IMG/VR virus record: IMGVR_UViG_3300037010_001275
Location: 1 to 64,000 of that record
Reading direction: 5' to 3' (one strand)
Length of the DNA: 64,000 nt
Source: a virus
Below, one piece after another: positions 1 to 64,000 of the stretch. Position 1 is the first letter of the stretch; every line of letters starts with the position of its first letter. The notes under the pieces were generated by a model. It was not told where the DNA came from, searched no databases, and saw only the letters and a list, made by a program, of their open reading frames with translations. The translations under genes were made by a program, and so were the position numbers.

Positions 1-69
1 GTGGTGCCTCCCTTCGCCACCCGCCGCGATAGCCCCTCTTGCGGAGCAGTAGAGGCAAACCCCTGAAAA

Positions 70-156
70 CCCCCACGGACTGTGCTCCCAGTCCGTGGGG
101 GATTTCTTTGCAACGTCAAAAAAAAAACACCCCTACGACCGCAAAGTCGTAGGGGT
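70..156. terminator. Two back-to-back intrinsic terminator hairpins
   Basis: Stems CCCCCACGGACTG/CAGTCCGTGGGGG (70-101) and ACCCCTACGAC/GTCGTAGGGGT (129-156), with T and A runs. Confidence 0.7.
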
Positions 157-178
157 TTGTTTAGTCTCTTGCTTGTTG

Positions 179-850
179 TCAGTGAACGAAATTTTGTGTA
201 GATCTGTCCACTAGTTTAAAGTACTTGGCGTTCCTGCGTCCGGAGCGGTAAGCACTTTCCCCGAGATTGTACGCCATAATTGCAGCTCGCCTGCTCTTGA
301 GGCTCTCATACAACTCATGCAAGTAAGTCGCACCAATCCTGATATTCGTTTCAGGGTCGTACAGCGTCCCTCTCCAGATCCGTTCCTTGTGATGGTTACG
401 GTCGATCTGCATGAGGCCGAGGCAGGGGCCTAGCTTAGCCCTCGGGTTGAAGTCTGACTCAACCTCCATCACGCCGAGGATGTCCTTGGCGGTAGGGAAG
501 ACGGGGTCAGCGTATTTGGCCGCGAGAGCTGCAAGCATCCACGCATCATCCTCCTTTACATTCCGGTACGTCTTGGTAATGTACTGAGCGTTGATGGTGG
601 CTGACTCGATCTCGTCAGGTCGTTCCTTGGGCTTCTTCGCGACGGATGGCGCCGCTGTTAGAGTGACGGCTATAATGGCGACAGCTCGATGGGCAACAAT
701 CTTCTTAGCCTTAGTGGACTGTTTTACCTTGGCCTTGGAGATAGCTACGTGGGTAGTCGGCTTCGATGTCTTCGGTTTGGCGTAGGCTTCCCCGATGGAC
801 GTGAAGCAAATGGATATCGCAAGCGTAACGAACGCTATAAAGTTCTTCAT
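179..850 (-). CDS. Lytic transglycosylase (SLT domain) with N-terminal signal or anchor
   Basis: Motifs VESDFNP, GLMQI, NIRIGATYL and AYNLGE. Start moved to MKNF (850), which follows an AAGGAG SD. Confidence 0.85.
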   Translation of the reverse strand: MKNFIAFVTLAISICFTSIGEAYAKPKTSKPTTHVAISKAKVKQSTKAKKIVAHRAVAIIAVTLTAAPSVAKKPKERPDEIESATINAQYITKTYRNVKEDDAWMLAALAAKYADPVFPTAKDILGVMEVESDFNPRAKLGPCLGLMQIDRNHHKERIWRGTLYDPETNIRIGATYLHELYESLKSRRAAIMAYNLGESAYRSGRRNAKYFKLVDRSTQNFVH

Positions 851-935
851 AGGGGGTCTCCTTATTGGGCGTTGCCCCGCCAGGATTGGCGGGGGTATTC
901 CCATTCATGAGATCTCTACGCGTGCTCAAAAGTGT

Positions 936-1700
936 TCAATGCACAGAGATCGATTGCAGGGCCTCCGCAGCTTTCCCCGGCTCCTTACCGAGAATAACTG
1001 CTACGGTCTGGTCCCTTTCTGCTCTCCTCCTGAAAGCAAGGGTTAACAACTTCGGCACGCCCATGGGCGAACCAACCTCATCAAAGTTCTCATCGAAGAA
1101 TCTTCGAAGTTCTTTATCATACGAGAGCTCCTCTCGCACAGTGTCAAATATCTCCGAGGCGGCCTCGATGACAGCGATATACGGATAGCTATCGTCCTTG
1201 GGTTGCTCCTTCATGTCCCGCTCGAATGCTTCGATATACTCCAACGTGGCCTTCTGTCGCGACATGAACGAAATGTCGAGCGCCAAATCACCTCGGGTCA
1301 CTCGGAACGTGTCATTTTTCATCACCATCACGCCATCAAGACCATGCAGATCATTGACAATCGTCTCTACAGCGGCCTGCACGGTCTCTGCCTTAGCCTC
1401 GGGGTCGATAGGGCGGGCGATGATGCCTGCCACGTCCGCGAACATCTCGGCAGCCACAAGAATCGGCAACCGATTGATAAATGGGATGCACTCCACGATC
1501 TTGCGGAATAGGACCGTGAAGTAAAGCGGAGACTCGGTTTGATCTACGAAGTAGATTTCACAGCAGTACTGCTTGCTGAATGTCTTCAATGCGTGCTCGA
1601 TCACCGTCGAAGCCTCGGTGGAGAACACCATGAAGTCAGTGCGCTCCAGTAAGTCGAAAAAACGGGTGGGCATTGAGCGCCTTTGTCTGATTCTTGTCAT
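936..1700 (-). CDS. Hypothetical protein
   Basis: Long ORF with phage-like codon usage. Start uncertain (1700 or 1673). Confidence 0.6.
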   Translation of the reverse strand: MTRIRQRRSMPTRFFDLLERTDFMVFSTEASTVIEHALKTFSKQYCCEIYFVDQTESPLYFTVLFRKIVECIPFINRLPILVAAEMFADVAGIIARPIDPEAKAETVQAAVETIVNDLHGLDGVMVMKNDTFRVTRGDLALDISFMSRQKATLEYIEAFERDMKEQPKDDSYPYIAVIEAASEIFDTVREELSYDKELRRFFDENFDEVGSPMGVPKLLTLAFRRRAERDQTVAVILGKEPGKAAEALQSISVH

Positions 1701-1726
1701 TACAATATATCCTCCACGCACTCTTA

Positions 1727-1887
1727 ATGAAACTCTACAAAAATGTTCCCTCTTCCCCAAAATTCGCGATCGGGGAAGAGGGGGCTTTGACCTTAAATGA
1801 CCATTTCCGCTAGAAGGTCAGAAGACTTCGTCGATGGATACCTACTTGCGGGTATTACAGCTGATGCCGGGTACTACGATATTTGCC
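1727..1887. repeat. Decayed duplicate of ligA 3' end plus terminator (copy 1)
   Basis: Matches 3705-3864. Identical 32-bp core at 1812-1843 and 3792-3823. The ligA frame has AAG changed to TAG in this copy. Confidence 0.9.
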
Positions 1888-1905
1888 GTCAGGTGCATCA
1901 TGTAA

Positions 1906-2217
1906 TCATGCCCCATAACGCACCTCCTTTCTAGTGTCGGGCCGGTCGAACAATTCCCCCTCCGGGTCATAGCCCTTCCAAACACCGCCGTCCTCTGGCA
2001 GACACTCGTTACCGACGATGCCCACCAACCACTCTCCATCAGCGTTGTCGGCACGCCCCGTGACCTCTCCGCCACAATGGTCACAGACCACCTTGGCGAT
2101 GTCGGTCATGAAGTCTGCGTATTTCTCCGTGGTGTCGAGTTGGTCGTGTAACAGTCGGCCAACAAGCAGCCTTGTCACGATCTCGGCAAGTTCGCCGTTG
2201 TTGATCTGCTTACTCAT
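1906..2217 (-). CDS. Hypothetical protein (island)
   Basis: MSKQINNGELAEIV start after a GGAGGAGG SD. Confidence 0.7.
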   Translation of the reverse strand: MSKQINNGELAEIVTRLLVGRLLHDQLDTTEKYADFMTDIAKVVCDHCGGEVTGRADNADGEWLVGIVGNECLPEDGGVWKGYDPEGELFDRPDTRKEVRYGA

Positions 2218-2390
2218 GGCAGGCCTCCTCCAGGAAGATGAGAAAGCGGTTGTGCTTCCTTTTGCTGCCGTATGGTTGTTGAAGCTGGATAGACATATTT
2301 TTCTCCTTGTTGAAAATGGTTGAAATGAGAAGAAGTCACTGCCCGAAGGGCAAGAGACCCCTCCATAGGTTGGCGATTTATCGTCTGATG

Positions 2391-2729
2391 TTAGGCGCGT
2401 TCGTGCTTTGCAACCCACTTGTCCAGAAACTCAACCCAGGCATTGAAATCCCGCGCCAAGGCTTCAGGATTGTCGTGAAGCACACCCGTAGTTCCGTTCG
2501 GCAATATCTCTACCAAATACTTCTGGTATTTCGCCGGGCGGCAATTTGGACCAAGGAAAAAATCTACATATCCTGGATCAATGCACTCCCCCTTCTTTTC
2601 GGTAAGGGTCGCCAGAACTTCATCTTCTGGCCCATACAGCTTCAACAGCAAAGGCTTATTACCTCCGCCTAACTCGATCTGATGTAGCCCACGGGCTCCG
2701 AACCGCTTTGATGGTTTTCCTTCTCTCAT
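2391..2729 (-). CDS. Hypothetical protein (island)
   Basis: ORF with AAGGAG SD. Confidence 0.6.
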   Translation of the reverse strand: MREGKPSKRFGARGLHQIELGGGNKPLLLKLYGPEDEVLATLTEKKGECIDPGYVDFFLGPNCRPAKYQKYLVEILPNGTTGVLHDNPEALARDFNAWVEFLDKWVAKHERA

Positions 2730-2849
2730 TTTTTGATCTCCTTAAATATTTTGGTAATCAGGCGACAGGCGCACCAATCAGCATGCCGAAGATGACCTTA
2801 CCTTGACCTGCGCAGAAACACTCGCCCGAATCCGCTATGCTTCCTTGAA

Positions 2850-3500
2850 CTAGTCGTTCTCGCAATCGTCTTCGTACCGCGCGATGAGACCATTCAAGTC
2901 ATCATTGTCTACGTAGAAGACTCTGTCACCAACACGACGAAAATAGGCGCTCTCCGTAGAAAGAACTGCCACCGACACTAGATTGGCAATATTAATGACA
3001 GCAGTCTCGACGCTGTAACTAGCGTGTTTCGGGTAAGCCTCAAACCAGAAGGTATCCTTCCTAACTTGCATGGAACCCCATCCGATACGAAATTCGTCTT
3101 CTCGGTTCCAGCGATCTACTATGTCAGAAGTCGTTATCAATATCGATCCATGCTCTTTGCAAAGACGGGAAAATCTAAGAAGACGTTCGATGAATTCTGG
3201 CGTTACTCTGATTTCCGCGTAATCAGGTCCCTCTCCGAACTCGTTGGTAGTCCGAGCTTCCACGACTAACGTAAACGGCTCAAAAGTCGGTACTTTCCGG
3301 ACTTCTATGCCTTCTGTAACATCACAGTTCCAACTACCTTCGTCATCAATCCCGTTTTCGCGGAGGTAAGTGACGAGATCACGTAGTAAGGTTTTTATTC
3401 CCATACCGGACGGCGCAACGATTTCATCGTCTGGAAATCCTACGTACCTATCCCGGATGGCGGTCGTAGCAGCTGTAAGAAGCTTTATACATTCACTCAT
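2850..3500 (-). CDS. Hypothetical protein (island)
   Basis: 216-aa ORF with GGAG SD. Confidence 0.65.
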   Translation of the reverse strand: MSECIKLLTAATTAIRDRYVGFPDDEIVAPSGMGIKTLLRDLVTYLRENGIDDEGSWNCDVTEGIEVRKVPTFEPFTLVVEARTTNEFGEGPDYAEIRVTPEFIERLLRFSRLCKEHGSILITTSDIVDRWNREDEFRIGWGSMQVRKDTFWFEAYPKHASYSVETAVINIANLVSVAVLSTESAYFRRVGDRVFYVDNDDLNGLIARYEDDCEND

Positions 3501-3704
3501 TTCTTTAGTTCTCCAATTTTTGAAAATCCTAGAACACTATACTCTTGCGGAAAATAGCGTCTCTCAAGGTGGGGTTCTGGATGATAACCGATTGTCGTCT
3601 TGATACTGTTTGTTTTAGCGCAAGTATAGCGTCGTTCCCATTGTAAATTGATCTACTTGTTTAGTAGGTCGACTTAATCATAGCTTTTACGTCATACTCC
3701 CTTT

Positions 3705-3864
3705 ATGAAACTCTACAAAATATTCCCTCTTCCCCAAAATTCATGATCGGGGAAGAGGTTTTTTTTTTGACCTAACAGCTATTTCCGCTAGAGAAGGTCA
3801 GAAGACTTCGTCGATGGATACCTTCTTACGGCTGTTACGGTTAATACCGAGGATATCGATTGCC
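3705..3864. repeat. ligA 3' end plus terminator (copy 2, functional)
   Basis: Direct repeat of 1727-1887. Hairpin CCTCTTCCCC/GGGGAAGAGG. Confidence 0.9.
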
Positions 3865-5864
3865 TGCTGCTCATCGATGATCTTCACGCCAAGCTCGGTA
3901 GCCTTTTGGTTCTTAATGGTACCGGATGACGTGTCATTGGTGATGAGGTAGTCGGTCTTGCGACTGATTGACGATGCCATCTTATGGCCGAGACGCTCGA
4001 TTGCTTCCTTGAACTCATCGCGTCCGTAGCCCTTCAGGTTCCCGGTGACGACGACCGTGTACTTCTGACCCTCGACCTGATTTTCCTTGAGCTCCTGTGA
4101 GAAGCTGCGTACCTTGACGCGAGCGCTGAACACCTTGAAGGTCTCCTCGATTAGCTCCTGGTAACGGAACAACACGTCCACGGTGGCCTGATCGACGCCG
4201 TCGATCGCAAGAAGCTTCTGCTCCAGTCGATTTGGCTTCTCTCCAACCAGAGTCTCGACAGAGACATGCTTAAGGATCAGCTTGGCGCGGCTGCGACCAA
4301 AGAGCGGAATGTTGAGCGAGCCGAGCAGCTCATAGTCATACACACCCTTCTCGGAGTAAAGCTTCTTATGAATGGCATCGACGATGATCTTCGCCGACGA
4401 CTTCCCGAAGCCATCCTCTTTAGCCAGACGATCAGAAAGCTCGTCGTCGAAGTCGAGGAACTGGTGAACGTACTCCACGTAGCCCTTATCGTATAGGGCT
4501 TTGATCGTATTGCGCTTAATCCCCTTGATTCCCATCTTCTCAATGAACTGCTGCAGGCGACCAATCTTGACAAGGTCGCAAGCATCGTTATCACAGAACA
4601 GGAAGACACTGTCATTCTTCAGTTTTTCACCACAGCACTCGCAGTAGGACGGCGGAACGAGTACGACATCCTCCTTACCGCGAGGATGTACGGTCGGAAG
4701 TTTCTCCACGTAGCCGAGGACGTCGTTGTTGAGGCTGAACAACATCCGATCGTTCTTCTGAAGATTCATCTCTTTGAAACGGCGGTAGTTGGCTAGCGAG
4801 ACATTTTGGTATGTCGCGCCATTCATCATTACCGGCTCGAGAACCGCCACAGGCGTGTAGGTCGCACTGTTGCCGTCGGTATACCATTCGACGTCCTTTA
4901 GGCGGGTTTCCTGCTCCATGTATGGAAGCTTGAAGGCGACGGCAAAGCACGGGCGATTGTCAGAATAACCGAGGTTCTCGCGGACGTCCTGATCAACAAT
5001 CTCAACGACGATGCCATCGATCATGTACGGCAAATCAAAGCGATTCTCAGCGATGCTCTTATATAGCTCCTCTAGCTCTTCAACAGACTCTACGACGTGC
5101 ATGTCAATCGAATCAAAGCAACTCTGGCTCTCAGCAAGATCGAGTAGCGCATCAATCTCTTGAATGCGAGTAACATGTTGGCCGGTGATGGCACGATACT
5201 TGAGTGGGATGAGCGTCAAATATTTCGCCATCGGAATACCATTTTCCTTAATGATCCCACCAATCGCCGACCGTGGATTCTTGTAGGATGTGCTGAACTC
5301 AGCATTCAACTTCTCAAGATTCTCCCAAGAAATCACTGCTTCAAAGCCGAAAGCAAAGTCCTCGATAGTCTCGCCATCGATTTGAGGTGGAACGAACTTA
5401 CCTTTGAAGATGCCACCCCAAGCGTTGCGGAAGTACCCGGTCAAGTCTTTGCCTATACCATCCTTGCCGCGAGTCAGCGCCGCCGAGAGGCGATTTTTCT
5501 TGAACTCAGCATTGACGCTGTGACCGTCGTACTTTAGCGAGACGTACAGCGGGGTCTTCCTCGACACCTTGTAGCCACGCCGCCGTAGCCAGTCCTTCAT
5601 TTGGTCGGTACTGACCACCTTGTCGAGAGTGCCAGCGAGATCGTCATAGCTGTGAGACAGCGTAACGGTGCTCGACACGTTTGGGGAGGCTCCGACCTCG
5701 AATCGCTTACCGCTGGCTTTCTCCCAAGCGTCCTTTAGGTCGTCAAAGTCTTGATCCGACATAAGCTTCGTGTCAGTATTGTAATACGCTTGAGCGGCGA
5801 GACGGAGCTTCTTCTCGACCTCTGCTAAATTGATCTTACCACCCTTGGTGGGCTTGAGCGACAT
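3798..5864 (-). CDS. ligA: NAD-dependent DNA ligase
   Basis: Domain Ia (AYY...SDQDFD), KYDG adenylation motif, TRG, DGIVV, AFK, C4 zinc finger, C-terminal BRCT. Confidence 0.95.
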   Translation of the reverse strand: MSLKPTKGGKINLAEVEKKLRLAAQAYYNTDTKLMSDQDFDDLKDAWEKASGKRFEVGASPNVSSTVTLSHSYDDLAGTLDKVVSTDQMKDWLRRRGYKVSRKTPLYVSLKYDGHSVNAEFKKNRLSAALTRGKDGIGKDLTGYFRNAWGGIFKGKFVPPQIDGETIEDFAFGFEAVISWENLEKLNAEFSTSYKNPRSAIGGIIKENGIPMAKYLTLIPLKYRAITGQHVTRIQEIDALLDLAESQSCFDSIDMHVVESVEELEELYKSIAENRFDLPYMIDGIVVEIVDQDVRENLGYSDNRPCFAVAFKLPYMEQETRLKDVEWYTDGNSATYTPVAVLEPVMMNGATYQNVSLANYRRFKEMNLQKNDRMLFSLNNDVLGYVEKLPTVHPRGKEDVVLVPPSYCECCGEKLKNDSVFLFCDNDACDLVKIGRLQQFIEKMGIKGIKRNTIKALYDKGYVEYVHQFLDFDDELSDRLAKEDGFGKSSAKIIVDAIHKKLYSEKGVYDYELLGSLNIPLFGRSRAKLILKHVSVETLVGEKPNRLEQKLLAIDGVDQATVDVLFRYQELIEETFKVFSARVKVRSFSQELKENQVEGQKYTVVVTGNLKGYGRDEFKEAIERLGHKMASSISRKTDYLITNDTSSGTIKNQKATELGVKIIDEQQAIDILGINRNSRKKVSIDEVF

Positions 5865-5919
5865 GGCACTTACCTCCTAAAAAGAAAAAGAAGTGGGCTG
5901 TCAAAGTAGCCCACTAAGT

Positions 5920-6615
5920 TATGTTTGACTACACTTCAGCATGTGACGTATTGTCAGTACTGCAAACATGACGGCTATGAACCTAGTGATCTTGTAGGTC
6001 AGGTGGCCCACAGACACCGATGACTTAGTGGATACACTCCAAATAGTTAGACAGAAGCGGATCGCTGATGATCATCTCTGCGCCGACCCACCCGAGCAGA
6101 CTAGCGCTAGCCCAGATGATAATTGGGAACATGTCCTTCAGCTTCATGATACCCTTATCGGCGAAAGCGACAGCTTGAATCGACAATACAAGACCGACAA
6201 AGGCATAAGCATCACTGTGACCACCAGCCGATTGTGCTGCTTCAGCGATAACGAGAACATTACTGAGACTCATCATGAAGTCCACAACAATGATGGTCTT
6301 CACCGCGCCCCAAATGTGGTGTATTGATCGAACCTTATTGTTCTCTGACAGCAGATTATAAGCGATCCAAAGAAGGTACGCACCGGCCACAAGCTTGACG
6401 GCAGTGATACCCATCAAGTAAGAATCAAAGAACGGCAAGATTGCACGGAGTAACATAGCCCCAAAAGTACCTAGCAAGACAACACGGATTCGCATGGAAT
6501 TGGGCAGGTTAGCGCAAGCAAGCATGATCACAGCAACATTTTCGACGCCAAGTATAATACTTATGCCAACGATTTTGAAGATGGCGGACCAGTCAATAGA
6601 TGAGAAGAATTCCAT
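5920..6615 (-). pseudogene. Degenerate TerC/YjbE-family membrane protein
   Basis: TerC-like helices. Family DN motifs are altered (LGVEN, MSLSN). ORF stops at 6025 and a further hydrophobic segment (HLTYKITRFIAVMFAVL) follows in another frame. Confidence 0.6.
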
Positions 6616-6679
6616 TTGATTTCCTTTGACAAAAAGTAGACCCCATGAGAAGCCTCTCATGGGGATTGTTGGTGTGCGC

Positions 6680-6967
6680 TTAGATTGAAGGTTGCTCAGC
6701 GGGAGTCTGCTCCTGACCGCTGTCCTTCTGCTCGACGATCGGCTTCGTAAAAGTTACCACGAAGTTGCGCGGATGGATCTCGAAGTCGCGGTCAGTGACA
6801 TCCAGCTGCTTGTGGAAAGTGATGCTGCTGTTCATGTGGAAATTCACGATGTCGATTTTGTCCGAGGTGACACCGAACTGCTTGGCGATCTTCTCGCGCA
6901 CAATAGTAGCGATTTCCTCTTGAGAAACGGAGACGGTTAGGGTCAAGGTTTCGACGAATTGAGGCAT
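6680..6967 (-). CDS. Hypothetical protein
   Basis: ORF with AAGGA SD and host-like codon usage. Confidence 0.65.
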   Translation of the reverse strand: MPQFVETLTLTVSVSQEEIATIVREKIAKQFGVTSDKIDIVNFHMNSSITFHKQLDVTDRDFEIHPRNFVVTFTKPIVEQKDSGQEQTPAEQPSI

Positions 6968-6978
6968 GTTGCTTTCCT

Positions 6979-7716
6979 TTAAGAATTAAAGTTTAGTGGG
7001 ATCTTGGTATTTACAGTGAATTGAATGCGGTCCTCGCGGTGATCGCGTTCCGAGCCCTTCTTGGGCTTGTGACGGTGCGAATTATCATGCTTCGGAACCT
7101 CGGCGCGAACATGGTTCTTCGGATGACGGTCCTCGCGACGGAGGCGCGGCGCAATATCGATATCCAACTCAGCCTTGATGTACTCGATTGCCAGCTTTGC
7201 GGCGTCCGGGTCGGATTCCGCGATGAGCATCTTAATCTTCTCAATCCGTTTCTCGAGAAGCAGATCCGAGTCGTTAAGGATCGCTATTACTTCATTGAGC
7301 CGAAGATACTGTTTGATTTGCAGCGTTATGTCTTCTTCGCTGCTCTCTTCGGTATTCGCCTTGGTTTCGGCATACTTCTCAGACTCGCTGCGCTCCCAGA
7401 CGATTTCGTGCATCCGATGCTCGTCATCCTGTAGCGAGACAGCCACGACCTCGTGTTCTTTGGTCATGGTGACGGCAATCGTTAGCTCGACGTCAGAGAA
7501 GTTCTCCTTGAGAAACTGCTCAGAGACTACCAACACGGTCGAACCATTCACGAGGACGTAGTCGCCGAATGTAATGCGCTGCTTGGTCTCGTTGACCATA
7601 AACTCGTCACCCTTGTACTTCTTGCATAGCTTCTTGAGAATATCATTTTCCCTCCAGTTCCAGGTAAATTGATGAGCTTCGAAAACGGACTGTAGATTCT
7701 TTGGGTAGACTTTCAC
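6979..7716 (-). CDS. Hypothetical protein
   Basis: GTG start with AGGAG SD. Confidence 0.65.
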   Translation of the reverse strand: MKVYPKNLQSVFEAHQFTWNWRENDILKKLCKKYKGDEFMVNETKQRITFGDYVLVNGSTVLVVSEQFLKENFSDVELTIAVTMTKEHEVVAVSLQDDEHRMHEIVWERSESEKYAETKANTEESSEEDITLQIKQYLRLNEVIAILNDSDLLLEKRIEKIKMLIAESDPDAAKLAIEYIKAELDIDIAPRLRREDRHPKNHVRAEVPKHDNSHRHKPKKGSERDHREDRIQFTVNTKIPLNFNS

Positions 7717-7770
7717 TTTTCTCTCCTTTTACGGTAATTCAAGAGAGGACCGAAGCCCTCCCTTGGTTTC

Positions 7771-10215
7771 TCAAATATTGACGACAGTGATGGACGAGAT
7801 CTCATCATCATCGTTCAATTTCATAATTGTGGAGCCCTTGGCCGCCCGCCCGAGAGTGGCGACTTGATCGGCTTCGATCTTGATAGTCTTGTTGCTCTTC
7901 GCCGTTATGACAACCTGCTCGGAGGCGCGGATGAGAACGGTCTTGCACAGCTTGTCCTCGGGGTACAGTTTGATCGCAAGGAAAGCTGCACCCTGACCGG
8001 ACTCGGTGCGCTTGTACAGCAGGTCGCTGATGCGGACCATCTTGCCCTTACCATTGGTCGTGATGAACAGGACAAAAGAGTTTTCTTCCTCGTCCGTGCT
8101 GCTCAGGACCGCCCCGGCGACACGCTCTCCTTTCTCCTTCAACCGGATCATCTTGCGGCCCATGGAAGGACGGCGCTGCTGCGCGATGTTCGACAAAGGA
8201 ATTTTGGAGGCATAGCCGCGAGATGTCGTGATCACTACGAGGTCCTTCTCGGGATTCTTCGCATGGAGGACAGACGTAAGAATTTCATCTCCCTCCAGTG
8301 ACACGACCAGCAGACCGTCAGCGGGCATTCGCTGCGGGCGGCACTCGTCAAGTGGAACACGCTTCGTCAGGGATGATGACGTCACAAACACGATGTCGCC
8401 AGCGTCGTCCGGTGTGATCGGGACCAAAGCTGCAACCTTCTTGCTACCAAGACCATTCACGATATTACTCAGGTGGACGTGGTTGACGTTCAACTGGAAG
8501 GCGTTGACGATGAATAGCTTGCCGTCCTCGGTGAAGACGAAGAGCTTATCGTGCGAATTCAACACGATCGACTTCTCGACCACCTTGTTGCGCTTGCTAT
8601 CAATAAGCAGCTGACCTTTCGTACCCTTGTTAGCGTCCCGAAGTTCCTCGACCGGTTTTGAGTAGACGTAACTGTCAGTCGTAAAAGCCAGCAGCAGGTT
8701 CTCCTCCTCTATCAGGTCCGTCATCTCAACCTTTCCGACATTCATCAGTTTGGTCTTACGCGGTGCTTTGTACTTCTTGGCGACGGCCTCGAGCTCCTCA
8801 CGGATGATGCCGTCGATCAGGTCGGAGTCCTTCAAGATGTCTTCATACTCCTTAGCCGTCGCAGCCTTTTCTTTTAACTCTGCTTCGAGCTTGGAGACTT
8901 CGAATCCAGAGATCTTGTAGAGCTGTTGCTCGACAATGTATTGTGCTTCTTTCTCAGCGAAGTCGTACTTCTCGATAAGTTGCTGCTTCGCATCTTCCTT
9001 GTCCTTAACCTTCTTCATCAGCGAGATGATGGCGTCGATGTTCTTGTTAGCCTTGATTAGCGCCCGTAGGATGGTCATGCGTTCCAGAGTCTTCCCGATC
9101 AGGTTGACATATAGGCGACGCACGGTCCGACGGCGGAACTCGATCCAGTTGGTCAGGATGAAGTCTAGAGATGCATTGGCGATGAACTTTCCGCCACTCA
9201 GGATATTCATCATATACTTATGCGAGTACGTCATGCTCGTGTTCTCAAGAATCAGGTTCTTGAGGACAGGTAGGCTAACGCCGCGCTTCGGGTACACGAT
9301 GATCTCGACCTTCATCTTAGCAGACGAGTCCTTAATGTCGGAGATCTTGTCCTGCAGTAGGCCGGGGACCTTCTTCTTGCCCTCATCACGCTCCCGGCAC
9401 AGAGCCGTGATCTCCTCAACGATTTTACCGGTGGTAAGCCTTGGCGGGATCTCCTTGATGATGAGAACCTCCTTACCACCCTTCTTACCCTCTTCGATCA
9501 CGCCCCGGACACGAATAACGCCCTGCCCAGTCTCGTAAATCCTTGGCAGGTCCGCCGCGTTCAGGATCTCGCCGCCTGTCGGGAAGTCAGGCCCCTTTAG
9601 ATGCTTGGCGATCTCCTTGCTATCGAGGCTCGGATCATCCAGCTTGGCAATTGTGGCGGCGCAGATGTCGCCGACGCTGTGGATGGGGATGTCGGAGGCG
9701 TAGCCAGAACCGATACCCATCATCCCGGAGTTCAGGATGACCGGAAACTTTGACGGCAGGAAGATGGCGATTTTCTGGCTGCGGTCGTAGTTATCCTCAA
9801 AGTCCACAATATCATTGCTGATATTCTCGAAGAGAACCTCACGAGAGTATGAGCTGAGCTTGAGCTCGAGATATCGCTGCGCGGCGAAGGGCTTACCCTG
9901 CAGGTTACCGTTATTGCCCTGCGCGTCGATGAACGGGATCTCGTTCTTCCACCACTGCGAGAGGCCGACCATCGAGTCATACAAGCTCAGGTCGCCATGC
10001 GGGTGGAACATAGACACCGTTGCCCCAGTGTAGTACGCCGCCTTCTTGAAACCCGAGACGTTCTCGCGGTGCATCGTGAAGAGGATGCGACGGTTGACGG
10101 GGGTCAGACCATCCTCGAGAGCGGGGATAGCACGGCTGATCAGCACCGAAGCGCCATAGATGCTGTACGCGTCGGCAAAAGCCTGATCGATCGGCTTGTC
10201 AATAATGTTTTGCAT
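7771..10215 (-). CDS. gyrA: Type IIA topoisomerase / DNA gyrase subunit A
   Basis: RAIP..DGLTPV.RRIL, HPHGD, catalytic AAQRY, GPDFPTGG, C-terminal beta-pinwheel repeats. Confidence 0.93.
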   Translation of the reverse strand: MQNIIDKPIDQAFADAYSIYGASVLISRAIPALEDGLTPVNRRILFTMHRENVSGFKKAAYYTGATVSMFHPHGDLSLYDSMVGLSQWWKNEIPFIDAQGNNGNLQGKPFAAQRYLELKLSSYSREVLFENISNDIVDFEDNYDRSQKIAIFLPSKFPVILNSGMMGIGSGYASDIPIHSVGDICAATIAKLDDPSLDSKEIAKHLKGPDFPTGGEILNAADLPRIYETGQGVIRVRGVIEEGKKGGKEVLIIKEIPPRLTTGKIVEEITALCRERDEGKKKVPGLLQDKISDIKDSSAKMKVEIIVYPKRGVSLPVLKNLILENTSMTYSHKYMMNILSGGKFIANASLDFILTNWIEFRRRTVRRLYVNLIGKTLERMTILRALIKANKNIDAIISLMKKVKDKEDAKQQLIEKYDFAEKEAQYIVEQQLYKISGFEVSKLEAELKEKAATAKEYEDILKDSDLIDGIIREELEAVAKKYKAPRKTKLMNVGKVEMTDLIEEENLLLAFTTDSYVYSKPVEELRDANKGTKGQLLIDSKRNKVVEKSIVLNSHDKLFVFTEDGKLFIVNAFQLNVNHVHLSNIVNGLGSKKVAALVPITPDDAGDIVFVTSSSLTKRVPLDECRPQRMPADGLLVVSLEGDEILTSVLHAKNPEKDLVVITTSRGYASKIPLSNIAQQRRPSMGRKMIRLKEKGERVAGAVLSSTDEEENSFVLFITTNGKGKMVRISDLLYKRTESGQGAAFLAIKLYPEDKLCKTVLIRASEQVVITAKSNKTIKIEADQVATLGRAAKGSTIMKLNDDDEISSITVVNI

Positions 10216-10330
10216 ATCTTCCTTTCCTTTTCATGAAATCTCTGTGATGGATTACCAAACTGTTCAGGTGGCTCATCGTGATGCGATCCGTAGGAGTAGC
10301 AGCGCATTTTGCGCCGCTACCCCCTGCCCT

Positions 10331-10966
10331 CTATGCCCTGAAGTTCGAGAACATCCAGATCGTGTTGAGGAACGCGGAGTCCTCATGGATGAGACGCTGG
10401 ATGCCTTCGATGGTCGAGACAAGCTCTACATCACCACCGAGTGCGTAAGTTCGAAGGTCATCGTTTGATGCAAGCATCACGGCACGGACGGCACCGTTCT
10501 GGTCGCGAAAAACAACGAAGCGAAGATTGCTTCTGAGAAGCGACTTCAAGATATTCTCAGGAGTCATCTCGAACGGGAGCGGGATCTGATCTGGTTCTTT
10601 TTCGATTCGCTCGAGTTTTTGCTCTTTTCTCGAATTAGTAGACTTAGAGTCCTCCTCAGTTCCGCTGCGCTTACGCTCGAAGAGGTAGTAGTGCAAGGTA
10701 CATCCACCCTCCGGGACTCCCGCCAGATCACCTTCCTCGATCTGGTAGTTCTTCGTCATTCGCTTTAGGAGGCGAGGGCGAAAGTAGATTAAATTCTTCG
10801 CCTTCTTCATGGATGGAAAACTAACCCCGTAGTACAACTTCTCAATGTACTTTGGTTTGTCCTTCAGGTACTCTGCAATCTCATTAATAACGATTGCAGG
10901 TGTCTTGTCAGAACGATGGACCAGCTCATGGATCGCGTCGCTCACAAACAAACGGTAGTGTTTCAT
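10331..10966 (-). CDS. Hypothetical protein
   Basis: 211-aa ORF downstream of an ATATATAAT motif. Confidence 0.6.
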   Translation of the reverse strand: MKHYRLFVSDAIHELVHRSDKTPAIVINEIAEYLKDKPKYIEKLYYGVSFPSMKKAKNLIYFRPRLLKRMTKNYQIEEGDLAGVPEGGCTLHYYLFERKRSGTEEDSKSTNSRKEQKLERIEKEPDQIPLPFEMTPENILKSLLRSNLRFVVFRDQNGAVRAVMLASNDDLRTYALGGDVELVSTIEGIQRLIHEDSAFLNTIWMFSNFRA

Positions 10967-11107
10967 GCTGGCATCCTCAAAATTGGTTACTGAAAGCGCA
11001 ATGCTGTAACGCTTTCAAACCTATTATATATTAATGACGGGTGCGTAAAAATTCATCAACTCAATATTAATTCACCTATCGGAGACCGCCATCTGGCGGA
11101 AAAAGTA

Positions 11108-11596
11108 ATGAATATCATGCAGAGAAGATCTGTCGAGCTGCTCGACAGCGATCGCAAGCTGGAGCTTGTGAGGCGACGTGTTGAAATCGTCGTCGTCAGA
11201 GATAACAAGGTGCTCGTGGGCCGGTATCTCCGGCGAACTACAGGCGACACTTTCTATAGCCTGCCTGGAGGCGGGATCGAGATTGGAGAAACGCCGGAGC
11301 AAGCGGTCCACCGGGAACTGCTTGAGGAGATGGGCGTTGTCGTTAAGAACGTCCGCGACCTGAACCTTGTGATGAACTTTCCGCCGCCGTACTTCATCTC
11401 AAACTACAGATACGACAAGATCGTGACTGAGTGGTACTCAGCGTCTTATACCAAGGAGGATTTGTCGTCTTTCAACTCGGCCCGAGACGGAAGCATTGAG
11501 AAACTGTGGCTTAACAAGAAGACGGCTCTCGAATACATCAATGACAGCCTCTATGCGAGGGGGTCAATTCGCGCCATCGAGCGTGTTCTGAGATAA
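11108..11596 (+). CDS. NUDIX hydrolase
   Basis: Nudix box GGGIEIGETPEQAVHRELLEEMG. Confidence 0.9.
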   Translation: MNIMQRRSVELLDSDRKLELVRRRVEIVVVRDNKVLVGRYLRRTTGDTFYSLPGGGIEIGETPEQAVHRELLEEMGVVVKNVRDLNLVMNFPPPYFISNYRYDKIVTEWYSASYTKEDLSSFNSARDGSIEKLWLNKKTALEYINDSLYARGSIRAIERVLR

Positions 11597-11605
11597 AAAA
11601 AAAAG

Positions 11606-11633
11606 GAGCTACGGGGACGAACCCCCGTAGCTC
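11606..11633. terminator. Terminator hairpin between convergent genes
   Basis: GAGCTACGGGG/CCCCGTAGCTC with adjacent A run. Confidence 0.75.
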
Positions 11634-11642
11634 TAATTTATT

Positions 11643-11945
11643 TCATCCGAAGAACTGGTGCATCTCGCGCTTCAGTCTGCTCAATCCGCCGTGCACCATC
11701 ATGAACTTGGTGTCTGGCGACAGCCCTTCTTTCACCGCGTCTTGTACCTTGTGAGAGATGAACTTCGTCATCAGGACGATCACGTCGGCGACCTTCGTAA
11801 CTTCTTGAAATCGGGAGGAGTTGCAACTACTCGTAAAGAAACGAAGGTCCAGCTTGTCGCCGAACTCCTTCTCCAGCACATGCAGCTGGCTGCCCTTATT
11901 GAGTCCTATTACCGCTACACGTAGCTTTTTCTGGTTGGGCATCAC
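11643..11945 (-). CDS. DUF2325-like protein
   Basis: VAVIG...ADVIVLMTKFISH pattern typical of DUF2325. Confidence 0.6.
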   Translation of the reverse strand: MMPNQKKLRVAVIGLNKGSQLHVLEKEFGDKLDLRFFTSSCNSSRFQEVTKVADVIVLMTKFISHKVQDAVKEGLSPDTKFMMVHGGLSRLKREMHQFFG

Positions 11946-11978
11946 GTAAGTGGGACGGATTGACCCGCCCCACTCTCC

Positions 11979-14378
11979 CTAATACGATAACTGCTCACGG
12001 TCGAGGTTGTCAAACACCTCGTCCATGAACTGCTTGCGGAAGTCGACGCGGTTGGAGTTCATGAAGCAGTTTACCACTTCCTTAGCCTCCTCTATATTGT
12101 CGATAGTAACACGCACGAGCTCTCGGTGCTCCGGGTCCAGCGTCGTCTCCCAAAGCTCCTGAGCGTTCGCCTCGCCTAAACCCTTGAAGCGCAGCACGTT
12201 GTATTGCTTGTTCAGCATAATGTTGATCAGATCGATCTTGCCATATAGTGTACTAGTGGAGATTTCCTTACCATCGGCCCGAACGATCTCGACGCTCCCG
12301 GCCAGCTCCGCCAGCTTCACCTGTATCTCTTCGAGTCCCATAAGAAACTCCTCCGCGTTCTCGTTCACCACAGCGAGAAAACACTCTTCCTTGGTGTCTT
12401 TGTCACGGTAAAAGCCGACGATGCTCACTTTGTCATCATCGACCGTATACGAGATTTTCTTCTTGTCAAAGCCGAAGTCATAAGTCTCGGGGTCGAAATT
12501 GTTGAGCAGTGCCAGCTCATAGATATGCGGCTCAATCCGGTATTTTCCAGCCTGCTTCTCTAGCTCCCGGCAGTATTCGCGCAGTTCGTGGAAAAGCTTA
12601 CGCTTCGCCTTCGAGGCCGTTACCTGCTTCCCGTCGAGATAGAACTCGAACGTCTTCTCTGCCTCAGCGAGAAAGAAGTTGTCAAGATCAGTCGTAGTCT
12701 TCAGGTAGATTGGCTTCTTGCCGGACGCGGTAAGCCGGTATAGTGGCGGACGAGCGAAATACAGCTTACCAGCTGCTACCAACGGCTCAAAGAGTTCGAG
12801 GTAGTTGGTCAGCATAAGTAACTGGATGTGACTACCATCGTCGTCGGCGTCGGAGGCGACGATGATTTTATCAAATCGGCATTTATCGATGTCGATTGCA
12901 CCACGGATACCACACCGCATAATCGAGATTAAGTCGGAGAGCTCCTTATTCTTGTAGATCTTCTCGTCGTCGACACCGAGAGCATTCAGTGGTTTACCTT
13001 TCAGCTCGTAAACGGCCTGATAATCCTTGGCGCGTCCGTCGCAGACCGTACCAGCTGCCGAGGAACCCTCGACGATGAACAACTCGTTCTTGCTCGGGTC
13101 GTCCTCAAGACAGTCCGAAAACTTGCTGATACTGTTGAGGGATGACAGAAAGCCACCAGACTCCTTCTTGACGTTGTCTAGAGCACGCTTTGAGGCGATA
13201 CGTGCACGGGCCGTGAGAGCAAACCGCTCGGCCAGACGCTTCATCTCCTTGCCATTGCGGTCCAACCAGTCCTTCACACCTTTCGAGGCCACGGAGAAGA
13301 CTGAGCCGTTGACCTCATTGTTGGTGAGGCGCTGCTTTGTTTGCGTGGCATACTTCGGGTTCAAGACGAACACAGACACAATGGCGACGAGACCATTGAA
13401 GACGTCGTCATTTTCGATGGCTTCCTTGCATAGCTTGTTCGTCTTGACGTAGTCGGTGAAGTACTGTGATAATGCTCGCTTCAGACCGGTAACATGCACG
13501 CCGTGCTCGCCGGTTCGGATCGTGTTGCAAAACGAGTGTATCTCCTCGTCCTTGAAGTTCGGGGTCCAAGTAAAAGAGATCTCTACCTTAACGTCCTTGT
13601 CCACACCGTTGATAACGATGGGCTTCACGATCTGAGCATTCTGGTCGACAAACTCTTTCAGAAACTCTGATGTTCCATATTCAAAGCGCCAGTGCATGAC
13701 TTTCGATGACGCATTCAAGTCCGGCTTGTAGGTGATCTCGAGGCCGTTGTTGAGGTATGCTGTCTCGCGTAGGAGCTTAATAACCTCTTCATCACTGACA
13801 TAGCCCTCGAAGAGTGTGTCATCCAACTCGAAGTTGACGCTGGTCCCGGACTTGTAGCCCTTGGCCGGCTTGACATCCTTGTCGACCTTGAGGTCCTGCT
13901 TGATGCCCTTGGCGAAGACGATACGGCCTTCGGTGGTGTCACGACGAGATGTCACGATGAACTCCGAAGAGACTGCGTTAACGCAGGACGCACCCACACC
14001 ATTCAGACCAGTGGTATACTCAGTCTTTGCCGAGTCGAAGTTCCGGCCAGAGTGTAGTTCGCCAAAAATGACCTCGAGAGCATTCTTCTTGGAATCCTTG
14101 TGAATGTCGAACGGGACACCACGACCATTATCGGTGACAATAAACTCACGCTCGGATACCCGCACTACGTTAATCATTGTGCAGAAGCCTCGCAGAAACT
14201 CGTCCACGGAATTGTTCACGATCTCACGGAGGCAGGTCAGCGAGCCGTACTCATCTAGGTTCGACAGGTAGATCTGTGGGCGGGTCCGGACGTTCTCCGG
14301 GAACGGTAGTTGTTTGATATCGTCTGACGTGTAGTCAGCAGCTTTCTTAGCCACAGTTGCTTGTTTTACTTTTGCCAT
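11979..14378 (-). CDS. gyrB: Type IIA topoisomerase / DNA gyrase subunit B
   Basis: GHKL motifs EIVNNSVDE, DNGRGVP, GLNGVGAS. Toprim motifs VEGSSA, LKGKPLN, DADDDG. RFKGLGE. Confidence 0.95.
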   Translation of the reverse strand: MAKVKQATVAKKAADYTSDDIKQLPFPENVRTRPQIYLSNLDEYGSLTCLREIVNNSVDEFLRGFCTMINVVRVSEREFIVTDNGRGVPFDIHKDSKKNALEVIFGELHSGRNFDSAKTEYTTGLNGVGASCVNAVSSEFIVTSRRDTTEGRIVFAKGIKQDLKVDKDVKPAKGYKSGTSVNFELDDTLFEGYVSDEEVIKLLRETAYLNNGLEITYKPDLNASSKVMHWRFEYGTSEFLKEFVDQNAQIVKPIVINGVDKDVKVEISFTWTPNFKDEEIHSFCNTIRTGEHGVHVTGLKRALSQYFTDYVKTNKLCKEAIENDDVFNGLVAIVSVFVLNPKYATQTKQRLTNNEVNGSVFSVASKGVKDWLDRNGKEMKRLAERFALTARARIASKRALDNVKKESGGFLSSLNSISKFSDCLEDDPSKNELFIVEGSSAAGTVCDGRAKDYQAVYELKGKPLNALGVDDEKIYKNKELSDLISIMRCGIRGAIDIDKCRFDKIIVASDADDDGSHIQLLMLTNYLELFEPLVAAGKLYFARPPLYRLTASGKKPIYLKTTTDLDNFFLAEAEKTFEFYLDGKQVTASKAKRKLFHELREYCRELEKQAGKYRIEPHIYELALLNNFDPETYDFGFDKKKISYTVDDDKVSIVGFYRDKDTKEECFLAVVNENAEEFLMGLEEIQVKLAELAGSVEIVRADGKEISTSTLYGKIDLINIMLNKQYNVLRFKGLGEANAQELWETTLDPEHRELVRVTIDNIEEAKEVVNCFMNSNRVDFRKQFMDEVFDNLDREQLSY

Positions 14379-14396
14379 TTTCTTCCTTTCAGCTAG

Positions 14397-14732
14397 TTAG
14401 GAACACAGAATTTTCTTACGGTGATCATCGATGTCTCGAGTGAACCATCTAGTCACTTGTGTCATCTCAGAGAATGTTGTCTCAGTAACCTCTTTGTAGG
14501 AGTTGATTTGTACGCATGGGCTCGTACTGCCGTTGTGGAAATAAAAGACGTTATCGTCTTGGACAGTAAAGTGTCCATACCACTTGGAGAGAATATCATC
14601 CAGCGCCACAGAGATGAACTTCTCGACCTCTTCATCCTTGCAGCAGATACAGAGCATCACGACCGACTGGAAGGTATTTTCACCGTCCTTCTCGATCAGG
14701 GAGACGGCATAGTGATGGTTCCGCTTACCCAT
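14397..14732 (-). CDS. Small acidic protein, paralogue 3 of tandem triplet
   Basis: Shares WYG...YKEV/IT...D.RKK.LCS with 15126-15461. Confidence 0.7.
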   Translation of the reverse strand: MGKRNHHYAVSLIEKDGENTFQSVVMLCICCKDEEVEKFISVALDDILSKWYGHFTVQDDNVFYFHNGSTSPCVQINSYKEVTETTFSEMTQVTRWFTRDIDDHRKKILCS

Positions 14733-15135
14733 CTCCGTTCCCCTTAAGAACGGCTCTGCGTACGAGATCGATGTCGTACTCGATCTTCGGTATCAATGAT
14801 ATATCGTCGAAGGTCGTGTCGGAGACTGACTCATACCCATCGAGCGATGCAGTGCTGTCTCGGTCATTCACATAGTGCCAACTGTAAGGGGTCTCCAAGT
14901 CCTGTTCAGCCTCCACATAGAGGTTCTTGAAGTATTCCGTCAATGCGTAGTCGAGTAGCTCATCAACTTCATTGTCCTTGCACCAGAGTCGAAAGAGCTG
15001 AAAAACGTCTGACGTACCCAAATCGCCTGAGTAGTAGACGTGGAACTTTGCCAAAAGACAGAAGGATTTTTTACTTATATTGGCATCTGTACTGTCATGT
15101 TCAATCGATGTAGTGCTCCCCTTCTCTACGAGCAT
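14725..15135 (-). CDS. Small acidic protein, paralogue 2 of tandem triplet
   Basis: More diverged copy (YESVSDTTF...DIDLVRRAVL). Overlaps both neighbours. Confidence 0.65.
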   Translation of the reverse strand: MLVEKGSTTSIEHDSTDANISKKSFCLLAKFHVYYSGDLGTSDVFQLFRLWCKDNEVDELLDYALTEYFKNLYVEAEQDLETPYSWHYVNDRDSTASLDGYESVSDTTFDDISLIPKIEYDIDLVRRAVLKGNGDG

Positions 15136-15461
15136 AGCACCTTCTTCCGAATCTCATCAGTGTCAAATTGATAATCGTGCACTATGTCTGCGATAGCTTC
15201 GTAGACCTCCTCAGTGATCTCCTTATATTTGAACATCTCGATCGACATTGATCCATCAGCATTTTCATACCAGGAGCCTTCCTCCATACACTCTGTAGGT
15301 TCGCCATACCAGTTCGACATGATGCTGTCCACACAGGCATCAATGACCTTATCTGGATCTTCATAATTATCAGCAACGACTTTGACCCTACAGACAGTGT
15401 AGAACTCTGTTTCTCCAAAGTTTTCCTTCAGCTTCAGTAAGTAGTAAAGTGTTTTCTTCAT
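15126..15461 (-). CDS. Small acidic protein, paralogue 1 of tandem triplet
   Basis: First gene after ATATATAAT at 15503-15511. Confidence 0.7.
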   Translation of the reverse strand: MKKTLYYLLKLKENFGETEFYTVCRVKVVADNYEDPDKVIDACVDSIMSNWYGEPTECMEEGSWYENADGSMSIEMFKYKEITEEVYEAIADIVHDYQFDTDEIRKKVLCS

Positions 15462-15577
15462 GCATTCGCTCCTGCTCCGCGCTTCAAATATTTATTAATA
15501 ATATTATATATAAAAAGAACCGGAAGGTCCGAGAAACGTCTTAACAGCTTACATCAAGACGTTTCTATATTTGATTC

Positions 15578-16036
15578 TCAGAGGACTGGGACATCTATCT
15601 GGAAGAGGTGATCGTAGACCTTCAACAGACCTTCAATGTGCCTCCACTGAATCCAGTATGGCTCTTTTCTCGTCCACTTCGGAACCCTCGGTGCTGGTTT
15701 GTAGGTCTGGAAGATCTTATTGCTGAAGACGGTGTTATAGATGACGCACTCTACCTCGCCAGAGAGACGAAGAAGCTGCGCCTGCTTCTTGTGGGCCAGA
15801 GCGATCTCTTTGTCTGTCATCTGAGGGTGTTTCCCATAGTGCTCTTCGATGAACTCGTAAAAGGCATCGAGAACATCGAGCTGATTGTTGAGCTCCTCAA
15901 CCACGTCTTGAAGGGCGCTGAGCATGACATCGTTCAGTTCAACTTGGCGTAGTCCGAAGAGCTTGAACGAGGGCTTCAGAGAACGGAGTGTTTGGGCGCT
16001 GTCATCGACCCGCGAGCAGAGCTTGGATAACTTCAT
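15578..16036 (-). CDS. Hypothetical protein
   Basis: ORF with AGGAG SD. Confidence 0.6.
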   Translation of the reverse strand: MKLSKLCSRVDDSAQTLRSLKPSFKLFGLRQVELNDVMLSALQDVVEELNNQLDVLDAFYEFIEEHYGKHPQMTDKEIALAHKKQAQLLRLSGEVECVIYNTVFSNKIFQTYKPAPRVPKWTRKEPYWIQWRHIEGLLKVYDHLFQIDVPVL

Positions 16037-16081
16037 AATTTCTCCTAAGAGTTACGAAGGGGCTCCATGCCCCTCCGAGTT

Positions 16082-17338
16082 TCAGTCTTCATCCGGGTCA
16101 AACTCGACCACGGAGCCAAACGGAAACTTGTCGGCGGGCAGGCAGCCCTTCAATACGACCCAGACGACCTCGAAGTCTGGCGGGATTTGCGGAAAGGCTC
16201 CCCACCCGTCAGTACAGTAGACCATGATGCGGCAGTTCGGCATGTGTTCGTTAACGTACTCGATTGCTGGGATGAACGAGGTGCCACCTCCGCCGCTACC
16301 CTTTGGTGTATTACTCTGGAAGTCTTCACCGACGGTATAGTGGTAGACCGCGTCGACCGCCGCATCGGCTTCGATCAGCGTCAGGTCATAGCTGTCAAAA
16401 CTGTTGAAGATGTGTTGTAGCTCACCATAGACCTTCGGCAGGTATCGCACCATCGAGCCGGATGTGTCCGCCGCTACGGCGAATTCTACGTGTTCACCCT
16501 GCACTGAAGGCATGATCATGTTGAGATGAAAGAATCGTTTGTTCGGCGGATTCATCTGATAAACACTCTTGAACATATTCATCACATGATTCGCGAGCAA
16601 CTCCCGCCAATCGATCTTTGGCTCGGTAGTGATCATTTTCTCGAGTAGTCTCATGGACGCAGGAAGGTTGCCCTGGTTTTGTTGCTTCATGGAGATCAAT
16701 TCTTTCTCCATACGGTTCTTCCACTGGCTTTCGTTCTTCTTGGCCTCTGCATCACCGATCATATTTTTCAGCTGCTCGGGCGGTAGGTGGTCGTCGACGA
16801 GGCCACCATTCGGAATCTGCGGCATCAATCCCTGCCCTCCGCCTGGCATAGAGATCTTCTTCCAACCTTTGCTCTCCTTGACGAGATCGGCATAGACCTG
16901 CTCTACTGTCATGCCGTCATACTTGACGTTGAAGAGGGCGTGTTCTGGCATCTTCATGAAGACCTTCTTGCGGGCAGCGACAGTCTCATCAATCACATTC
17001 TTGAGTAGACCATTCACAACGTAGTCGGCAGCGATATTCCACAGTGAAATCGGCGTGCCGTCGCTGCTCAGGACTATGATGTTACGGTCACCTATGCGGT
17101 ACGGATTACAGTGACCGAGGGCGGCGTGCAGGACCTCGTGGGCAATAAGGAACGTGTTTTCCTCCTCCGTGTTTTTATTCACGAAGTCAGAATTGTAGTA
17201 CAGATTTTTGGAGTCAGTTGTCATCGTCTTAATGCTATTTCTTTCCACCCGGTGCAGCCCGCATGCGAGGCTGCCGAATAGGCGGTAGGAGAAAAGCATC
17301 CGGAAAATGGCCTTCTTAAGTTGTTCCTCGATCGTCAT
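16082..17338 (-). CDS. DUF2201-type metallopeptidase-like plus vWA domain protein
   Basis: HEVLH (HExxH), WNIAADY, MIDAS DTSGSM, GGGGTSF, TDGWG. Confidence 0.88.
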   Translation of the reverse strand: MTIEEQLKKAIFRMLFSYRLFGSLACGLHRVERNSIKTMTTDSKNLYYNSDFVNKNTEEENTFLIAHEVLHAALGHCNPYRIGDRNIIVLSSDGTPISLWNIAADYVVNGLLKNVIDETVAARKKVFMKMPEHALFNVKYDGMTVEQVYADLVKESKGWKKISMPGGGQGLMPQIPNGGLVDDHLPPEQLKNMIGDAEAKKNESQWKNRMEKELISMKQQNQGNLPASMRLLEKMITTEPKIDWRELLANHVMNMFKSVYQMNPPNKRFFHLNMIMPSVQGEHVEFAVAADTSGSMVRYLPKVYGELQHIFNSFDSYDLTLIEADAAVDAVYHYTVGEDFQSNTPKGSGGGGTSFIPAIEYVNEHMPNCRIMVYCTDGWGAFPQIPPDFEVVWVVLKGCLPADKFPFGSVVEFDPDED

Positions 17339-18672
17339 TTATTTCTCCTGAGTTCGTAGTAAGTTGTAATAAGGGTTTGCAGTACGTAATCGCTAATAAC
17401 AAGATGATTGTGGCTCGTGTTGTTGATGAGCTTCATCCGGTTTTGGATGGCTGTGTCAAGCCTTACGATGATGGAATCACCGAGCATTCCGCTGTCGCGG
17501 GCGGCAATCAGTTTCATACAGAGTGGTCGTAGGGTCTGGTCGACCGACATGTTGTAGACCATCAGACTCGGGGTCTGGATTATAGTCTCGATGTTGGTCA
17601 TCGGGTCGCCAGACAGAGTTATGATGAGGCTCATAATCTTCCGCTCCGAATTCGTGTCCAGACTCGAGGAGACCTCCTTCAAGCTAATAATCTTCTGTGC
17701 GGCGTAGGACTCCGGCTTTACTAGCCCTCCGAGCGTCGTGATGATCTGTGTCGTCAATCCCATCATCGAGAAGGCCTCGACGTACGGACGCAACGTCTGG
17801 TCATTGGTGCTAAAGCGGAAGGCAGCTGTTAGGTCTTTCATGACGGATACCGCGCATCCGATCACTTCATCAACACAGTACGCGTTTGACGGCTCCGAGA
17901 TTGCCGTGTTCTGCTGGATCATATTAAGGAGGTGATACGTGACTGACTTACCAAACCTGTCGTATCCATAGACCAGATCTGTCTCGTTCTGACCGAAGTA
18001 CCTCATCGAAATGTAGTCCTTCCACCAGTACGCCAGATCTGAGATTCTCTCAGCGTTGCCGACCCAGCCCCCTAGTGCCAGCCCGAGGAAGAATGTGAAC
18101 GATGGATCCATTGATTTGACGATCGCTGTTATTCCGCCATTCTTGCTGGTCCTTTTCTTGTAGATTGAAAGGTTCCGGTAGCACTCTTGGAAGCATATGT
18201 CTGCGCACAGGTTAAGCAGATGCTTACGTGCTTCCCAGCCTAGCCCAATTTTGCTGCGAATATCATTGATAAAACCGGCACTTTCGGCGTCAAGATACGA
18301 CGTCCAAGTCTCCCGGCGCATGACATGTGAATAGAAGTCCGAAAGGATACCCCCAGCGGTGTGATATTTCTTCTTGAGCTGTTTTACCTGATGGCTCGGC
18401 ACATTCAGGTCGACATCGCCGGATCGCAGAAGCAGGTTCAGTGTCAGCATATTCAGCCGGTACAGATTGAATTCTGTAATCTCCCAAGCTTCCATGCGCT
18501 GGCTCTCGTTGAGCATCGTCAGACTTGGGATCGATAACACGACATTGTCCGGCGTCAGGTCCTTTCCGTACTGACGTTTGAGGAAGGTGTAGACCTTGTT
18601 GAAGTCATTCGACAACATGAAGTCTAAATCCTGCAGAAGGCAGAACCCTATGGCGTCTTGAATTATGTTCAT
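17335..18672 (-). CDS. Hypothetical protein within the AAA/vWA operon
   Basis: 445-aa ORF with ATGA overlap to the vWA gene. Confidence 0.7.
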   Translation of the reverse strand: MNIIQDAIGFCLLQDLDFMLSNDFNKVYTFLKRQYGKDLTPDNVVLSIPSLTMLNESQRMEAWEITEFNLYRLNMLTLNLLLRSGDVDLNVPSHQVKQLKKKYHTAGGILSDFYSHVMRRETWTSYLDAESAGFINDIRSKIGLGWEARKHLLNLCADICFQECYRNLSIYKKRTSKNGGITAIVKSMDPSFTFFLGLALGGWVGNAERISDLAYWWKDYISMRYFGQNETDLVYGYDRFGKSVTYHLLNMIQQNTAISEPSNAYCVDEVIGCAVSVMKDLTAAFRFSTNDQTLRPYVEAFSMMGLTTQIITTLGGLVKPESYAAQKIISLKEVSSSLDTNSERKIMSLIITLSGDPMTNIETIIQTPSLMVYNMSVDQTLRPLCMKLIAARDSGMLGDSIIVRLDTAIQNRMKLINNTSHNHLVISDYVLQTLITTYYELRRNK

Positions 18673-18687
18673 TCTTACTCCAAAAAA

Positions 18688-18719
18688 ATAGGACGAAGCC
18701 TTAGTAGGCTTCGTCCTAT
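18688..18719 (-). terminator. Intra-operon terminator
   Basis: 14-bp stem ATAGGACGAAGCCT/AGGCTTCGTCCTAT followed by a U run on the minus strand. Confidence 0.7.
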
Positions 18720-18723
18720 GCGG

Positions 18724-19803
18724 TTACGCGAGAGGCAACAAGTGCTTGATCTGCGAATAGAAGCATTCGAAGGCTTGCTTCACCTTCTCGCTCTTTGCTC
18801 CGATGATTGGTAACTTGTTACCAGTAAACTCCTTGAAAGAGGCAACACGGATCTCCTCCGTTGGAATCCGCTCGAGGTAGCGGTACACGGCGAGAAGTTG
18901 CTCCTCCGTTGGGGCCTTCTTCTGGTTTTGGAAGAAGTACACGAGAGCCGTGTTGATACCGTAGATTGCTGACAGGTCGCTCGGTAGAGTGTATTCTTTG
19001 TCCATGTCGAGGAGCGTCTGAGTATCTACGACGCCGTTAAGCAATTCACGATACGCCCAAAAGTCGATGCCAGCACCCTCGCCCACGGTACCGAAAATCG
19101 TCTCGCGCATCTCATCCGGTGGCAGATTCAAGCCCAGTACCATTGAGGTGTATTCCCAAGTACGTGGAGAAGGGAAAGCCTTGCTCTTCGAGTTCGGATC
19201 GAATTTGTGGAGTAGGTCTTCGCGGAATGACAGAAAGCCGAGAACCGACTTGTCGATACCTTCCTTGTACGCCCACGGCTTCCACTTTTCGAGGCTGATG
19301 TCAAGGTCGAGGTGGATCATCCGGTTAGCTAGTGGTGCAGCCATCTTGAAAACGACACCCTTGTCCGTCTCGCGATTTCCGGCACATACGAGTGCGGCAC
19401 CTTCCGGCAGAGTGTAATCACCAATTTTGCGGTCCAATACGAGCTGATAAGCGGCAGCCTGAATTAGCGGCGGTGCACTGGTCAGCTCGTCGAGCATGAT
19501 GACCCCACACCAATCTTGGTTGGTTGGAAGCATTGCGGGTGGGAGCCAGATCGCCTTGCCGGTCTTCGGGTTCGGGTATAAAATACCACGCAGATCAGAG
19601 GGCTCTAGCTGGCTGAGACGGATGTCGACGTGGTGGAAGACGAACTCGTTGTCTTCGGTCGTCTCGCGCAGCTCCTCGGTTATTTCGTCTGCGATTTGAC
19701 GTACAATCGAGCTCTTACCGCCGCCAGCGGCACCCCATACACCGACGGGGATCTTATTCATGATGAGCTCTTTCAGGGTCAGTTTCAGGGAATCGATAAA
19801 CAT
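18724..19803 (-). CDS. MoxR-like AAA+ ATPase
   Basis: Walker A GAAGGGKS, Walker B MLDE, AGNR, PLANR, FPSPRTW. Confidence 0.9.
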   Translation of the reverse strand: MFIDSLKLTLKELIMNKIPVGVWGAAGGGKSSIVRQIADEITEELRETTEDNEFVFHHVDIRLSQLEPSDLRGILYPNPKTGKAIWLPPAMLPTNQDWCGVIMLDELTSAPPLIQAAAYQLVLDRKIGDYTLPEGAALVCAGNRETDKGVVFKMAAPLANRMIHLDLDISLEKWKPWAYKEGIDKSVLGFLSFREDLLHKFDPNSKSKAFPSPRTWEYTSMVLGLNLPPDEMRETIFGTVGEGAGIDFWAYRELLNGVVDTQTLLDMDKEYTLPSDLSAIYGINTALVYFFQNQKKAPTEEQLLAVYRYLERIPTEEIRVASFKEFTGNKLPIIGAKSEKVKQAFECFYSQIKHLLPLA

Positions 19804-19984
19804 AATTGATGGTCCTCTCAAAGGAATAGTGGTCTTTTAGCGGTGATGAAACACTCTCCATCACCAATTATATCATATATCTGTATTAGAAGCATCAAAA
19901 GTACCACGAAAATAGGTGTTCAAGTGTTCTTGAAAGCTGAACGCGTCATTAATTTATACTCTCTCTTCACATGGTGAGAAGAAA

Positions 19985-20188
19985 ATGTCGAGATTCTACC
20001 ATGACATATCGACTGCCTCGGCCACGGAGACACCAACGATGGGGGAAATCATGACCGAACTCAATAGAGACGTACTCGGCTATGGAACCAATGATGAGGC
20101 CCTGATGTCTCTAGCCCCTAGTGGGATTATTCCCGATGTCTACACACAGGTCGAGGTAAAAGAAAAGGTATTGTTACTCGCGGGATAA
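19985..20188 (+). CDS. Small hypothetical late protein
   Basis: Follows AACG-N6-TA motif at 19940. Confidence 0.45.
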   Translation: MSRFYHDISTASATETPTMGEIMTELNRDVLGYGTNDEALMSLAPSGIIPDVYTQVEVKEKVLLLAG

Positions 20189-20190
20189 CC

Positions 20191-20459
20191 ATGTCTGCCA
20201 AGAACATAGTTGTCGTCTATACGTACTCGTTCTGGAAGTCATCCCTCCGTTGGAAGGTAGTTCACGGATTGAATACCACGGATTTCGTAGTGAATATAAA
20301 GAATAAAGAAGGCGACACAGTTTTCACGAGCACTAAAACATTAAAGTAATTGATGGTATTGAATTTTGGGTCGAGTTCATGGAGGCAACTTCCGGGAAGA
20401 TCGCAGTCGCATTCGACCTTGTCCAGTCTATCAACGATTTCACGTCATATCAACTCTAA
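20191..20459 (+). pseudogene. Frameshifted small virion protein (HGLN domain)
   Basis: Frame 0 reads MSAK...WKVVHGLNTTDFVVNI...LK* (stop 20349). The -1 frame continues IKVIDGIEFWVEFMEATSGKIAVAF. Together they resemble the C-terminal domain of the next gene. Confidence 0.65.
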
Positions 20460-20471
20460 GGAAGATCAATC

Positions 20472-22580
20472 ATGACACATTTCCACAAGTTTCACGATAC
20501 TACTCAGGCGGCTCCCAATAGCCGGAACGAGAATGCTAGTTTCGAACGCCTTGCAACTGATCCAGTTCCCGTTTCCGCCGGTCGTATCTGGTTCAACACT
20601 ACTGACAAGGCGTTGAAGTATTCCTCGCTCGACACCAATGGTGCGGTTGTCGTCCGCACTATCAGTTCCGTCGAGGATATGCAGGCCACCATCTCCACTT
20701 TCCAGACCGCTCTATCCAATGAGGTTTCTCGCGCCCAATCCGCCGAATCTACTCTCACGACTAATTTGTCTGCTGAGGTTGCTCGTGCACAGGCCGCTGA
20801 CGCCGCTTTGGAAGCCGAGGCCCAAGTCCGTGCCGCTGCTGACTCCCAACTGACCAGCGATCTAGCTGTTGAAGTTTCTCGCGCTACGAATGCTGAGGCT
20901 CAGCTTCAGACCGCTCTGTCCAGCGAGGTCTCTCGTGCCACGAATGCTGAAGCTCAGCTTCAGACCGCTCTGTCCAGCGAGGTCTCTCGTGCCACGAATG
21001 CTGAAGCCGTTGAGACGCAGGCTCGTATCGATGCTGACACGGCTGCTGCCGCTGCTGCCGCTAATCAGCTTGCAACCGAAGCAGCCACTCGTCAGGCTGG
21101 GGATACCCGTCTTGATGGTCGCATTGACACTGTTCAAGCCGAGCTGGATTGCACTCAGGCTGGCACTGGTCTGAATGCTGATGGTACGTTCACTGCTCCG
21201 GAGAACACCACTTACCTTGGTGAAGTCGTTACTCTGAAGGCTGCTGGTGCCGCGCTAGATAAGGCTATCACAACTGAAGTCAGCCGCGCTCAGGCAGCTG
21301 AAGCCGCTCTGTCTTCTGCTCTGGCTGCCGAGGCTCAGCTCCGCACTGACGGCGACAACGCCCTGCAAGAGCAGATTGAAGCTTGGGTTAAAACCCAGAT
21401 CGCTCTCGGCGGCACGACTGACGAGAATCGCGTTGCTGCCGAAGCCGCTCTGCGTATCGCCAAGGACGACGCACTGCAAGCTGAGTTGGATCGCACTCAG
21501 GCTGCTGTCGGTCTCGACACTGATGGAAACTTGACTCCCATCACCGGCACGAACTATCTTGATGGTGTTGCGTCTGTCTTTGCCGGTGTCAACGCGCTTG
21601 ACGTGCAACTGAAGGTCGTCACTGACGGTCTGGCCGGCGAAGCTCTGGCCCGTCAGACTACCGATCAAGACTTCCTGAATCATCTGCAGGCTGAAACCAT
21701 TGCTCGCACTTCCGGTGACGTCGCTATCCTCCAAGGAATTGATTTCATGCGGGCTGGTGCTGGCTTAGAAGCTGATGGTTCCTACGCTGCTCCCACAGGC
21801 TCCAACTATCTGAATAGTGCTACCAGCCTGAAGGGTGCCGATTACATCCTTGACGCTGCTATCAAGGTTAACGCTGACGCGATCGCTGCTGAGAGCGCCG
21901 CTCGGGATGCTGCTGATGCTAACGAAGCCTCCCTACGCACTGCTGCTGATACTGCTCTTGACTCTCGTGTGGCCATAGTTGAAGGTCAGGTCAATGGTAA
22001 GATTGGTGACCTGTCCACGCTGGTAACCATTGACAAGAGCACGCTGATTGCCGCTATCAACGAGGTCAGCAGCAGTGCCGCTGCCGAAACAACCCGTGCC
22101 ACCGCTGCTGAAGCTGCTCTGACGTCTGACCTCGCCACAGAGGCTTCTCGTGCTCAGGCTGCTGAAGCCACTCTGACGTCTAATTTGGCTACTGAAGCTG
22201 CTGCTCGTTTGGCTGCTGAAGCCACTCTGACGTCTGACCTCGCCACAGAGGCTTCTCGTGCTCAGGCTGCTGAAGCCACTCTGACGTCTAATTTGGCTAC
22301 TGAAGCTTCTCGTGCTCAAGCTGCTGAAGCTGCCCTGAAGAGCACTATCAACGCTCAACAGTTCACATACATTTCTGATACAGCTAATCTGTCTCACACG
22401 ATCAATCACGGTCTGAACAGCGAACACATCCTGTTCAACATCATGGTTGAAGGTGCGGATGGCAAGTTCCGCACCGACACCGTTTCAGTGGAAGAGCTGG
22501 ACTTCAACTCCTTCCGCATCGAGCTGACTGAAGCTCACCGTGTGAAGGTTGCTGTTTGTGCGATGACAGCTTTGTCTTAG
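20472..22580 (+). CDS. Long coiled-coil fibre protein (tail or head fibre)
   Basis: 18-residue EVSRAQAAEA.L repeats, GL..DG...NYL repeats, C-terminal HGLN domain. Confidence 0.8.
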   Translation: MTHFHKFHDTTQAAPNSRNENASFERLATDPVPVSAGRIWFNTTDKALKYSSLDTNGAVVVRTISSVEDMQATISTFQTALSNEVSRAQSAESTLTTNLSAEVARAQAADAALEAEAQVRAAADSQLTSDLAVEVSRATNAEAQLQTALSSEVSRATNAEAQLQTALSSEVSRATNAEAVETQARIDADTAAAAAAANQLATEAATRQAGDTRLDGRIDTVQAELDCTQAGTGLNADGTFTAPENTTYLGEVVTLKAAGAALDKAITTEVSRAQAAEAALSSALAAEAQLRTDGDNALQEQIEAWVKTQIALGGTTDENRVAAEAALRIAKDDALQAELDRTQAAVGLDTDGNLTPITGTNYLDGVASVFAGVNALDVQLKVVTDGLAGEALARQTTDQDFLNHLQAETIARTSGDVAILQGIDFMRAGAGLEADGSYAAPTGSNYLNSATSLKGADYILDAAIKVNADAIAAESAARDAADANEASLRTAADTALDSRVAIVEGQVNGKIGDLSTLVTIDKSTLIAAINEVSSSAAAETTRATAAEAALTSDLATEASRAQAAEATLTSNLATEAAARLAAEATLTSDLATEASRAQAAEATLTSNLATEASRAQAAEAALKSTINAQQFTYISDTANLSHTINHGLNSEHILFNIMVEGADGKFRTDTVSVEELDFNSFRIELTEAHRVKVAVCAMTALS
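20871..21008 (+). repeat. 54-bp tandem repeat (~2.5 copies) in fibre gene
   Basis: Near-identical GCTCAGCTTCAGACCGCTCTGTCCAGCGAGGTCTCTCGTGCCACGAATGCTGAA units. Confidence 0.85.
22105..22335 (+). repeat. 54-bp tandem repeat (~4 copies, 108-bp higher-order unit)
   Basis: CTGACGTCTGACCTCGCCACAGAGGCTTCTCGTGCTCAGGCTGCTGAAGCCACT alternating with the ...TCTAATTTGGCTACT... variant. Confidence 0.85.
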
Positions 22581-22614
22581 TCAAAATAACTGGGGATGGG
22601 TCTATTGATCCATT

Positions 22615-22648
22615 CCCTAGTTATTTTAATGCCCTAGTTATTTTAATG
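22615..22648. repeat. 17-bp tandem duplication at the 3' arm of a terminator
   Basis: CCCTAGTTATTTTAATG x2. Confidence 0.85.
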
Positions 22649-22917
22649 CTAAGGCTCTTTCAGTCATTGGGGACTCTTCCATAGCAAGGGCATGGAGGAT
22701 CCGATAGAACCCAACTACATGGTCACATCCTTCACATGTTTCTGACGCGGCAATCCATTTGACTTCCGCTCAGAATGTGTTTCTGGATGCACTCGTCATC
22801 GGCGGTGATGTTGTTCTCAATGTTAATGTGGCGTTCTGATGAATTGGGAGGCAAAGATCAACCTTCACCTCTCTCAACTTATAAATAGTTTTCAAATGCT
22901 ATCAGCTGGAGCAATCT

Positions 22918-24375
22918 ATGCCGAAAATTTCTATTGTCCCATATCGTGTGGCAGACCAGAGCGACACAGCTGGCTTGGCACTAGCCAAATCTGGTGAGCT
23001 CTTCCTTGCTTCCAATACCGGGCGTACGCTTTATAAGAAGAACAGCGATGGCTCTCTGCTCGAGGGCCTGCTAGAAGAAACGAAATCTCGCCCTGCTGTC
23101 AAACCAGCATTAGTTGCGAATTTTGTCAATGCGAAATATCTGAATGCTATGTTCGATTACTCGCGCAGTAGCACTGGCACTTACTTCAGTAAGCAAGGAA
23201 ATCTCGTCACTGCAGCCATTGGCGAACCGCGCTTCGAGTACGACCCAGCCACCCGCATGAGTGAGGGTTTACTTTTAGAATCCTCCGCCATCAATTTCCT
23301 ATGCAATTCCGACAGTCTCATTGGTCCACAGTGGAGCCTTAGCAATTGCACGGAGATCGCAAATGCAACAGTATCGCCGACCGGCGATATAAATGCGACC
23401 AAGATTGTTGAGAGTGCAGATGCAACTGCAGTTTGGCATCAGCTTGGGCAGTCGTACAACATTACTTCATTACCGACCTCCCAGGTCTACATGACATCGT
23501 CCGTCTTTGCCAAGGCAGGAGAGCGTTCTACGCTTTTGCTCCAAATCACTGGTGGTGTCAACTCGCAAACCTCCGGCGTTCGAGCTATCTTCGATCTCGC
23601 AAATGGAACTGTGTCAACGCCTTTCCAGTATAGCGAAGTTACGACGACCATGACAAAGGCTACAATCACCCTCTGCAGTAACGGCTGGTACCGATGTGTG
23701 GTAAGTGCCATGCTTCCCGACGGCTCCAACCGGTTCAACTGGACAGTGATGCCAACGAAGTCCACATCATATCCTGACGGTCTCAACTATGTTGGTGATG
23801 GCGTAAGCGGTTTATACCTCTTCGGTGCTCAAGCTGAGTACTCCACTGGACCTACGTCATATATCAGTGCTGGAGATTCCCCCGTATCACGGTCTGCTGA
23901 CTATCTCGTCCTGAAGGACGGCAAAGCCGGTGCGATCCTTGGGGGTGAAATGACCTTCTTCGTTGAATTTGATCAAAACTTCTCCGAATCCGAATGGGGC
24001 CGCATTGTTTCTGTCACGGAAAACGACACGTCAGATTCTTGGCACAACGAATGGTGCCTTATGTACAACCAGACTGCGCAGATGCTTTACGTAGGTGGGC
24101 AGACCAATGGCGTCGCTCTAAATAACTCTGCAGGTGTCCCAATTGCAGCGAATATCATCCAGCGTGCATGCTTTGGGTACAGTAAGACTGCGTCATGTGG
24201 ATCCATCAACGGCTCCAATCCATTTACCAATGATGGATTGTCACTCAACGCAACTATCTTACGACTTGGCAATCGTCCTGGCGGCGATGAGGAACTTAGT
24301 TGCCATATTCGTCACTTCGTTATTTATCCCAGTCTGCTTGCAGCCTCCGAGATGAAGGCTCTTAGCACCCTGTAA
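22918..24375 (+). CDS. Fibre / receptor-binding protein with lectin-like (ConA/LamG-type) domain
   Basis: YSRSSTGTYF...EPRFEYDP...GLLLE, NGWYRC, GAQAE...PTSYI....SRSAD. Paralogue of 24482-26953. Confidence 0.75.
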   Translation: MPKISIVPYRVADQSDTAGLALAKSGELFLASNTGRTLYKKNSDGSLLEGLLEETKSRPAVKPALVANFVNAKYLNAMFDYSRSSTGTYFSKQGNLVTAAIGEPRFEYDPATRMSEGLLLESSAINFLCNSDSLIGPQWSLSNCTEIANATVSPTGDINATKIVESADATAVWHQLGQSYNITSLPTSQVYMTSSVFAKAGERSTLLLQITGGVNSQTSGVRAIFDLANGTVSTPFQYSEVTTTMTKATITLCSNGWYRCVVSAMLPDGSNRFNWTVMPTKSTSYPDGLNYVGDGVSGLYLFGAQAEYSTGPTSYISAGDSPVSRSADYLVLKDGKAGAILGGEMTFFVEFDQNFSESEWGRIVSVTENDTSDSWHNEWCLMYNQTAQMLYVGGQTNGVALNNSAGVPIAANIIQRACFGYSKTASCGSINGSNPFTNDGLSLNATILRLGNRPGGDEELSCHIRHFVIYPSLLAASEMKALSTL

Positions 24376-24481
24376 GGATGTGATCCGAGGGAATCCTCGG
24401 ATCACCCCTTCTGGCAGAAAGTGCCTATGATAACAATGATATAGTTACTCTCTTGCACCGTTCTAACCAAAGGATTTAATT

Positions 24482-26953
24482 ATGGCAAGACTTGTTCTGA
24501 AGCCTCTGAGGGCGTCTAGTGTCTCTGACACGACCACCCTCAACAAAGCTTCCAATGGCGAGATCATCATCGATGACTCGACCGGCAAAGTTCTGTACAA
24601 GAATACTAGCGGCACCATCCTCGAAGGCATCATCGAAGAATCAAAAAGCCGCTATAAGCAATCCCCGTCTCTCCTCGCCAACTTCGCCGAAGGCAAGTTC
24701 TTGGATAGCCGCTTCAGCTTCTCCCGCAGCTCCGTTGCGACCTACTTTAACGCAGCTGGTCGCATTGCGTACGCGAAGAACGACGAGCCGCGCTTTACGC
24801 ATGACCCGAAAACCGGCGAATCTCTTGGTCTTCTAATTGAACCGCAGCCGAAGACCAACTACATCACGTCGAACCAGTTCCACACGAATCGCCATGACGA
24901 GCCTGTGTACCCGGCACGTATCGAACTGGAGAACACCATCCAAGGTCCGGACGGATCCTACGGTCAGGCTGCTCTTGTATTGAGCACTTCTGATATCGTC
25001 CAGGTTCAGAACATCCGTGCATATACACCCATCACGTCATCCTGCCAGAATTGGACGTACTCGGTCTTTGTGAAGCAGCATAGCAGCCGCTACTGTGCTC
25101 TTGGTATCGACATTAGCCTGAATTCCGCGTACAAGGCCGTGTTCATGATCTTCGACTTCACCGACAAGGTGCTACGTCAAGATAGTGCGAGACCGGCCTT
25201 GGGTGGAACTGTGACCGAGATGAAAAACGGCTGGTATCGGTTGTCGATCACGATCGACAACACGATCAATGCTAATATAGCTCACTGCTTCTTCTTTCCC
25301 GCTGTCAATTCTAGTAATGCCGTTACTGGGATGGACATTGGCACGACTGCAGGTACCTACGTTTGGGGGTCTCAGCTCGAGACCGGGAACATGCTCAACA
25401 GCTTCATTCCGTCTGTTGAGACTCTGTCGTCTCGCGCCTCCACGGCTACATACATCGACAGCGAGACTAGCCTACTAAAGATTGCTCCTGCTAATGTCGG
25501 TCGTCCGGTTTTCAACCCAACTACACGCGTTAATCGCGGTCTGCTAATCGAAAATGCTGCGACAAATATGTTGCTGCAGTCGAATAACTTCACCGATACT
25601 GTTTGGCCAACCGCTGCGTCCTCCGTTATTGCTGCCAGCACAACTGGCCCTGATGGTGTTGCTGCATCCGCATCCTCTCTGATTGAGGAGTCCAGTTTAA
25701 AACCTCACTACATCAGCCAAGCCGTTAGTGGACTTCGAAAGAATGGAATTTATACATTATCTATTTTCATGAAGGCTGGAAAGCGCGGCATTATCGGCGT
25801 ATTAATGTGCGATATACCATGGAGTAATGGCAGTGATGCTGGTGCTATATTCAACCTGTGGACTGGTAAGATGCTCAAAACTTATGAGTCGAATCCAGCA
25901 ATTAAGAAAGTACTTCGCACTGACATTACACCACTGGCTAACGGCTGGTACCGTTGTTCTGTAACGTTTCGTCATTTGAGCAATGCAACCTCTATGTGGC
26001 TTCAGTTTAACATGTATGAGTCTGCTAGTAACGTGAGCCCAGTTTATAATGGCGACGGCACAAGCGGTGTGTTTATGTACGGCGCTCAGTTAGAGGCTGG
26101 CTACGCCGACCTCATCTCCTCCGGCACTATTACAGCTATATCCACCGATGGCTTGACGCTCACACTGAGCTCCGTCCTTAGCACGAGCACGTCGACGTTA
26201 TATGTCGGTAAATACATCGAGATCGGTGGCGTGTACCGCAAGATCACAGCGTTTGACACTGCAGCGTTGGCGGTTACAATCAGCGAGGCATATGCTGATG
26301 GGGCTGTTACAGCTGGTGTTGCCTTCACGATCAACCAAGTCAACGGTTTCGTGACGTCATATATCCCGACCACCACTGCTCAGGCGACTCGCTCCGCAGA
26401 TGTTGCCTCGTACCCGACTGCGACCCGCGCAGCTGAAACCTTCAGCCTTCCGTCCAATGCCTTCCTTGATTTATATGATACCAGCAAAGGCGGTACGCTT
26501 GTCGTCGATATGCGCCCTCTGGCTCTGCCGCTGAGAAGCACAGGCGGTGGCAATGCTATCTCTAGTGGTATCAAGATCGGTGGTACCGGTACCGGAGTTG
26601 ATATGCGATTTATCGCAGACGGTTCCAATCCATATGCTGATGCATTTTATACCAGCAACGCGACTGCTGTATTTGATTCGGGCAATTTCAATCTCACAGC
26701 CGCAAATCAGCTGGTTCGCCGCGCCATGACCCACGGTAATGGCAACATCGGTGAGGCGATAAATGGCAACGAGATCGACTATGGTACTGGGGCTACGACT
26801 ACTTTCAGCGTCGAGAAAATCAATCAGCTGTATGTCTTTGGCACCGGTGAGAATATCTACGGTAACGCGTCGTTCGGCATGATTTTTGGCAAGATGATAT
26901 ACATCCCCGATCTGCTCACTGCGAATGAGCGTAAGATCATCACGTCTGTTTAA
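24482..26953 (+). CDS. Fibre / receptor-binding protein with duplicated module
   Basis: Same N-terminus as 22918. The GLLIE...NGWYR...G.QLE module occurs twice. Confidence 0.75.
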   Translation: MARLVLKPLRASSVSDTTTLNKASNGEIIIDDSTGKVLYKNTSGTILEGIIEESKSRYKQSPSLLANFAEGKFLDSRFSFSRSSVATYFNAAGRIAYAKNDEPRFTHDPKTGESLGLLIEPQPKTNYITSNQFHTNRHDEPVYPARIELENTIQGPDGSYGQAALVLSTSDIVQVQNIRAYTPITSSCQNWTYSVFVKQHSSRYCALGIDISLNSAYKAVFMIFDFTDKVLRQDSARPALGGTVTEMKNGWYRLSITIDNTINANIAHCFFFPAVNSSNAVTGMDIGTTAGTYVWGSQLETGNMLNSFIPSVETLSSRASTATYIDSETSLLKIAPANVGRPVFNPTTRVNRGLLIENAATNMLLQSNNFTDTVWPTAASSVIAASTTGPDGVAASASSLIEESSLKPHYISQAVSGLRKNGIYTLSIFMKAGKRGIIGVLMCDIPWSNGSDAGAIFNLWTGKMLKTYESNPAIKKVLRTDITPLANGWYRCSVTFRHLSNATSMWLQFNMYESASNVSPVYNGDGTSGVFMYGAQLEAGYADLISSGTITAISTDGLTLTLSSVLSTSTSTLYVGKYIEIGGVYRKITAFDTAALAVTISEAYADGAVTAGVAFTINQVNGFVTSYIPTTTAQATRSADVASYPTATRAAETFSLPSNAFLDLYDTSKGGTLVVDMRPLALPLRSTGGGNAISSGIKIGGTGTGVDMRFIADGSNPYADAFYTSNATAVFDSGNFNLTAANQLVRRAMTHGNGNIGEAINGNEIDYGTGATTTFSVEKINQLYVFGTGENIYGNASFGMIFGKMIYIPDLLTANERKIITSV

Positions 26954-26964
26954 GGAACCAAGAA

Positions 26965-27285
26965 ATGAAAGACTACTTCCTGAAGTTCTCTTCGAAGGCT
27001 ATTGCAGAGCAGACCCTCAAGGCCGCTGGCTTCGTCAGTCAGAACATGCTCGGACAGGAGTTCATCCAGACTGCCAGCAAGACCGTCGCGATCGATCTGG
27101 TTGGCGACATCGTTCTGCCTGGTCAATACGCCCTCAATGGCGACCAGTTCGTCGAGGTCGTGGCTCCTGTTGCCGTCCCCGGCTACCATGTCAACATCCG
27201 TGGCGAGCTGAGCGAATCACAAGAAGCCCTGCTGGCTCCCTACATCATTGAAGCCCCGAAGAATCCCCGTCGCGTCTTCGCCTAA
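26965..27285 (+). CDS. Small fibre-associated protein or chaperone
   Basis: DYFLKF...GYHVNIR...P.NP.RVFA pattern common downstream of such fibre genes. Confidence 0.6.
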   Translation: MKDYFLKFSSKAIAEQTLKAAGFVSQNMLGQEFIQTASKTVAIDLVGDIVLPGQYALNGDQFVEVVAPVAVPGYHVNIRGELSESQEALLAPYIIEAPKNPRRVFA

Positions 27286-27359
27286 GGGCGGAAAAGTGAG
27301 CGGAAGCGCAATGTCTCCCCGCTCACTTCTTCATCAACCATTCGTAAAAAGGATCAAAA

Positions 27360-28568
27360 ATGGCTAATCTCATTGGTACCGCACCCAATCAGGTGCCGAC
27401 CAACGCGGACCTGGGCCGCTTGGCGTTTATTGACGCCCTGCGGACGCAGGATGTCGGCGCTCTGCCACTGTCTTTCGCCGACATCTGGACTCTGGGCGAT
27501 AAGGATGTGACGACGATGATCAACGTCGGTCCGAATCGCACTTACACATCCATTCAGTCTGCCGTCAACTCTCTCGAAGGTAAGGCTATCAGGGGTACCG
27601 TCAAGATCAAGGTCGATGACGGTACCTACAACATGGGCGCTAGTCTGTTGATCGATGGTTTCTACGCGTCTTCGAACATGAGTAAGGTCATCATTGAGGG
27701 TAATGTAGGCAATCCGCAAAACTGTGTACTGCAGTTCACAAAGGACACGAATAACCTTGTGCACGGTGTTATGTGCCAGAAATTTAGCGGACAACTGCAG
27801 TTTTCCGGTTTCCGTCTCGTCGGTGATCCCTCTATTCCTCTGACAAACAACTTCCGTGGCATCCTTCCATTCATTGGAGCGGCAGTCTGGTCACTGGACA
27901 ATTCCCTGATAATCGATGGTTTCAATAACGGTATCGAAGCCTACGGTCGCTCACATGCGCACTTTTTTTATGCACGCATTGTAAATTGTCTACATGGCGT
28001 AACTGCCGCTAGTAACAGTCTGGTTGAAGTTGACTTCAGTTCAATTACTGGTGTTGGCGTAAAGTATAATAATCAGGACATTGGACACGGCGTCTGGGCA
28101 TCTGGCGGTGGTGTTATCTCCGCCAATGGTGTGACGATCACCAACACGAACCAAGGCGCGGGTGCAACTGAAAGCGGGGTTGTCTATACTAACAACGCAG
28201 TGATCTCCAACTGCCGCCGTAATATTGCGGCGTACCTCAGAGGCATAGTTTATAGTGATAGTGCCTCGATCTCTACATCCACCGATCGGTTAGTTCTGGC
28301 AGAGAATGGTGGGACCGTCAGCATTCCCAACTGTATAGTCGATGGTATTGACAAGACCGCCTACGGTGTTTATGCGTTGCACGGTTCCTTCATCAATGCG
28401 TATAACTGCACGGTAAAGAATTGTCTGACGGCATATCAAGCTGAGCATCTCAGCGCAATTCGTGCTGAGGGCTCCAGTGGTGCCGGCAGGCTGGTTAACA
28501 ATACGAACAACTACAATTCTAACCCCAATGCTGTGAACTCCAGTGGCGGTTACATCTTCGCCTCATGA
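27360..28568 (+). CDS. Tailspike-like right-handed beta-helix protein
   Basis: N-terminal IGTAPNQVP.N.DLG.LAF motif, YTSIQSAV...DGTY, parallel beta-helix-like repeats. Confidence 0.75.
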   Translation: MANLIGTAPNQVPTNADLGRLAFIDALRTQDVGALPLSFADIWTLGDKDVTTMINVGPNRTYTSIQSAVNSLEGKAIRGTVKIKVDDGTYNMGASLLIDGFYASSNMSKVIIEGNVGNPQNCVLQFTKDTNNLVHGVMCQKFSGQLQFSGFRLVGDPSIPLTNNFRGILPFIGAAVWSLDNSLIIDGFNNGIEAYGRSHAHFFYARIVNCLHGVTAASNSLVEVDFSSITGVGVKYNNQDIGHGVWASGGGVISANGVTITNTNQGAGATESGVVYTNNAVISNCRRNIAAYLRGIVYSDSASISTSTDRLVLAENGGTVSIPNCIVDGIDKTAYGVYALHGSFINAYNCTVKNCLTAYQAEHLSAIRAEGSSGAGRLVNNTNNYNSNPNAVNSSGGYIFAS

Positions 28569-28582
28569 CAAGGAGAAATGAC

Positions 28583-28828
28583 ATGAATTTTCCTCAGCCC
28601 TCCGACAATACCTATGCAATGGAATCTCCTGTTGATCCGATTATTCAATCTCGCTATCTCTGCGCAGATCACATTGCCAAGTTCTACCCAATGTGGAAGC
28701 AGATAAACGTGGTTCGCTCCGGCAATGCAGCTGAAATTCAGAAGATGGGTGCCTTTATTGATGCCTGCCGAAACTGGTCTAACCAGTCCGATCCGAAGCT
28801 CGAAGATCTGACCCAGATCGCTCCGTAA
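28583..28828 (+). CDS. Small tailspike-associated protein
   Basis: AAGGAG SD. YP.WKQ.N...FIDA.R..SN pattern. Confidence 0.6.
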   Translation: MNFPQPSDNTYAMESPVDPIIQSRYLCADHIAKFYPMWKQINVVRSGNAAEIQKMGAFIDACRNWSNQSDPKLEDLTQIAP

Positions 28829-28942
28829 GGTAATGCGGCAAAGCCCCGTAGGACTCCAGTCCTACGGGTTTTTCTTTTTTGTATAGGCGGCGAGATAAAA
28901 ATCTTTACTATTCCTCAGTAATGAGCTAATAAGGAATCTGAA

Positions 28943-30781
28943 ATGAGTAATCCTATTTTCAAGTCGGGTGGTAAATTTTACATTGAGGAGGTGGTTAATG
29001 GGAAGCTGATGTTGCGCGAGGTAAACCCTTCGTCCATCGTCAATCCTACCCCTCCCTCCAGTGTCGCCATCAACATCGATAACAAGATCAGTGAAGCCGT
29101 CGAGAAAATCCTCGACAAAACTGACGACCAGATCATCGATGACCGTATTGTCAAACACGTTGCACCAGTTGTCGCCGAGTTGCGCCAGCCCCTCGAGATC
29201 TGTGAGCTGCATGATGCTGGTAGCTTCGAGTATGAGGCTGAGAAGTTCCGCTGGCTTGGTCAATCTGGGATCATTGGTACGCGTCAGTATAGCTATGGCG
29301 GCACGAAAGCATATCATCGTCCCTTCGATATCGCCTATAACCCCATGAACATTCATACGCACTCCAACTACCTTGGTCTTCAGGGTATGGCCGAGCTCGT
29401 GCTGTCTGTGAACGGGTATTACATCCGCACTCGTCATAACGACTACCGTGACTGGTGTCCGCACTCTTCCTCGAACGCCTATGAGGCAATTGAACGCGCC
29501 CCACGCCCGATAGTACCACCAAGTATCGTTGGTACCGTCCCCGAGCAAATCAATTTGATGCGTGATCTGTACTCCCGTCTGTACAACACTCTTCAAGAGA
29601 ACACCGGTTCCAAGCTGACTTCCGCCGAGAAGAGCTTTTTTCGCTGGGACATGGCATACGCTGAGATCTGGTGGGAGGTTCTCACTGATGATACGGTGAA
29701 CGATCCCGGTAACGCTACTCGCCACACCAATGCCTCCAACAGTGTTCGTCAAATGCTGCGCGAAGCACAGTTCTATAACTACGGCGGCCATAAGAACCGT
29801 TTCGAGAACACTGGTTTCTGGGTCGCAGCAGTCAAAGAAGTTAGCGTCGACGGTAAGCCTGCCTTCGCAGTACTTAAGTTCCGCATTCTAACTATGCCTG
29901 TTGCTACACTGACCGACTACCTACCAAGCCAACTGTTTAGTCACGTTAAGGACTATAAGACTCTGATGCGTCGCAATCTGAATAACTTCGATTCGCTAAA
30001 GAATTCTGCTTGGGGCCGATTCCATATCAAAGAGGGTCGCGATACATACGGTTTGCTCGATCAACTCGTGAACAAGATCCCAGGTCTGGATAACGGTATG
30101 GCAAACTTGACTGAGATGTATACACATTACGGCGTGACTGAGACCATCTATAACATGTCGAACTCCGCTGTGAATAATGCTGGTAAATACTTCCGATATT
30201 CTTATATCCTCTTGGACGCCTCTGGCCGCGATATGGAACGACGTGGTTTCAATGATCCATACTTGTTCGTTGCTATGAACACGCAGGATAAGTGCAAGAA
30301 GTACTCAATCAACGGTCGCGATTACCGCTTTTCGTACATGATCCCGCTGGAGATGGTACTGCGCCACCCGCTCGAAGTTTGGAATCCCTACCAGATCCCC
30401 GAAGCCGCAGAGTTCAACAACGTGATTGGCGACGGTACTGACTCCAACCCGTTCAATGCCGTCTGCCAAGATATCCTTTGGTATCTGACCCCAGCAACGT
30501 TCTTCGGCAGCCGTATCGATGGCGATGCCGCCGACACCACTCAGAACAATCGTTATTACCGTGGCTCTGATAGTGTGGTGCACAGCACTAAAGCTTCTGG
30601 TACATACATCTTCCTCCCTGAAATTAAAGATGATAACGGCTCTACGCTTGTTCCGAATAATGGTATTCGTATTCGCTGGCCAATCTACCCCAGCTTTCAT
30701 GAAGGTTCTTATGCCTTTGCAGAGTTGGAAGCATTCAAAGATTACTTGATTACATCTAATGTAATGAACAATCCATCCTGA
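28943..30781 (+). CDS. Uncharacterised 612-aa protein (RTRHNDY family)
   Basis: Long ORF with optimal codon usage. See findings. Confidence 0.75.
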   Translation: MSNPIFKSGGKFYIEEVVNGKLMLREVNPSSIVNPTPPSSVAINIDNKISEAVEKILDKTDDQIIDDRIVKHVAPVVAELRQPLEICELHDAGSFEYEAEKFRWLGQSGIIGTRQYSYGGTKAYHRPFDIAYNPMNIHTHSNYLGLQGMAELVLSVNGYYIRTRHNDYRDWCPHSSSNAYEAIERAPRPIVPPSIVGTVPEQINLMRDLYSRLYNTLQENTGSKLTSAEKSFFRWDMAYAEIWWEVLTDDTVNDPGNATRHTNASNSVRQMLREAQFYNYGGHKNRFENTGFWVAAVKEVSVDGKPAFAVLKFRILTMPVATLTDYLPSQLFSHVKDYKTLMRRNLNNFDSLKNSAWGRFHIKEGRDTYGLLDQLVNKIPGLDNGMANLTEMYTHYGVTETIYNMSNSAVNNAGKYFRYSYILLDASGRDMERRGFNDPYLFVAMNTQDKCKKYSINGRDYRFSYMIPLEMVLRHPLEVWNPYQIPEAAEFNNVIGDGTDSNPFNAVCQDILWYLTPATFFGSRIDGDAADTTQNNRYYRGSDSVVHSTKASGTYIFLPEIKDDNGSTLVPNNGIRIRWPIYPSFHEGSYAFAELEAFKDYLITSNVMNNPS

Positions 30782-31247
30782 TTTCGGGATAATCAGACGA
30801 TCAATTAAGATGACAATTCTCATTATTCTGAGAATTGTCATCTTCATTTTATTTGAGGTATTCTCTACACCTACATCTGTTTCACGATCTTCTTTATCAC
30901 TTTGCCAGAAGTATTAGCTTTTGGCAGATGGTCTTCAACTAGATAGATGATGCTCTCTGCTCCAAGTACAATCTTAAGATAGAGTGAGCATGACCCTTTT
31001 GAAAATCCGAGAGCATCGTCTTGACCGTTGGAGTAGACAAGTTTTCACAAAAAAAAAAGAGATAACCCCATAACTAGCTAGTTATGGGGCCTCTTTTCAG
31101 TCATGATTTTTCCAGAGCCATCAATATTTTCACTTAGAAATTTGCATTAAGCTTTACGAGTTAACTCTCTCCTTCTATTTGATGTAACTGAGCAAAAGTA
31201 TGATTTTCATTTCTGGAGAGGTTTCCAAGTTCCCATGTTACCTTCTT

Positions 31248-32453
31248 CTATATATTACGCACGAGAATGAGCTTCTCCTCAGCACGAGTTACAGCTGTAT
31301 AGAGCCAACGTTTGTGAAACTCGCGATCACCGAACTTTTCTTCGATCACGATCGGTTTTCGGTATGATGACCCCTGACTTTTGTGGCAGGTGACAGCGTA
31401 TGCGAAATCCATTTTGATAAGAGTCTGGCGTTTCATGAAGTACCGCTCTTCATTGATAGTCTCAAACTGTCTCGACCCGTCAAAGTATGGCTTCAAGGCT
31501 ACCAGACGCCAGTTCTCCACCGAGGTCGATATCGTCTTCTCGAGGTCGAGCTGTCGACCTCCGAAGTCGATTTCGCGACGGAAGCTGTGCGTCACACCGA
31601 CACAGTCAGTGAGGCTCATATGGTTATTGTCCTCGGCGCTTTCGATCACCAGCCCGTTGAATAAGCCAAGGTCTCGATAGTTCTCTAGGATCATTACGGG
31701 CTCGTCGACAGCTGGCATATTACCCGGCTTGAAGCCCTTCAACTTCCGGATGAGACGATTGTAGTATTTTCGTGTCTCGTTCTTACCCACGATCATTTGA
31801 TCAGTCTTGAGTAGTAGGTCGTCATCGAGGTCATCCTCTTCAATAATCCAGACACCCTTACCGTACTTCCCGAATGGGATCCTCTTACCCTGACGGATGT
31901 CCATCGAAAGTCGGATGATTGGGGAGTCTGCTGCCTGTCGATGGACCTCAGTCAGCTCTGACTCAGCTTCCATCATGAATTTACCGTTCTTGTCAGACGG
32001 GTCATTTGAAATGGGAGGCAGCTGGCCAGAGTCGCCAACGAAGAGGATCGGCACGCCGAAGCTCAGAAGATCGTCGCGCATAGTCTTGGAGACCATGGAC
32101 GCCTCATCAATGATGATGAGGGAGTAGAGGGAGCGGATCTCCTCGGGGGGCCGCTTGATGAAGATGTAGTCGCCATTCGGCAACTCTTCGGCCTTATAGG
32201 CGAGGGAGTGGATTGTCTTAGCTTCGGGGATACCCTTCTTTCGAAGGACGGACGCAGCCTTGTGTGTGAATGCGACCACAGCAATCTGCTTATTGCTTTG
32301 GAATTCTTCACAGGTCATCAGGAACTTCATAATCGACGTTTTACCGGTTCCAGCAAAGCCCTTCAGTCTCCAGAACGGCTGCATGCGGTCGATGTACCAT
32401 GTCTTAATCTCGAAGATTGCCCTTGTTTGTTCGTCTGTCAGGGTGAAGCTCAT
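31248..32453 (-). CDS. Dda/RecD-like SF1 DNA helicase
   Basis: GFAGTGKT, TIHS, DEASM, GD.GQLPP, HRQ, AYAVTCHKSQGS, YTAVTRA. Confidence 0.92.
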   Translation of the reverse strand: MSFTLTDEQTRAIFEIKTWYIDRMQPFWRLKGFAGTGKTSIMKFLMTCEEFQSNKQIAVVAFTHKAASVLRKKGIPEAKTIHSLAYKAEELPNGDYIFIKRPPEEIRSLYSLIIIDEASMVSKTMRDDLLSFGVPILFVGDSGQLPPISNDPSDKNGKFMMEAESELTEVHRQAADSPIIRLSMDIRQGKRIPFGKYGKGVWIIEEDDLDDDLLLKTDQMIVGKNETRKYYNRLIRKLKGFKPGNMPAVDEPVMILENYRDLGLFNGLVIESAEDNNHMSLTDCVGVTHSFRREIDFGGRQLDLEKTISTSVENWRLVALKPYFDGSRQFETINEERYFMKRQTLIKMDFAYAVTCHKSQGSSYRKPIVIEEKFGDREFHKRWLYTAVTRAEEKLILVRNI

Positions 32454-32504
32454 AGCTCTCCTTAAATGGGGTATCGAATTGTTCGATGGTGAACTCAGTA
32501 GCCT

Positions 32505-32879
32505 TCAGATGGAAATAGAAGCTGCGGAGTTGTAGTAGACATCTGACATATTATATATGCCCAACTTCCAAATCTCGCTGAGACAATGCTCTTGAATCCT
32601 TGTGATTGCCTTTTGGGAAAGCGGTTTATAGATGTTCTTGGAGAGTTTACATCAAAACTCGACGCGGTAGGTCACGGAGTCCGTCCGGGTCACAGAAACA
32701 GACTCGAAGAGCCTACTAGGGATTTTGAGCTCTGCATCACATTGTACAACGAAGTCCTTTATGAGTTTTTCGGTGTGGCTCAAAGTGAGCCTCCCTGCGC
32801 TTGCAATATGACTTTAGTGTATAAGGTCTGCAATCACATCCGACTTCGCGGACAAGAGTGACAACCCGTTTGATCCCAT
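32505..32879 (-). pseudogene. Possible decayed ORF with two in-frame stops
   Basis: 125 codons from ATG at 32879 reading in phage-like codons, interrupted by TAA and TGA. Confidence 0.3.
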
Positions 32880-32979
32880 GTCTACGCAAATGCTGGTGAT
32901 ATTTTGTATAGGCTAACTGGAAGTTGGGCTGTTTAAGATCGATTAACTATAGGATAACTGAGACAACTAATAAGGAAAC

Positions 32980-33783
32980 GTGATGGCCTTGAAATCAATT
33001 AACGAGATCTCGCGCGACGGCCTGATGCGCGGGATCGTTGTCAACAATGAAGATCCTCAGCTTGAGGGAAGAGTGGCCCTCAATGTGCCAAAGTTCATCA
33101 CTAAGCACGACCCCAATAAGGTCATGCCAGTTAAATTGGAGGAGCAGATCAATGTTGACAATTTGCGCAACGAGGAAATCAAGGACTTTGTTCCTTCATC
33201 TGTGAAGACTGCGAATTACATTTGGTTTCGTCCAGTCTTCAACAATAACTTTCTCGTACCATACATCGGTCAGGTAGTCTACTGCTTCTTCGAGGACGGA
33301 GATCCTAACAAGCCGTACTACTATCCCCATGCCGCCACGCTAAACGGTGAGGTGACTCCAATGGACAAACTTAAGGCGACCGCCGACAAGTTTGACGCTG
33401 ATAAAAAACCGAAAATTCATGTCCTCGCTGAGTTTAAGGATGGCACAATCATCTACCACAACGAGAACGCGAAGACAAAACGGTTCGCGATCACGTTCAA
33501 GAACAACCATTCAATCAGCATCAATGAAAATCCCGAAGAGAACTCGATCGAGTTTATCACGCAATCCAAACACCGTATAGTTCTGGATCAGCTGAACAAA
33601 CACATCACTATCAAGACATCTGAGGGCCATGTCGGTACATTCGATGATCTTAATAAGAAGATTCAGATTATGACGACTGGGGGTCACAACGTCTTATTGG
33701 ATGATAAGGCAGGCCAGATCACCGTACAGGCATCCAGCGGTGGAGTGATCAAAATAGGAGGCGGAATCACCAGTATCAACTAA
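32980..33783 (+). CDS. Baseplate central spike (gp5/VgrG-like OB fold plus beta-helix)
   Basis: GIVVNNEDP..EGRV, VP.IG..V.C.FEDGDPN.PYY, C-terminal H.I.LDD repeats. No lysozyme domain. Confidence 0.85.
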   Translation: MMALKSINEISRDGLMRGIVVNNEDPQLEGRVALNVPKFITKHDPNKVMPVKLEEQINVDNLRNEEIKDFVPSSVKTANYIWFRPVFNNNFLVPYIGQVVYCFFEDGDPNKPYYYPHAATLNGEVTPMDKLKATADKFDADKKPKIHVLAEFKDGTIIYHNENAKTKRFAITFKNNHSISINENPEENSIEFITQSKHRIVLDQLNKHITIKTSEGHVGTFDDLNKKIQIMTTGGHNVLLDDKAGQITVQASSGGVIKIGGGITSIN

Positions 33784-33795
33784 GCAAAAAAAAAA

Positions 33796-33826
33796 GTCCG
33801 ATAGGAGCACGAGGCTCCTATCGGAC
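33796..33826. terminator. Terminator hairpin between convergent genes
   Basis: GTCCGATAGGAGC/GCTCCTATCGGAC with adjacent A run. Confidence 0.75.
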
Positions 33827-33867
33827 AAATGCCCCTTTTGAGCGAGGCGGGGGTATAACAAACCTTG

Positions 33868-34677
33868 TCAGGCTGCGAATTTTTCCTTCAGTGCCGTAAG
33901 CTTTTCGAGACTTACTGCAGGCTGAGCAGCAGCTTTGGCGGATGTGAAGTAATCCTCCGGAAAACCGATGTACTCGGTCTTCTTAAAGGAAGTCGTCAAA
34001 GCCTTGACCAATTTCGGGTCAAGACTTACACAGCCTTGCACGAGAGAAGCTTTTGCACCGAGGTTCTGTAGCTCATTTAGGAACGTCCAGAAACGGAACA
34101 TAACCAGCGTGCGGCGGCGCTCGTCGAAGGTCAGTTCCGTCTTCGGGTCAATAGCGTCAATGACGAACTGCGGCAGGTTGATGCGAGACTTCTCGGCGAA
34201 TACCGGCATGGTAACGCGCTTCTCTTCGGTTGCATCAGCCTGTTTGTGGAACACGGTGATGACAATGCCATTTTCACCCTCGACATCCTTCAACAGCGGC
34301 CAGTCCTCTTTGTCGAAGCCGACGAAACGGACAGTGCTGTTCGGGATCATTCGCTCGATCTGACCGAGCAGATAGCTACCAATGAGGTAGCCGTTCTCGA
34401 TGGCGAAGTTGGTTGCGTCAGTAGCAGCGATCAGGGACTCGATGCGGCACAGTGCCTCGAACCACTTCACTGCGCGTCGAATCTGTGCGTCACTTAAGGG
34501 TTTGGGACCCTTTTGATCATCCTTTTTGTGGCGAGAGTTCTGCTGCTGAATACAGCTCTGGACGAAGCGGGGGAGCTGAGGAAATTCCGCGCCTTTCTTA
34601 GACGGGACCGTCACAATTGCGACGGCTTCGGCCTGGATCTTCTGGGGAGCGTTTTTGTAGTGGAAGGTGACTTTCAT
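33868..34677 (-). CDS. Hypothetical protein with internal duplication
   Basis: Two similar halves (LP.FV...I ... R....F..L ... G...G ... GF..ED). Confidence 0.65.
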   Translation of the reverse strand: MKVTFHYKNAPQKIQAEAVAIVTVPSKKGAEFPQLPRFVQSCIQQQNSRHKKDDQKGPKPLSDAQIRRAVKWFEALCRIESLIAATDATNFAIENGYLIGSYLLGQIERMIPNSTVRFVGFDKEDWPLLKDVEGENGIVITVFHKQADATEEKRVTMPVFAEKSRINLPQFVIDAIDPKTELTFDERRRTLVMFRFWTFLNELQNLGAKASLVQGCVSLDPKLVKALTTSFKKTEYIGFPEDYFTSAKAAAQPAVSLEKLTALKEKFAA

Positions 34678-34838
34678 GAACGTGTCCTCGTTGTTTGGTT
34701 GTTGGATGGTGACTTGTAAGCAAACCGACGCTATCATTGGTCGTCAGCATTAAAAGAATATATCGGTGATTTATGAATAGATACCTCTCGCTCGTTATAA
34801 CTCATAAATAATCACCGAGCAATGTACTGTTGATCATT

Positions 34839-35573
34839 ATGGTAAAGAAAAAGAAAGACCAGACAAAAGTTATTGATCAAGAAGTGGAGGAAGCCCAGTC
34901 GGAGCAACAAGGTACACCGCCATGGGAAGACCCACCGGCATCTATTGCCGTCGAGATTGACCAGATCGAGGCTCCCGACGACAACGTTGAGATTCTTGGG
35001 AAGAATCAGGAGTACTCGCTGACAATGTATCTCGACCCTGACGTTGAAGCGAAATTCTTCGTTCGCTTTATTAAGAAGGTCGAGCAACTGGTGCGATCTA
35101 ACCCCGATTACAAAGATTATATCACGCTCCTTCGCGATGAGATGGGCCTTGACACCTGTGCTTACCTCGGCAAGGTAGATGTCAACAAGGCTGAGATCCA
35201 GCTCCATCATTGCATCAGCAATCTTTACACGATCTGTGTCACAGTGTGCAACCGTCTGATGAAGACTGGCAAACAGGTGACAAGTTTCATCCTCGCCGAC
35301 GAGGTCGTCAGGCTCCACATGAACGACAAGATCGCCCTTGTCCCGCTCACCACGACGATGCATGAGTTGGTCCACGCTGGAAAGATCAAGATCCCGAAGA
35401 ACGTCATTTTTGGGAACTACCATGAATACTTTGAGGAACATAAAGAGTACATGGATGAGTACGAGCTGAAGCTCTATGAGGATATCGAGGGCTTTGAAGT
35501 GCTCAATTCCAAGGAGATTTTAATGCTTACTACTCCGATCAAGGAAACCGAAACTAAGGAAGAAGAGTTATGA
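34839..35573 (+). CDS. Conserved jumbo-phage protein, His-rich HNH-like (paralogue A)
   Basis: IQLHH...LH...LVPLTTTMHELVH.G. Confidence 0.7.
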   Translation: MVKKKKDQTKVIDQEVEEAQSEQQGTPPWEDPPASIAVEIDQIEAPDDNVEILGKNQEYSLTMYLDPDVEAKFFVRFIKKVEQLVRSNPDYKDYITLLRDEMGLDTCAYLGKVDVNKAEIQLHHCISNLYTICVTVCNRLMKTGKQVTSFILADEVVRLHMNDKIALVPLTTTMHELVHAGKIKIPKNVIFGNYHEYFEEHKEYMDEYELKLYEDIEGFEVLNSKEILMLTTPIKETETKEEEL

Positions 35574-35854
35574 AATCCGTTCAAGCACTCGTAGAGGAGC
35601 TTCTCTATGAGAAAAAGATATCTAAGTTCGAGAAGCTTAAGCAGAACAAAGTAAAGCTAACTGACGAGGAGCGGTCGAAGGTCGCTGCTGCCAAGGCTGA
35701 GTGGAGTGATGGCCGTAGTGCTGTCTGGAAGTCCGTCTGCCCGAAAACTGGCAAAACCACTTACGTCACGCATACGCACCGCGCCTACCAGACTGCTGAT
35801 AGCGTCGAGGGAGCATGCAGCAAATTCCACAAGTTCATCAAGAGTACCGCATAG
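35570..35854 (+). CDS. Small basic protein
   Basis: ATGA overlap. Y.THTHRAYQ motif. Confidence 0.65.
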   Translation: MKSVQALVEELLYEKKISKFEKLKQNKVKLTDEERSKVAAAKAEWSDGRSAVWKSVCPKTGKTTYVTHTHRAYQTADSVEGACSKFHKFIKSTA

Positions 35855-35864
35855 GGAGACACCG

Positions 35865-36548
35865 ATGACCGGGAGAAAAGAGAAGCAGCCGCCGAAGGAG
35901 CGTGATCCCGGAGTACGCTCACTCTATGGGAAACCTGCGTTTTACGCGCTATATAATCTTGAGAACAACGAGAAAAATAAGAAGAAGTTTATCAAGAACG
36001 TAGAGAGCATGGTACGCTCCTCTCATGAGTACAGGAACTTTCTCACTTACCTCAAGCAGGAAGCCGAGCTAACGTATTGCGCCATCATGAACGGACTCGA
36101 TGCCGACGTTATGAAGGACATCTCGCTCGAGATTCACCACTACCCGTATACGCTGTATGACATCACGGAGGCCGTTCTCGATCGACATCTGATGAACAAC
36201 CTCGATTTCACCCGGCTCAGTATCGCCCACGAAGTCATGGGCCTGCACTTCTCGTTACAGGTCGGCCTCGTGCCGCTAACACTCACGATGCACCAGATGG
36301 CCCACACCGGAAATATTCTCATCGACATGGACCACGTTTTCGGCGATTACAAAAAGTTCTCGAAGGATTACGGGCTGTACTTGTCCGACGAGGCAAAGGG
36401 CCGATACATGCACTACTACCAGCGTACAAAGAACAAAGAGCTGATCAGACAGTTCAATACTGACAAGCTCACGATCAATCAAAAGCTCTTCCTGCTCCCG
36501 GAGCCGAAGGGCGAAAACAAGGATGAAGACGATGAAGAATCTTTTTAA
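35865..36548 (+). CDS. Conserved jumbo-phage protein, His-rich HNH-like (paralogue B)
   Basis: LEIHHYP...LH...GLVPLTLTMHQMAH.G. Start after GGGAG SD. Confidence 0.7.
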   Translation: MTGRKEKQPPKERDPGVRSLYGKPAFYALYNLENNEKNKKKFIKNVESMVRSSHEYRNFLTYLKQEAELTYCAIMNGLDADVMKDISLEIHHYPYTLYDITEAVLDRHLMNNLDFTRLSIAHEVMGLHFSLQVGLVPLTLTMHQMAHTGNILIDMDHVFGDYKKFSKDYGLYLSDEAKGRYMHYYQRTKNKELIRQFNTDKLTINQKLFLLPEPKGENKDEDDEESF

Positions 36549-36897
36549 GTGGCTTTTCTCTATGTACCGAAGAAAGTCCGTAGACAAGCGCCCCGCGACC
36601 ACATTTGCCCCAGCCAACTTCAAGCAGGACACGGAATGCCTGCTTAGCGTGATCAGCACGTTCATCGAGAATGAGCGATTCAAGATTACGATCGCACAGA
36701 AGAAGATCCTGTCCGACAGCGATCTAGTAGAGATCGCGAACGTCGTGACGCTTCGCACCATCGCCACCCTTTCTGAAGACTATAAGACCCTACTACAGAG
36801 GTACTTCTCTAAGGAGGAGCTCACCACGTTTATCTCTGAAATCGTCGTACGCAACGTCGTCCAGCTCGGTCTCGACGTGAACCGCAAGGTTGTGTAA
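36523..36897 (+). CDS. Hypothetical protein
   Basis: Overlapping ORF in the late operon. Confidence 0.6.
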   Translation: MKTMKNLFKWLFSMYRRKSVDKRPATTFAPANFKQDTECLLSVISTFIENERFKITIAQKKILSDSDLVEIANVVTLRTIATLSEDYKTLLQRYFSKEELTTFISEIVVRNVVQLGLDVNRKVV

Positions 36898-36941
36898 AAA
36901 AAAAAGACCCATCCGCCCAAAGGCTGGATGGGTCTTTTGCT

Positions 36942-37262
36942 TTATTTGGCTTCCGTCTCCTCTGAGTCCTCGTGATCGTAAGGGCCGTCGAACTCATCAT
37001 CATTGTCATCTTCTATTTCCAGCTCAGTCAGCGGTTCGCTCTCATGAAGGCCGTCGAACACAGAGCAGATATAGATACCGACCGTGTCATATAGCTGCTC
37101 GATGTCCTTGGCAGACATGGACTCAACGTCATCGTTTTCATCGAACTCGATGAGTTCAACGTACACCGCCTTGCGGATCTCGTCCGAGGTCGGGTTCCCG
37201 TCGAGGTGAAGAATGATGGTCTCGTTGGATGCAGTGTCAAAAGCGGTGATAGTCTTAGGCAT
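36942..37262 (-). CDS. Very acidic small protein (possible DNA mimic)
   Basis: AAGGAG SD. Strongly D/E-rich. Confidence 0.65.
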   Translation of the reverse strand: MPKTITAFDTASNETIILHLDGNPTSDEIRKAVYVELIEFDENDDVESMSAKDIEQLYDTVGIYICSVFDGLHESEPLTELEIEDDNDDEFDGPYDHEDSEETEAK

Positions 37263-37277
37263 GTTGCTTCTCCTTGG

Positions 37278-38048
37278 TTAAATTATGATACGGATGAGAG
37301 GTAACAGAATGTTCTCATAGTTATATGAGATGTCTAGGTCGTCCACGGACTCGTCGTCAGCGTGTTCGATGAAGACCGTGTAGCCCTTCATAGAGCTGGT
37401 CAGGCGGTAGGCGGCGTTTGGTCCGAGCTCCTTGTAGTAACTGTGACAGAGCTCTCGACCGACGTAAGCCTGTCGAATCTCCTTGATATATTCAAACAGG
37501 AATCTTCGATCCTTGTATTCGGCAAACTCGAGGACCTTGCGGACTTCCTCAAGCAGCGTCTCCACCGGGTCTAGCTCGGAGTCGAACCCCTTGTACCAGA
37601 ATTTCCCGGTCTTAGAGTTCAGGAAGAACTCCTTTTTGCCGAGGAGAAGGTATGAGGTTGCGGTTTCCCGGAGCGTGAACTCGACGTACTCGCCGAACCT
37701 CGTTGTTTCGATATTGGTGTCGTAGAGCGTGATCGAGTCCTTTTTAATGCTAAGAACTTTTTCGTTCTCAACTCCGTTCTCTTCGCGAAAGAGCTTCACA
37801 TATTTCCGGAAGCCAGCAAAGAGGGATTTGGTGAATTCCTTGTGTTCGCCAGAGTAGATGCCGATCTCGATGTGTCGGCGCTTCTTATCGAGCCTTGCCA
37901 GTCGCCGGAGGAAGTCTCTCGATAGTAGCTTCTCGTTTCTAGCGACCGAGTAGCCACCCTCGACGATGTCGTATTCGATGATCCTCTTATTCCTCAAGTA
38001 CACGACATCGTCGTTGAGGTAGACCAGTCGGTCAAGATTCACTTGCAT
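37278..38048 (-). CDS. Putative stand-alone family-B polymerase palm-like protein
   Basis: IIEYDI and SIKKDSI resemble PolB motifs A and C. Inference only. Confidence 0.45.
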   Translation of the reverse strand: MQVNLDRLVYLNDDVVYLRNKRIIEYDIVEGGYSVARNEKLLSRDFLRRLARLDKKRRHIEIGIYSGEHKEFTKSLFAGFRKYVKLFREENGVENEKVLSIKKDSITLYDTNIETTRFGEYVEFTLRETATSYLLLGKKEFFLNSKTGKFWYKGFDSELDPVETLLEEVRKVLEFAEYKDRRFLFEYIKEIRQAYVGRELCHSYYKELGPNAAYRLTSSMKGYTVFIEHADDESVDDLDISYNYENILLPLIRIII

Positions 38049-38062
38049 TTTCCCTTTTCCTC

Positions 38063-38108
38063 ATATATAATACATACGAACACCGAGTCAATCATGGAAA
38101 TTATATAT
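38063..38108. promoter_or_regulatory. Face-to-face pair of ATATATAAT early-type promoters
   Basis: ATATATAAT on + at 38063-38071 and on - at 38100-38108. Confidence 0.6.
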
Positions 38109-38150
38109 ACGTCTTGGTATTTTAGAAGAGTTGAAAGGAGAAGTCCACTG

Positions 38151-38162
38151 AACACATTACTA
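38151..38162 (+). promoter_or_regulatory. AR9-type late promoter AACA-N6-TA (representative of ~14 sites)
   Basis: AACA CATTAC TA. See findings for the full list. Confidence 0.75.
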
Positions 38163-38219
38163 ATTTAGGGTCCGATCCGGCCCTACAAATTTCGAGCGAA
38201 TATGAAAGGAAGAGCATAA

Positions 38220-39572
38220 ATGCTAAATGTAAAACCGAGAGACATCCAGAGCGAGTTCAATGAGCTGGCGCTTGTGACCAACTACGAGGCACTCGACAAC
38301 GATTTCCGCTTCACGGCGGACGGCGTCTTCTCCGAGCGGATCTTCGGGTTCATGACGAACGGCGTCGATCATTCCTGTGAGTGTGGAAAGTTTCAGGGTT
38401 CGTTCAACCTTGGACACACCTGTGATGCGTGCGGTACGAAGGTGACGTTCAGGGGGTTACAGTTAGCGCGGGAAGGCTGGGTCGACTTGCGCTATCCAGC
38501 CCTACACCCAGTCTTCTTCCGCTATTTACGGAAGATCATCGGAGCGACGGCGCTGAATGACATCCTAAACTACAAGATGAAGATCAATGTCAATGGAACT
38601 CCGGTGGAAGTCCCAATGGAGGCACCTTTCAAGGGGATCGGGATGTTCCGTTTCATTGAAAACCTCGACGACATCGCCCAACATTTCCTCGACAAAAAGA
38701 AGGACCCAGCCAAGTGGCGTGACTGGCAGTTCTTTAAGGAAAACGAGGAGATAGCATACATCGACAAGTTCCCAATTATCAATAGCCGCCTTCGCCCCGG
38801 CAACGTCATTAACGGCGAGTTTCAGTTCGACGAGATCAACAACCTGTACAATGCGATCATCAGGAACTCGGAGACACTCGGCAGCTTCACGGATATCGAG
38901 GCGACCGAGTCGAACATTCTGACGTTGGTCTATAAAAACCAAATGCTCATCAACGAGATCTTCGACACGATCCTCGAAACCCTCTCGAACAAAGAAGGTT
39001 TCATTCGGAACAGTCTGATCGGTTCCCGACTGAACCTCTCAGCCAGGAATGTGATTACGCCACTGTCTGGCGAGTACAAGATGAACGACTGCGTCGTGCC
39101 CTATAAGACAGCGATGGAGCTCATGAAGCCACTAATCCTTCGCAAGTTGCAAAAGATCAAACGCGTCCCGATCCAGCAGGCGCAGAAGATTTGGTTCGAG
39201 GCTACCCTTACGTACAATAAGCTCGTCCATGCAGTGATGCGTGATATCGCCAAGAACGAGAACGTCAAGATTCTTCTGAACCGTAACCCGACCATCAACG
39301 TCGGATCGATCCTGTTGCTCAACATCGCTGACGTAAAAGGCGACATGAGCGATGTCACACTGAGTATCAGTAATCTTGTGTTGCCGTTGCTTGGTGCCGA
39401 CTACGATGGTGACGTGCTCAACATCGTTCTTGTTGTCTCGAAGCGGTTCGTCGAGATGTTTGCGCCCTTCCAGCCGTCGAATTTCGTAATCAACTGTGAC
39501 AGTGGCGACTTCAATGGCAGCTTTAAGCCCTTCAAGGATATCGAGGTCGGGCTGCAGTCACTCTTGAACTAA
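38220..39572 (+). CDS. Phage multisubunit RNA polymerase beta' N-terminal subunit (AR9 gp270-like)
   Basis: DGVFSERIFG, zinc-binding CECG...CDAC, G.R.N.SAR.VI.P, LNRNPT, catalytic GADYDGD. Confidence 0.93.
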   Translation: MLNVKPRDIQSEFNELALVTNYEALDNDFRFTADGVFSERIFGFMTNGVDHSCECGKFQGSFNLGHTCDACGTKVTFRGLQLAREGWVDLRYPALHPVFFRYLRKIIGATALNDILNYKMKINVNGTPVEVPMEAPFKGIGMFRFIENLDDIAQHFLDKKKDPAKWRDWQFFKENEEIAYIDKFPIINSRLRPGNVINGEFQFDEINNLYNAIIRNSETLGSFTDIEATESNILTLVYKNQMLINEIFDTILETLSNKEGFIRNSLIGSRLNLSARNVITPLSGEYKMNDCVVPYKTAMELMKPLILRKLQKIKRVPIQQAQKIWFEATLTYNKLVHAVMRDIAKNENVKILLNRNPTINVGSILLLNIADVKGDMSDVTLSISNLVLPLLGADYDGDVLNIVLVVSKRFVEMFAPFQPSNFVINCDSGDFNGSFKPFKDIEVGLQSLLN

Positions 39573-39590
39573 TTTTGTTTTAGAAAGTTA

Positions 39591-39629
39591 GACCACTACG
39601 AGGAATCCTCGTAGTGGTCTTTTTTTTTT
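39591..39629 (+). terminator. Intrinsic terminator
   Basis: GACCACTACGAGG/CCTCGTAGTGGTC followed by T10. Confidence 0.8.
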
Positions 39630-39630
39630 A

Positions 39631-40248
39631 TTATGTAAGCCCTAGCCGCTTGGCGTAGCTGCGAAATGTGCCACGGAATTCATACCTCAACGTCCGGTTT
39701 CCTTTAAAATCGTGCGGCGCGGGGATCCGATCATCGCGGAAGAGCTTAATATTAGCAATCTGGAGGATCTCTGCAACGAACGTACTACAGATGTACTCGT
39801 TCCGGAGGTTCTCATCGTGCTCAAAGATCTTAACACCAGTAAGCTGGTTAATGGTCGCCTTCAACAGTGTAAGTCGTGAGTAGAAGAACGATCGTCTGTT
39901 CTTCATCATGTAGTCGATACGTTCTCTAATTCGGCTTAAGGCTTCCATTGTGACGTCAATAGAATACACGATAAACTCTGCGAGAGGATCAAATTTGTCA
40001 ATTGTCTCGATCATGATCGAATTCTCGCCGAGATCGAAAGTGAAGAGCTTCTTTAAGTCTCGGTCAAAGGAAAGCGAAATATGGTTGTAGTTCTGCCGGG
40101 TAATCAGAGATGCCACCTTCGAGAAGGCAGTCTTCGTGTTTGTTAGAACGATGTAGATCTTAGCCTTTACGGCATCCACGGCGTCTTCGATGCTGATTGA
40201 GTCCTCCGTGAGATACCTGATAAAGATCTCGTCGGCTGCTCCGTTCAT
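39631..40248 (-). CDS. Permuted papain-like (NlpC/P60, YiiX/YaeF-type) protein
   Basis: His motif YNHISLSFD precedes Cys motif YICSTFVAEIL. Confidence 0.7.
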   Translation of the reverse strand: MNGAADEIFIRYLTEDSISIEDAVDAVKAKIYIVLTNTKTAFSKVASLITRQNYNHISLSFDRDLKKLFTFDLGENSIMIETIDKFDPLAEFIVYSIDVTMEALSRIRERIDYMMKNRRSFFYSRLTLLKATINQLTGVKIFEHDENLRNEYICSTFVAEILQIANIKLFRDDRIPAPHDFKGNRTLRYEFRGTFRSYAKRLGLT

Positions 40249-40327
40249 ATTGGTTCCTTTGAATATACCATCTATTATTAAGTTACATCGCCAACAACTA
40301 GTTAACGTAATTTGACGAGGAAAAACG

Positions 40328-41623
40328 ATGGCAAATCTGAAGGCCACCGTGTTCCCCACCGTCGGCTCGGGGGTGATGCTCGGAAGCATCACCGGGATTG
40401 TAAAGAACCACATCCTCTCTAAGCTGCCAAAGGGGTTCATCAAGTACACATACATCAAGAACTCCATCCCCTCCGTCACGGAGCAGATGAACAACGAGGA
40501 AGCAAACCTTGTGAAGGAGCGGCCCACTCTCTCAATAGGTCTCAACTACTCCTTTAATAATGACGCTGCGTCACAGGGCGACCAGTTCCAGTGGGGCATG
40601 AGCAAGATCCCAGTCGGCGTGTACATGTATGACTCGATCTACACGAAAATTTTCTACAACGAGCAGGACTGCATCTACCTCTCGACGATCGATGAGCGCA
40701 CAAAGCTTGTCTACGACGTGGCGATCCGCCTCGATTCTGAAACGCAAGCGTACAACCTGATGAACTACATGCGGGCGTACATTGGCGTAGGTCGCCCATA
40801 TTACCTGAGTCGGGTAAACATTGAGACCCCGATCCCTTTCGAGTGCCTCATTATGATCTCCGCCGGTAAGGGCTTTGATCTGAAGAGCCCGGTGGGCCGT
40901 CAGGCGTTCCATGAATACCTATCGAAGTGGTCCGGTGGGCGAGTCACCTACAAGAGGAACCTCTCTAGTGGGAACTACAACTACTTCCTGCTCTACAACG
41001 CCAACATCCTCTGCAAGATCCCCGACGCTCCGACGATTGAGAAGAATATGGAGGGTAAATCTGTTATAAATACAGACATGCGTCTCCAGCTTGAGGTCGA
41101 GTTCCCGACATTTACTAACTTCATTACCGAGCGTGAAGAGCTATCGCCGGTAGACGACGGAATGAAAGATATGGTCGACGACTCCAGCACTGCGGTTATC
41201 TACAATTTTACTTCTCAGATGCCGGTGATGCGGATGTTGGGGGAAAAGACGCTAGTCTCACACTTCGAGGTCGTGACGGGCCTTAATGAGACAGTTGATG
41301 AGACTTCCTTTGAGGAGGCGCTACAGCCACGCATCATGTTCTTCATCCAGCATCAAAAGCAGTACCTCGGCGCTGACCCGGATGCAATCAAGCGTCATAT
41401 AAAGATTAGCGTGATCCGCGACACGGAGCTGCTCGTGGAGGACCTGGATTACGAGGTCGATTGGGGAGGTTATACTGTGCGGATCCTCAACCCAATGCTG
41501 AATTACGTTTATCGCTTTGCATTCTACATAGATCTCGTGAAGTATAACCAGATCATGGAGGTTCACGACTCGCTCGGCCTGCGACAGTACGAGCAAGTCA
41601 ATAAGGTCAAAGAAATCCTTTGA
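40328..41623 (+). CDS. Probable virion structural protein
   Basis: 431-aa ORF behind a late promoter motif (40293). Confidence 0.6.
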   Translation: MANLKATVFPTVGSGVMLGSITGIVKNHILSKLPKGFIKYTYIKNSIPSVTEQMNNEEANLVKERPTLSIGLNYSFNNDAASQGDQFQWGMSKIPVGVYMYDSIYTKIFYNEQDCIYLSTIDERTKLVYDVAIRLDSETQAYNLMNYMRAYIGVGRPYYLSRVNIETPIPFECLIMISAGKGFDLKSPVGRQAFHEYLSKWSGGRVTYKRNLSSGNYNYFLLYNANILCKIPDAPTIEKNMEGKSVINTDMRLQLEVEFPTFTNFITEREELSPVDDGMKDMVDDSSTAVIYNFTSQMPVMRMLGEKTLVSHFEVVTGLNETVDETSFEEALQPRIMFFIQHQKQYLGADPDAIKRHIKISVIRDTELLVEDLDYEVDWGGYTVRILNPMLNYVYRFAFYIDLVKYNQIMEVHDSLGLRQYEQVNKVKEIL

Positions 41624-41679
41624 TTATATACCTAACAAATCTTTAGTTAATCTTTCCTGACCCTATAAAGGAAAAAGTC

Positions 41680-43359
41680 ATGCCCAATGCAACCAATTTC
41701 CGCCATGATTTGGCGGGGAAGGTATACCAGCTCAGCCAGTACTCTGCCTTGCAGCCGGTAGCCGACAAGAACTTCGACGTGACAAAGATGAATGAACGGT
41801 TCATCAAACTGCACAATGCTGTCCGCGTCTGCTTTGACGCCATCGCCGACCTCGCTTCCCGCGACACTACATTCCTGCCGTCTTTCTTTCAAGGATTTGT
41901 TAATCCGGTGTACGTTAAGTCTGTCACGTACGCAGACAAATCGCTCTATACACTGGTGAATGGTTTCAACAGCAACGGAACACCGGTTTCTTTCCCGGAG
42001 GAGCGCATTGTTTACTCTTTTCCAGATATTGGTGATATCACTACCGAAGACTACGAATACATGATGTTCCAAAACGGCGCTTCCGTCGAGCCGAGCAGCT
42101 ACACTGTTGACAACAGCGCTTTCGGTGTCAAGGCGTATATCAAGTCTGCGTACGTGGCGAACAATGACACTTGGACGCTTGCGGTGCATCGCGTTTTCAA
42201 TCGTAACTACCAAATGTACAAGAAGGTCTTCTCTGGAGTCTCTAGCGGCTTGACGGAGATCATCGATGTGCCAGCGAACTTCCCGAACTTCTACGACTCA
42301 CGCTACCTGCGCGTTGCCGTCCGTTCCGGCTCTGGTCAGTTCTACGACATCATCGACCCATCTAAGTACAGCATTGTCTACGACTCTGCCAACCAAAAGG
42401 TCCGTGTTGTTATTGACAGCTCGATCAAGTTTGCTCAATTCGACACGATGATTGTGTTCGACTGCACCTCCTTCTGGAAGAACACGGTATATGGTACTAG
42501 CTCCTCGTCCGAGGTGGCTCCACCAAGTTCCATTGCCTTGACCCAAACGCTCACTAGTGGTGAGAAAGTGCCGGTTGGCATTATGTTCTATCGTGATCTG
42601 GACATCTGGTTTAACGGTCGGCATCTCGTCCCCGGAAAGCATTTCGTGGTCTCGCCCGGCTTCTCCAACGGTGCCGGTAACAACAGTCAATGGTATATTG
42701 ACTTCTTGTTTACTCTACCAGAGAATACGGCTTACCGTGTGGACATTATGAAAAACGTGCCATATATTCCAGGCGAGTCAACTTACGTTTACAAGGAAGA
42801 GATCGATCCGAAGGGTGTCGAGTATATTGACTCCAACAAGTTCCCAGTCTTCTCCGGCATGGGCGAGATGTACATCAACGGCTACTTCATTGATCCGAAG
42901 AATATCGCGGCAGCTCATAAGAACGTGATGCTAGTCAATAATGTGACGGACACGAAGGAATTCTTCTTCAAGATGATGCCTCCGGTCACGAATGTCACGA
43001 GCTCCATGTTGGATGAGCACATGCGTCGTCCTACCGAGTTCGATCAGACCGTCGAGGCACTTGGCGGCGTTAGTGAGCTGATTGCCCGACTGAAGGTCAA
43101 CCGTGCCGACATTTCCAGCTCCGATCGTGATGACCTGATCTCCGCTCTTGGTGGTGCAGTCATGCCGATTGAAGCTGTGGTTTCCGGTGATGCTGCTAAT
43201 TATGTCAGCACATCTTTCGCCTCTGCGACTGCCGACTTCGATATGGATGCTAACGTCGCGTTGCCTGATGCGGCCTGGGATATCTCCATTCTCACGACGG
43301 ATGCTATCATCGATTCCAATGTCTACGTCCAGAATAGTGTGATGCTCGACTGCAACTAA
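41680..43359 (+). CDS. Probable virion structural protein
   Basis: Beta-rich 559-aa ORF behind a late promoter motif (41634). Confidence 0.6.
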   Translation: MPNATNFRHDLAGKVYQLSQYSALQPVADKNFDVTKMNERFIKLHNAVRVCFDAIADLASRDTTFLPSFFQGFVNPVYVKSVTYADKSLYTLVNGFNSNGTPVSFPEERIVYSFPDIGDITTEDYEYMMFQNGASVEPSSYTVDNSAFGVKAYIKSAYVANNDTWTLAVHRVFNRNYQMYKKVFSGVSSGLTEIIDVPANFPNFYDSRYLRVAVRSGSGQFYDIIDPSKYSIVYDSANQKVRVVIDSSIKFAQFDTMIVFDCTSFWKNTVYGTSSSSEVAPPSSIALTQTLTSGEKVPVGIMFYRDLDIWFNGRHLVPGKHFVVSPGFSNGAGNNSQWYIDFLFTLPENTAYRVDIMKNVPYIPGESTYVYKEEIDPKGVEYIDSNKFPVFSGMGEMYINGYFIDPKNIAAAHKNVMLVNNVTDTKEFFFKMMPPVTNVTSSMLDEHMRRPTEFDQTVEALGGVSELIARLKVNRADISSSDRDDLISALGGAVMPIEAVVSGDAANYVSTSFASATADFDMDANVALPDAAWDISILTTDAIIDSNVYVQNSVMLDCN

Positions 43360-43371
43360 TTGAGATGAACG

Positions 43372-44340
43372 ATGAAGAAATCCATTCGGGACACCTACGT
43401 CTACAAGGTCCTCGATCTGGAAGCGACTGTCAAGAACTGTGGGGTGGTCAACTCCAGCCTCGACAAGTATGTCCTGAGCAAGGACGTCGTCGAGGCCATC
43501 TTGAGCGAGATGAAGTTTAAGATTAGCTTCCCATCTAAGCAACTCGTCATCGATGAGATTAAGGCGGGACATATCACGTTGGTTGACACTTCGCTGGTGT
43601 CGTCTCTGCCGACGTGGATGATCACCGCCGATGGTGTGTCTATCAAGACCGCCGTCGTGAACCTCTTCGGGAAGATCAAGATCCGCGAGGATGGCACTGC
43701 GCAGTTCAATATCCGGGAGGTCTTCGCCCTTGCGGTGATCGCCCTAACGGTGCGCGAGTTCTACCTCAAAGAGGCCAAGATTGTCAACAACCTGAACATT
43801 ACGAAACTCGCTGTCGCGATCTATGAGCGCATGATATACCGCGTACTCGACGTGCTGTTCTCGCTCGATGTCGGACCCGAGTGGCTCCGCAATTCCATTA
43901 AGGTCGATATTCGAATCTTCGCTGCGTACTATCTGATGGAGAAGCGGTTCAACTCCGTCTCCGACTACGATAACGTGTATAACTACATTCTCAAGGACGT
44001 TCTCCGTAACGTCGATCCTGCGCAGTATCTCGCCAAGGTCGCCGCCGGGGGCGGTCAGGTCTTCGACGCTGAGAAGTACTCCTCACTACCGACGTTCATT
44101 GAGTGTCTGTCGAAAGTCCATCCGATCCTCAAGGACTTGGACGTCACGATGTTCCTCCGTAAATTCATTATGATGTACGGTGAGAAAGCCTTACTCATGA
44201 TTGAGAACTACCAGTACTTCCTCGCATATGTCTTCTCGGTGACCCTCTCAGGTAACATTGTGAAGGACTTTGCTCTGGAGGCTCCTGTAGGCAAGGAGGG
44301 TATCCAGCTATACAACTCGTATTTTGAGCTTGTGAAGTAA
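43372..44340 (+). CDS. Hypothetical (probable virion) protein
   Basis: 322-aa ORF cotranscribed with the previous gene. Confidence 0.6.
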   Translation: MKKSIRDTYVYKVLDLEATVKNCGVVNSSLDKYVLSKDVVEAILSEMKFKISFPSKQLVIDEIKAGHITLVDTSLVSSLPTWMITADGVSIKTAVVNLFGKIKIREDGTAQFNIREVFALAVIALTVREFYLKEAKIVNNLNITKLAVAIYERMIYRVLDVLFSLDVGPEWLRNSIKVDIRIFAAYYLMEKRFNSVSDYDNVYNYILKDVLRNVDPAQYLAKVAAGGGQVFDAEKYSSLPTFIECLSKVHPILKDLDVTMFLRKFIMMYGEKALLMIENYQYFLAYVFSVTLSGNIVKDFALEAPVGKEGIQLYNSYFELVK

Positions 44341-44452
44341 GATAATATGAACCGATGGGCCGATCAATGGTCTATCGGTTCATATTTATGCGGTACTAAG
44401 TGTTATTTTTAATGAGTAAACACCCAGTTAGATTAACAATTGCGAGGTTTCT

Positions 44453-44899
44453 ATGATCCGAACCCTAGTTGAGCGAATCAGCAATTTCTGGTTGCGCCGG
44501 AAAATCCATCAGCGACGAAAGCTGACACCACTCGAGGTCCTTCGTGTCGCTAGCTCGCCAAGGCTGATGCAAGAAGCTACAGATTATGGTATTCGGCTTG
44601 TCTTATTTCTACCGCCGTCCGTTGTCGTCACAGGTCTGGAAAACCTAAGACTAGAAGGCGACGTTCGCATTCACTGTACACGGTCAATGATGGTTAGTAC
44701 CACCAAGCGGCTTCACATCAACCCAAAAGACTATAAGAATACGAGATTTGTTAGCGCGAGGGAAATTGAAGAGTATGATCATTATGCCGTCACTCATGCA
44801 GAAGAACTGTTACCATCCGTAGCTGGAGAAGTGATTCCGCATGATTTGAAGTCTCGTTTAGATAGTACACTCGGCTGTGGGTGTCATTCGGTTAAATAA
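44453..44899 (+). CDS. Hypothetical protein
   Basis: ORF behind a late promoter motif (44419), upstream of PAAR. Confidence 0.55.
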   Translation: MIRTLVERISNFWLRRKIHQRRKLTPLEVLRVASSPRLMQEATDYGIRLVLFLPPSVVVTGLENLRLEGDVRIHCTRSMMVSTTKRLHINPKDYKNTRFVSAREIEEYDHYAVTHAEELLPSVAGEVIPHDLKSRLDSTLGCGCHSVK

Positions 44900-45046
44900 A
44901 GGAAATCGATATGTCAACAGATAGTTTACTGAGTTGCAGTTTGACGGTTTCACTGTTTAGTACGAATAGCAACATCTTCGAAGTGATTGGCATTACAGCT
45001 GGTATGTCTGGTATGTTAAATTTGATGACGGAGCAAGAGGGATAAC

Positions 45047-45331
45047 ATGCCAGCTGTTGTTAGATTAGGAGATGTATGTACTGGTCACGGCTGCTTTGGA
45101 TCTAGACCTAACGTACAAGGTAGCAACGACACCTTTGTTAACGGTATACCAGTTCATAGACAGACTGATGCCTGGGCGTCTCATTGTTGTGGTCCTCCAT
45201 GTCATTCCTCAGTTCTGGCCGCTGGATCTGCTGTTACATATGTCAACGGTCTTCAACTCGGAAGAATCGGAGATCCAGTAGCATGCGGGAGCGCATGTGC
45301 TACCGGATCTCCCGATACGTTTTCTGGATGA
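45047..45331 (+). CDS. PAAR spike-tip protein (T4 gp5.4-like)
   Basis: MPAVVRLGD.C.GH, VNG.PVHR..D, RIGDPVACGS..A.GS. Confidence 0.93.
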   Translation: MPAVVRLGDVCTGHGCFGSRPNVQGSNDTFVNGIPVHRQTDAWASHCCGPPCHSSVLAAGSAVTYVNGLQLGRIGDPVACGSACATGSPDTFSG

Positions 45332-45530
45332 AGAAATAAAGTTCCACAGCGAAATATAGCAGGTTGGCCTCAAAGATCAAAGATTGGTTACAATGCAACG
45401 AGTTCCATTCGAGGCTGAACTGTATTAATTACCCGTAAGGGAAACAGGGCTCGATCCGGTATATCAGCTGCGACCGAGCCCACTGCATCAACGAAGCACT
45501 CTCATAAGTCCATAAATGAAAGGAGATACA

Positions 45531-45950
45531 ATGTCTGGCATTAATCAGCAATTCCTCGAACGCATCGCCAAAGTTTGTCACGAGGCCAACCGCGCCTATT
45601 GCATTGCCATGGGCGATCTATCTCAGTTGCCTTGGGCTAAGGCCCCGGATTGTCAAAGGTCTAGCGTCATCGACGGTGTCCGCTTCAACATCGATAATCC
45701 AGACGCCACACCGGAGAATAGCCACGAGAATTGGCTCAAGCAGAAGCAAGAAGAAGGTTGGACGTACGGCCCAATTAAGGACGATGAAAAGAAACAGCAT
45801 CCCTGCTGCGTCCCGTACTCCGACCTTCCAGTTGAGCAGAAGGCCAAGGATTACATCTTCCAGGCTATCGTCCGCGCAATGTACGTCCCGACCGTCCTTA
45901 TCACTGTGGCTGAAAGTCCGAAAAGCGATGGACCAGCTCGTTCTCATTAA
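45531..45950 (+). CDS. RyR-domain phage protein
   Basis: SHENW...K...GW.YGP.KD..KK.HPC.VPY..LP..QK.KD. Confidence 0.85.
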   Translation: MSGINQQFLERIAKVCHEANRAYCIAMGDLSQLPWAKAPDCQRSSVIDGVRFNIDNPDATPENSHENWLKQKQEEGWTYGPIKDDEKKQHPCCVPYSDLPVEQKAKDYIFQAIVRAMYVPTVLITVAESPKSDGPARSH

Positions 45951-46148
45951 GCGAGATTCTCGCCAAGACCGACAAGATCTCCGATGGCTGCACGCCAACT
46001 GCAATCTTCGTGACAAGCAACAACCGACTGATCAGTGCTCAGCTCACGACATTTGCCGTTCTGCAGCGTATGTTTTACGAAGCCCTCGACAAGCTCAGTC
46101 CAAATCAGGGTCCGGCTGGCAAGCCTCGCATCGGTCCGGGAGCCAAAC

Positions 46149-46931
46149 ATGAAGAGTAAAAACCGTTTTTTCAAGCTCGATCGTTATGATGAAAAAGATA
46201 TGTTCGAGGTATGTCTATACTCCGGCCATGCAAACGAGGATTCGAAGTGCCGCCTTGTGCTCTCAGCGTTCGGTTGGTACCTCACCTTCTTCCTTCCTCG
46301 CTTCATCCGGCCCTACAAGTACTGGGTCGATCTGTCAAAAGCAGATTGGCTCGATTTGGACGGCTACTGGAAAGAAGATGAGCGGGCATTTGGTCTCTAC
46401 CTCTTCAAGAACCACTTCAACATCCTCTATGGTCGTCAGTCTACCGAGGGGAATCCTTCGAAGTCGTGGGGCTTCTTTCTCCCTTGGAATGAATGGCGAC
46501 ACGTCCGGCTCAGCCTGTACGACAAGGATGGTCAGCATTTCTGGACACAGAGCCGAGACGATGACAAGCAGGGCAGCTATTTTCAGGATGGATCCTATGA
46601 TCAGCAAACGGAGGCCAAGAAACAGTGTTCGAAGCGCCTTTTCGAGTTTCAAGACTACGATGGCGAAAGGATCACCGTCACGACTATGATCCAAGAACGA
46701 GAGTGGCTGCGGGGCGTCAAAGCGTTCCGCTGGCTCTCGCGATTCTTTTGTCCGAAGATCCGTCGGCGTCTTGATCTCGAATTCCACAAGGAGGTCGGAC
46801 CCCGTAAAGGATCTTGGAAGGGAGGCACTATCGGGCACTCGATTGAGATGCTTCCCGGAGAGCTTCACGAAGCGGCTTTCCGGCGCTACTGTGAGAAGAA
46901 CGACATGACCTTTATCCGGGAGATTGTATAA
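46149..46931 (+). CDS. Hypothetical Trp-rich protein
   Basis: Start MKSKNRFF after GGGAG SD. Confidence 0.65.
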   Translation: MKSKNRFFKLDRYDEKDMFEVCLYSGHANEDSKCRLVLSAFGWYLTFFLPRFIRPYKYWVDLSKADWLDLDGYWKEDERAFGLYLFKNHFNILYGRQSTEGNPSKSWGFFLPWNEWRHVRLSLYDKDGQHFWTQSRDDDKQGSYFQDGSYDQQTEAKKQCSKRLFEFQDYDGERITVTTMIQEREWLRGVKAFRWLSRFFCPKIRRRLDLEFHKEVGPRKGSWKGGTIGHSIEMLPGELHEAAFRRYCEKNDMTFIREIV

Positions 46932-47159
46932 AATGCTGACGGCGGCTTTTTCGACCCTCTTCGGTATCATTATCACCTGTCTATAGGTGGTGCCTATAGA
47001 GTTTATCTTTGGGATGCTTCTGGAGTTCTGCCTCCAACTCAATCTCGCCGGCACCTACCGATCCCGTCGGCGCAGTAACAGGTGAATTCCCCCCCCCCGC
47101 AAGAGAAAGCGAAAAAAAAAACACCCCCTACGGCCTTGCGGGTCGTAGGGGTGTTTTCA

Positions 47160-47441
47160 TTAAATAATTAGATCTTCGATCATCTCAACCTGATCTGACT
47201 CGAGCGTAATACCAATCCCAGCGAAGAACGAACGAATCACCTGTGCAGCGTTGGTGATTGTGCGTTCTTCATCGTCGACCGGGTTGACGCTCTCGATGCG
47301 ATCCGGGTCCATACGCAGAAGCTTCTGCAGCAGAACGCGGCGCTCCTTATTGTGCGATGAATAGTGACGGAGGAAGTTGATGATACCCTTCGCGCCGTCC
47401 TCCTTATTTGCCAGCAGTAGCATGTTGAAGAGCTCTTGCTC
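47160..47441 (-). CDS. RNA polymerase beta C-terminal subunit, exon 2
   Basis: Begins GAG CAA GAG (EQE), completing the conserved RFGE(M/Q)E motif after splicing. Confidence 0.9.
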   Translation of the reverse strand, partial: EQELFNMLLLANKEDGAKGIINFLRHYSSHNKERRVLLQKLLRMDPDRIESVNPVDDEERTITNAAQVIRSFFAGIGITLESDQVEMIEDLII

Positions 47442-48083
47442 CATATGTGTTCAGAAGTGTTCGCTACACACTCCCCGGATAATAAATCCAGCTGCATGTC
47501 ACCATGCAGATCAGACTATATCTTCTCTCCTTTATCGGAGAGCTCCCTATTTCCATCGCCAATGGCTTGCGATGTACTCTACTTGATTCCGCTATTACTA
47601 GCGTTCTTTCGATAGTCGTTGAACGTTCCACTGACACTTACCACGAATAATTAATTGATATATGTTTCCAAGTTTTTCTTTGCTGGATATTCCGCACTGT
47701 TTACTCTGATAATTCCATCAGATTCATATCCTGTTGGGTATTATTCACAGTCTTCCAGCAACCAGCTTATTACAGATCTCGTGAACCTGCTTTTCTGTTG
47801 GAAGTACATTTTTGCATGCCGCGCCTCTTGGTCTTAAATTTATATCAACTACGTGCTATAAAAATTCTTAGTAGGCATAACCCACTCCAAGTTGGATACT
47901 TCATTGCATCGTTTGATGTCATTGATGTGATTCACTTGGTAAGAATCGTCAAATATAATTCGTGATTTGTTTAGCTAAAGGCTATCTCCATTTCTGTGGT
48001 GAGCCAGTGGCTTCGCTGCTGATTGTCTCAAAGAGAGTTTCCAGCAGTTAAAGGAGTTTTACTTCGGCAGGCAATGAACTTTT
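47442..48083 (-). ncRNA. Group I self-splicing intron (642 nt)
   Basis: 5' exon ends in U. P1 TTCGGT/GCCGAA with U.G pair. P AACTGCTGGAAA (48049-48038), Q AATCAGCAG (48024-48016), R GTTCAACGACTA (47624-47613), S AAGATATAGTC (47524-47514). Terminal G at 47442. Confidence 0.93.
47638..47960 (-). pseudogene. Decayed HNH homing endonuclease in the intron P6 loop
   Basis: Fragments QVNHINDIKRCNEVSNLEWV, TEKQVHEICNKL and TVRNIQQRKTWKHIS, broken by stops and frameshifts. No N-terminus. Confidence 0.85.
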
Positions 48084-49814
48084 ACCGAATCGGATTGGAC
48101 TGTTGTTGTACGGTGCGGTGCCCTTCTTGTACATCTCATTTGACTTAAATGGGGCGTTCAGCAGACTTACCTGACCGGCGGATCGAGCAGAGAACTTGCC
48201 GATAGCCTCATGACGAAGCTTGATGAAGTACATGGATCCAAGAACGAGCGGCTGCTCGATCCCGATGAACTTCAACTTTTTCACGCCGAACCTGTCGTAC
48301 AGCTTTAGCATCTTGACTGGGTCAGCGTTCTCGAAGAAGGGCGGCTGATGGATTAACAAGCCGTCTTCACGCACACTCCGCACGAACTCAGAGATGGCCT
48401 TGACGTCGCCATCAAGGGTTGCCTTCAAGTAGTCCGCTTGTCCGCTACCGAGGATATTGAAAAAGTCCAAGATATCATCATACAGCGCGATGTTACCTTC
48501 CTTGTCATCTGGATGCCTCTTGACAATCTGGTCGGCGATAAACGTCAGCTCATGTTCATACAGCTGCGCCACGTTCATGCGCCCGACAACGCCTAGCGGG
48601 TTCAGTACGACATCCGGGATGTCACCATCCTCGGTTCGGGGCATTTGGTCATCGGGCAGGATCTTCGAAATCACCCCCTTGTTGCCGTAACGTCCAGTGA
48701 TCTTTGATCCCACTTTCAGCGGGACGGTCTCGCGGATCTTAAAGCGCAGGATTGTTCCCTCAAACTCGCTCTTATCGTAGCTGAACTTCTTACCACAGAG
48801 GTAATCCGTCGCCTTTTGCAGCAGGAAGCCACAGTTGTCGCGGAGTGTCATCCCCTCATCTCGGAAGTATTCGATAATCTCCTTGATCTCTGTGAATAAC
48901 TCCTTTCGGGTTTTCAGCAGGGCTGCGATCGGCGCGTTGTGGGGCTGCGCCAGCTCGTCATCCGACAGGTTGGAGAAGACCTCGATCGACTCGACCACAC
49001 CATTAAAGAAGAAGAGCGTATCATTAACGTAATCGATCTGGCGGTCATTCTCCTTAAAGTCTGTCAGGACTGTCGAGTAGCTGATCCGGCGACGGGCGCA
49101 CAGAATGCCATCCTTGACGTACTCACCGATTTCCGGAAAAGGTTTGTATTCGTTCCGAGTGCCATACATGTTGACCAGAACATCGTTATTGTTGAGGGAT
49201 ACCACGGCCTCGTGGACGGCGGTATGTGAGAGCTTCTTTGCCCCGCTCTCACTTATGATGATACCATCCTCAAACGTCAGGCCGTCCTTTGCGATGAAGG
49301 CTGCCTTCAGGTTGACGCCATAGCGCAGATTCAGGTTGTCATCGTACATCGGGTTACGAGCAAGGAGCGTTCCCTCGGGAAGGTCCGTACCAGGTTCGAC
49401 ATCCGGGAGCTTGTACTCGTTTAAGAAACCATACGACTCAGTAAGCCGTACACACGAATTGTACGTCACAACGTCAACCGACCCGTCCTCATAACTGAAA
49501 AACAAGTATCGCTCGTTATCACCGTACTTGACTTCACCAAGGAGCTGCGCAGGTGCTTTCAGAGAGGTATAACCCATCCCCTGTGAGAACTTTCCAACCT
49601 GATTCTCGAAGCGAGTAAACACCCTCGGGATTTCAGCGTTGTTCAGCGTGAGGAACTGCGCGACGTGTGAGATGAACATGTTAAGACGACCACCGTCGCA
49701 CTTGTTCACATTCGGGGTGAGTAGGTCCTCCCCAAGGAAATAGTGTTTCGGACGGCCATCCTCACGGATAAACTTACTCGCCACCACGGTTTTCTTAGCC
49801 TTCTTTTCCTTCAT
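48084..49814 (-). CDS. RNA polymerase beta C-terminal subunit (AR9 gp089-like), exon 1
   Basis: EDGIIISES, GSKITGRYGNKGVISKI, PDVVLNPLGV..RMN..QL.E, Y.IKL.H...K.SAR. Spliced product about 670 aa. Confidence 0.93.
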
Positions 49815-50118
49815 CAGGGCTCCTTTCAAAATAATACACACTCTGCGTATGCAGTACTGGCATTTTCTCGTGCGTTTTTATAAATGTGAATGTTGGCGTA
49901 TAAAAGCATGGCTCGTCACCAACACGTAAGCCAGTGCTCTTTCGCCAAGCCACAATCTTACGTTTGCGGATGGATGATGTACAGGCAATGATGTTATGGA
50001 CCGGATATTGGGCAGTGTAGAAAAGCGTCTTCGTCTGCCTGATGACCGGGAGTACATAGGTAGTTATGTTCTCGGACGCCCTTCTGTTGGGATACAGTTC
50101 TCTGACTTCTAGATACAT
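49795..50118 (-). CDS. Hypothetical basic protein
   Basis: GGAG SD, downstream of ATATATAAT (50162-50170). Confidence 0.4.
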   Translation of the reverse strand: MYLEVRELYPNRRASENITTYVLPVIRQTKTLFYTAQYPVHNIIACTSSIRKRKIVAWRKSTGLRVGDEPCFYTPTFTFIKTHEKMPVLHTQSVYYFERSPDEGKEG

Positions 50119-50171
50119 GATTGGACTCCCACGGGTAATGGTGCGCGAACGCACCATACCCATTATATATC

Positions 50172-51395
50172 TCAGTCTTCGAACTCTTCGTCCATCGACT
50201 CCTTACCACCGGAAGCTGAGACGTGCTCCTCGTCAGCGTTCTTGGCGTCGATCACTTTGCTGTACTGCTCTGCAACGAACTCCTCAAACTTCTGCGCAAA
50301 CTCCTCATTGGTGCGGTACAATTTAAGGAACTCACGCTGCGTAAAACGAAATTCTTCAGCATTTGGCAGGTAGAAACCTTTCGAACCGCCGCCCTTCAGA
50401 AATCCCTGCTCCTTCAAGAAGTAGACGTTAGTCATCTCGTCGTGGAAGCCACGCTTGAAATGATATACCAACGGCAAGGTCGTGACGTTATAGCCAGAGC
50501 GTGTCTTCAGCAAGCGGCAATTCACAATGCGACCGTAGAAGCCAAAGTCCTTGTCAGCCTTGAACTCCTTACCGGCGGTTAATCTGAACAGGTAGCTTGA
50601 CATGAATACGAACTTGTTGCCACCACTGATATTCTCATCGTCTTCCAGACCCGGCAGCTGCACCTTACGGGGAGCATACGGGTTGATTCGGATCTTGGCA
50701 CCTAAATGACCGACAGCAAGGATCGTGATGTTATATGCCTCGAGGAAGTGCTCAATGGAGGTCAGGAATGCGCCGTTAGACTTAGCAATCTGTGCGGCGA
50801 CCATATTGTTATCGAGGTCCTTGTTCTCTAACAGTTCTTTGGAGCGCATGGTAGACACGGAATCAATGACGATCACGGTCGGCGGGAAGATCTTGATCGG
50901 GTTGCCCTCAAGATCCATCCAATCAACAAGGTCGTTCTTTGACAGAGCACGCTTAGTCTCGACGATGTCGAAAATCATCTTCTTAAGGAACTCGGCTGTC
51001 ATATCTTCGTGGTTGAAAATTGTGAACCGCTCATCGTATTCCTCGTCGGTGATGCCACAAATGTTCTTGATGCGGCTGCGCGGATCGGTGGAGCTGCGCT
51101 CGAAGTCGGCAAGGATGACGTCACCGTTTAAGTCCTTGGTCATCGCGTCAGCAAACTGCAGCATCAGGGTCGTCTTACCGGACTGCGAATGACCAATTGC
51201 CATGTGGATCTTACCCATCGGCAGGCCGATGTTGTAGAAGTTCTCACCGTCCTCGGCGTTGGTAGCCATCGTACCGCCGTTGTAGTCAAGAATCTTAATG
51301 TTGGTCGGCACGAAGACGGTCTCGGAGACGCTACCGACACTCTTCTTGGCGACGGTCTTCTTAGTTTCTTTAATCTTGGCAGAGAGAATACCCAT
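50172..51395 (-). CDS. RecA/UvsX-like recombinase
   Basis: Walker A GHSQSGKTT, DFE, VIVIDSV, GG.K...., K.R. Confidence 0.85.
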   Translation of the reverse strand: MGILSAKIKETKKTVAKKSVGSVSETVFVPTNIKILDYNGGTMATNAEDGENFYNIGLPMGKIHMAIGHSQSGKTTLMLQFADAMTKDLNGDVILADFERSSTDPRSRIKNICGITDEEYDERFTIFNHEDMTAEFLKKMIFDIVETKRALSKNDLVDWMDLEGNPIKIFPPTVIVIDSVSTMRSKELLENKDLDNNMVAAQIAKSNGAFLTSIEHFLEAYNITILAVGHLGAKIRINPYAPRKVQLPGLEDDENISGGNKFVFMSSYLFRLTAGKEFKADKDFGFYGRIVNCRLLKTRSGYNVTTLPLVYHFKRGFHDEMTNVYFLKEQGFLKGGGSKGFYLPNAEEFRFTQREFLKLYRTNEEFAQKFEEFVAEQYSKVIDAKNADEEHVSASGGKESMDEEFED

Positions 51396-51405
51396 TGCAA
51401 TTTCC

Positions 51406-51846
51406 CTAGATGAAGTCTTTGACGGATATGATGGCAGAATGTGCGCCAATCTCGATGAGCGGGCGTGACCAATTCGGGTCGTTCTTGGTGTCGAACACCT
51501 CAATGAAGATCATGAAATTCTCTGAGCTGGCGATATAGTTGGAGTCAAGAATACCGCTCAAGAATGCTCTGGTGAACTCGAGTGGATCAGACACGAGGTC
51601 AAGTGTTACTTCATGATAGCTAGAGAATGCTTGCATTTTGCCGTCGATGATGCCCTTGAATCGATAGCTGAAGCCGAGGTCAACGCCGTCGCGAAGCATT
51701 GCGACAAAATCATTAGCGTTGGCCTCGACCACTTCAATGATAAGGGCAAAGTTGCGCTTTTTCTGTTGATCACGGATACTTGTCGCATCTACGATAGGGG
51801 TAAGAAGAGCATTGAGATCGTTAGCTTCGGTCTTTGAGTCGGACAT
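51406..51846 (-). CDS. Hypothetical protein
   Basis: ORF in replication operon. Confidence 0.6.
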   Translation of the reverse strand: MSDSKTEANDLNALLTPIVDATSIRDQQKKRNFALIIEVVEANANDFVAMLRDGVDLGFSYRFKGIIDGKMQAFSSYHEVTLDLVSDPLEFTRAFLSGILDSNYIASSENFMIFIEVFDTKNDPNWSRPLIEIGAHSAIISVKDFI

Positions 51847-52858
51847 TTTCAGATCCTTTCAGAATGGTTTCGAACTTCTCTAGCGTGATTCTCCCGCCAG
51901 ACGCGGCGTAGTGACCACCACCGTTGAAGTGACATTTTGCGATTTCAGAGACATCGCAGACTCCGTCAGCCCGAGAACGCAGGCCAACTACAATATCGTT
52001 GTTTTTATTGTCGAATGCCCAAATTAACGCAAAATCGAATTTCTCTACAAGGCGATTCCCCAGCTCAGAGGTAAACATCGCATTCGCGTTAAAGACTACC
52101 CCCTTGAACTGCTCAAAGCCGGGAAGCTGTAGCCGTTTAAGTGGCATCGACGAGAGTTGATCGATGTACTGATTGAAAAGCCGGAGTTGGGCGCGACCTT
52201 CCGCGAGGAAGTCGCAGTATCCGGGAAGGCTCCTGGTTTTCCTAAAAAGTTCGTCATAAACATCCAACTTCATCGGGTATGACATCAGGTTCATCATGAA
52301 GGCCCGAGTGTTCTCGTCGTGGAACTTCCAAAGATCACGATCCTCAACATGCTTCACTAGCTTCGGAGGCCGAGTCTTGTAGAAGTAATCCCAAGCGAGG
52401 CCGGCACCGGACATGTCATTGTTCAAGCGGATATCGAGTTTGTCAAGCAGCATCTCGAACTCGAGAGTCTCATCTATGCTCATGCTGTACTCGCTTTGGC
52501 AGCGGGCGATGAACTCGTCGTATCTAATGCGGTTTGCGCAGAAAGCGTCGACCGCCTCAAGCTTCTCCATCGCCGACTTGTGATGATCGAGCATCACAGC
52601 GGAGTTGGCAGCGGCAAGAACGCTCATCAGACCCTTCTTAGGCTCCAGTGAGAAGTCTACGATGTAAACTGCTCGCTCACGCAAACCGTCGAGGAACTCA
52701 GCTTCCTGCGAGTAATCGACGTTGTAGCGCATCGGGGTGATCGTCGTATTGTCATACCCGAGAAAGCGGGATGCAATCCAAGCAGCCGTGAAACCATCGT
52801 GGCAGGGCGAATGGTACAGCACAACATTGTCTTTGTTTTCAGCCTTTTTCTCAGCCAT
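51821..52858 (-). CDS. DHH/DHHA1 phosphoesterase
   Basis: YH..C.DG, IVDFS, LDHH, D.DLW, GGGH..A.G. Confidence 0.9.
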   Translation of the reverse strand: MAEKKAENKDNVVLYHSPCHDGFTAAWIASRFLGYDNTTITPMRYNVDYSQEAEFLDGLRERAVYIVDFSLEPKKGLMSVLAAANSAVMLDHHKSAMEKLEAVDAFCANRIRYDEFIARCQSEYSMSIDETLEFEMLLDKLDIRLNNDMSGAGLAWDYFYKTRPPKLVKHVEDRDLWKFHDENTRAFMMNLMSYPMKLDVYDELFRKTRSLPGYCDFLAEGRAQLRLFNQYIDQLSSMPLKRLQLPGFEQFKGVVFNANAMFTSELGNRLVEKFDFALIWAFDNKNNDIVVGLRSRADGVCDVSEIAKCHFNGGGHYAASGGRITLEKFETILKGSENVRLKDRS

Positions 52859-52928
52859 TTACATCTCCGTATTTGTTAGAAGATCATAGGAGCCTTCGCC
52901 GCGAAAATTGGCGAAGGCTCCTTCAGAA

Positions 52929-53423
52929 TTACGCCGTAAAGGCGAGGTCGTGTACGGCCTTGTCAATCCGGTTATTGTACTCGGACTCAGCGTGGGCCTT
53001 GACGTGGATGTATCGGACTTCCGTCAGGTCATCTTCGACGGAGAGGATCTCCTTAAAGAGGTCTTGGTTGACAACAGGTTGCCCGTTTGTGGCAATCCAT
53101 ATATCACTACCGAAAGCTTTACGCCTCCACTTCGGGATATAAATATTCATCGAATCGACAACCATCTTGCTGTCGGAGTAAACGTCAACGATAACAATCT
53201 CGTTGCTGTCGGCATGGGCGGTTGCCGAACGCAGACCATCGAGGACCGCCTTGATTTCAAGGACGGAGATCGTGGAGCTATCTTCACGGATCGTCTTCTC
53301 TTCGATGATAACATCCTCATCACCATTCTTACAGATCAAAATCCAGCCGTAAGCGCCACGGCCCGTCTTGGTGTCGATGCTACCGTCGGTATATAGCTTG
53401 AAACGGGCCTTACTCTTTTTCAT
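52929..53423 (-). CDS. rnhA: Ribonuclease HI
   Basis: YTDGS, E..A, YSDS, N.DL, HVKAH, N..D. Confidence 0.92.
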   Translation of the reverse strand: MKKSKARFKLYTDGSIDTKTGRGAYGWILICKNGDEDVIIEEKTIREDSSTISVLEIKAVLDGLRSATAHADSNEIVIVDVYSDSKMVVDSMNIYIPKWRRKAFGSDIWIATNGQPVVNQDLFKEILSVEDDLTEVRYIHVKAHAESEYNNRIDKAVHDLAFTA

Positions 53424-53452
53424 TTAACGATTTTTCCAATTTGGTTAATCAG

Positions 53453-53890
53453 TCAAGTGGAGGCTTCGTTGGCAGCTTCCGGAGCGATAATAACCTCAGC
53501 TTGCTGCTGACCGGCGAAGGGGTTAGTGGACATACGGTCAAGGCATTGCGGGATCGTCATGACTTGAGTGTCCCACTGCTTATCAAGGGTTTCGCGCATC
53601 TTGGCATACCAGTCTTCGAGGCGTATCATAGCAAATGGGTAATGGCCCTGTTCAATCACAGTGGAGGGGTGGACGAACGCTTCAAGTTGAGATCCCTTGA
53701 TCCAATCGGCCTTGCCGGTTTTGGCGTCGACCAGCGACTCGTTCTCGACAATGGCAATGAGGGCTTCCTCGGTGTCGGCGCGGAGCACCGGAACGACGCA
53801 CTCAACGTCCGTCTTGAGCTGAAGGGCGAGAACGTACTGCTCGCTCTTGCGGGTGATTTCGGTACCGTTATTGTCGGTGAATTGGGGCAT
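53453..53890 (-). CDS. Hypothetical protein
   Basis: ORF with AAGGA SD. Confidence 0.6.
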   Translation of the reverse strand: MPQFTDNNGTEITRKSEQYVLALQLKTDVECVVPVLRADTEEALIAIVENESLVDAKTGKADWIKGSQLEAFVHPSTVIEQGHYPFAMIRLEDWYAKMRETLDKQWDTQVMTIPQCLDRMSTNPFAGQQQAEVIIAPEAANEAST

Positions 53891-53906
53891 GTGCTTTCCT
53901 TTCGAT

Positions 53907-54929
53907 TTACTTGAGTTTGAATGTCTTCGGAAGGATCAGTTCTTTCCTGACTCCGAAATCCTTCTGACCCTCGTATCGGTTGTAGACCACTCGGATCCTA
54001 TTATACCGCCACTCGGGGAGAATGAACTTATAATCATCGAGGTTGATATCATTGTCGCTATATAGCGACAAGTTGATGTTGAGGAAGCCCATCTTCATGA
54101 GCATGAGCGGGAACAGGTTGAAGCCCTTCCCATTGATCGCGCAAAATACCCGGTTTCGCAATCTCTCTCCATTGAAGAAGTTGCGGTGGATGGAGAGCAC
54201 GTCGAAGAAGCCCTCCGTCATCACAACCTCGATCTCTGGGGCCATCAGGTCCAGCTCTGACCTAATCGTGAAGACCTTACTCCCCTCTCCGTAGGGGTTG
54301 AGGTTTATGGTCTTGAATCGCTTCTTGAAATCGCCAGCGATGAAGCGAAAGCTGGCATGGGAGCTGTCCCGCGATAGCCAACCGAGACCGAACTTATCGA
54401 CCAGCCAGCAGTCCTTTGAGAACTTGTCGTCGTCCAGCATATGGTCAAGCTTATTCAGAATTAGAAAGTCCTCCAGCGAACCAATGACGCGGTACCGCAG
54501 TAGGTCCTCCTTACGGAGGGTGAACCCGAGCCGGTCCTCCATATACTCGAGTTTCTCCTTGAAGCGGCCCTTCAAGTCGTACTTTGGGAACTTCGGATTC
54601 CGGACCTTCAGATAAGCAAGGCTAGAGCTGTGTATCGTCGTGTTGCGCTTGAACTTCTTGATCTCCCGGTGGAACTCCATCGAAAGCTCGTCGTCGTGGA
54701 CGCCGATGTCCTCAAGCACGTTGTCGCCCACAATCCCCGATGCCTCGCACCGCTGACAGAAGAACTTGAAGGGTGGGTCACATGAAATATAGAGGTGCGC
54801 GTGCGATCTGTCTTTCGATGAATCGCCGCAGTAAGGACAACGACAACTCATCTCTGTATTGTTGCTGTTCAAGTACGCTACACGGCCCTCCGCTCGGAGG
54901 GCCTTGTAGAGGTCGTCTACAAGAGACAT
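53907..54929 (-). CDS. DNA primase (zinc finger plus Toprim)
   Basis: CPYCGDS...CQRC, TEGFFD, YSDND, KDFG. Confidence 0.85.
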   Translation of the reverse strand: MSLVDDLYKALRAEGRVAYLNSNNTEMSCRCPYCGDSSKDRSHAHLYISCDPPFKFFCQRCEASGIVGDNVLEDIGVHDDELSMEFHREIKKFKRNTTIHSSSLAYLKVRNPKFPKYDLKGRFKEKLEYMEDRLGFTLRKEDLLRYRVIGSLEDFLILNKLDHMLDDDKFSKDCWLVDKFGLGWLSRDSSHASFRFIAGDFKKRFKTINLNPYGEGSKVFTIRSELDLMAPEIEVVMTEGFFDVLSIHRNFFNGERLRNRVFCAINGKGFNLFPLMLMKMGFLNINLSLYSDNDINLDDYKFILPEWRYNRIRVVYNRYEGQKDFGVRKELILPKTFKLK

Positions 54930-54949
54930 TGGCCCTCCTTTCTCTCAGA

Positions 54950-56440
54950 TTAGTAACGCTCCAAGAAAGATAATATATCCTGGATAATCGTTCTCTGGTT
55001 GGCCTCAGTATCAACGTGCGGCTGTAAGTCCTCCTCGTTCTCGTCAAACGGATTGACACAGGTGAAGTCGGTATTCATGATGTCACCGATAAAGCTGACG
55101 AGCATCTTGTTTTCCGCGAGCTTAGCCTTCACGAGTGGGAAACGGCTCAGCAGGTTGCGGTATGACCGCGACTGTATGACTTCGCCGACCAGCTTGCCCC
55201 GTTTGAAGTTCTTCTGGTTCTCCTTCGGGGCGACATCAGCTGAGATCATGCCTGCGAGGCACTTAAACCCTTTGTCCAGCAGGAACCTCCGTGTGATCAT
55301 CAGGAGCCAGATATACTCCTCCCGGTTGCACAGCTGAATGTTCAACTTGTCCTTACTGTTGACATAGTAGTTGATGATCTTCATCTGCACCATGTTGGGA
55401 GAGATGACCTCCATAAAGTGATCGTGCTCCTCTTCGGAAAAGTAGATCTTGTAACGGTCGATGAAGCTCCGGATTGCTTCCTTCTCGATGATGTAATTCA
55501 TCTCATTAGCGCTGACCAGCCGCATCTCCATCCGCGTGAACGGGTTCACGCTGTTCTCGGTTCCCTCGGTACGAATCTGCGAGATCGGCTTAAAGGTGAT
55601 CTTGATGTTCTGGATAAAAGTGTAGTTGATTTGGCCTTTGATCACGACATGTAGAAAGGACACCACCGACCTGTTGACATCGAGCTTCGGGATCGTGTCA
55701 CGAACGATCTTGCGGAACAGGTCGAGTGCGAGGATCGGTGCGGAGACCGTGATGTTTTTAAGGTACTCCCAAATCACCTTGTCGCTGTATAGTGTGTTCT
55801 CGACGTTGCTGGTAATGAACCGCTGAATCTTACCTGGCAGGTCGACATCATCGCCGTTCTCATCGATGCTGAAGACCTTGAAGATCTCGGTGAAGACCCT
55901 GATTGTGAGGTCCTGCTCCTTTTTCATATCCATCCGCTCCATGTAGAGACAGATGAGCGGAACGACGAGACGACACATGTACGATACACAGATCAGCAAC
56001 TTGGCGTAAGAGTCCTTGAATTGGAGTTCCTCTTCACCACGCTGTGTCTCGATTGAGATCGTGTACTGGCTGTCTACGTAGTCCCGAATGAAGTGCTGTA
56101 GGGTTTCATTGGTAATGATCTCATTCGTGATAATACCAATGAGTTTCTGCTCACTCGCATCACGGTTGTCGATGTTACCTTCTTCACCCTCCTGATCGCA
56201 GATATGCTCAATGCCCTCGATCAGAAGGCGGGAGTGGAGGTAGCTCTCGATGAAGTCCGGGTACTCTCGAAAGACGTGCTTGAGGTCCTCGACGATGCGC
56301 TCCATAATGCTCTGGTAGACGCGTTTCTTATACAGCGGGAAGAAGTTGTGGGTCATGTCATCGTCCATGTCGAAGAGATCATGGAACCGAATATTGAACC
56401 CCTTCTGTTCAATTTCAAAAAGTTTGTTGACGTGTGCCAT
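54950..56440 (-). CDS. Sigma-like promoter-specificity subunit of nvRNAP (AR9 gp226-like)
   Basis: Blocks ELQ..D, TLYSDKVIWEYLKN and PKL..N.SVVSFLHVVIK match recalled AR9 gp226 (TKYSDVVIWTYLKN, PKLKHNSSVISYLDVVIK). Lies two genes from a chaperonin, like gp226/gp228. Confidence 0.8.
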   Translation of the reverse strand: MAHVNKLFEIEQKGFNIRFHDLFDMDDDMTHNFFPLYKKRVYQSIMERIVEDLKHVFREYPDFIESYLHSRLLIEGIEHICDQEGEEGNIDNRDASEQKLIGIITNEIITNETLQHFIRDYVDSQYTISIETQRGEEELQFKDSYAKLLICVSYMCRLVVPLICLYMERMDMKKEQDLTIRVFTEIFKVFSIDENGDDVDLPGKIQRFITSNVENTLYSDKVIWEYLKNITVSAPILALDLFRKIVRDTIPKLDVNRSVVSFLHVVIKGQINYTFIQNIKITFKPISQIRTEGTENSVNPFTRMEMRLVSANEMNYIIEKEAIRSFIDRYKIYFSEEEHDHFMEVISPNMVQMKIINYYVNSKDKLNIQLCNREEYIWLLMITRRFLLDKGFKCLAGMISADVAPKENQKNFKRGKLVGEVIQSRSYRNLLSRFPLVKAKLAENKMLVSFIGDIMNTDFTCVNPFDENEEDLQPHVDTEANQRTIIQDILSFLERY

Positions 56441-56454
56441 TTACTCCCCTTCTG

Positions 56455-57186
56455 TCAATGTTTCTTGGAAGACGATGGCTTCGCCATCGTCGCCGCTCTG
56501 CGGGTTTGCTTTTGCTTGGCTAACTCTCCAGCCCTGGCTGCTTTCGCCGCTTTCTTTTCCTGCTCTTTCTTCTTGGACTGCAGGGACTTCTTGATGGCAT
56601 AGTCGCGTTCAATGTCTTCGAATTCGTGGATCTCTTTTTTGATTGAGACCTTATTCGAGACGTGCAGAATCGGGCCATAGTTCTCGCGCAGGAATAGACG
56701 GTGTTCTTGAATGTAGTAGATCGCGTAAACGATTGACTTCTCGTAGTTTACTGTCTCGTCCGGGTTACGCCGTTTCGGAGGTTCTGACAAGACCTCTTTT
56801 GGGAGCAACGACCTCAAATAGTCGATCAGGAGGCCGCGCTGGTTCATCACGTAGGCATACGTGTACACAAAAGCGAAGTTGTTGCTAAAGACCTTGATGT
56901 TTTTAGTGAGCATGGATGTTTCCATGCCCCCGACGTCCATAAATTCAATGCAGACGTCATAGCGTACTCCCTCCACACTCTCAGAGGGAATGCGGATGTG
57001 CAGCACCACCGAGTCGGAAACGCGGTATGCCGAAGTTTTGAAGTGGTGGTTCGCCTTCAGCAGCGCCCTGTACTTCGCGAACAGGGTGTCGAGGATGGCC
57101 TTCCTTTGTGGGGTAGAAGCCGCGCCGGCCCCAACCGGGTTCTTGAGATACGACTGAATGGTATACTGATAGCTAGTCTCGTTCAT
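56455..57186 (-). CDS. Conserved jumbo-phage hypothetical protein
   Basis: NPVG.G, IPSE....RYDV..EF, FSN..AF.YTYAY, P..RNP. Confidence 0.7.
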   Translation of the reverse strand: MNETSYQYTIQSYLKNPVGAGAASTPQRKAILDTLFAKYRALLKANHHFKTSAYRVSDSVVLHIRIPSESVEGVRYDVCIEFMDVGGMETSMLTKNIKVFSNNFAFVYTYAYVMNQRGLLIDYLRSLLPKEVLSEPPKRRNPDETVNYEKSIVYAIYYIQEHRLFLRENYGPILHVSNKVSIKKEIHEFEDIERDYAIKKSLQSKKKEQEKKAAKAARAGELAKQKQTRRAATMAKPSSSKKH

Positions 57187-57300
57187 ATTGCGTGTCTCTC
57201 GATGCGTGAGCTCGCCATTTTATCACGTCCCTCTCCTTTTTGCAAATGAAAAAGAGTAGACGACTCCTGTGATTGGAGAAGTCTACTCTTTTATCATATA

Positions 57301-58998
57301 TCAACAGCTTACGAATTGGTTGATGCTGATCAGCATACCCATGATGGACACTGACGCCTTGAGGATCTGGATATCGGTGTCGATTGGAGCGAGCACGGTA
57401 GTCTCATCAAGGTTTTCGAATGCTCCGGTTATCACGTTGAAGATCCGATCAGTCTCCTCGATGATTTCGTCACGCATCTTCTCTCCGCGCCAGTCGTATT
57501 CAGGCGACTTAGTCATGATGCAGAAGTAGGTGTCGAAGTAGACGCGACGAAGCTGGAGGAAGATTGTTTTCACGAACTCCTTGCTGAACTGATTGAAGAC
57601 GTAGTCTCCTTCCCAAATGGTATCGAAGCGGTTGCAGAGACGAGTCATCGCGAAGTACAGGTTGACATTACCGCCAAATCCGTAGCCCTTTGCAAGGGCT
57701 GACTTACAGGCCAGCACAGCGTCTTCGACGAGGAAGCGGCGTGCCTTCTTCTCTTCCTCGGTAATGCCACCGACAAGGATCTTCACGGAGACGCCAGATA
57801 GCTTCGAGAGGCGCAGGCGGATTGCGCCGCGCTTCGAAGGCAGGTTGTTCGGCGTCTCATCATACTCCTTCTCAAGCTGCTGAACACGCTCATTGTAGAA
57901 GTCAGTGCCGCGAACCATGCCATCGCCGGACATAAACACGGTCTTTGTACCAAAAAACTCGACCGACTTGCAGGCTCCGAGCTGCTCTGGCTTGAAGGTA
58001 TTCGGGTCACGGATGATGTCAGAGTCAAGGTAGATCGCCGCGTCAAGAAACTCGTCGTGGTAAGCTTCAAGTGACATATCACCGGCGCGGATTAGAAGGA
58101 TCTTGTTGTTACCCTTTAGGAAATCAGACAAACACTCATTGACGGTGTCCTCGTGGGTCTGCTCCACGATTGCCACAATAGCGCGGTCCGGGTTGGCCTT
58201 CTGGATCTCCTTCAGGTTTTCATAGTGCGGCGGGAAGAACTCGTAGCTCATGTATACAAGCGGCTCCTTCACTGCCAGCGTCGAACGACCGACCTGATTG
58301 AAGTACAGGTTGTGGATCGGACCGCGATCGAAGGTGAATCCGTAGCGGATGCTGTGGGTCAGCGGGACGCTGGAGTCGCGGGGATCCTCCTCGATCCTGA
58401 CGTCGGAGAGGAAGTTGAGCTTCTGAAAGATGCCAGCAATGTAATCGCCGATCTTCAAGTCGTTGTTGTTGGAGATGCTGGCGATCGACGTCAGCACACG
58501 CTGCTTGTTGTTGCCGTCGATTTTACGGGCATTGCTCTCAAGATCATCGACAAGATAACCAACGATCCGCTCAAGGATATCAACCAGCTGCTTACGGCTG
58601 CACATGCCTGAGTTACGGAGCGGAGCAAGGTACTCGTACATGAACGATGCTGAAAGCACGGCGCTCGTGGAGCCATCGCCGACGGTTTTGACGAGATTAT
58701 ACGAAACCCGCTTGATCAAGTCATGCAGCGCTTTGTCCTGCGAGTTAGTGAAGCGCAGGTTCTCGAGAATGGTGTAACCGTCCTTTGTGACGGTCGGGGT
58801 TGAGCCGAGTCGCTCGATTAGCGTGTTGGATCCGAGCGGACCATAGCTCTTGGCGAGGACGCCGCAAAGCGCTGCAAGGAACTTGACGGTGTCATTGTAG
58901 AATTGCTGGTCGTCCTTGACAATCCCCTCGAAACGGCTAAGCTCCTCCGTCATTACGATCTCATCGGCTTTTTTCTTTTTGAAAAGATTCTTCAACAT
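57301..58998 (-). CDS. groEL: Phage GroEL-like chaperonin
   Basis: YGP.G, VTKDG.TI, VGDGSTSA, SNND..IG, EDAV.A..SA...G...GG. Confidence 0.9.
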   Translation of the reverse strand: MLKNLFKKKKADEIVMTEELSRFEGIVKDDQQFYNDTVKFLAALCGVLAKSYGPLGSNTLIERLGSTPTVTKDGYTILENLRFTNSQDKALHDLIKRVSYNLVKTVGDGSTSAVLSASFMYEYLAPLRNSGMCSRKQLVDILERIVGYLVDDLESNARKIDGNNKQRVLTSIASISNNNDLKIGDYIAGIFQKLNFLSDVRIEEDPRDSSVPLTHSIRYGFTFDRGPIHNLYFNQVGRSTLAVKEPLVYMSYEFFPPHYENLKEIQKANPDRAIVAIVEQTHEDTVNECLSDFLKGNNKILLIRAGDMSLEAYHDEFLDAAIYLDSDIIRDPNTFKPEQLGACKSVEFFGTKTVFMSGDGMVRGTDFYNERVQQLEKEYDETPNNLPSKRGAIRLRLSKLSGVSVKILVGGITEEEKKARRFLVEDAVLACKSALAKGYGFGGNVNLYFAMTRLCNRFDTIWEGDYVFNQFSKEFVKTIFLQLRRVYFDTYFCIMTKSPEYDWRGEKMRDEIIEETDRIFNVITGAFENLDETTVLAPIDTDIQILKASVSIMGMLISINQFVSC

Positions 58999-59022
58999 TG
59001 TGCGGATCCTATATCCTTTTCC

Positions 59023-59305
59023 CTATTTCTTTTTCTGAGCGGTAGCGGCCTGCGACTTGATTCGCTCCATCTCCCGCTCCTCGATTTTCCTCTTGTCTTC
59101 GAGAAACTTCGCCCGACCATTGTACAGGTCAGTTAGCAAGGGAAGCTCGATCGTCATAACGTCTTCAAGGGTTAGCTGGCCTTTGAAGATGTCCAGTGTC
59201 GCTGCGATCTGGTACATAACCTGATCGAGCGACCGTTGGACTACGTTACCGGGGCGAATCTCGATGAGCTTAATCAGGCCCTTACCATACTTAGAAAAAG
59301 GGTTT
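59023..59305 (-). CDS. Small chaperone partner ORF, probably reached by -1 frameshift
   Basis: Frame is open from AAC CCT TTT (59305) through the ATG at 59217 to the stop. Confidence 0.65.
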
Positions 59306-60455
59306 CAGTCATGTCGACCACGATGTTCTTAATCTCAGCACCGCAGTGACGGCAGATGGCGTCGGGCAACTTGTATTCGACCTTGTATTTGTCCATCTTC
59401 TCTTTGATTGCCTTGTCGAGGAACTTGCGATCCTCTGATGGGATATCGACGATGGCGCGTAGCTTGTCCTCGATAGTCTCAAGCTGGATGTACTCGACAT
59501 CACCCTGCGCGAAAGCGTGGATGTGCGGGATGTATAGCTCTTCGACGTACTTCAAGTACGTAAAGATCTCTGGCTCGTAGCCCTTGAAGGACTCAGCACG
59601 CTGCAGGGACTTCAGGTAGTCGTGCAGAGTCGGAGTGCCAATATCGGCGATGATCTTAGTCTGCGGTAGGATCACGCGATCCTTCATATTGACCACGGAG
59701 TGCTTAACCAGTTCCTCGGGTGTGTAGTTCTTGGACAGGATGTCCTGAATGTACGCACCAGTGGCGGCCTCGTCCTTGGCCTGAATCAGCAGTTCCTTGG
59801 AAATGCGGGCCTTGTTCTCCTTACCGCACTTTGGACAGGAAACATCATAGTCAGTCTCGTTCGGAAAGGTAGCGCAGTAGATGCCATAGATTAGGGTCTC
59901 GAAGTCGTTTTCAGCAGTAACCTTCAGCCAGTCATCGAAGCGGATCTTGCCGAGTGAGCCATTGACCATGTGTGTATAGACGAAGTTGAAGAGCTTCATG
60001 TTCTGCTCTTTTTCCGTCCCGGTGAACTTACGCACCTTAATCATGTCGTCGTTGTTCAGCGACCGGAACGCGGCACGATAACCGGACTGCAGTGCGATAA
60101 CGTCGTAGGAAGGCTTCAGAAACAGGGTCTCGAGCTCTTGGAAGACGCCGAGTGGGTTGGGGCTTTTGACGATTTTGATCTTACTCAGATCGACCTGAAC
60201 GTTGCTCAGGACCTTGTCACGCAGTGCCTCGCGAGAGACAGTATCGGCTTGCGGAGCCTCGGTGGCGGGCTGAACAACAGTTTCGTTCTGCTGGAGCTCG
60301 CCAGCTTCGTCGCGGGTAACTTGGGACGATGCCGTGGTTGAAGTGGTCTGTTCAACAGCGGCATTGGCGACCTCGGCGGGGCTTTGCTCAGGTTGCTGAG
60401 TCTGCCCGTTGATCATCTTGCTGAGATCTTCCATAGAGTTGATTTCCATTGCCAT
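59274..60455 (-). CDS. Baseplate hub / tail assembly chaperone (T4 gp26-like)
   Basis: CPKCG and CRHCG pairs, PTL.D. Adjacent to a gp25-like gene. Confidence 0.65.
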   Translation of the reverse strand: MAMEINSMEDLSKMINGQTQQPEQSPAEVANAAVEQTTSTTASSQVTRDEAGELQQNETVVQPATEAPQADTVSREALRDKVLSNVQVDLSKIKIVKSPNPLGVFQELETLFLKPSYDVIALQSGYRAAFRSLNNDDMIKVRKFTGTEKEQNMKLFNFVYTHMVNGSLGKIRFDDWLKVTAENDFETLIYGIYCATFPNETDYDVSCPKCGKENKARISKELLIQAKDEAATGAYIQDILSKNYTPEELVKHSVVNMKDRVILPQTKIIADIGTPTLHDYLKSLQRAESFKGYEPEIFTYLKYVEELYIPHIHAFAQGDVEYIQLETIEDKLRAIVDIPSEDRKFLDKAIKEKMDKYKVEYKLPDAICRHCGAEIKNIVVDMTETLFLSMVRA

Positions 60456-60613
60456 GTGCTTATCCTTTCGTGATTGGAAACGGTAATGTGACGGATGAAT
60501 GTCAGGGACTAAAGCGCTGTTTCACCTTTGAGCACTAGCAAAACTTCGGGCTGTAACTGGAACCTTGAACGCGAAGAAAACACCCTAAGCCCGAAAGGAG
60601 CTTAGGGTGTCTC

Positions 60614-61039
60614 TTAGAAGTAGAAGTCCGACTTTACGGAACTCCCCTTGTTGTTGGAACTAAACGTCAACGCAAAGGTGTCTTTCCCATCCACAGGTTT
60701 ACCAATGCGGAAAAAGATTACGAGGTACTCTTCTTTGGCAGTTCCAAGGTTCGACATTTTCACGTCGATGGCATCCACGGAGTCATTTGGAAGATAGGTC
60801 TCAACCTGACGATTAATCCGAGAACGGATCGACTCGAGAGTGTTCTCATCAGCGATCTCGTGTAGATAGGTTCCTATACCGACTCCAGCGTCAACGAGGT
60901 TAGGAATCGTCCCCGGCTCCATGAGAATGAGTGTCTGTAACCTGCGGGCTAAAGCGAGCATTCCCTTAATATTATGCGACGAGCGAAAAGCGTCCGGGAC
61001 AAACGTCGGCTCGTCCAATAGATCAGGGTTGGTGACCAT
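60614..61039 (-). CDS. Baseplate wedge protein (gp25-like)
   Basis: LIL.EPG..P...D.GVGI..YL.E, I...I..Q...YLP. Confidence 0.75.
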   Translation of the reverse strand: MVTNPDLLDEPTFVPDAFRSSHNIKGMLALARRLQTLILMEPGTIPNLVDAGVGIGTYLHEIADENTLESIRSRINRQVETYLPNDSVDAIDVKMSNLGTAKEEYLVIFFRIGKPVDGKDTFALTFSSNNKGSSVKSDFYF

Positions 61040-61048
61040 GATTTACAC

Positions 61049-61513
61049 TCAGGTGTTATCGCCAATGCGGTAGACGTTGTCGCCATTCTCGCCACCAGAA
61101 GAGCCACCGTTCTTTTGGCTCTCGAGGTGGTCGACGATGTTAAAGGACTGGGCTTTGGAGAGCAGGACCTTGAGGATACCGATGTGCTCCTGCATGTACT
61201 TCAGCTGGTCGCGCTTAGCAGTATCTTCCTTGCAACTTATACACTTGGTCTTAGTGAACTGCTTCTTCTCGAGCTCCTCCTCGGCGGCGCGAAGCGCGTC
61301 GCGGATACGCTCGATGACTTCAGTCTTCTCCTCATGTGTGTCGATGTTGACGACACGCTTGGCGAGGTAGTCGATCTCCTTAATGGAATAGCCCTTCAGC
61401 TTGCGGGCTGCCCACGACACGAAGCTCTCGTAGGAGAACTCCTCATTCATGATCTGCTGCTCCTGACGGGTGAGGAGAGCCTCTCTGTCCAGAATGATGT
61501 GTTTATCGAACAT
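61049..61513 (-). CDS. Hypothetical protein
   Basis: ORF in late operon. Confidence 0.6.
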   Translation of the reverse strand: MFDKHIILDREALLTRQEQQIMNEEFSYESFVSWAARKLKGYSIKEIDYLAKRVVNIDTHEEKTEVIERIRDALRAAEEELEKKQFTKTKCISCKEDTAKRDQLKYMQEHIGILKVLLSKAQSFNIVDHLESQKNGGSSGGENGDNVYRIGDNT

Positions 61514-61522
61514 GGTTGGTTC

Positions 61523-62014
61523 CTATGTGGTTGTGAGACGCAGGGTCGTCAAGCAACTGTCGTTGCGGACGAAGCCCATGCCTCGGATGTTGGTCAGAAG
61601 AATCTCGGAGAGCGGCCTTTTGTGGATGTCTACGAGACCGGAGGTCCCGAGGCGGTAGCCAGCATCGTATGCCTCGTCCGTGAGTTCCAGAAGCCCAAAA
61701 ATACTTGGATCCTTCGACTGGAACCTCTCGAGCAGCGGGATCGCCACGAACTCGCCCTTCGGGATGACGTGCCTGTTGAGGATGGTCCGCATCAGACTCT
61801 TCGAGAACGAGACGTGCAAATCCATCTCACGCTGAGTGTGGACCTCAGTCTTCCATTCGAGGAAGTTGCCACGGAAGAGACGATCCTTCATCTGATAATC
61901 AAGATCTACGACAAGTGCAATATCGTTTGTCGTGAAGATGCGTTCATCCAGGTCAAGCGTCAGGGTCTCCCGCTGAAAGAGGTCAAACACCTCCGGGTAA
62001 CTGAAAATTCTCAT
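61523..62014 (-). CDS. Hypothetical protein
   Basis: ORF in late operon. Confidence 0.55.
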   Translation of the reverse strand: MRIFSYPEVFDLFQRETLTLDLDERIFTTNDIALVVDLDYQMKDRLFRGNFLEWKTEVHTQREMDLHVSFSKSLMRTILNRHVIPKGEFVAIPLLERFQSKDPSIFGLLELTDEAYDAGYRLGTSGLVDIHKRPLSEILLTNIRGMGFVRNDSCLTTLRLTTT

Positions 62015-62044
62015 TGTGCTTTCCTTTTTCTTTTATTCTTTATG

Positions 62045-62758
62045 TCACGCCTCCAGCACCTTCTCTCTAAAATAGGCATTGAATGGCGTATAAACCTTAT
62101 CATTCACCTGAACGAAATCGAACCCCTCTCGGCGAGTGGCTTCAGCCTTCAGCTTCTCGAGTCTCTCGTCGCGTTTCTGGTAGTGCTCATTACCGCCCTT
62201 GATCTCGATGATCAGGTTCAGCGACGGGATGAAGAAGTCTGGAAGGTAAAACCTTGTCTTATCGCCGTCTTTATAGTAGATTGTTGGCGGCTCGGCAATG
62301 TATTCTCTCTTGAAGTGGTACACAGTCTCGAGGAAGTGGAGAAAGTGCGCCTCGTAGTTTCCCGTGACCGGAGTCTCAGACCCGTCCAGCCACTTGTAGG
62401 TCTGCGTGATGGAGCGCGAAGCCAGCATTTTCTTCTGATGCTCCGGCTCGTCTGTGATGTATACCTTACCGTACTTTTTCAACATCCGCGCCTTGAACTC
62501 CTCGCGGTACTGTTGTTTCTCGGTCTCCCCTGTGAACCGTTCGTAACGCTCAGTGACGGGGTTCCAGGCGGTCGGCTTACCGGAGATGACAGATCGTCCT
62601 TGCGTCTTGCCGTACTTGACGAAGAACCAGAACCGGGCCGGATCATCCCAACCGAGGTTCTCCATCTCACCCTTCTTGGTCTCAGCGATGTAGGCGTAGA
62701 GGGCTTGTTTCGACAGGAAAGTTTTCCCCTCATACTTGAATATCTTTTTCGCTGCCAT
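62045..62758 (-). CDS. PD-(D/E)xK nuclease (TnsA-N / T4 gp4-like)
   Basis: YE..F, YLPDFFIPSLNLIIEIKG. Confidence 0.75.
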   Translation of the reverse strand: MAAKKIFKYEGKTFLSKQALYAYIAETKKGEMENLGWDDPARFWFFVKYGKTQGRSVISGKPTAWNPVTERYERFTGETEKQQYREEFKARMLKKYGKVYITDEPEHQKKMLASRSITQTYKWLDGSETPVTGNYEAHFLHFLETVYHFKREYIAEPPTIYYKDGDKTRFYLPDFFIPSLNLIIEIKGGNEHYQKRDERLEKLKAEATRREGFDFVQVNDKVYTPFNAYFREKVLEA

Positions 62759-62905
62759 AACTTTTCCTATGATTAACGATCATGACGTTAGCACCGAGAT
62801 CTTCCATACTACTATTTTGTTACATAATGTAATTGGAAAACATAAGAATAATTCTAAGGATTTTGATGATAGATCCTTCCAACAGTTTCCAATCGAGGTT
62901 TCATC

Positions 62906-63355
62906 ATGATTACAGTATTGCTCAAGAACTGGAAGCTTGGCTTCTTCACGGTGCTCATACTTCTCGTGGCATTCTTTGCTTACCAATGGAAGTCTGCCAA
63001 GGCTGAGATTGCCGAACAAGCAGTCGTTCTCAACCGAAAGATATCGACCCTAGAAGAGACGCTGGCCCACAACCAAGACCAACTCAAGAAGGCTGAAGAA
63101 ATCAATGAAGAATATGAGCGGAACGCCGAAGCTCAGAAAGTAATCGAAAAAGCTAACACTGAGGCCAAAGACCGACTCAGTGTGAAGACTGGAAAGGTCG
63201 ACCGTACCAAGGCAGAGCTCACACAGGAGTCCTATTCTCAGATCCCCGAGAATCGGGTACTCTCCGCCGAGAGCGTGAACATTATGATCAAGCTCATAGA
63301 GACAGTCGATCCTCTGCTGCCCGTCGAATCTAATTCTAACGTCTCACAGGGATAA
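62906..63355 (+). CDS. Inner-membrane spanin (Rz-like)
   Basis: Single N-terminal TM helix followed by a coiled coil. Confidence 0.7.
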   Translation: MITVLLKNWKLGFFTVLILLVAFFAYQWKSAKAEIAEQAVVLNRKISTLEETLAHNQDQLKKAEEINEEYERNAEAQKVIEKANTEAKDRLSVKTGKVDRTKAELTQESYSQIPENRVLSAESVNIMIKLIETVDPLLPVESNSNVSQG

Positions 63356-63359
63356 GACC

Positions 63360-63701
63360 ATGAAAAAACTTATTATCATCATTACGGTGGCCCTTTCCCT
63401 CGTCGGCTGCGCCACAAACGGTGGAACCACTGTCGAGCGTGTTGACGTTAACATGACATCACGCAAGTTGCAGTTTGTCGAGTTGGATGAGGATATTCTC
63501 GCTGCCTGCAAGCAACCGCGCCCAATGGCCGAGCGTTTGCCTAGCCGCACTACCGGAAAGATCAAGGAGTCTGAGGTCGTGGCCGCTCTCGTGGAATCCT
63601 ACACGAACGAAGTAAACTGCTTCCTCGCGACAAGGGAGCTGTTCCGTCTGCAACGCGATGTTAAGTCCAAGCTTGAGAGTTCCTCCAATGACAACAAGTA
63701 A
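63360..63701 (+). CDS. Outer-membrane spanin lipoprotein (Rz1-like)
   Basis: Lipobox LVGC, then C..P and a later C, immediately after the i-spanin. Confidence 0.72.
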   Translation: MKKLIIIITVALSLVGCATNGGTTVERVDVNMTSRKLQFVELDEDILAACKQPRPMAERLPSRTTGKIKESEVVAALVESYTNEVNCFLATRELFRLQRDVKSKLESSSNDNK

Positions 63702-64000
63702 CGATCTGGTCGTACTGGCTCGGCGGGATGTCGCCGAGCTAATCGAGCACTGCCGGAAGATTGTCGTAAAGGACCAAGATTTAGCGGATTCGCTCGAAAC
63801 ATCTGAGAGTATGATCGAAGCGTCAAGATACCTCGAGGTTTACTATAAGATCGATAAGTACCCATACCACGAAATCATCAAGATGGCGATCCTCGAGAAA
63901 GTCATCGGACTAGACCGTGCCGAGGATACCGTACTAGCTGCAGATGTTCGTACGTCCATCGAGGCGATGACGGACATCACAAACCAGCAAAGGGCTGAGG
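63688..64000 (+). CDS. 5' part of a large (probably virion) protein, truncated by window end
   Basis: MTTSNDLVVLARRDV... frame open to 64000. Confidence 0.6.
   Translation, partial: MTTSNDLVVLARRDVAELIEHCRKIVVKDQDLADSLETSESMIEASRYLEVYYKIDKYPYHEIIKMAILEKVIGLDRAEDTVLAADVRTSIEAMTDITNQQRAE

Follow-up and report, generated by a model that had tools for sequence, protein, structure and literature searches.

Are the short AAC[A/T/G]-N6-TA sequences that precede many genes in this stretch of phage DNA the late promoters of the phage's own non-virion RNA polymerase (nvRNAP)? The stretch (here called the window) comprises positions 1 to 64,000 of a 95-kb contig, IMG/VR record IMGVR_UViG_3300037010_001275, which represents about 37% of an uncultured jumbo phage of ~260 kb with Yersinia phage phiR1-37 and Bacillus phage AR9 among its relatives. 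The late promoter of AR9/PBS1, 5'-A(-11)ACA-N6-T-A/G(+1), is read by a five-subunit nvRNAP with gp226 (PMC5312081, PMC5449584, PMC9209446). Its 5' ends were mapped by dRNA-seq and, for selected promoters, confirmed by primer extension, and in vitro the purified nvRNAP transcribes from the motif in a promoter-specific manner (PMC5312081, PMC5449584). An earlier note had listed 14 such sites in the window and assigned them to an nvRNAP regulon. We found that each of the 14 coordinates carries AAC[A/T/G]-N6-TA on the strand given, and that a start codon lies 19-58 nt downstream of each on the coding strand. Many of the virion and lysis gene units on the fragment are indeed headed by the short motif AACA-N6-TA, and the sites are very probably promoters of the AR9 late type, read by a phage nvRNAP in a phage with a two-polymerase programme.

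The signal that sets these sites apart is positional. Across the full window, AACA-N6-TA occurs at chance level (23 matches, compared with 21.3±4.6 expected), and it is enriched only close upstream of genes. We assembled 44 upstream regions from the window (up to 100 nt upstream of each start codon; 3,871 nt in total, read on the coding strand) and counted 17 matches to AAC[ATG]N6TA, compared with 3.31±1.73 in 1000 dinucleotide-preserving shuffles (maximum 9), which places the motif above background; AACA-N6-TA itself occurred 11 times, compared with 1.23±1.08. In the same regions, forward matches numbered 17 and reverse matches 6, a figure that still includes divergent-gene regions. For the upstream regions of the whole contig, we obtained 16-17 matches to AACA-N6-TA, compared with ~1.8 expected; with spacers of N5 and N7 the counts were 1 and 0, such that only N6 is enriched. 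Of the extended form AAC[AT]N6TA[AG]T we counted 15 copies upstream, whereas the 80 kb of coding DNA in the contig contained just two. A de novo dyad search ranked AACA-N6-TAGT directly behind the Shine-Dalgarno sequence.

An in-silico mutation scan placed 17 of 18 single-base core variants at background; AACT was the sole exception, and neither AACG as a class nor AACA-N6-TG was enriched. Among 22 aligned sites, position 4 is A in 17 and T in 5, and never G or C. The earlier note's view that this position varies holds for T; for G it has one site, 19940, the sole AACG site and one that lies outside the 22. Bias extends to columns that played no part in site selection, with a purine at +2 in 21/22 and T at +3 in 15/22. 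The median leader length of motif-bearing genes is 34 nt. We do not count selection against spurious motifs inside genes as evidence: the antisense strand of coding DNA has fewer AACA-N6-TA matches than synonymous-codon shuffles do (2 vs 9.8, 0 vs 4.9, 6 vs 19.3), but the N7 control is depleted as well. The notion that AT-rich intergenic DNA produces the motif by chance, a short degenerate pattern always yielding about a dozen matches near starts, fits the window-wide count, the higher AT content of intergenic than of coding DNA, and the chance-like look of the AACG variant and of an unlisted match at 32483−, but it is refuted by the shuffles, which never came as high as the observed count, by the background levels of N5, N7 and the 17 core variants, by the conserved flanking columns and by retention of the motif at orthologous positions in diverged relatives, and it keeps practically no probability.

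Motif sites, early-type motifs and polymerase genes. Distances are from the motif to the downstream gene or unit; G001 and G002 are IMG/VR relatives.
Position	Strand	Feature	Sequence or match	Downstream gene or unit	Distance (nt)	Relatives and context
1736..1747	-	late-type motif	AACATTTTTGTA	936-1673	62	G001 ortholog with AACATTTCTGTA at comparable distance
10253..10264	-	late-type motif	AACAGTTTGGTA(ATC)	gyrA (7771-10215)	37	aligned with G001 AACAGCAATCTA(GTC); motif absent at G002, phiR1-37 and AR9 orthologs
11058..11069	+	AACT-class motif	AACTCAATATTA(ATT)	NUDIX gene 11108-11596 (NUDIX match 6e-16)	38	early-type ATATATAA at that place in G001
19940..19951	+	variant motif	AACGCGTCATTA(ATT)	small ORF 19985-20188, conserved in G001	33	G001 counterpart canonical AACA, AACAGCTAATTA(ATT)
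20337..20348	+	late-type motif	AACATTAAAGTA(ATT)	702-aa gene 20472-22580	123	aligned with G001 AACATCAGAATA(GTT)
22876..22887	+	AACT-class motif	AACTTATAAATA(GTT)	tail protein gene 22918-24375 (phrog_5939)	30	terminator 22592-22617 upstream
24432..24443	+	late-type motif	AACAATGATATA(GTT)	tail protein gene 24482-26953	38	
32472..32483	-	doubtful match	AACAATTCGATA(CCC)	Dda-like helicase gene 31248-32453	18	not conserved in G001, G002, phiR1-37 or AR9
32945..32956	+	AACT-class motif	AACTATAGGATA	32983-33783 (baseplate or tail-like)	26	G001 AACTAGAGGATA; phiR1-37 AACTAGTATATA before g285 (structural protein); AR9 ortholog g012, mapped late TSS
34799..34810	+	AACT-class motif	AACTCATAAATA(ATC)	operon 34830-36897	19	AACT retained in G001 (AACTGGTATATA) and G002 (AACTTCTCTATA)
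38151..38162	+	late-type motif	AACACATTACTA(ATT)	nvRNAP β'N gene	57	G001 AACAGCATGTTA at aligned place
40273..40284	-	AACT-class motif	AACTTAATAATA(GAT)	39631-40248	24	back-to-back with 40293 site; G001 AACTTTTTAATA at 21 nt
40293..40304	+	late-type motif	AACAACTAGTTA	40328-41623	23	G001 AACAACGAAATA and G002 AACAACAGAATA, each at 24 nt; orthologs phiR1-37 g272 (structural protein), AR9 g251 (mapped late TSS)
41634..41645	+	late-type motif	AACAAATCTTTA(GTT)	41680-43359 and 43372-44340 (virion structural genes)	34	motif retained at 34-35 nt in G001 and G002; phiR1-37 orthologs g271, g270 (structural proteins)
44419..44430	+	late-type motif	AACACCCAGTTA(GAT)	44453-44899	22	directly downstream of conserved hairpin; aligned with G001 AACAGCGCCTTA(GAA)
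60510..60521	-	late-type motif	AACAGCGCTTTA(GTC)	59274-60455	54	motif retained in L003, G001/L004, L006 and G002/L007; spacers differ (GTCACT, TTGGAT, TGGGGT)
62810..62821	-	late-type motif	AACAAAATAGTA(GTA)	PD-(D/E)xK-type endonuclease gene 62045-62758 and operon, including baseplate-wedge ortholog	51	motif before ortholog in G001, G002, phiR1-37 and AR9
62839..62850	+	late-type motif	AACATAAGAATA(ATT)	spanin-like pair 62906-63701; also virion structural gene starting at 63688	55	motif identical in L003 and G001; AR9 g260, ortholog of the 1094-aa gene served, mapped late TSS
11023-11031	-	early-type motif				
15503-15511	-	early-type motif				
19872-19880	-	early-type motif				
32550-32558	-	early-type motif	ATATATAAT			
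38063-38071	+	early-type motif				
38100-38108	-	early-type motif				
50162-50170	-	early-type motif				
57293..57301	-	early-type motif	ATATATGAT	heads operon containing gp226-like gene		
38220..39572	+	nvRNAP β' N-terminal subunit (β'N) gene	PDB 7s00_d, E 6e-68			
48048..49814	-	nvRNAP β C-terminal subunit (βC) gene	PDB 7s00_C, E 1.9e-111			reciprocal best hit to AR9 73219-75216 (annotated non-virion RNAP subunit)
54950..56440	-	σ-like promoter-specificity subunit of nvRNAP, AR9 gp226 homolog	PDB 7s01_A, E 2.8e-36, full length			

Absent from the earlier list were three conserved sites (1747−, 10264−, 20337+) and the match at 32483−, which is probably due to chance and is without the +2R/+3T extension. 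What counts against the late-promoter reading is that some units, such as those starting at 27360, 28943 and 33868(-), have no motif. Matches to the motif stand before the non-structural genes gyrA, helicase and nvRNAP β'N, an observation that runs counter to a purely late promoter class.

A megablast search of the phage collection with 20 kb of the window gave no match, and scans of viral contigs with the 431-aa and 485-aa proteins gave no relatives; those compared here were reached by way of the gp226 homolog and gyrA. We found upstream enrichment of AACA-N6-TA in both IMG/VR relatives (G001, 15 vs 1.4; G002, 38 vs 5.6), in phiR1-37 (50 vs 9.7±2.9) and in AR9 (62 vs 9.6), the known positive control. 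The motif stands before the G001 ortholog of 14/15 motif-bearing genes, compared with 1/16 motif-less genes (Fisher 9e-7), and before the G002 ortholog of 10/14 motif-bearing and 2/14 motif-less genes. For phiR1-37, it precedes the ortholog of 6 of the 13 testable motif-bearing genes; taken alone, neither phiR1-37 nor AR9 gave significant ortholog conservation (Fisher p = 1 and 0.15), in keeping with the small numbers, rearranged operons and AT-rich background of these comparisons. At orthologous promoters, AACA and TA are fixed and the N6 spacer has diverged. Six AR9 orthologs (g012, g052, g213, g233, g251 and g264) have late transcription start sites (TSSs) mapped by dRNA-seq together with this motif, and five AR9 genes with mapped late TSSs (g078, g232, g242, g260 and g281) have orthologs here that lie inside motif-headed operons.

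These mapped ends bear on the idea that the motif acts in RNA, where it would, for example, be processed or cleaved or function within the 5' leader, with transcription starting elsewhere. The sites do lie within would-be leader regions, and the +2R/+3T preference is downstream of the proposed start. However, the identical motif at orthologous AR9 genes coincides with mapped 5' ends and is an nvRNAP promoter in vitro (PMC5312081, PMC5449584). Furthermore, several sites here lie directly behind terminator hairpins, and the back-to-back divergent pairs suit promoters better than processing sites. We consider an RNA element highly improbable.

The fragment encodes part of the machinery that such promoters would need: it carries genes for nvRNAP βC, β'N and a gp226 homolog. 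In the 2.1bis helix of the latter, YSDkVIWeYLKN, the counterparts of V206, I207 and Y210 are retained, and for V206 and Y210 this is so in each of the five phages compared. Neither βN nor β'C is among the subunit genes identified on this fragment, and of the metagenomic phages the complete relative G002 alone yielded a βN; R363 of βN is conserved in G002 and phiR1-37, and K375 is R in G002. The early-type motif ATATATAAT lies upstream of nvRNAP genes, and the AACA late motif upstream of the virion-RNAP βC ortholog and structural genes. The β'N gene carries both (late 38151-38162, early-type 38063-38071), and would thus fall in the 'continuously expressed' class. For a need for deoxyuridine at template positions -11 and -10, as in AR9-type late promoters, the pointers are indirect: the conserved V206 equivalent, and the absence of ThyA, ThyX and dUTPase from G002, as from AR9 and phiR1-37.

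Could the promoters instead belong to the host RNA polymerase, guided by a σ factor of host or phage origin, or need a separate activator, rather than a gp226-type nvRNAP? Matches to σ70-like promoters show a modest excess between 39 and 59 kb (31 vs 18±4.6 in shuffles). Between 19 and 39 kb, however, such matches are at chance level, and they are mostly inside genes, such that we rejected σ70-type promoters as an explanation. The motif is also unlike σ70 -35/-10 elements, and GACA-N6-TA is not enriched. In addition, the phage has its own two-polymerase system, whose specificity subunit keeps the promoter-contacting residues of AR9, and the motif is used in Bacillus phages and enriched in a Yersinia phage, whose hosts share no such σ specificity. 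This alternative is, in our estimation, very unlikely, if marginally less so than an RNA element.

The assignment of the sites to an nvRNAP regulon of AR9-type late promoters is supported by every comparative test available (enrichment, conservation, orthologs and polymerase genes). The extent of that regulon is a separate matter. The earlier note had described it as structural or lysis genes, a description that suits most sites and is too narrow as a whole, because the motif also precedes gyrA and nvRNAP β'N. The same note had placed three further genes in the late class. For the PD-(D/E)xK gene, this call has good support from the late TSS mapped at 200832 for the AR9 ortholog, g233. The NUDIX gene is a weaker candidate, as its site is not positionally conserved in G001. 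The permuted NlpC/P60 gene was not confirmed: Pfam and PHROG searches of the candidate genes adjoining the motif found no such domain.

Similarly, the sites may be nvRNAP promoters of a general post-early kind (middle, late and continuous) rather than purely late ones, with the AACT promoters perhaps forming a separate strength or timing group. In favor of this are the conserved sites before gyrA and β'N and the large 'continuously expressed' gene class of AR9, which has both promoter types. Moreover, AACT is kept as T at orthologous promoters, and AACT sites favor A at -2 (11/16 vs 22/64). However, most sites precede virion or lysis genes, and the AACT sample is small. We regard a general post-early role as a serious possibility, albeit not the favored one.

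Under the favored reading, AR9-type late promoters read by nvRNAP, infection would proceed as follows. An injected virion RNA polymerase would transcribe the early genes, among them those for nvRNAP βC, β'N and the σ-like gp226 homolog, from ATATATAAT-type promoters. The assembled five-subunit nvRNAP would then recognize 5'-AAC(A/t)-N6-T-A(+1)-R-T-3' through the complementary template strand (3'-UUGU-5' in AR9), presumably in a uracil-dependent manner, and initiate at the final A to give leaders of ~20-60 nt. Its targets, probably expressed late, would include virion protein genes (tail, baseplate and others), one virion-RNAP subunit gene, the spanin-like pair for lysis and the PD-(D/E)xK-type endonuclease gene. 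For nvRNAP β'N, and possibly for gyrA, the presence of both motif types would mean expression over the whole of infection, as in AR9.

The correspondence with AR9 is extensive, and the fragment stands as a solid further example of the known AR9-type late promoter system. As the earlier note had proposed, the AACA core, the strict N6 spacing and T(-1)A(+1) are all shared, as are sense orientation and, in line with AR9 Table S3, leaders of ~20-60 nt and back-to-back divergent promoter pairs. Also in common are the orthologous genes served, the βC, β'N and gp226 homologs with the conserved 2.1bis helix, and an accompanying AT-rich early motif with the pattern ...TAT-N6-G, which reads ATATATAAT here and AAATATATATTAT in AR9. 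The systems differ in several respects. GC content is 50% here and 28% in AR9, and because of this the motif stands out by computation alone. Position +1 is only A here, whereas AR9 also uses AACA-N6-TG. T at -8 is tolerated and conserved in about a quarter of the sites (5/22 aligned), whereas substitutions at -8 abolish transcription from AR9 promoters in vitro (PMC5449584). The +2R/+3T preference is an extra feature of the present phage, whose promoters, in contrast to those of AR9, are predictions from sequence.

The closest cultured relative is Yersinia phage phiR1-37 (44% identity in nvRNAP βC), which shares the RNAP set, the gp226 homolog and structural-gene orthologs that are syntenic in blocks, and differs in its GC content of 32.5%; according to the literature on these phages, no late consensus was found for it. 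Phage phiKZ likewise has a multisubunit nvRNAP with a fifth subunit of the gp68/gp226 family and host-independent late transcription. Its late promoter, T(-3)ATG(+1), is unrelated in sequence and has no AACA element, and phiKZ differs further in its thymine-containing DNA and in forming a phage nucleus (PMC7598289).

Together, these comparisons lead us to suggest, tentatively, that AACA-N6-TA may serve as a shared late promoter throughout the uracil-DNA jumbo-phage clade, including phiR1-37 and GC-balanced uncultured members, and that the GC-balanced lineage may have a shifted specificity, with T at -8 as a conserved sub-class accompanied by A at -2, a strict A at +1 and a +2R/+3T preference; the AACT promoters may then constitute a distinct strength or timing class. 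The AR9 late motif is clear against background in these relatives of 50-55% GC. Sequence therefore allows annotation of nvRNAP regulons in uncultured jumbo phages, the early/late two-polymerase programme can be followed through the clade, and candidate uracil-DNA phages can be flagged. The natural promoter variants, T at -8 and the strict A at +1, are testable against the solved structure of the AR9 holoenzyme. If the clade-wide reading is true, then metagenomic sequence by itself would suffice to predict dU genomes and nvRNAP regulons, with the motif and the conserved gp226-helix valine as markers.

We found that each of the 14 sites (Table) at which an earlier note had read the pattern AAC[A/T/G]-N6-TA, a late promoter of the AR9 type served by the phage non-virion RNA polymerase (nvRNAP), carries that sequence on the claimed strand, with a start codon 19-58 nt further on; the gene behind the 19940 site is a small ORF (19985-20188). 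Over the whole window AACA-N6-TA occurs at chance (23 copies versus 21.3±4.6): the motif signal is positional. After gene calling, we defined upstream regions as the intergenic sequence preceding each start codon (≤100 nt, coding strand), with 1000 dinucleotide-preserving shuffles as background for the window. The enrichment that the earlier note had predicted over shuffled DNA was present in these upstream regions: AAC[ATG]N6TA occurred 17 times versus 3.31±1.73 (shuffle maximum 9), and 6 times on their opposite strand. AACA-N6-TA itself reached 11 copies versus 1.23±1.08 in the window and 16-17 versus about 1.8 in the whole contig, where the N5 and N7 spacings were not enriched (1 and 0 copies). 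Unbiased enumeration of gapped dyads ranked AACA-N6-TAGT (8 versus 0.17) next after the Shine-Dalgarno sequence. Counting the last A as +1, columns unused in site selection were also biased, with a purine at +2 in 21/22 sites and T at +3 in 15/22 (+2 base pooled over three genomes: G 59%, A 28%), and the extended form AAC[AT]N6TA[AG]T occurred 15 times upstream versus 2 in 80 kb of coding DNA. Leaders have a median length of 34 nt, and some sites form back-to-back divergent pairs (40284/40293, 62821/62839).

Related IMG/VR contigs were reached via the homolog of gp226, the σ-like promoter-specificity subunit of AR9 nvRNAP. Two were taken whole, G001 (a 97,885-bp fragment; proteins ~65% identical) and G002 (263,413 bp, direct terminal repeats, rated 100% complete; proteins ~50% identical), as were phages phiR1-37 and AR9. 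Upstream counts of AACA-N6-TA were 15 (1.4 expected) for G001, 38 (5.6) for G002, 50 (9.7±2.9; N6-specific) for phiR1-37 and 62 (9.6) for AR9, the experimentally known positive. Neighbouring spacings were at background across these genomes, with the sole exception of N8 in AR9 (27 versus 9.6); AACA-N6-TG occurred 7 times versus 2.4 in phiR1-37 upstream regions. Published statements hold that phiR1-37 has no detected late consensus and that computation cannot predict the late promoters of such phages; our literature search found no report to the contrary.

The motif is also conserved before orthologous genes, defined as reciprocal best hits. It was kept before the G001 ortholog of 14 of 15 motif-bearing genes versus 1 of 16 motif-less genes (Fisher 8.6e-7), and before the G002 ortholog of 10/14 versus 2/14 (p = 0.006); the core is constant and the spacer varies across relatives. 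Before the 59274-60455 gene, for example, four lineages carry AACAGCGCTTTAG, AACAGTCACTTAG, AACATTGGATTAG and AACATGGGGTTAG, with the start 49-55 nt away. The 19940 site (AACG) aligns to a canonical AACAGCTAATTAATT in G001, and aligned partners were also found for 20337, 44419, the gyrA site and the β'N site. Positional conservation was not found for the NUDIX site (11058). Because the helicase match at 32483 (minus strand) has no partner in any genome compared and lacks the +2/+3 extension, we regard it as a chance match. The interval 28829-28942 contains a strong terminator (28845-28868), after which, in G001, AACAAGCAATTAGT precedes the ortholog of 28943-30781; unlike in G001, no motif could be recognised at this place in our contig, pointing to loss or replacement of the promoter.

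To define which bases matter, we tallied the upstream copies of every single-base change to AACA-N6-TA versus shuffles. In this in-silico mutation scan, enrichment in this contig was confined to the consensus (z = 12.5) and AACT-N6-TA (6 versus 1.5, z = 4.0); AACG, AACC, all changes at the first three positions and all changes at TA were at background. Since only AACA and AACT were enriched, we take position 4 to be A or T. The variability that the earlier note had described there thus stands for A and T, with the 19940 site as the one example of G. AACT-N6-TA was enriched only in this contig and G001, and AACA-N6-TG only in AR9 and phiR1-37. Position-4 T is kept as T before orthologs at 34830 (three genomes) and at 39631 and 32983 (two or three), and A at -2 is found in 11 of 16 AACT sites versus 22 of 64 of the AACA class. 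The AACT sub-class, with orthologous sites in G001 and G002, may constitute a class of its own in strength or timing. Antisense copies of AACA-N6-TA plus AACT-N6-TA within genes were depleted versus synonymous-codon shuffles (observed/expected 2/9.8, 0/4.9 and 6/19.3 in this contig, G001 and G002). Because an N7-spacing control was depleted as well, we do not count this as evidence of selection against spurious antisense motifs.

AR9 dRNA-seq mapped 94 late transcription start sites (TSSs) with AACA-N6-T-A/G(+1), and purified AR9 nvRNAP requires the motif in vitro and reads the template strand (PMC5312081, PMC5449584). Mapped late TSSs are found at the AR9 orthologs of genes directly behind our motifs (g012, g052, g213, g233, g251, g264) and of genes inside motif-headed operons (g078, g232, g242, g260, g281). 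In AR9, the annotated product of g264 is a virion-RNAP subunit, and the CDSs that follow the late TSSs of g259 and g260 carry virion structural protein annotations; in phiR1-37, the orthologs g270-272 and g285 are listed as structural proteins. The earlier note had placed an endonuclease (PD-(D/E)xK) gene in the late class, in agreement with the late TSS of its ortholog g233; the note's permuted NlpC/P60 assignment was not confirmed among candidate genes in the window. AR9 Table S3 lists similar leader lengths and back-to-back divergent pairs. Unlike AR9, contig sites prefer +2R/+3T and AACT sites of this lineage prefer A at -2; the +1 base is A only, versus A/G in AR9. About a quarter of contig sites have T at -8 (position 4), whereas in vitro transcription from AR9 promoters is abolished by substitutions at -8 (PMC5449584). 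A search for transcripts of this phage returned none; its TSS positions, the timing, the reading of the template strand and the dependence on uracil are inferred.

The window covers the initial 64 kb of a single 94,984-bp IMG/VR virus record of ~37% completeness (CheckV) and ~50% GC. This record encodes NAD-dependent ligase, gyrA, gyrB, a Dda-like helicase, primase, a UvsX-like recombinase, GroEL, proteins of the tail and virion, and a multisubunit RNA polymerase with split genes. Identity of the nvRNAP βC-like protein is 44% with its counterpart in Yersinia phage phiR1-37 and 38% with those in Bacillus phages AR9 and PBS1, all members of the deoxyuridine-DNA jumbo phage group. The βC ORF (47160-49814(-) region) has 588 aa versus 665 aa for the AR9 chain, with a 94-aa ORF on the same strand ~600 nt further downstream. 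A GroEL-like phage chaperonin (57301-58998(-); phrog_5725, 7e-83) shares a long minus-strand block with the gp226 homolog. The AR9 -10 uracil pocket comprises gp226 V206 and I207 with βN R363 and K375; gp226 Y210 stacks on the -9 guanine, and protein contacts are fewest at the -8 base. The pocket helix reads YSDVVIWTYLKN in AR9 and YSDKVIWEYLKN in the window's gp226 homolog; V206 and Y210 equivalents are kept in 5/5 phages, and that of I207 is I or M. The βN gene is absent from the fragment; βN of G002 and phiR1-37 keeps R363 and has K375 replaced by R. ThyA, ThyX and dUTPase were found in none of G002, AR9 and phiR1-37, which is compatible with, and no proof of, dU DNA. Together, enrichment, ortholog conservation, the AR9 TSS link and the nvRNAP machinery genes support the late-promoter reading.

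Promoter-like motifs and nvRNAP genes in the window (late-type sites by first coordinate; minus strand, highest coordinate)
Feature	Position	Strand	Remark
Late-type sites	19940, 24432, 38151, 40293, 41634, 44419, 62839	+	
Late-type sites	60521, 62821	-	
Late-type sites	11058, 22876, 32945, 34799	+	AACT-N6-TA
Late-type site	40284	-	AACT-N6-TA
nvRNAP β'N	38220-39572	+	AR9 structure 7s00_d, E 6e-68
nvRNAP βC	48048-49814	-	AR9 structure 7s00_C, E 1.9e-111
σ-like specificity subunit, gp226 homolog	54950-56440	-	7s01_A over full length, E 2.8e-36
Early-type motif	11023-11031	-	
Early-type motif	15503-15511	-	
Early-type motif	19872-19880	-	
Early-type motif	32550-32558	-	
Early-type motif	38063-38071	+	before β'N
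Early-type motif	38100-38108	-	
Early-type motif	50162-50170	-	before βC
Early-type motif	57293-57301	-	heads operon with gp226 homolog

A second promoter-like motif, ATATAT[A/G/C]AT, is usually followed by N6-G. Exact ATATATAA, usually followed by T-N6-G, occurs 10 times in this contig, 6 in G001 and 17 in G002, always in intergenic DNA (33/33); at ≤1 mismatch the window has 16 copies versus 6.7±2.7. ATATATAA resembles the AR9 early promoter AAATATATATTAT-N6-G, and ATATAT[A/G/C]AT is probably an early (virion-RNAP) promoter. It precedes 3/3 nvRNAP genes of the window, and the virion-RNAP βC ortholog, which lies outside the window (contig 75327-76706), has an AACA motif in front, an arrangement that follows the two-polymerase logic of AR9; β'N has both motifs, like AR9 'continuously expressed' genes. 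Outside the window, intergenic DNA repeatedly contains a third AT-rich word, (g)GTATATTATTTT (contig 68530(-), 68906(-), 87998(-), 79768(-), 94241(+)), which may be a further early-promoter variant. Separately, a 260-aa protein (46149-46931(+)) matches the CBASS inhibitor Acb3 (Pfam, 2e-67) and an adjoining 139-aa protein (45531-45950(+)) has a RyR domain (3e-13); these genes likely form an anti-defence cluster, and neither has an AACA or ATATATAA motif within ≤100 nt upstream.

Our data support the conclusion that the contig's sites belong to an already known promoter and polymerase system, with modest lineage-specific variation. A useful by-product is that the motif is detectable clade-wide, phiR1-37 included.

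Follow-up and report, generated by a model that had tools for sequence, protein, structure and literature searches.

A gp226-type sigma-like RNA polymerase subunit with a conserved uracil-pocket valine in an uncultured, GC-balanced phage clade that probably carries deoxyuridine DNA

Does a phage with a GC-balanced genome carry deoxyuridine (dU) in place of thymidine (dT), or does its RNA polymerase read T through a subunit that keeps the residue known to select U? The question is raised by a 496-aa ORF in a 64,000-nucleotide stretch of viral DNA (positions 1 to 64,000 of IMG/VR record IMGVR_UViG_3300037010_001275; hereafter, the window), which belongs to a 95-kb contig that makes up ca. 37% of its genome. 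In phage AR9, Val206 of gp226, a subunit of the non-virion RNA polymerase (nvRNAP), keeps out thymine, by way of its C5 methyl, at position -10 of the template; the distance between the C-beta of this residue and C5 of the -10 U is 3.9 A, T is accepted by the V206G form, and all 12 homologues known at the time have the valine (Fraser et al. 2022, PMC9209446). An earlier note on the window, which described the role of Val206 in line with that paper, proposed that this phage either has dU-DNA or uses a subunit that reads T despite the valine.

The ORF, on the minus strand, carries the motif TLYSDKVIWEYLKN, as the earlier note had reported, and its predicted product is the fifth, sigma-like subunit of a split multisubunit RNA polymerase that the phage itself encodes. 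A phmmer search against all PDB chains returned one match, AR9 gp226 (7S01_A/7UM0/7UM1, E 2.8e-36), which is 28% identical to the window subunit; query residues 8-459 were aligned with residues 10-438 of chain 7S01_A, covering 91% of the protein. The ORF was also matched by PHROG 25005 'RNA polymerase' (E 1.3e-44), and the closest cultured relative of its product is g245 of Yersinia phage phiR1-37 (29.9% identity over 92% of the protein, E 3e-58). When an AlphaFold model of the subunit (mean pLDDT 78.2) was searched with Foldseek, the top matches were 7S01_A (E 4.3e-17) and 7UM0_A, both with probability 1.0; a structural match to gp226, earlier set as a test of the proposal, was thus obtained. 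The TM score against gp226 was only 0.46-0.49, because the two domains differ in orientation. We conclude that the predicted product is a true, full-length gp226 orthologue of an AR9/phiR1-37-type nvRNAP. A megablast search of GenBank phages with the gp226-like locus gave no match and no close relative. In public assemblies, two co-occurring strains were seen over the subunit gene, one identical to it and one ca. 90% identical.

The order of genes for GroEL, a structural protein, gp226 and primase is common to the contig, phiR1-37 and AR9 (Table 1). The phiR1-37 homologue of the 243-aa protein encoded directly upstream is g244, a structural protein. The gp226-like gene starts 14 nt past the gene for the 243-aa protein, and the two are therefore probably co-transcribed. 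A hairpin followed by a T-run is found after the GroEL-like gene (ca. 57245-57290). No promoter belonging to the gp226-like gene itself was identified, and a sigma-70-type scan nearby revealed weak consensus matches that had no clear meaning.

Table 1. Features of the window, with coordinates, strand and the evidence for each
Feature	Coordinates	Strand	Evidence or context
Two AT-only early-promoter-like motifs (ATATATAATA, AAATTATATATA)	38063..38109		resemble AR9 virion-RNAP early promoter
Further AT-only early-promoter-like motifs	11022-11035, 15486-15516, 32548-32558		
Late (nvRNAP) promoter AACA-N6-TA	38151..38162	+	69 nt upstream of beta'N gene
Late promoter AACA-N6-TA	40293..40304	+	35 nt upstream of 40328-41623
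Late promoter AACA-N6-TA	60510..60521	-	66 nt upstream of 59274-60455
Late promoter AACA-N6-TA	62839..62850	+	67 nt upstream of i-spanin gene
More late AACA-N6-TA sites	1736-1747 (-), 10253-10264 (-), 24432-24443 (+), 32472-32483 (-), 41634-41645 (+), 44419-44430 (+)		
nvRNAP beta' N-terminal subunit (AR9 gp270 type)	38220..39572	+	7S01_d, E 4.8e-68
nvRNAP beta C-terminal subunit (AR9 gp089 type), first exon	48078..49814	-	7S00_C, E 1.9e-111 (computed on window ORF 48048-49814 (-)); G001 betaC 28-589
nvRNAP betaC, second exon	47160..47441	-	G001 betaC residues 588-662, 64% identity
Insertion of ~636 bp splitting betaC gene (approximate limits)	47442..48077	-	RF00028; exon junction by tblastn
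DNA primase, downstream neighbour of gp226-like gene	53907..54929	-	PHROG 19847, E 1.8e-78; synteny
gp226-type promoter-specificity (sigma-like) nvRNAP subunit, 496 aa	54950..56440	-	phmmer, PHROG, Foldseek
Residues 216-229 (TLYSDKVIWEYLKN), equivalent of gp226 2.1bis helix	55754..55795	-	high posterior probability against AR9 tKYSDVVIWTYLKN
Val222 GTG codon, gp226 Val206 equivalent	55775..55777	-	alignment; context YSDKVIWEY
Conserved 243-aa protein (PHROG 20045), directly upstream of gp226-like gene	56455..57186	-	homologues in same position in phiR1-37 and AR9
GroEL-like chaperonin	57301..58998	-	PHROG 5725, E 6.7e-83; PF00118; synteny with phiR1-37 and AR9
i-spanin candidate (N-terminal transmembrane segment and coiled coil)	62906..63355	+	PHROG 739 Rz-like spanin, E 2.3e-4 (weak)
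o-spanin candidate, lipoprotein starting MKKLIIIITVALSLVGC, LVGC lipobox	63360..63701	+	lipobox scan; directly downstream of i-spanin candidate

Genes for nvRNAP beta and beta' subunits, listed in the earlier note, are both present in the window, as betaC and beta'N (7S00_C and 7S01_d matches); betaN and beta'C would be encoded in other parts of the genome. The 95-kb fragment lacks betaN, which is present in a complete clade relative, G001 (263 kb long, with terminal repeats; CheckV 100%); the gp226 homologues of G001 and the contig are 51% identical. The insertion that splits the betaC gene is probably a group I intron; its RF00028 score (30.5 bits, E 1e-5) is under the gathering score of 50, and at gathering thresholds Rfam had no match in the window.

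AR9-type promoters had likewise been claimed, and a pattern count agrees. When all 4096 patterns of the form 4-mer/N6/2-mer were ranked by occurrence in sense-strand regions upstream of genes, AACA-N6-TA came first, with 17 occurrences observed and ca. 3.5 expected. Its enrichment was top-ranked both on the contig (z 7.5) and in G001 (z 10.4), and the sites are located 30-70 nt upstream of start codons. On the contig, where ca. 12% of the DNA is non-coding, 16 of the 36 sites fall between genes and precede a gene on the same strand by no more than 150 nt. In dU-DNA, the promoter in front of the beta'N gene would read 3'-UUGU-5' on its template strand. AT-only runs of the early-promoter type are also intergenic on the contig, in eight cases out of eight.

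In the phmmer alignment, V222, I223, W224, Y226 and S261 correspond to gp226 Val206, Ile207, Trp208, Tyr210 and S245, respectively. The proposed Val206 equivalence, along with the conserved Ile, Trp and Tyr, holds both by sequence alignment and by fold; the model has a helix at residues 218-228, with modest pLDDT (about 58-64) in the 2.1bis segment. Residues Y218, S219, D220, W224 and L227 are invariant across 19 clade members, and the Val206-equivalent position is V or I in every one of the 19. The wider gp226 family, with 412 cluster representatives, is much larger than the set of 12 homologues known in 2022. Residue counts from 150 representatives plus references gave V 102, I 12 and other ca. 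50 (4 G and 4 A among them) at the Val206 position; ca. 30% of the wider family have neither V nor I at this U-selective site, and natural G, A and S variants are seen. The window subunit sits in a block of ca. 31 leaves, phiR1-37 among them, that all have V or I. That V/I is kept across the clade while the position varies elsewhere in the family suggests selection. The family also holds natural counterparts of the engineered T-tolerant V206G, and the G, A and S variants may mark points at which a single polymerase lineage moved, more than once, between dU and T genomes. Among cultured phages, none with a G- or A-type variant at this position was found; in the viral contig collection, there was no contig for two G-type representatives (P0105, P0113) or an A-type one (P0046), and another representative (P0043) led to a 13.9-kb contig only.

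From the alignment, we infer that a subunit with the Val222 pocket selects U. The subunit would dock onto the nvRNAP core, and late promoters would be read via the template strand of a -10-like element (non-template 5'-AACA-N6-TA, template 3'-UUGU). The flipped -10 base would enter a pocket made by the 2.1bis-type helix (Y218-L227) and betaN. In that pocket, the beta-branched Val222 would leave no space for a C5 methyl, and the enzyme would therefore seem built to read deoxyuridine. In G001 betaN, R363 is kept and K375 is changed to R, as it is in phiR1-37, a proven dU phage. It is very improbable, in our estimate, that ordinary thymidine DNA or a C5-substituted pyrimidine is packaged and yet read by the Val222-bearing subunit; if this were true, Val206 would not be enough to select uracil in phages other than AR9, and the rule drawn from the AR9 structures could not be generalised.

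To look for a trace of dU in the sequence itself, we used a statistic that was devised here as a proxy and is not an established criterion, i.e., the observed/expected ratio of 6-bp palindromes grouped by the number of T per strand. Three proven dU phages (AR9, phiR1-37 and DSS3_VP1) and four T-DNA jumbo phages served as controls. At 0, 1, 2 and 3 T, the ratios were 0.13, 0.82, 0.97 and 0.96 for the contig, and 0.12, 0.79, 0.91 and 1.00 for the window alone. GC-only palindromes were observed 13 times on the contig versus 104 expected (Poisson p 3e-29), while the ratio for GC-only non-palindromic hexamers was 1.04. Ratios for GC-only palindromes were similarly low in two clade relatives (0.02 in G002 and 0.13 in G001) and in the proven dU phages (0.14 in AR9, 0.00 in phiR1-37 and 0.05 in DSS3_VP1), whereas they were 0.93, 0.72, 0.83 and 0.73 in the T-DNA controls. 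Depletion affected six of eight GC-only sites on the contig, 7/7 in G002 and 7/8 in G001; among the 32 sites that contain two or three T, none was strongly depleted in any of these clade members. The dependence on T count on the contig is thus like that of the three dU phages and unlike that of the four T-DNA controls. With dU-DNA, GC-only restriction sites are sensitive, sites with one T are partly resistant and sites with two T are resistant (PMC12697855), and the palindrome gradient, as seen by our proxy, mirrors this measured restriction. Since the gradient is found on the contig and in two relatives with gp226 homologues that are 51-67% identical, it must be actively maintained.

In principle, GC-only sites could also be depleted because of the restriction systems that a high-GC host carries, or because thymidine is modified in some other way. 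In the extreme case, the depletion and the conserved valine would be a coincidence in a phage whose host is rich in GC-specific restriction, and the chemistry of the DNA would not be inferable. GC-rich recognition sites do tend to occur in high-GC hosts, RSL1, which infects a high-GC Ralstonia, is mildly depleted (0.72), and the negative controls are four in number. However, most GC-only sites are hit at once and the effect falls stepwise with T count, the same profile is seen in three dU phages that are unrelated and infect hosts of widely differing G+C, and the depletion accompanies a Dcd-plus-Dtt gene set without ThyA (see below). We regard such a coincidence as very unlikely.

The dU route in this phage would likely be of the phiR1-37 type, combining a dCTP deaminase (Dcd) with a Ham1-type dTTP pyrophosphatase (Dtt). 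The complete relative G001 encodes a putative Dcd with the dCMP-deaminase fold (PF00383, 7.2e-19), a family that phiR1-37 and AR9 match likewise. It also encodes a 343-aa long-form Ham1 protein (PF01725, 8e-20) that occupies the slot of the phiR1-37 Dtt g100, to which it is 26% identical over 293 aa. The order of the Dtt, structural, RNAP and Dcd genes in this cluster is the same in G001 and phiR1-37. No PF00383 match was found on the contig or in G002, and no Dtt/Dtm-type gene on the contig, which is ca. 37% of a genome. ThyA and ThyX are absent from the contig (37% of the genome), G002, the complete G001, AR9 and phiR1-37, and DSS3_VP1 lacks ThyA, which is present in all four T-DNA jumbo controls. 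A weak ThyX match in G001 (13.4 bits) was rejected, since it falls in a shadow frame antisense to a genuine gene. No UDG (PF03167) match was found in any clade member. No homologue of AR9 Ugi was found on the contig; UDG inhibitors are too diverse to be either recognised or excluded by sequence. G001 lacks dUTPase, a marker that we discarded as not discriminating, since the gene is missing from dU phages and T-DNA controls alike. Of the genes named for checking in the earlier note, G001 has a putative Dcd and a Dtt-like protein and lacks ThyA, ThyX and dUTPase, and no Dcd, Dtt or AR9 Ugi homologue was found on the contig fragment.

The palindrome signature reveals relief at T-containing sites and does not reveal which base provides it. 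A different or partial replacement of thymidine (a dU/dT mix or another non-canonical pyrimidine) would also protect T-containing restriction sites and would have to be read by the subunit. To our knowledge, the known 5-hydroxymethyl-dU and hypermodified-T pathways begin with a ThyA-family hydroxymethylase, and no PF00303 homologue was found in the complete relative or on the contig. In addition, a C5 substituent would clash with Val222 as the methyl does (PMC9209446), and the enzymes found in the complete relative are the phiR1-37 dU pair. We consider such a replacement unlikely.

A further alternative is ordinary thymidine DNA, with the orthologue reading template T at -10 and -11 despite Val222; the geometry of the pocket would then differ, and the valine would have been inherited without selection for U. 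Several observations speak in its favour. The G+C content is 49.5%, whereas cultured dU jumbo phages are AT-rich; Dcd and Dtt are not on the contig; and betaN K375 is R in the clade. The contig also assembled well from standard metagenomes, while dU-DNA can resist some library preparations, as in another study where it failed Nextera preparation (PMC8323127). On the other hand, the T-count gradient is present on the contig and in two relatives and is missing in four T-DNA controls, the complete relative has Dcd and Dtt in the phiR1-37 order and neither ThyA nor ThyX, the K375R change is common to phiR1-37, which is proven dU, and the Val position is V/I throughout the clade even though it varies elsewhere in the family. 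We therefore judge thymidine DNA to be very unlikely.

Between the two outcomes posed at the outset, we favour dU over T-reading, because of the palindrome gradient and of Dcd and Dtt without a thymidylate synthase in G001; it is likely that the DNA of the contig phage has dU in place of dT. The window is indeed roughly half G+C, as had been estimated (0.476-0.523 per 4-kb block; 0.495 for the 95-kb contig), but the suggested tension between this composition and dU-DNA does not exist, since Roseophage DSS3_VP1, which infects a Gram-negative host and is proven to carry dU, has 47.5% G+C. With it, a GC-balanced dU phage that infects Gram-negative cells is already known. The view that either outcome would be new was too strong as well, phiR1-37 already being a jumbo phage with dU-DNA and a Gram-negative host.

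The contig belongs to an uncultured clade with 50-56% G+C that is closest to phiR1-37; homologues of its 101 ORFs were found in phiR1-37 for 34 and in AR9 for 29. It comes from microbial mats and sediment and is present in three runs, with a mean word depth of ca. 30 or more in one of them. The host is diderm and, by inference, of high G+C; the spanin pair noted earlier is represented by two candidates (Table 1). Proven dU phages appear to lie ca. 15 G+C points below their hosts, and by this rule, 50-56% G+C would simply point to a high-GC host. No tRNAs, and hence no host clue, were found in G001. The 222-kb contig of representative P0010 is missing from the viral contig collection, and scans with the G001 Dtt and the neighbouring RNAP gene returned G001 only. 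In a metagenome scan based on an alignment of Dtt proteins, most hits were distantly related Ham1 proteins of the ordinary kind, and one was a clade-like contig of 2.5 kb; neither the rest of the contig's genome nor a second complete clade genome was found in these scans.

In cultured phages, gp226-type subunits occur in 21 GenBank records, all AT-rich, with Bacillus, Staphylococcus, Listeria and Yersinia hosts. The same uracil-reading transcription apparatus would thus extend to an uncultured clade of microbial mats and sediments with 50-56% G+C, and likely dU-DNA would accompany it there. Sequence hides dU-DNA in metagenomes, and T-stratified palindrome depletion could flag thymidine-replaced genomes among them.

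The nearest known system is phiR1-37. Its g245 has the same motif, SYSDQVIWRYLAN, with V, and the gene order, enrichment of the late-promoter motif and palindrome gradient of the contig are all found in this phage, whose host is Gram-negative; G001 shares with it the Dtt/structural/RNAP/Dcd cluster and betaN K375R. The two differ in composition (32.5% G+C in phiR1-37 versus 49.5% in the contig and 50-56% in the clade), and protein identity is only ca. 30%. In addition, phiR1-37 is cultured and proven to carry dU, whereas the contig phage is an uncultured one from microbial mats and sediment.

The AR9/PBS1 gp226 (PDB 7S01, 7UM0, 7UM1) has the same fold and domain order, and Val206, Ile207, Trp208, Tyr210 and Ser245 are conserved. 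AR9 and the contig also have in common the betaC and beta'N subunits of a split nvRNAP core, AACA-N6-TA late promoters and AT-only early-promoter-like motifs; group I introns interrupt AR9 genes, and the betaC insertion is likewise a probable group I intron. Unlike the contig phage, AR9 has a Gram-positive host and 27.8% G+C. It removes thymidine with an NT5C-like Dtm, in contrast to the Ham1-type Dtt of phiR1-37 and the clade relative, and encodes Ugi. An early promoter is located directly upstream of AR9 gp226, whereas the gp226-like gene of the contig abuts the upstream ORF.

Two further known systems were compared. Phage phiKZ gp68 (PDB 8QUE_B) is a distant structural relative of the window subunit (Foldseek E 4e-6, 12% identity) and fills the equivalent place of fifth subunit in the split nvRNAP of phiKZ; it has no useful sequence similarity and lacks the 2.1bis YSD-x-V-I-W motif. 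phiKZ-like phages have T-DNA, carry ThyA (seen in PhiPA3 and 201phi2-1) and lack the palindrome gradient. DSS3_VP1 (Naomviridae), GC-balanced like the contig, has the same palindrome gradient (0.05, 0.40, 0.82 and 0.96 at 0, 1, 2 and 3 T), but is an unrelated 75-kb podovirus with an HD-family Dtm pathway and with neither a multisubunit RNAP nor a gp226 homologue.

When the gp226-like protein, the sigma-like specificity subunit of the non-virion RNA polymerase (nvRNAP), was compared with every PDB chain by phmmer, AR9 gp226 (7S01_A, also 7UM0 and 7UM1) was the single match (E-value 2.8e-36; query residues 8-459 versus chain residues 10-438). The protein also matched PHROG 25005 ('RNA polymerase', 1.3e-44), while a Pfam search of the ORF found no model for the family. 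An AlphaFold model, built on an input alignment of 19 sequences (mean pLDDT 78), had 7S01_A (E 4.3e-17, probability 1.0) and 7UM0_A as top PDB matches, followed by phiKZ gp68 (8QUE_B, E 4e-6). The HMMER alignment was at maximal posterior probability in the block facing AR9 tKYSDVVIWTYLKN, and counting along it paired V222, I223, W224 and Y226 of the query with Val206, Ile207, Trp208 and Tyr210 of gp226, respectively. In AR9, the gp226 2.1bis helix and betaN (gp105) bury the -10 U between them, the V206 C-beta lies 3.9 A from uracil C5, the V206G enzyme accepts T, and Val206 was invariant among the 12 homologues known in 2022 (Fraser et al. 2022, PMC9209446). The earlier note's account of Val206, as forming the pocket that accepts dU and excludes dT at template position -10, agrees with this, and its reading of the GTG codon as the equivalent, with the flanking Ile, Trp and Tyr kept, is borne out by the sequence and the alignment; the comparison with the AR9 structure that it proposed gives the equivalence by alignment, with 7S01_A as the best match of the model. 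We conclude that gp226 and g245 are orthologues of the window protein, which almost certainly acts as they do. As specificity subunit, it would enable the split nvRNAP to read AACA-N6-TA late promoters via the template strand, with Val222 predicted to exclude the C5 methyl at position -10.

To place this residue in its family, a profile search was run against 1.84 billion cluster representatives, yielding 412 members at E<=1e-3, of which 151 reached E<=1e-30. Among the best 150 members and the reference proteins, 102 carried V and 12 carried I at the Val206-equivalent position, and ca. 50 had a different residue there (K 9, T 9, P 5, R 5, A 4, G 4, also S, M and others), with non-V/I residues in ca. 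30% of the 150 family representatives (proteins P0020-P0166). The neighboring Trp was almost invariant (164/168), so the column is well anchored. In a tree, the window protein fell in a block of ca. 31 leaves, all V or I, phiR1-37 among them; the 19 clade sequences carried V (16) or I (3), and never a small residue. Judging from these tallies, the residue is free to change in the family, yet is kept beta-branched throughout the clade. The non-V/I variants, all metagenomic and none in a cultured phage, may naturally read T or have been re-specified in some other way. The four members with G at this position resemble the engineered, T-tolerant V206G.

Promoters were sought by ranking all 4096 4-mer/N6/2-mer patterns in sense-strand upstream regions, with no motif assumed beforehand. 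AACA-N6-TA came first both in the contig, i.e., the whole 94,984-bp record (17 observed versus ca. 3.3 expected, z 7.5), in agreement with the AR9-type promoters noted earlier, and in G001, a complete relative (31 versus 5.8, z 10.4); it was enriched in AR9 and phiR1-37 too. On the contig, where non-coding sequence makes up ca. 12% of the DNA, 16 of the 36 sites were non-coding and preceded a gene on their own strand by <=150 nt, the distance to the start codon being mostly 30-70 nt. Eight AT-only motifs like the AR9 virion-RNAP early promoter were present on the contig, all eight intergenic. From the late-pattern enrichment and these motifs, both AR9-system promoter classes appear conserved in a 50% G+C genome. 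Two AT-only motifs upstream of the beta'N gene adjoin a late promoter. The gp226-like gene is preceded by a Shine-Dalgarno sequence, and its start lies 14 nt past the upstream ORF; a scan near the gene identified no promoter of its own. Between the GroEL-like gene and the structural protein/gp226-like pair, immediately following the former, a hairpin with a T-run behind it resembles an intrinsic terminator or processing site. In phiR1-37, a promoter and a stem-loop are annotated immediately upstream of g245, after g244.

The nvRNAP beta and beta' genes named in the earlier note are both in the window, as betaC and beta'N, while betaN was absent from the contig, which is 37% complete (CheckV) and of which the window makes up the first 64 kb. 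In G001 betaN, R363 is kept and R is found at K375, exactly as in phiR1-37. The betaC gene is interrupted by an insertion with a sub-threshold match to RF00028 (group I intron; 30.5 bits, E 1e-5, gathering score 50), and the G001 betaC, which is uninterrupted, aligns with its exons through residues 28-589 and 588-662. Homologues of 34 of the 101 contig ORFs were found in phiR1-37 and of 29 in AR9, and the GroEL-like/structural protein/gp226-like/primase order is the same in both phages. The window also encodes a NAD-dependent ligase, two topoisomerase II subunits, a Dda-like helicase, a UvsX-like recombinase, RNase H, and tail proteins. Two adjacent paralogues of unknown function match one and the same AR9 gene, and there are two copies in phiR1-37 too. 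The previously proposed spanin pair is plausible from its sequence features, and points to a diderm host.

Coordinates of features in the window and of one gene of the complete relative
Feature	Position	Strand	Remarks
gp226-like subunit	54950-56440	-	496 aa; includes TLYSDKVIWEYLKN
Val222 codon	55775-55777	-	GTG
Primase	53907-54929		
Conserved structural protein	56455-57186		
Hairpin and T-run	57245-57290	-	putative
GroEL-like	57301-58998		
betaC gene	47160-49814	-	interrupted
betaC subunit match	48048-49814	-	7S00_C, 1.9e-111
betaC insertion	roughly 47442-48077		~636 bp
beta'N	38220-39572		7S01_d, 4.8e-68
PHROG 12252 paralogues	34839-35573, 35709-36548	+	
AT-only motifs, ATTATATAT core	11022-11035, 15486-15516, 32548-32558, 38063-38072, 38098-38109		resemble ATATATATTAT
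i-spanin candidate	62906-63355		transmembrane segment, coiled coil, weak Rz-like match
o-spanin candidate	63360-63701		lipoprotein, LVGC lipobox
Long-form Ham1 gene (G001)	L018:2521-3552	-	

The phiR1-37 route to dU-DNA consists of two enzymes, Dcd (g103), which has a dCMP-deaminase fold and is dCTP-specific, and Dtt (g100), a Ham1-family dTTP pyrophosphatase (Li et al. 2025, PMC12697855). G001 has the phiR1-37 gene order (vRNAP-beta, Dtt, structural protein, RNAP subunit, Dcd), with a Dcd-like protein matching PF00383 (7.2e-19) and, in the Dtt slot, a 343-aa long-form Ham1 protein (PF01725, 8e-20) that shares 26% identity with g100 across 293 aa. Neither gene was found on the contig, a 37% fragment. 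No ThyA, ThyX, dUTPase or UDG was found in G001, the contig (37% complete), G002 (a second relative), AR9 or phiR1-37; a weak ThyX match in G001 lay in an antisense shadow frame and was rejected. ThyA is encoded by all four T-DNA jumbo phage controls (Ea35-70, RSL1, PhiPA3 and 201phi2-1). Since PF00692 dUTPase was likewise missing from all four, it is not a discriminating feature. Together with P0168-P0175, the G001 Ham1 protein makes up a small metagenomic family of long-form proteins (300-346 aa) that have a central insertion as in phiR1-37 Dtt; their gene could be used to mark dU pathways of the phiR1-37 type.

A statistic devised here, the observed/expected ratio of all 64 six-base palindromes under a maximal-order Markov expectation, grouped by T per strand, was applied to the clade and seven controls. 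It separated AR9, phiR1-37 and DSS3_VP1 from the four T-DNA phages, in which 0 or 1 of 8 GC-only sites were strongly depleted. On the contig, all eight GC-only palindromes were at <=0.39 (13 versus 104, Poisson p 3e-29), while GC-only non-palindromic hexamers stood at 1.04 overall, with 0/54 below 0.25 (Mann-Whitney p 3e-6). The gradient reproduces the restriction of dU-DNA measured by Li et al., in which GC-only sites were cut, one T conferred partial resistance and two T full resistance (PMC12697855). Given the deep divergence of the three clade genomes, each lineage must be maintaining the gradient. Subject to validation on many more genomes, T-stratified palindrome depletion might reveal thymidine replacement in general from sequence alone, and this may matter more to specialists than the single gene.

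Observed/expected ratios of six-base palindromes by number of T per strand
Genome	Class	0 T	1 T	2 T	3 T
Contig	clade	0.13 (13/104)	0.82	0.97	0.96
Window alone	clade	0.12	0.79	0.91	1.00
G002	clade	0.02	0.66	0.80	0.99
G001	clade, complete	0.13	0.70	0.87	1.26
AR9	dU proven	0.14	0.41	0.98	0.93
phiR1-37	dU proven	0.00	0.67	0.97	0.95
DSS3_VP1 (47.5% G+C)	dU proven	0.05	0.40	0.82	0.96
Ea35-70	T-DNA control	0.93	0.94	0.98	0.96
RSL1	T-DNA control	0.72	0.82	0.79	0.66
PhiPA3	T-DNA control	0.83	0.89	0.96	0.92
201phi2-1	T-DNA control	0.73	0.85	0.98	1.00

Metagenomic relatives of the gp226-like protein were 31-91% identical to it, on contigs of 51-56% G+C; the homologue in G001 (IMG/VR; 263,413 bp, direct terminal repeats, CheckV 100%, 55.2% G+C) was 51% identical. 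A GenBank search with the protein matched only 21 phage records, all AT-rich, with Bacillus, Staphylococcus, Listeria or Yersinia hosts; the best was phiR1-37 (29.9% identity), and no close cultured phage was among them. The phage DNA occurs in microbial-mat and sediment metagenomes, most of the stretch being in three runs. At the gp226-like gene, two strains of the phage co-occur in these metagenomes (public runs X1-X3), one identical and one ca. 90% identical; the latter matches protein P0001 at 91%, and the strain differences are almost entirely transitions.

Three independent kinds of evidence, namely the pocket residues, Dcd- and Dtt-type pathway genes without ThyA in G001, and the palindrome gradient of the contig, make it likely that the phage DNA is dU-substituted. 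In another study, dU-DNA failed Nextera library preparation (PMC8323127). The contig is well covered in public runs that carry no record of the library type. Host G+C is ca. 43.5% for B. subtilis, 47% for Y. enterocolitica and 64% for Ruegeria pomeroyi, and the three proven dU phages thus presumably lie ca. 15-17 points below their hosts; by the same offset, clade hosts would be at ca. 65-70%. The tension that the earlier note saw between balanced G+C and dU is not real, since DSS3_VP1, with a Gram-negative host, is proven dU at 47.5% G+C (49.5% in the contig), and phiR1-37, also proven dU, has a Gram-negative host as well. Specialists may care more for the 412-cluster family and its natural variation at the U-selective residue than for the single gene. 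A literature search found no paper on GC-balanced AR9- or phiR1-37-like phages; given the known dU systems, we conclude that the finding extends a known system by a new, uncultured branch and is no new kind of system.
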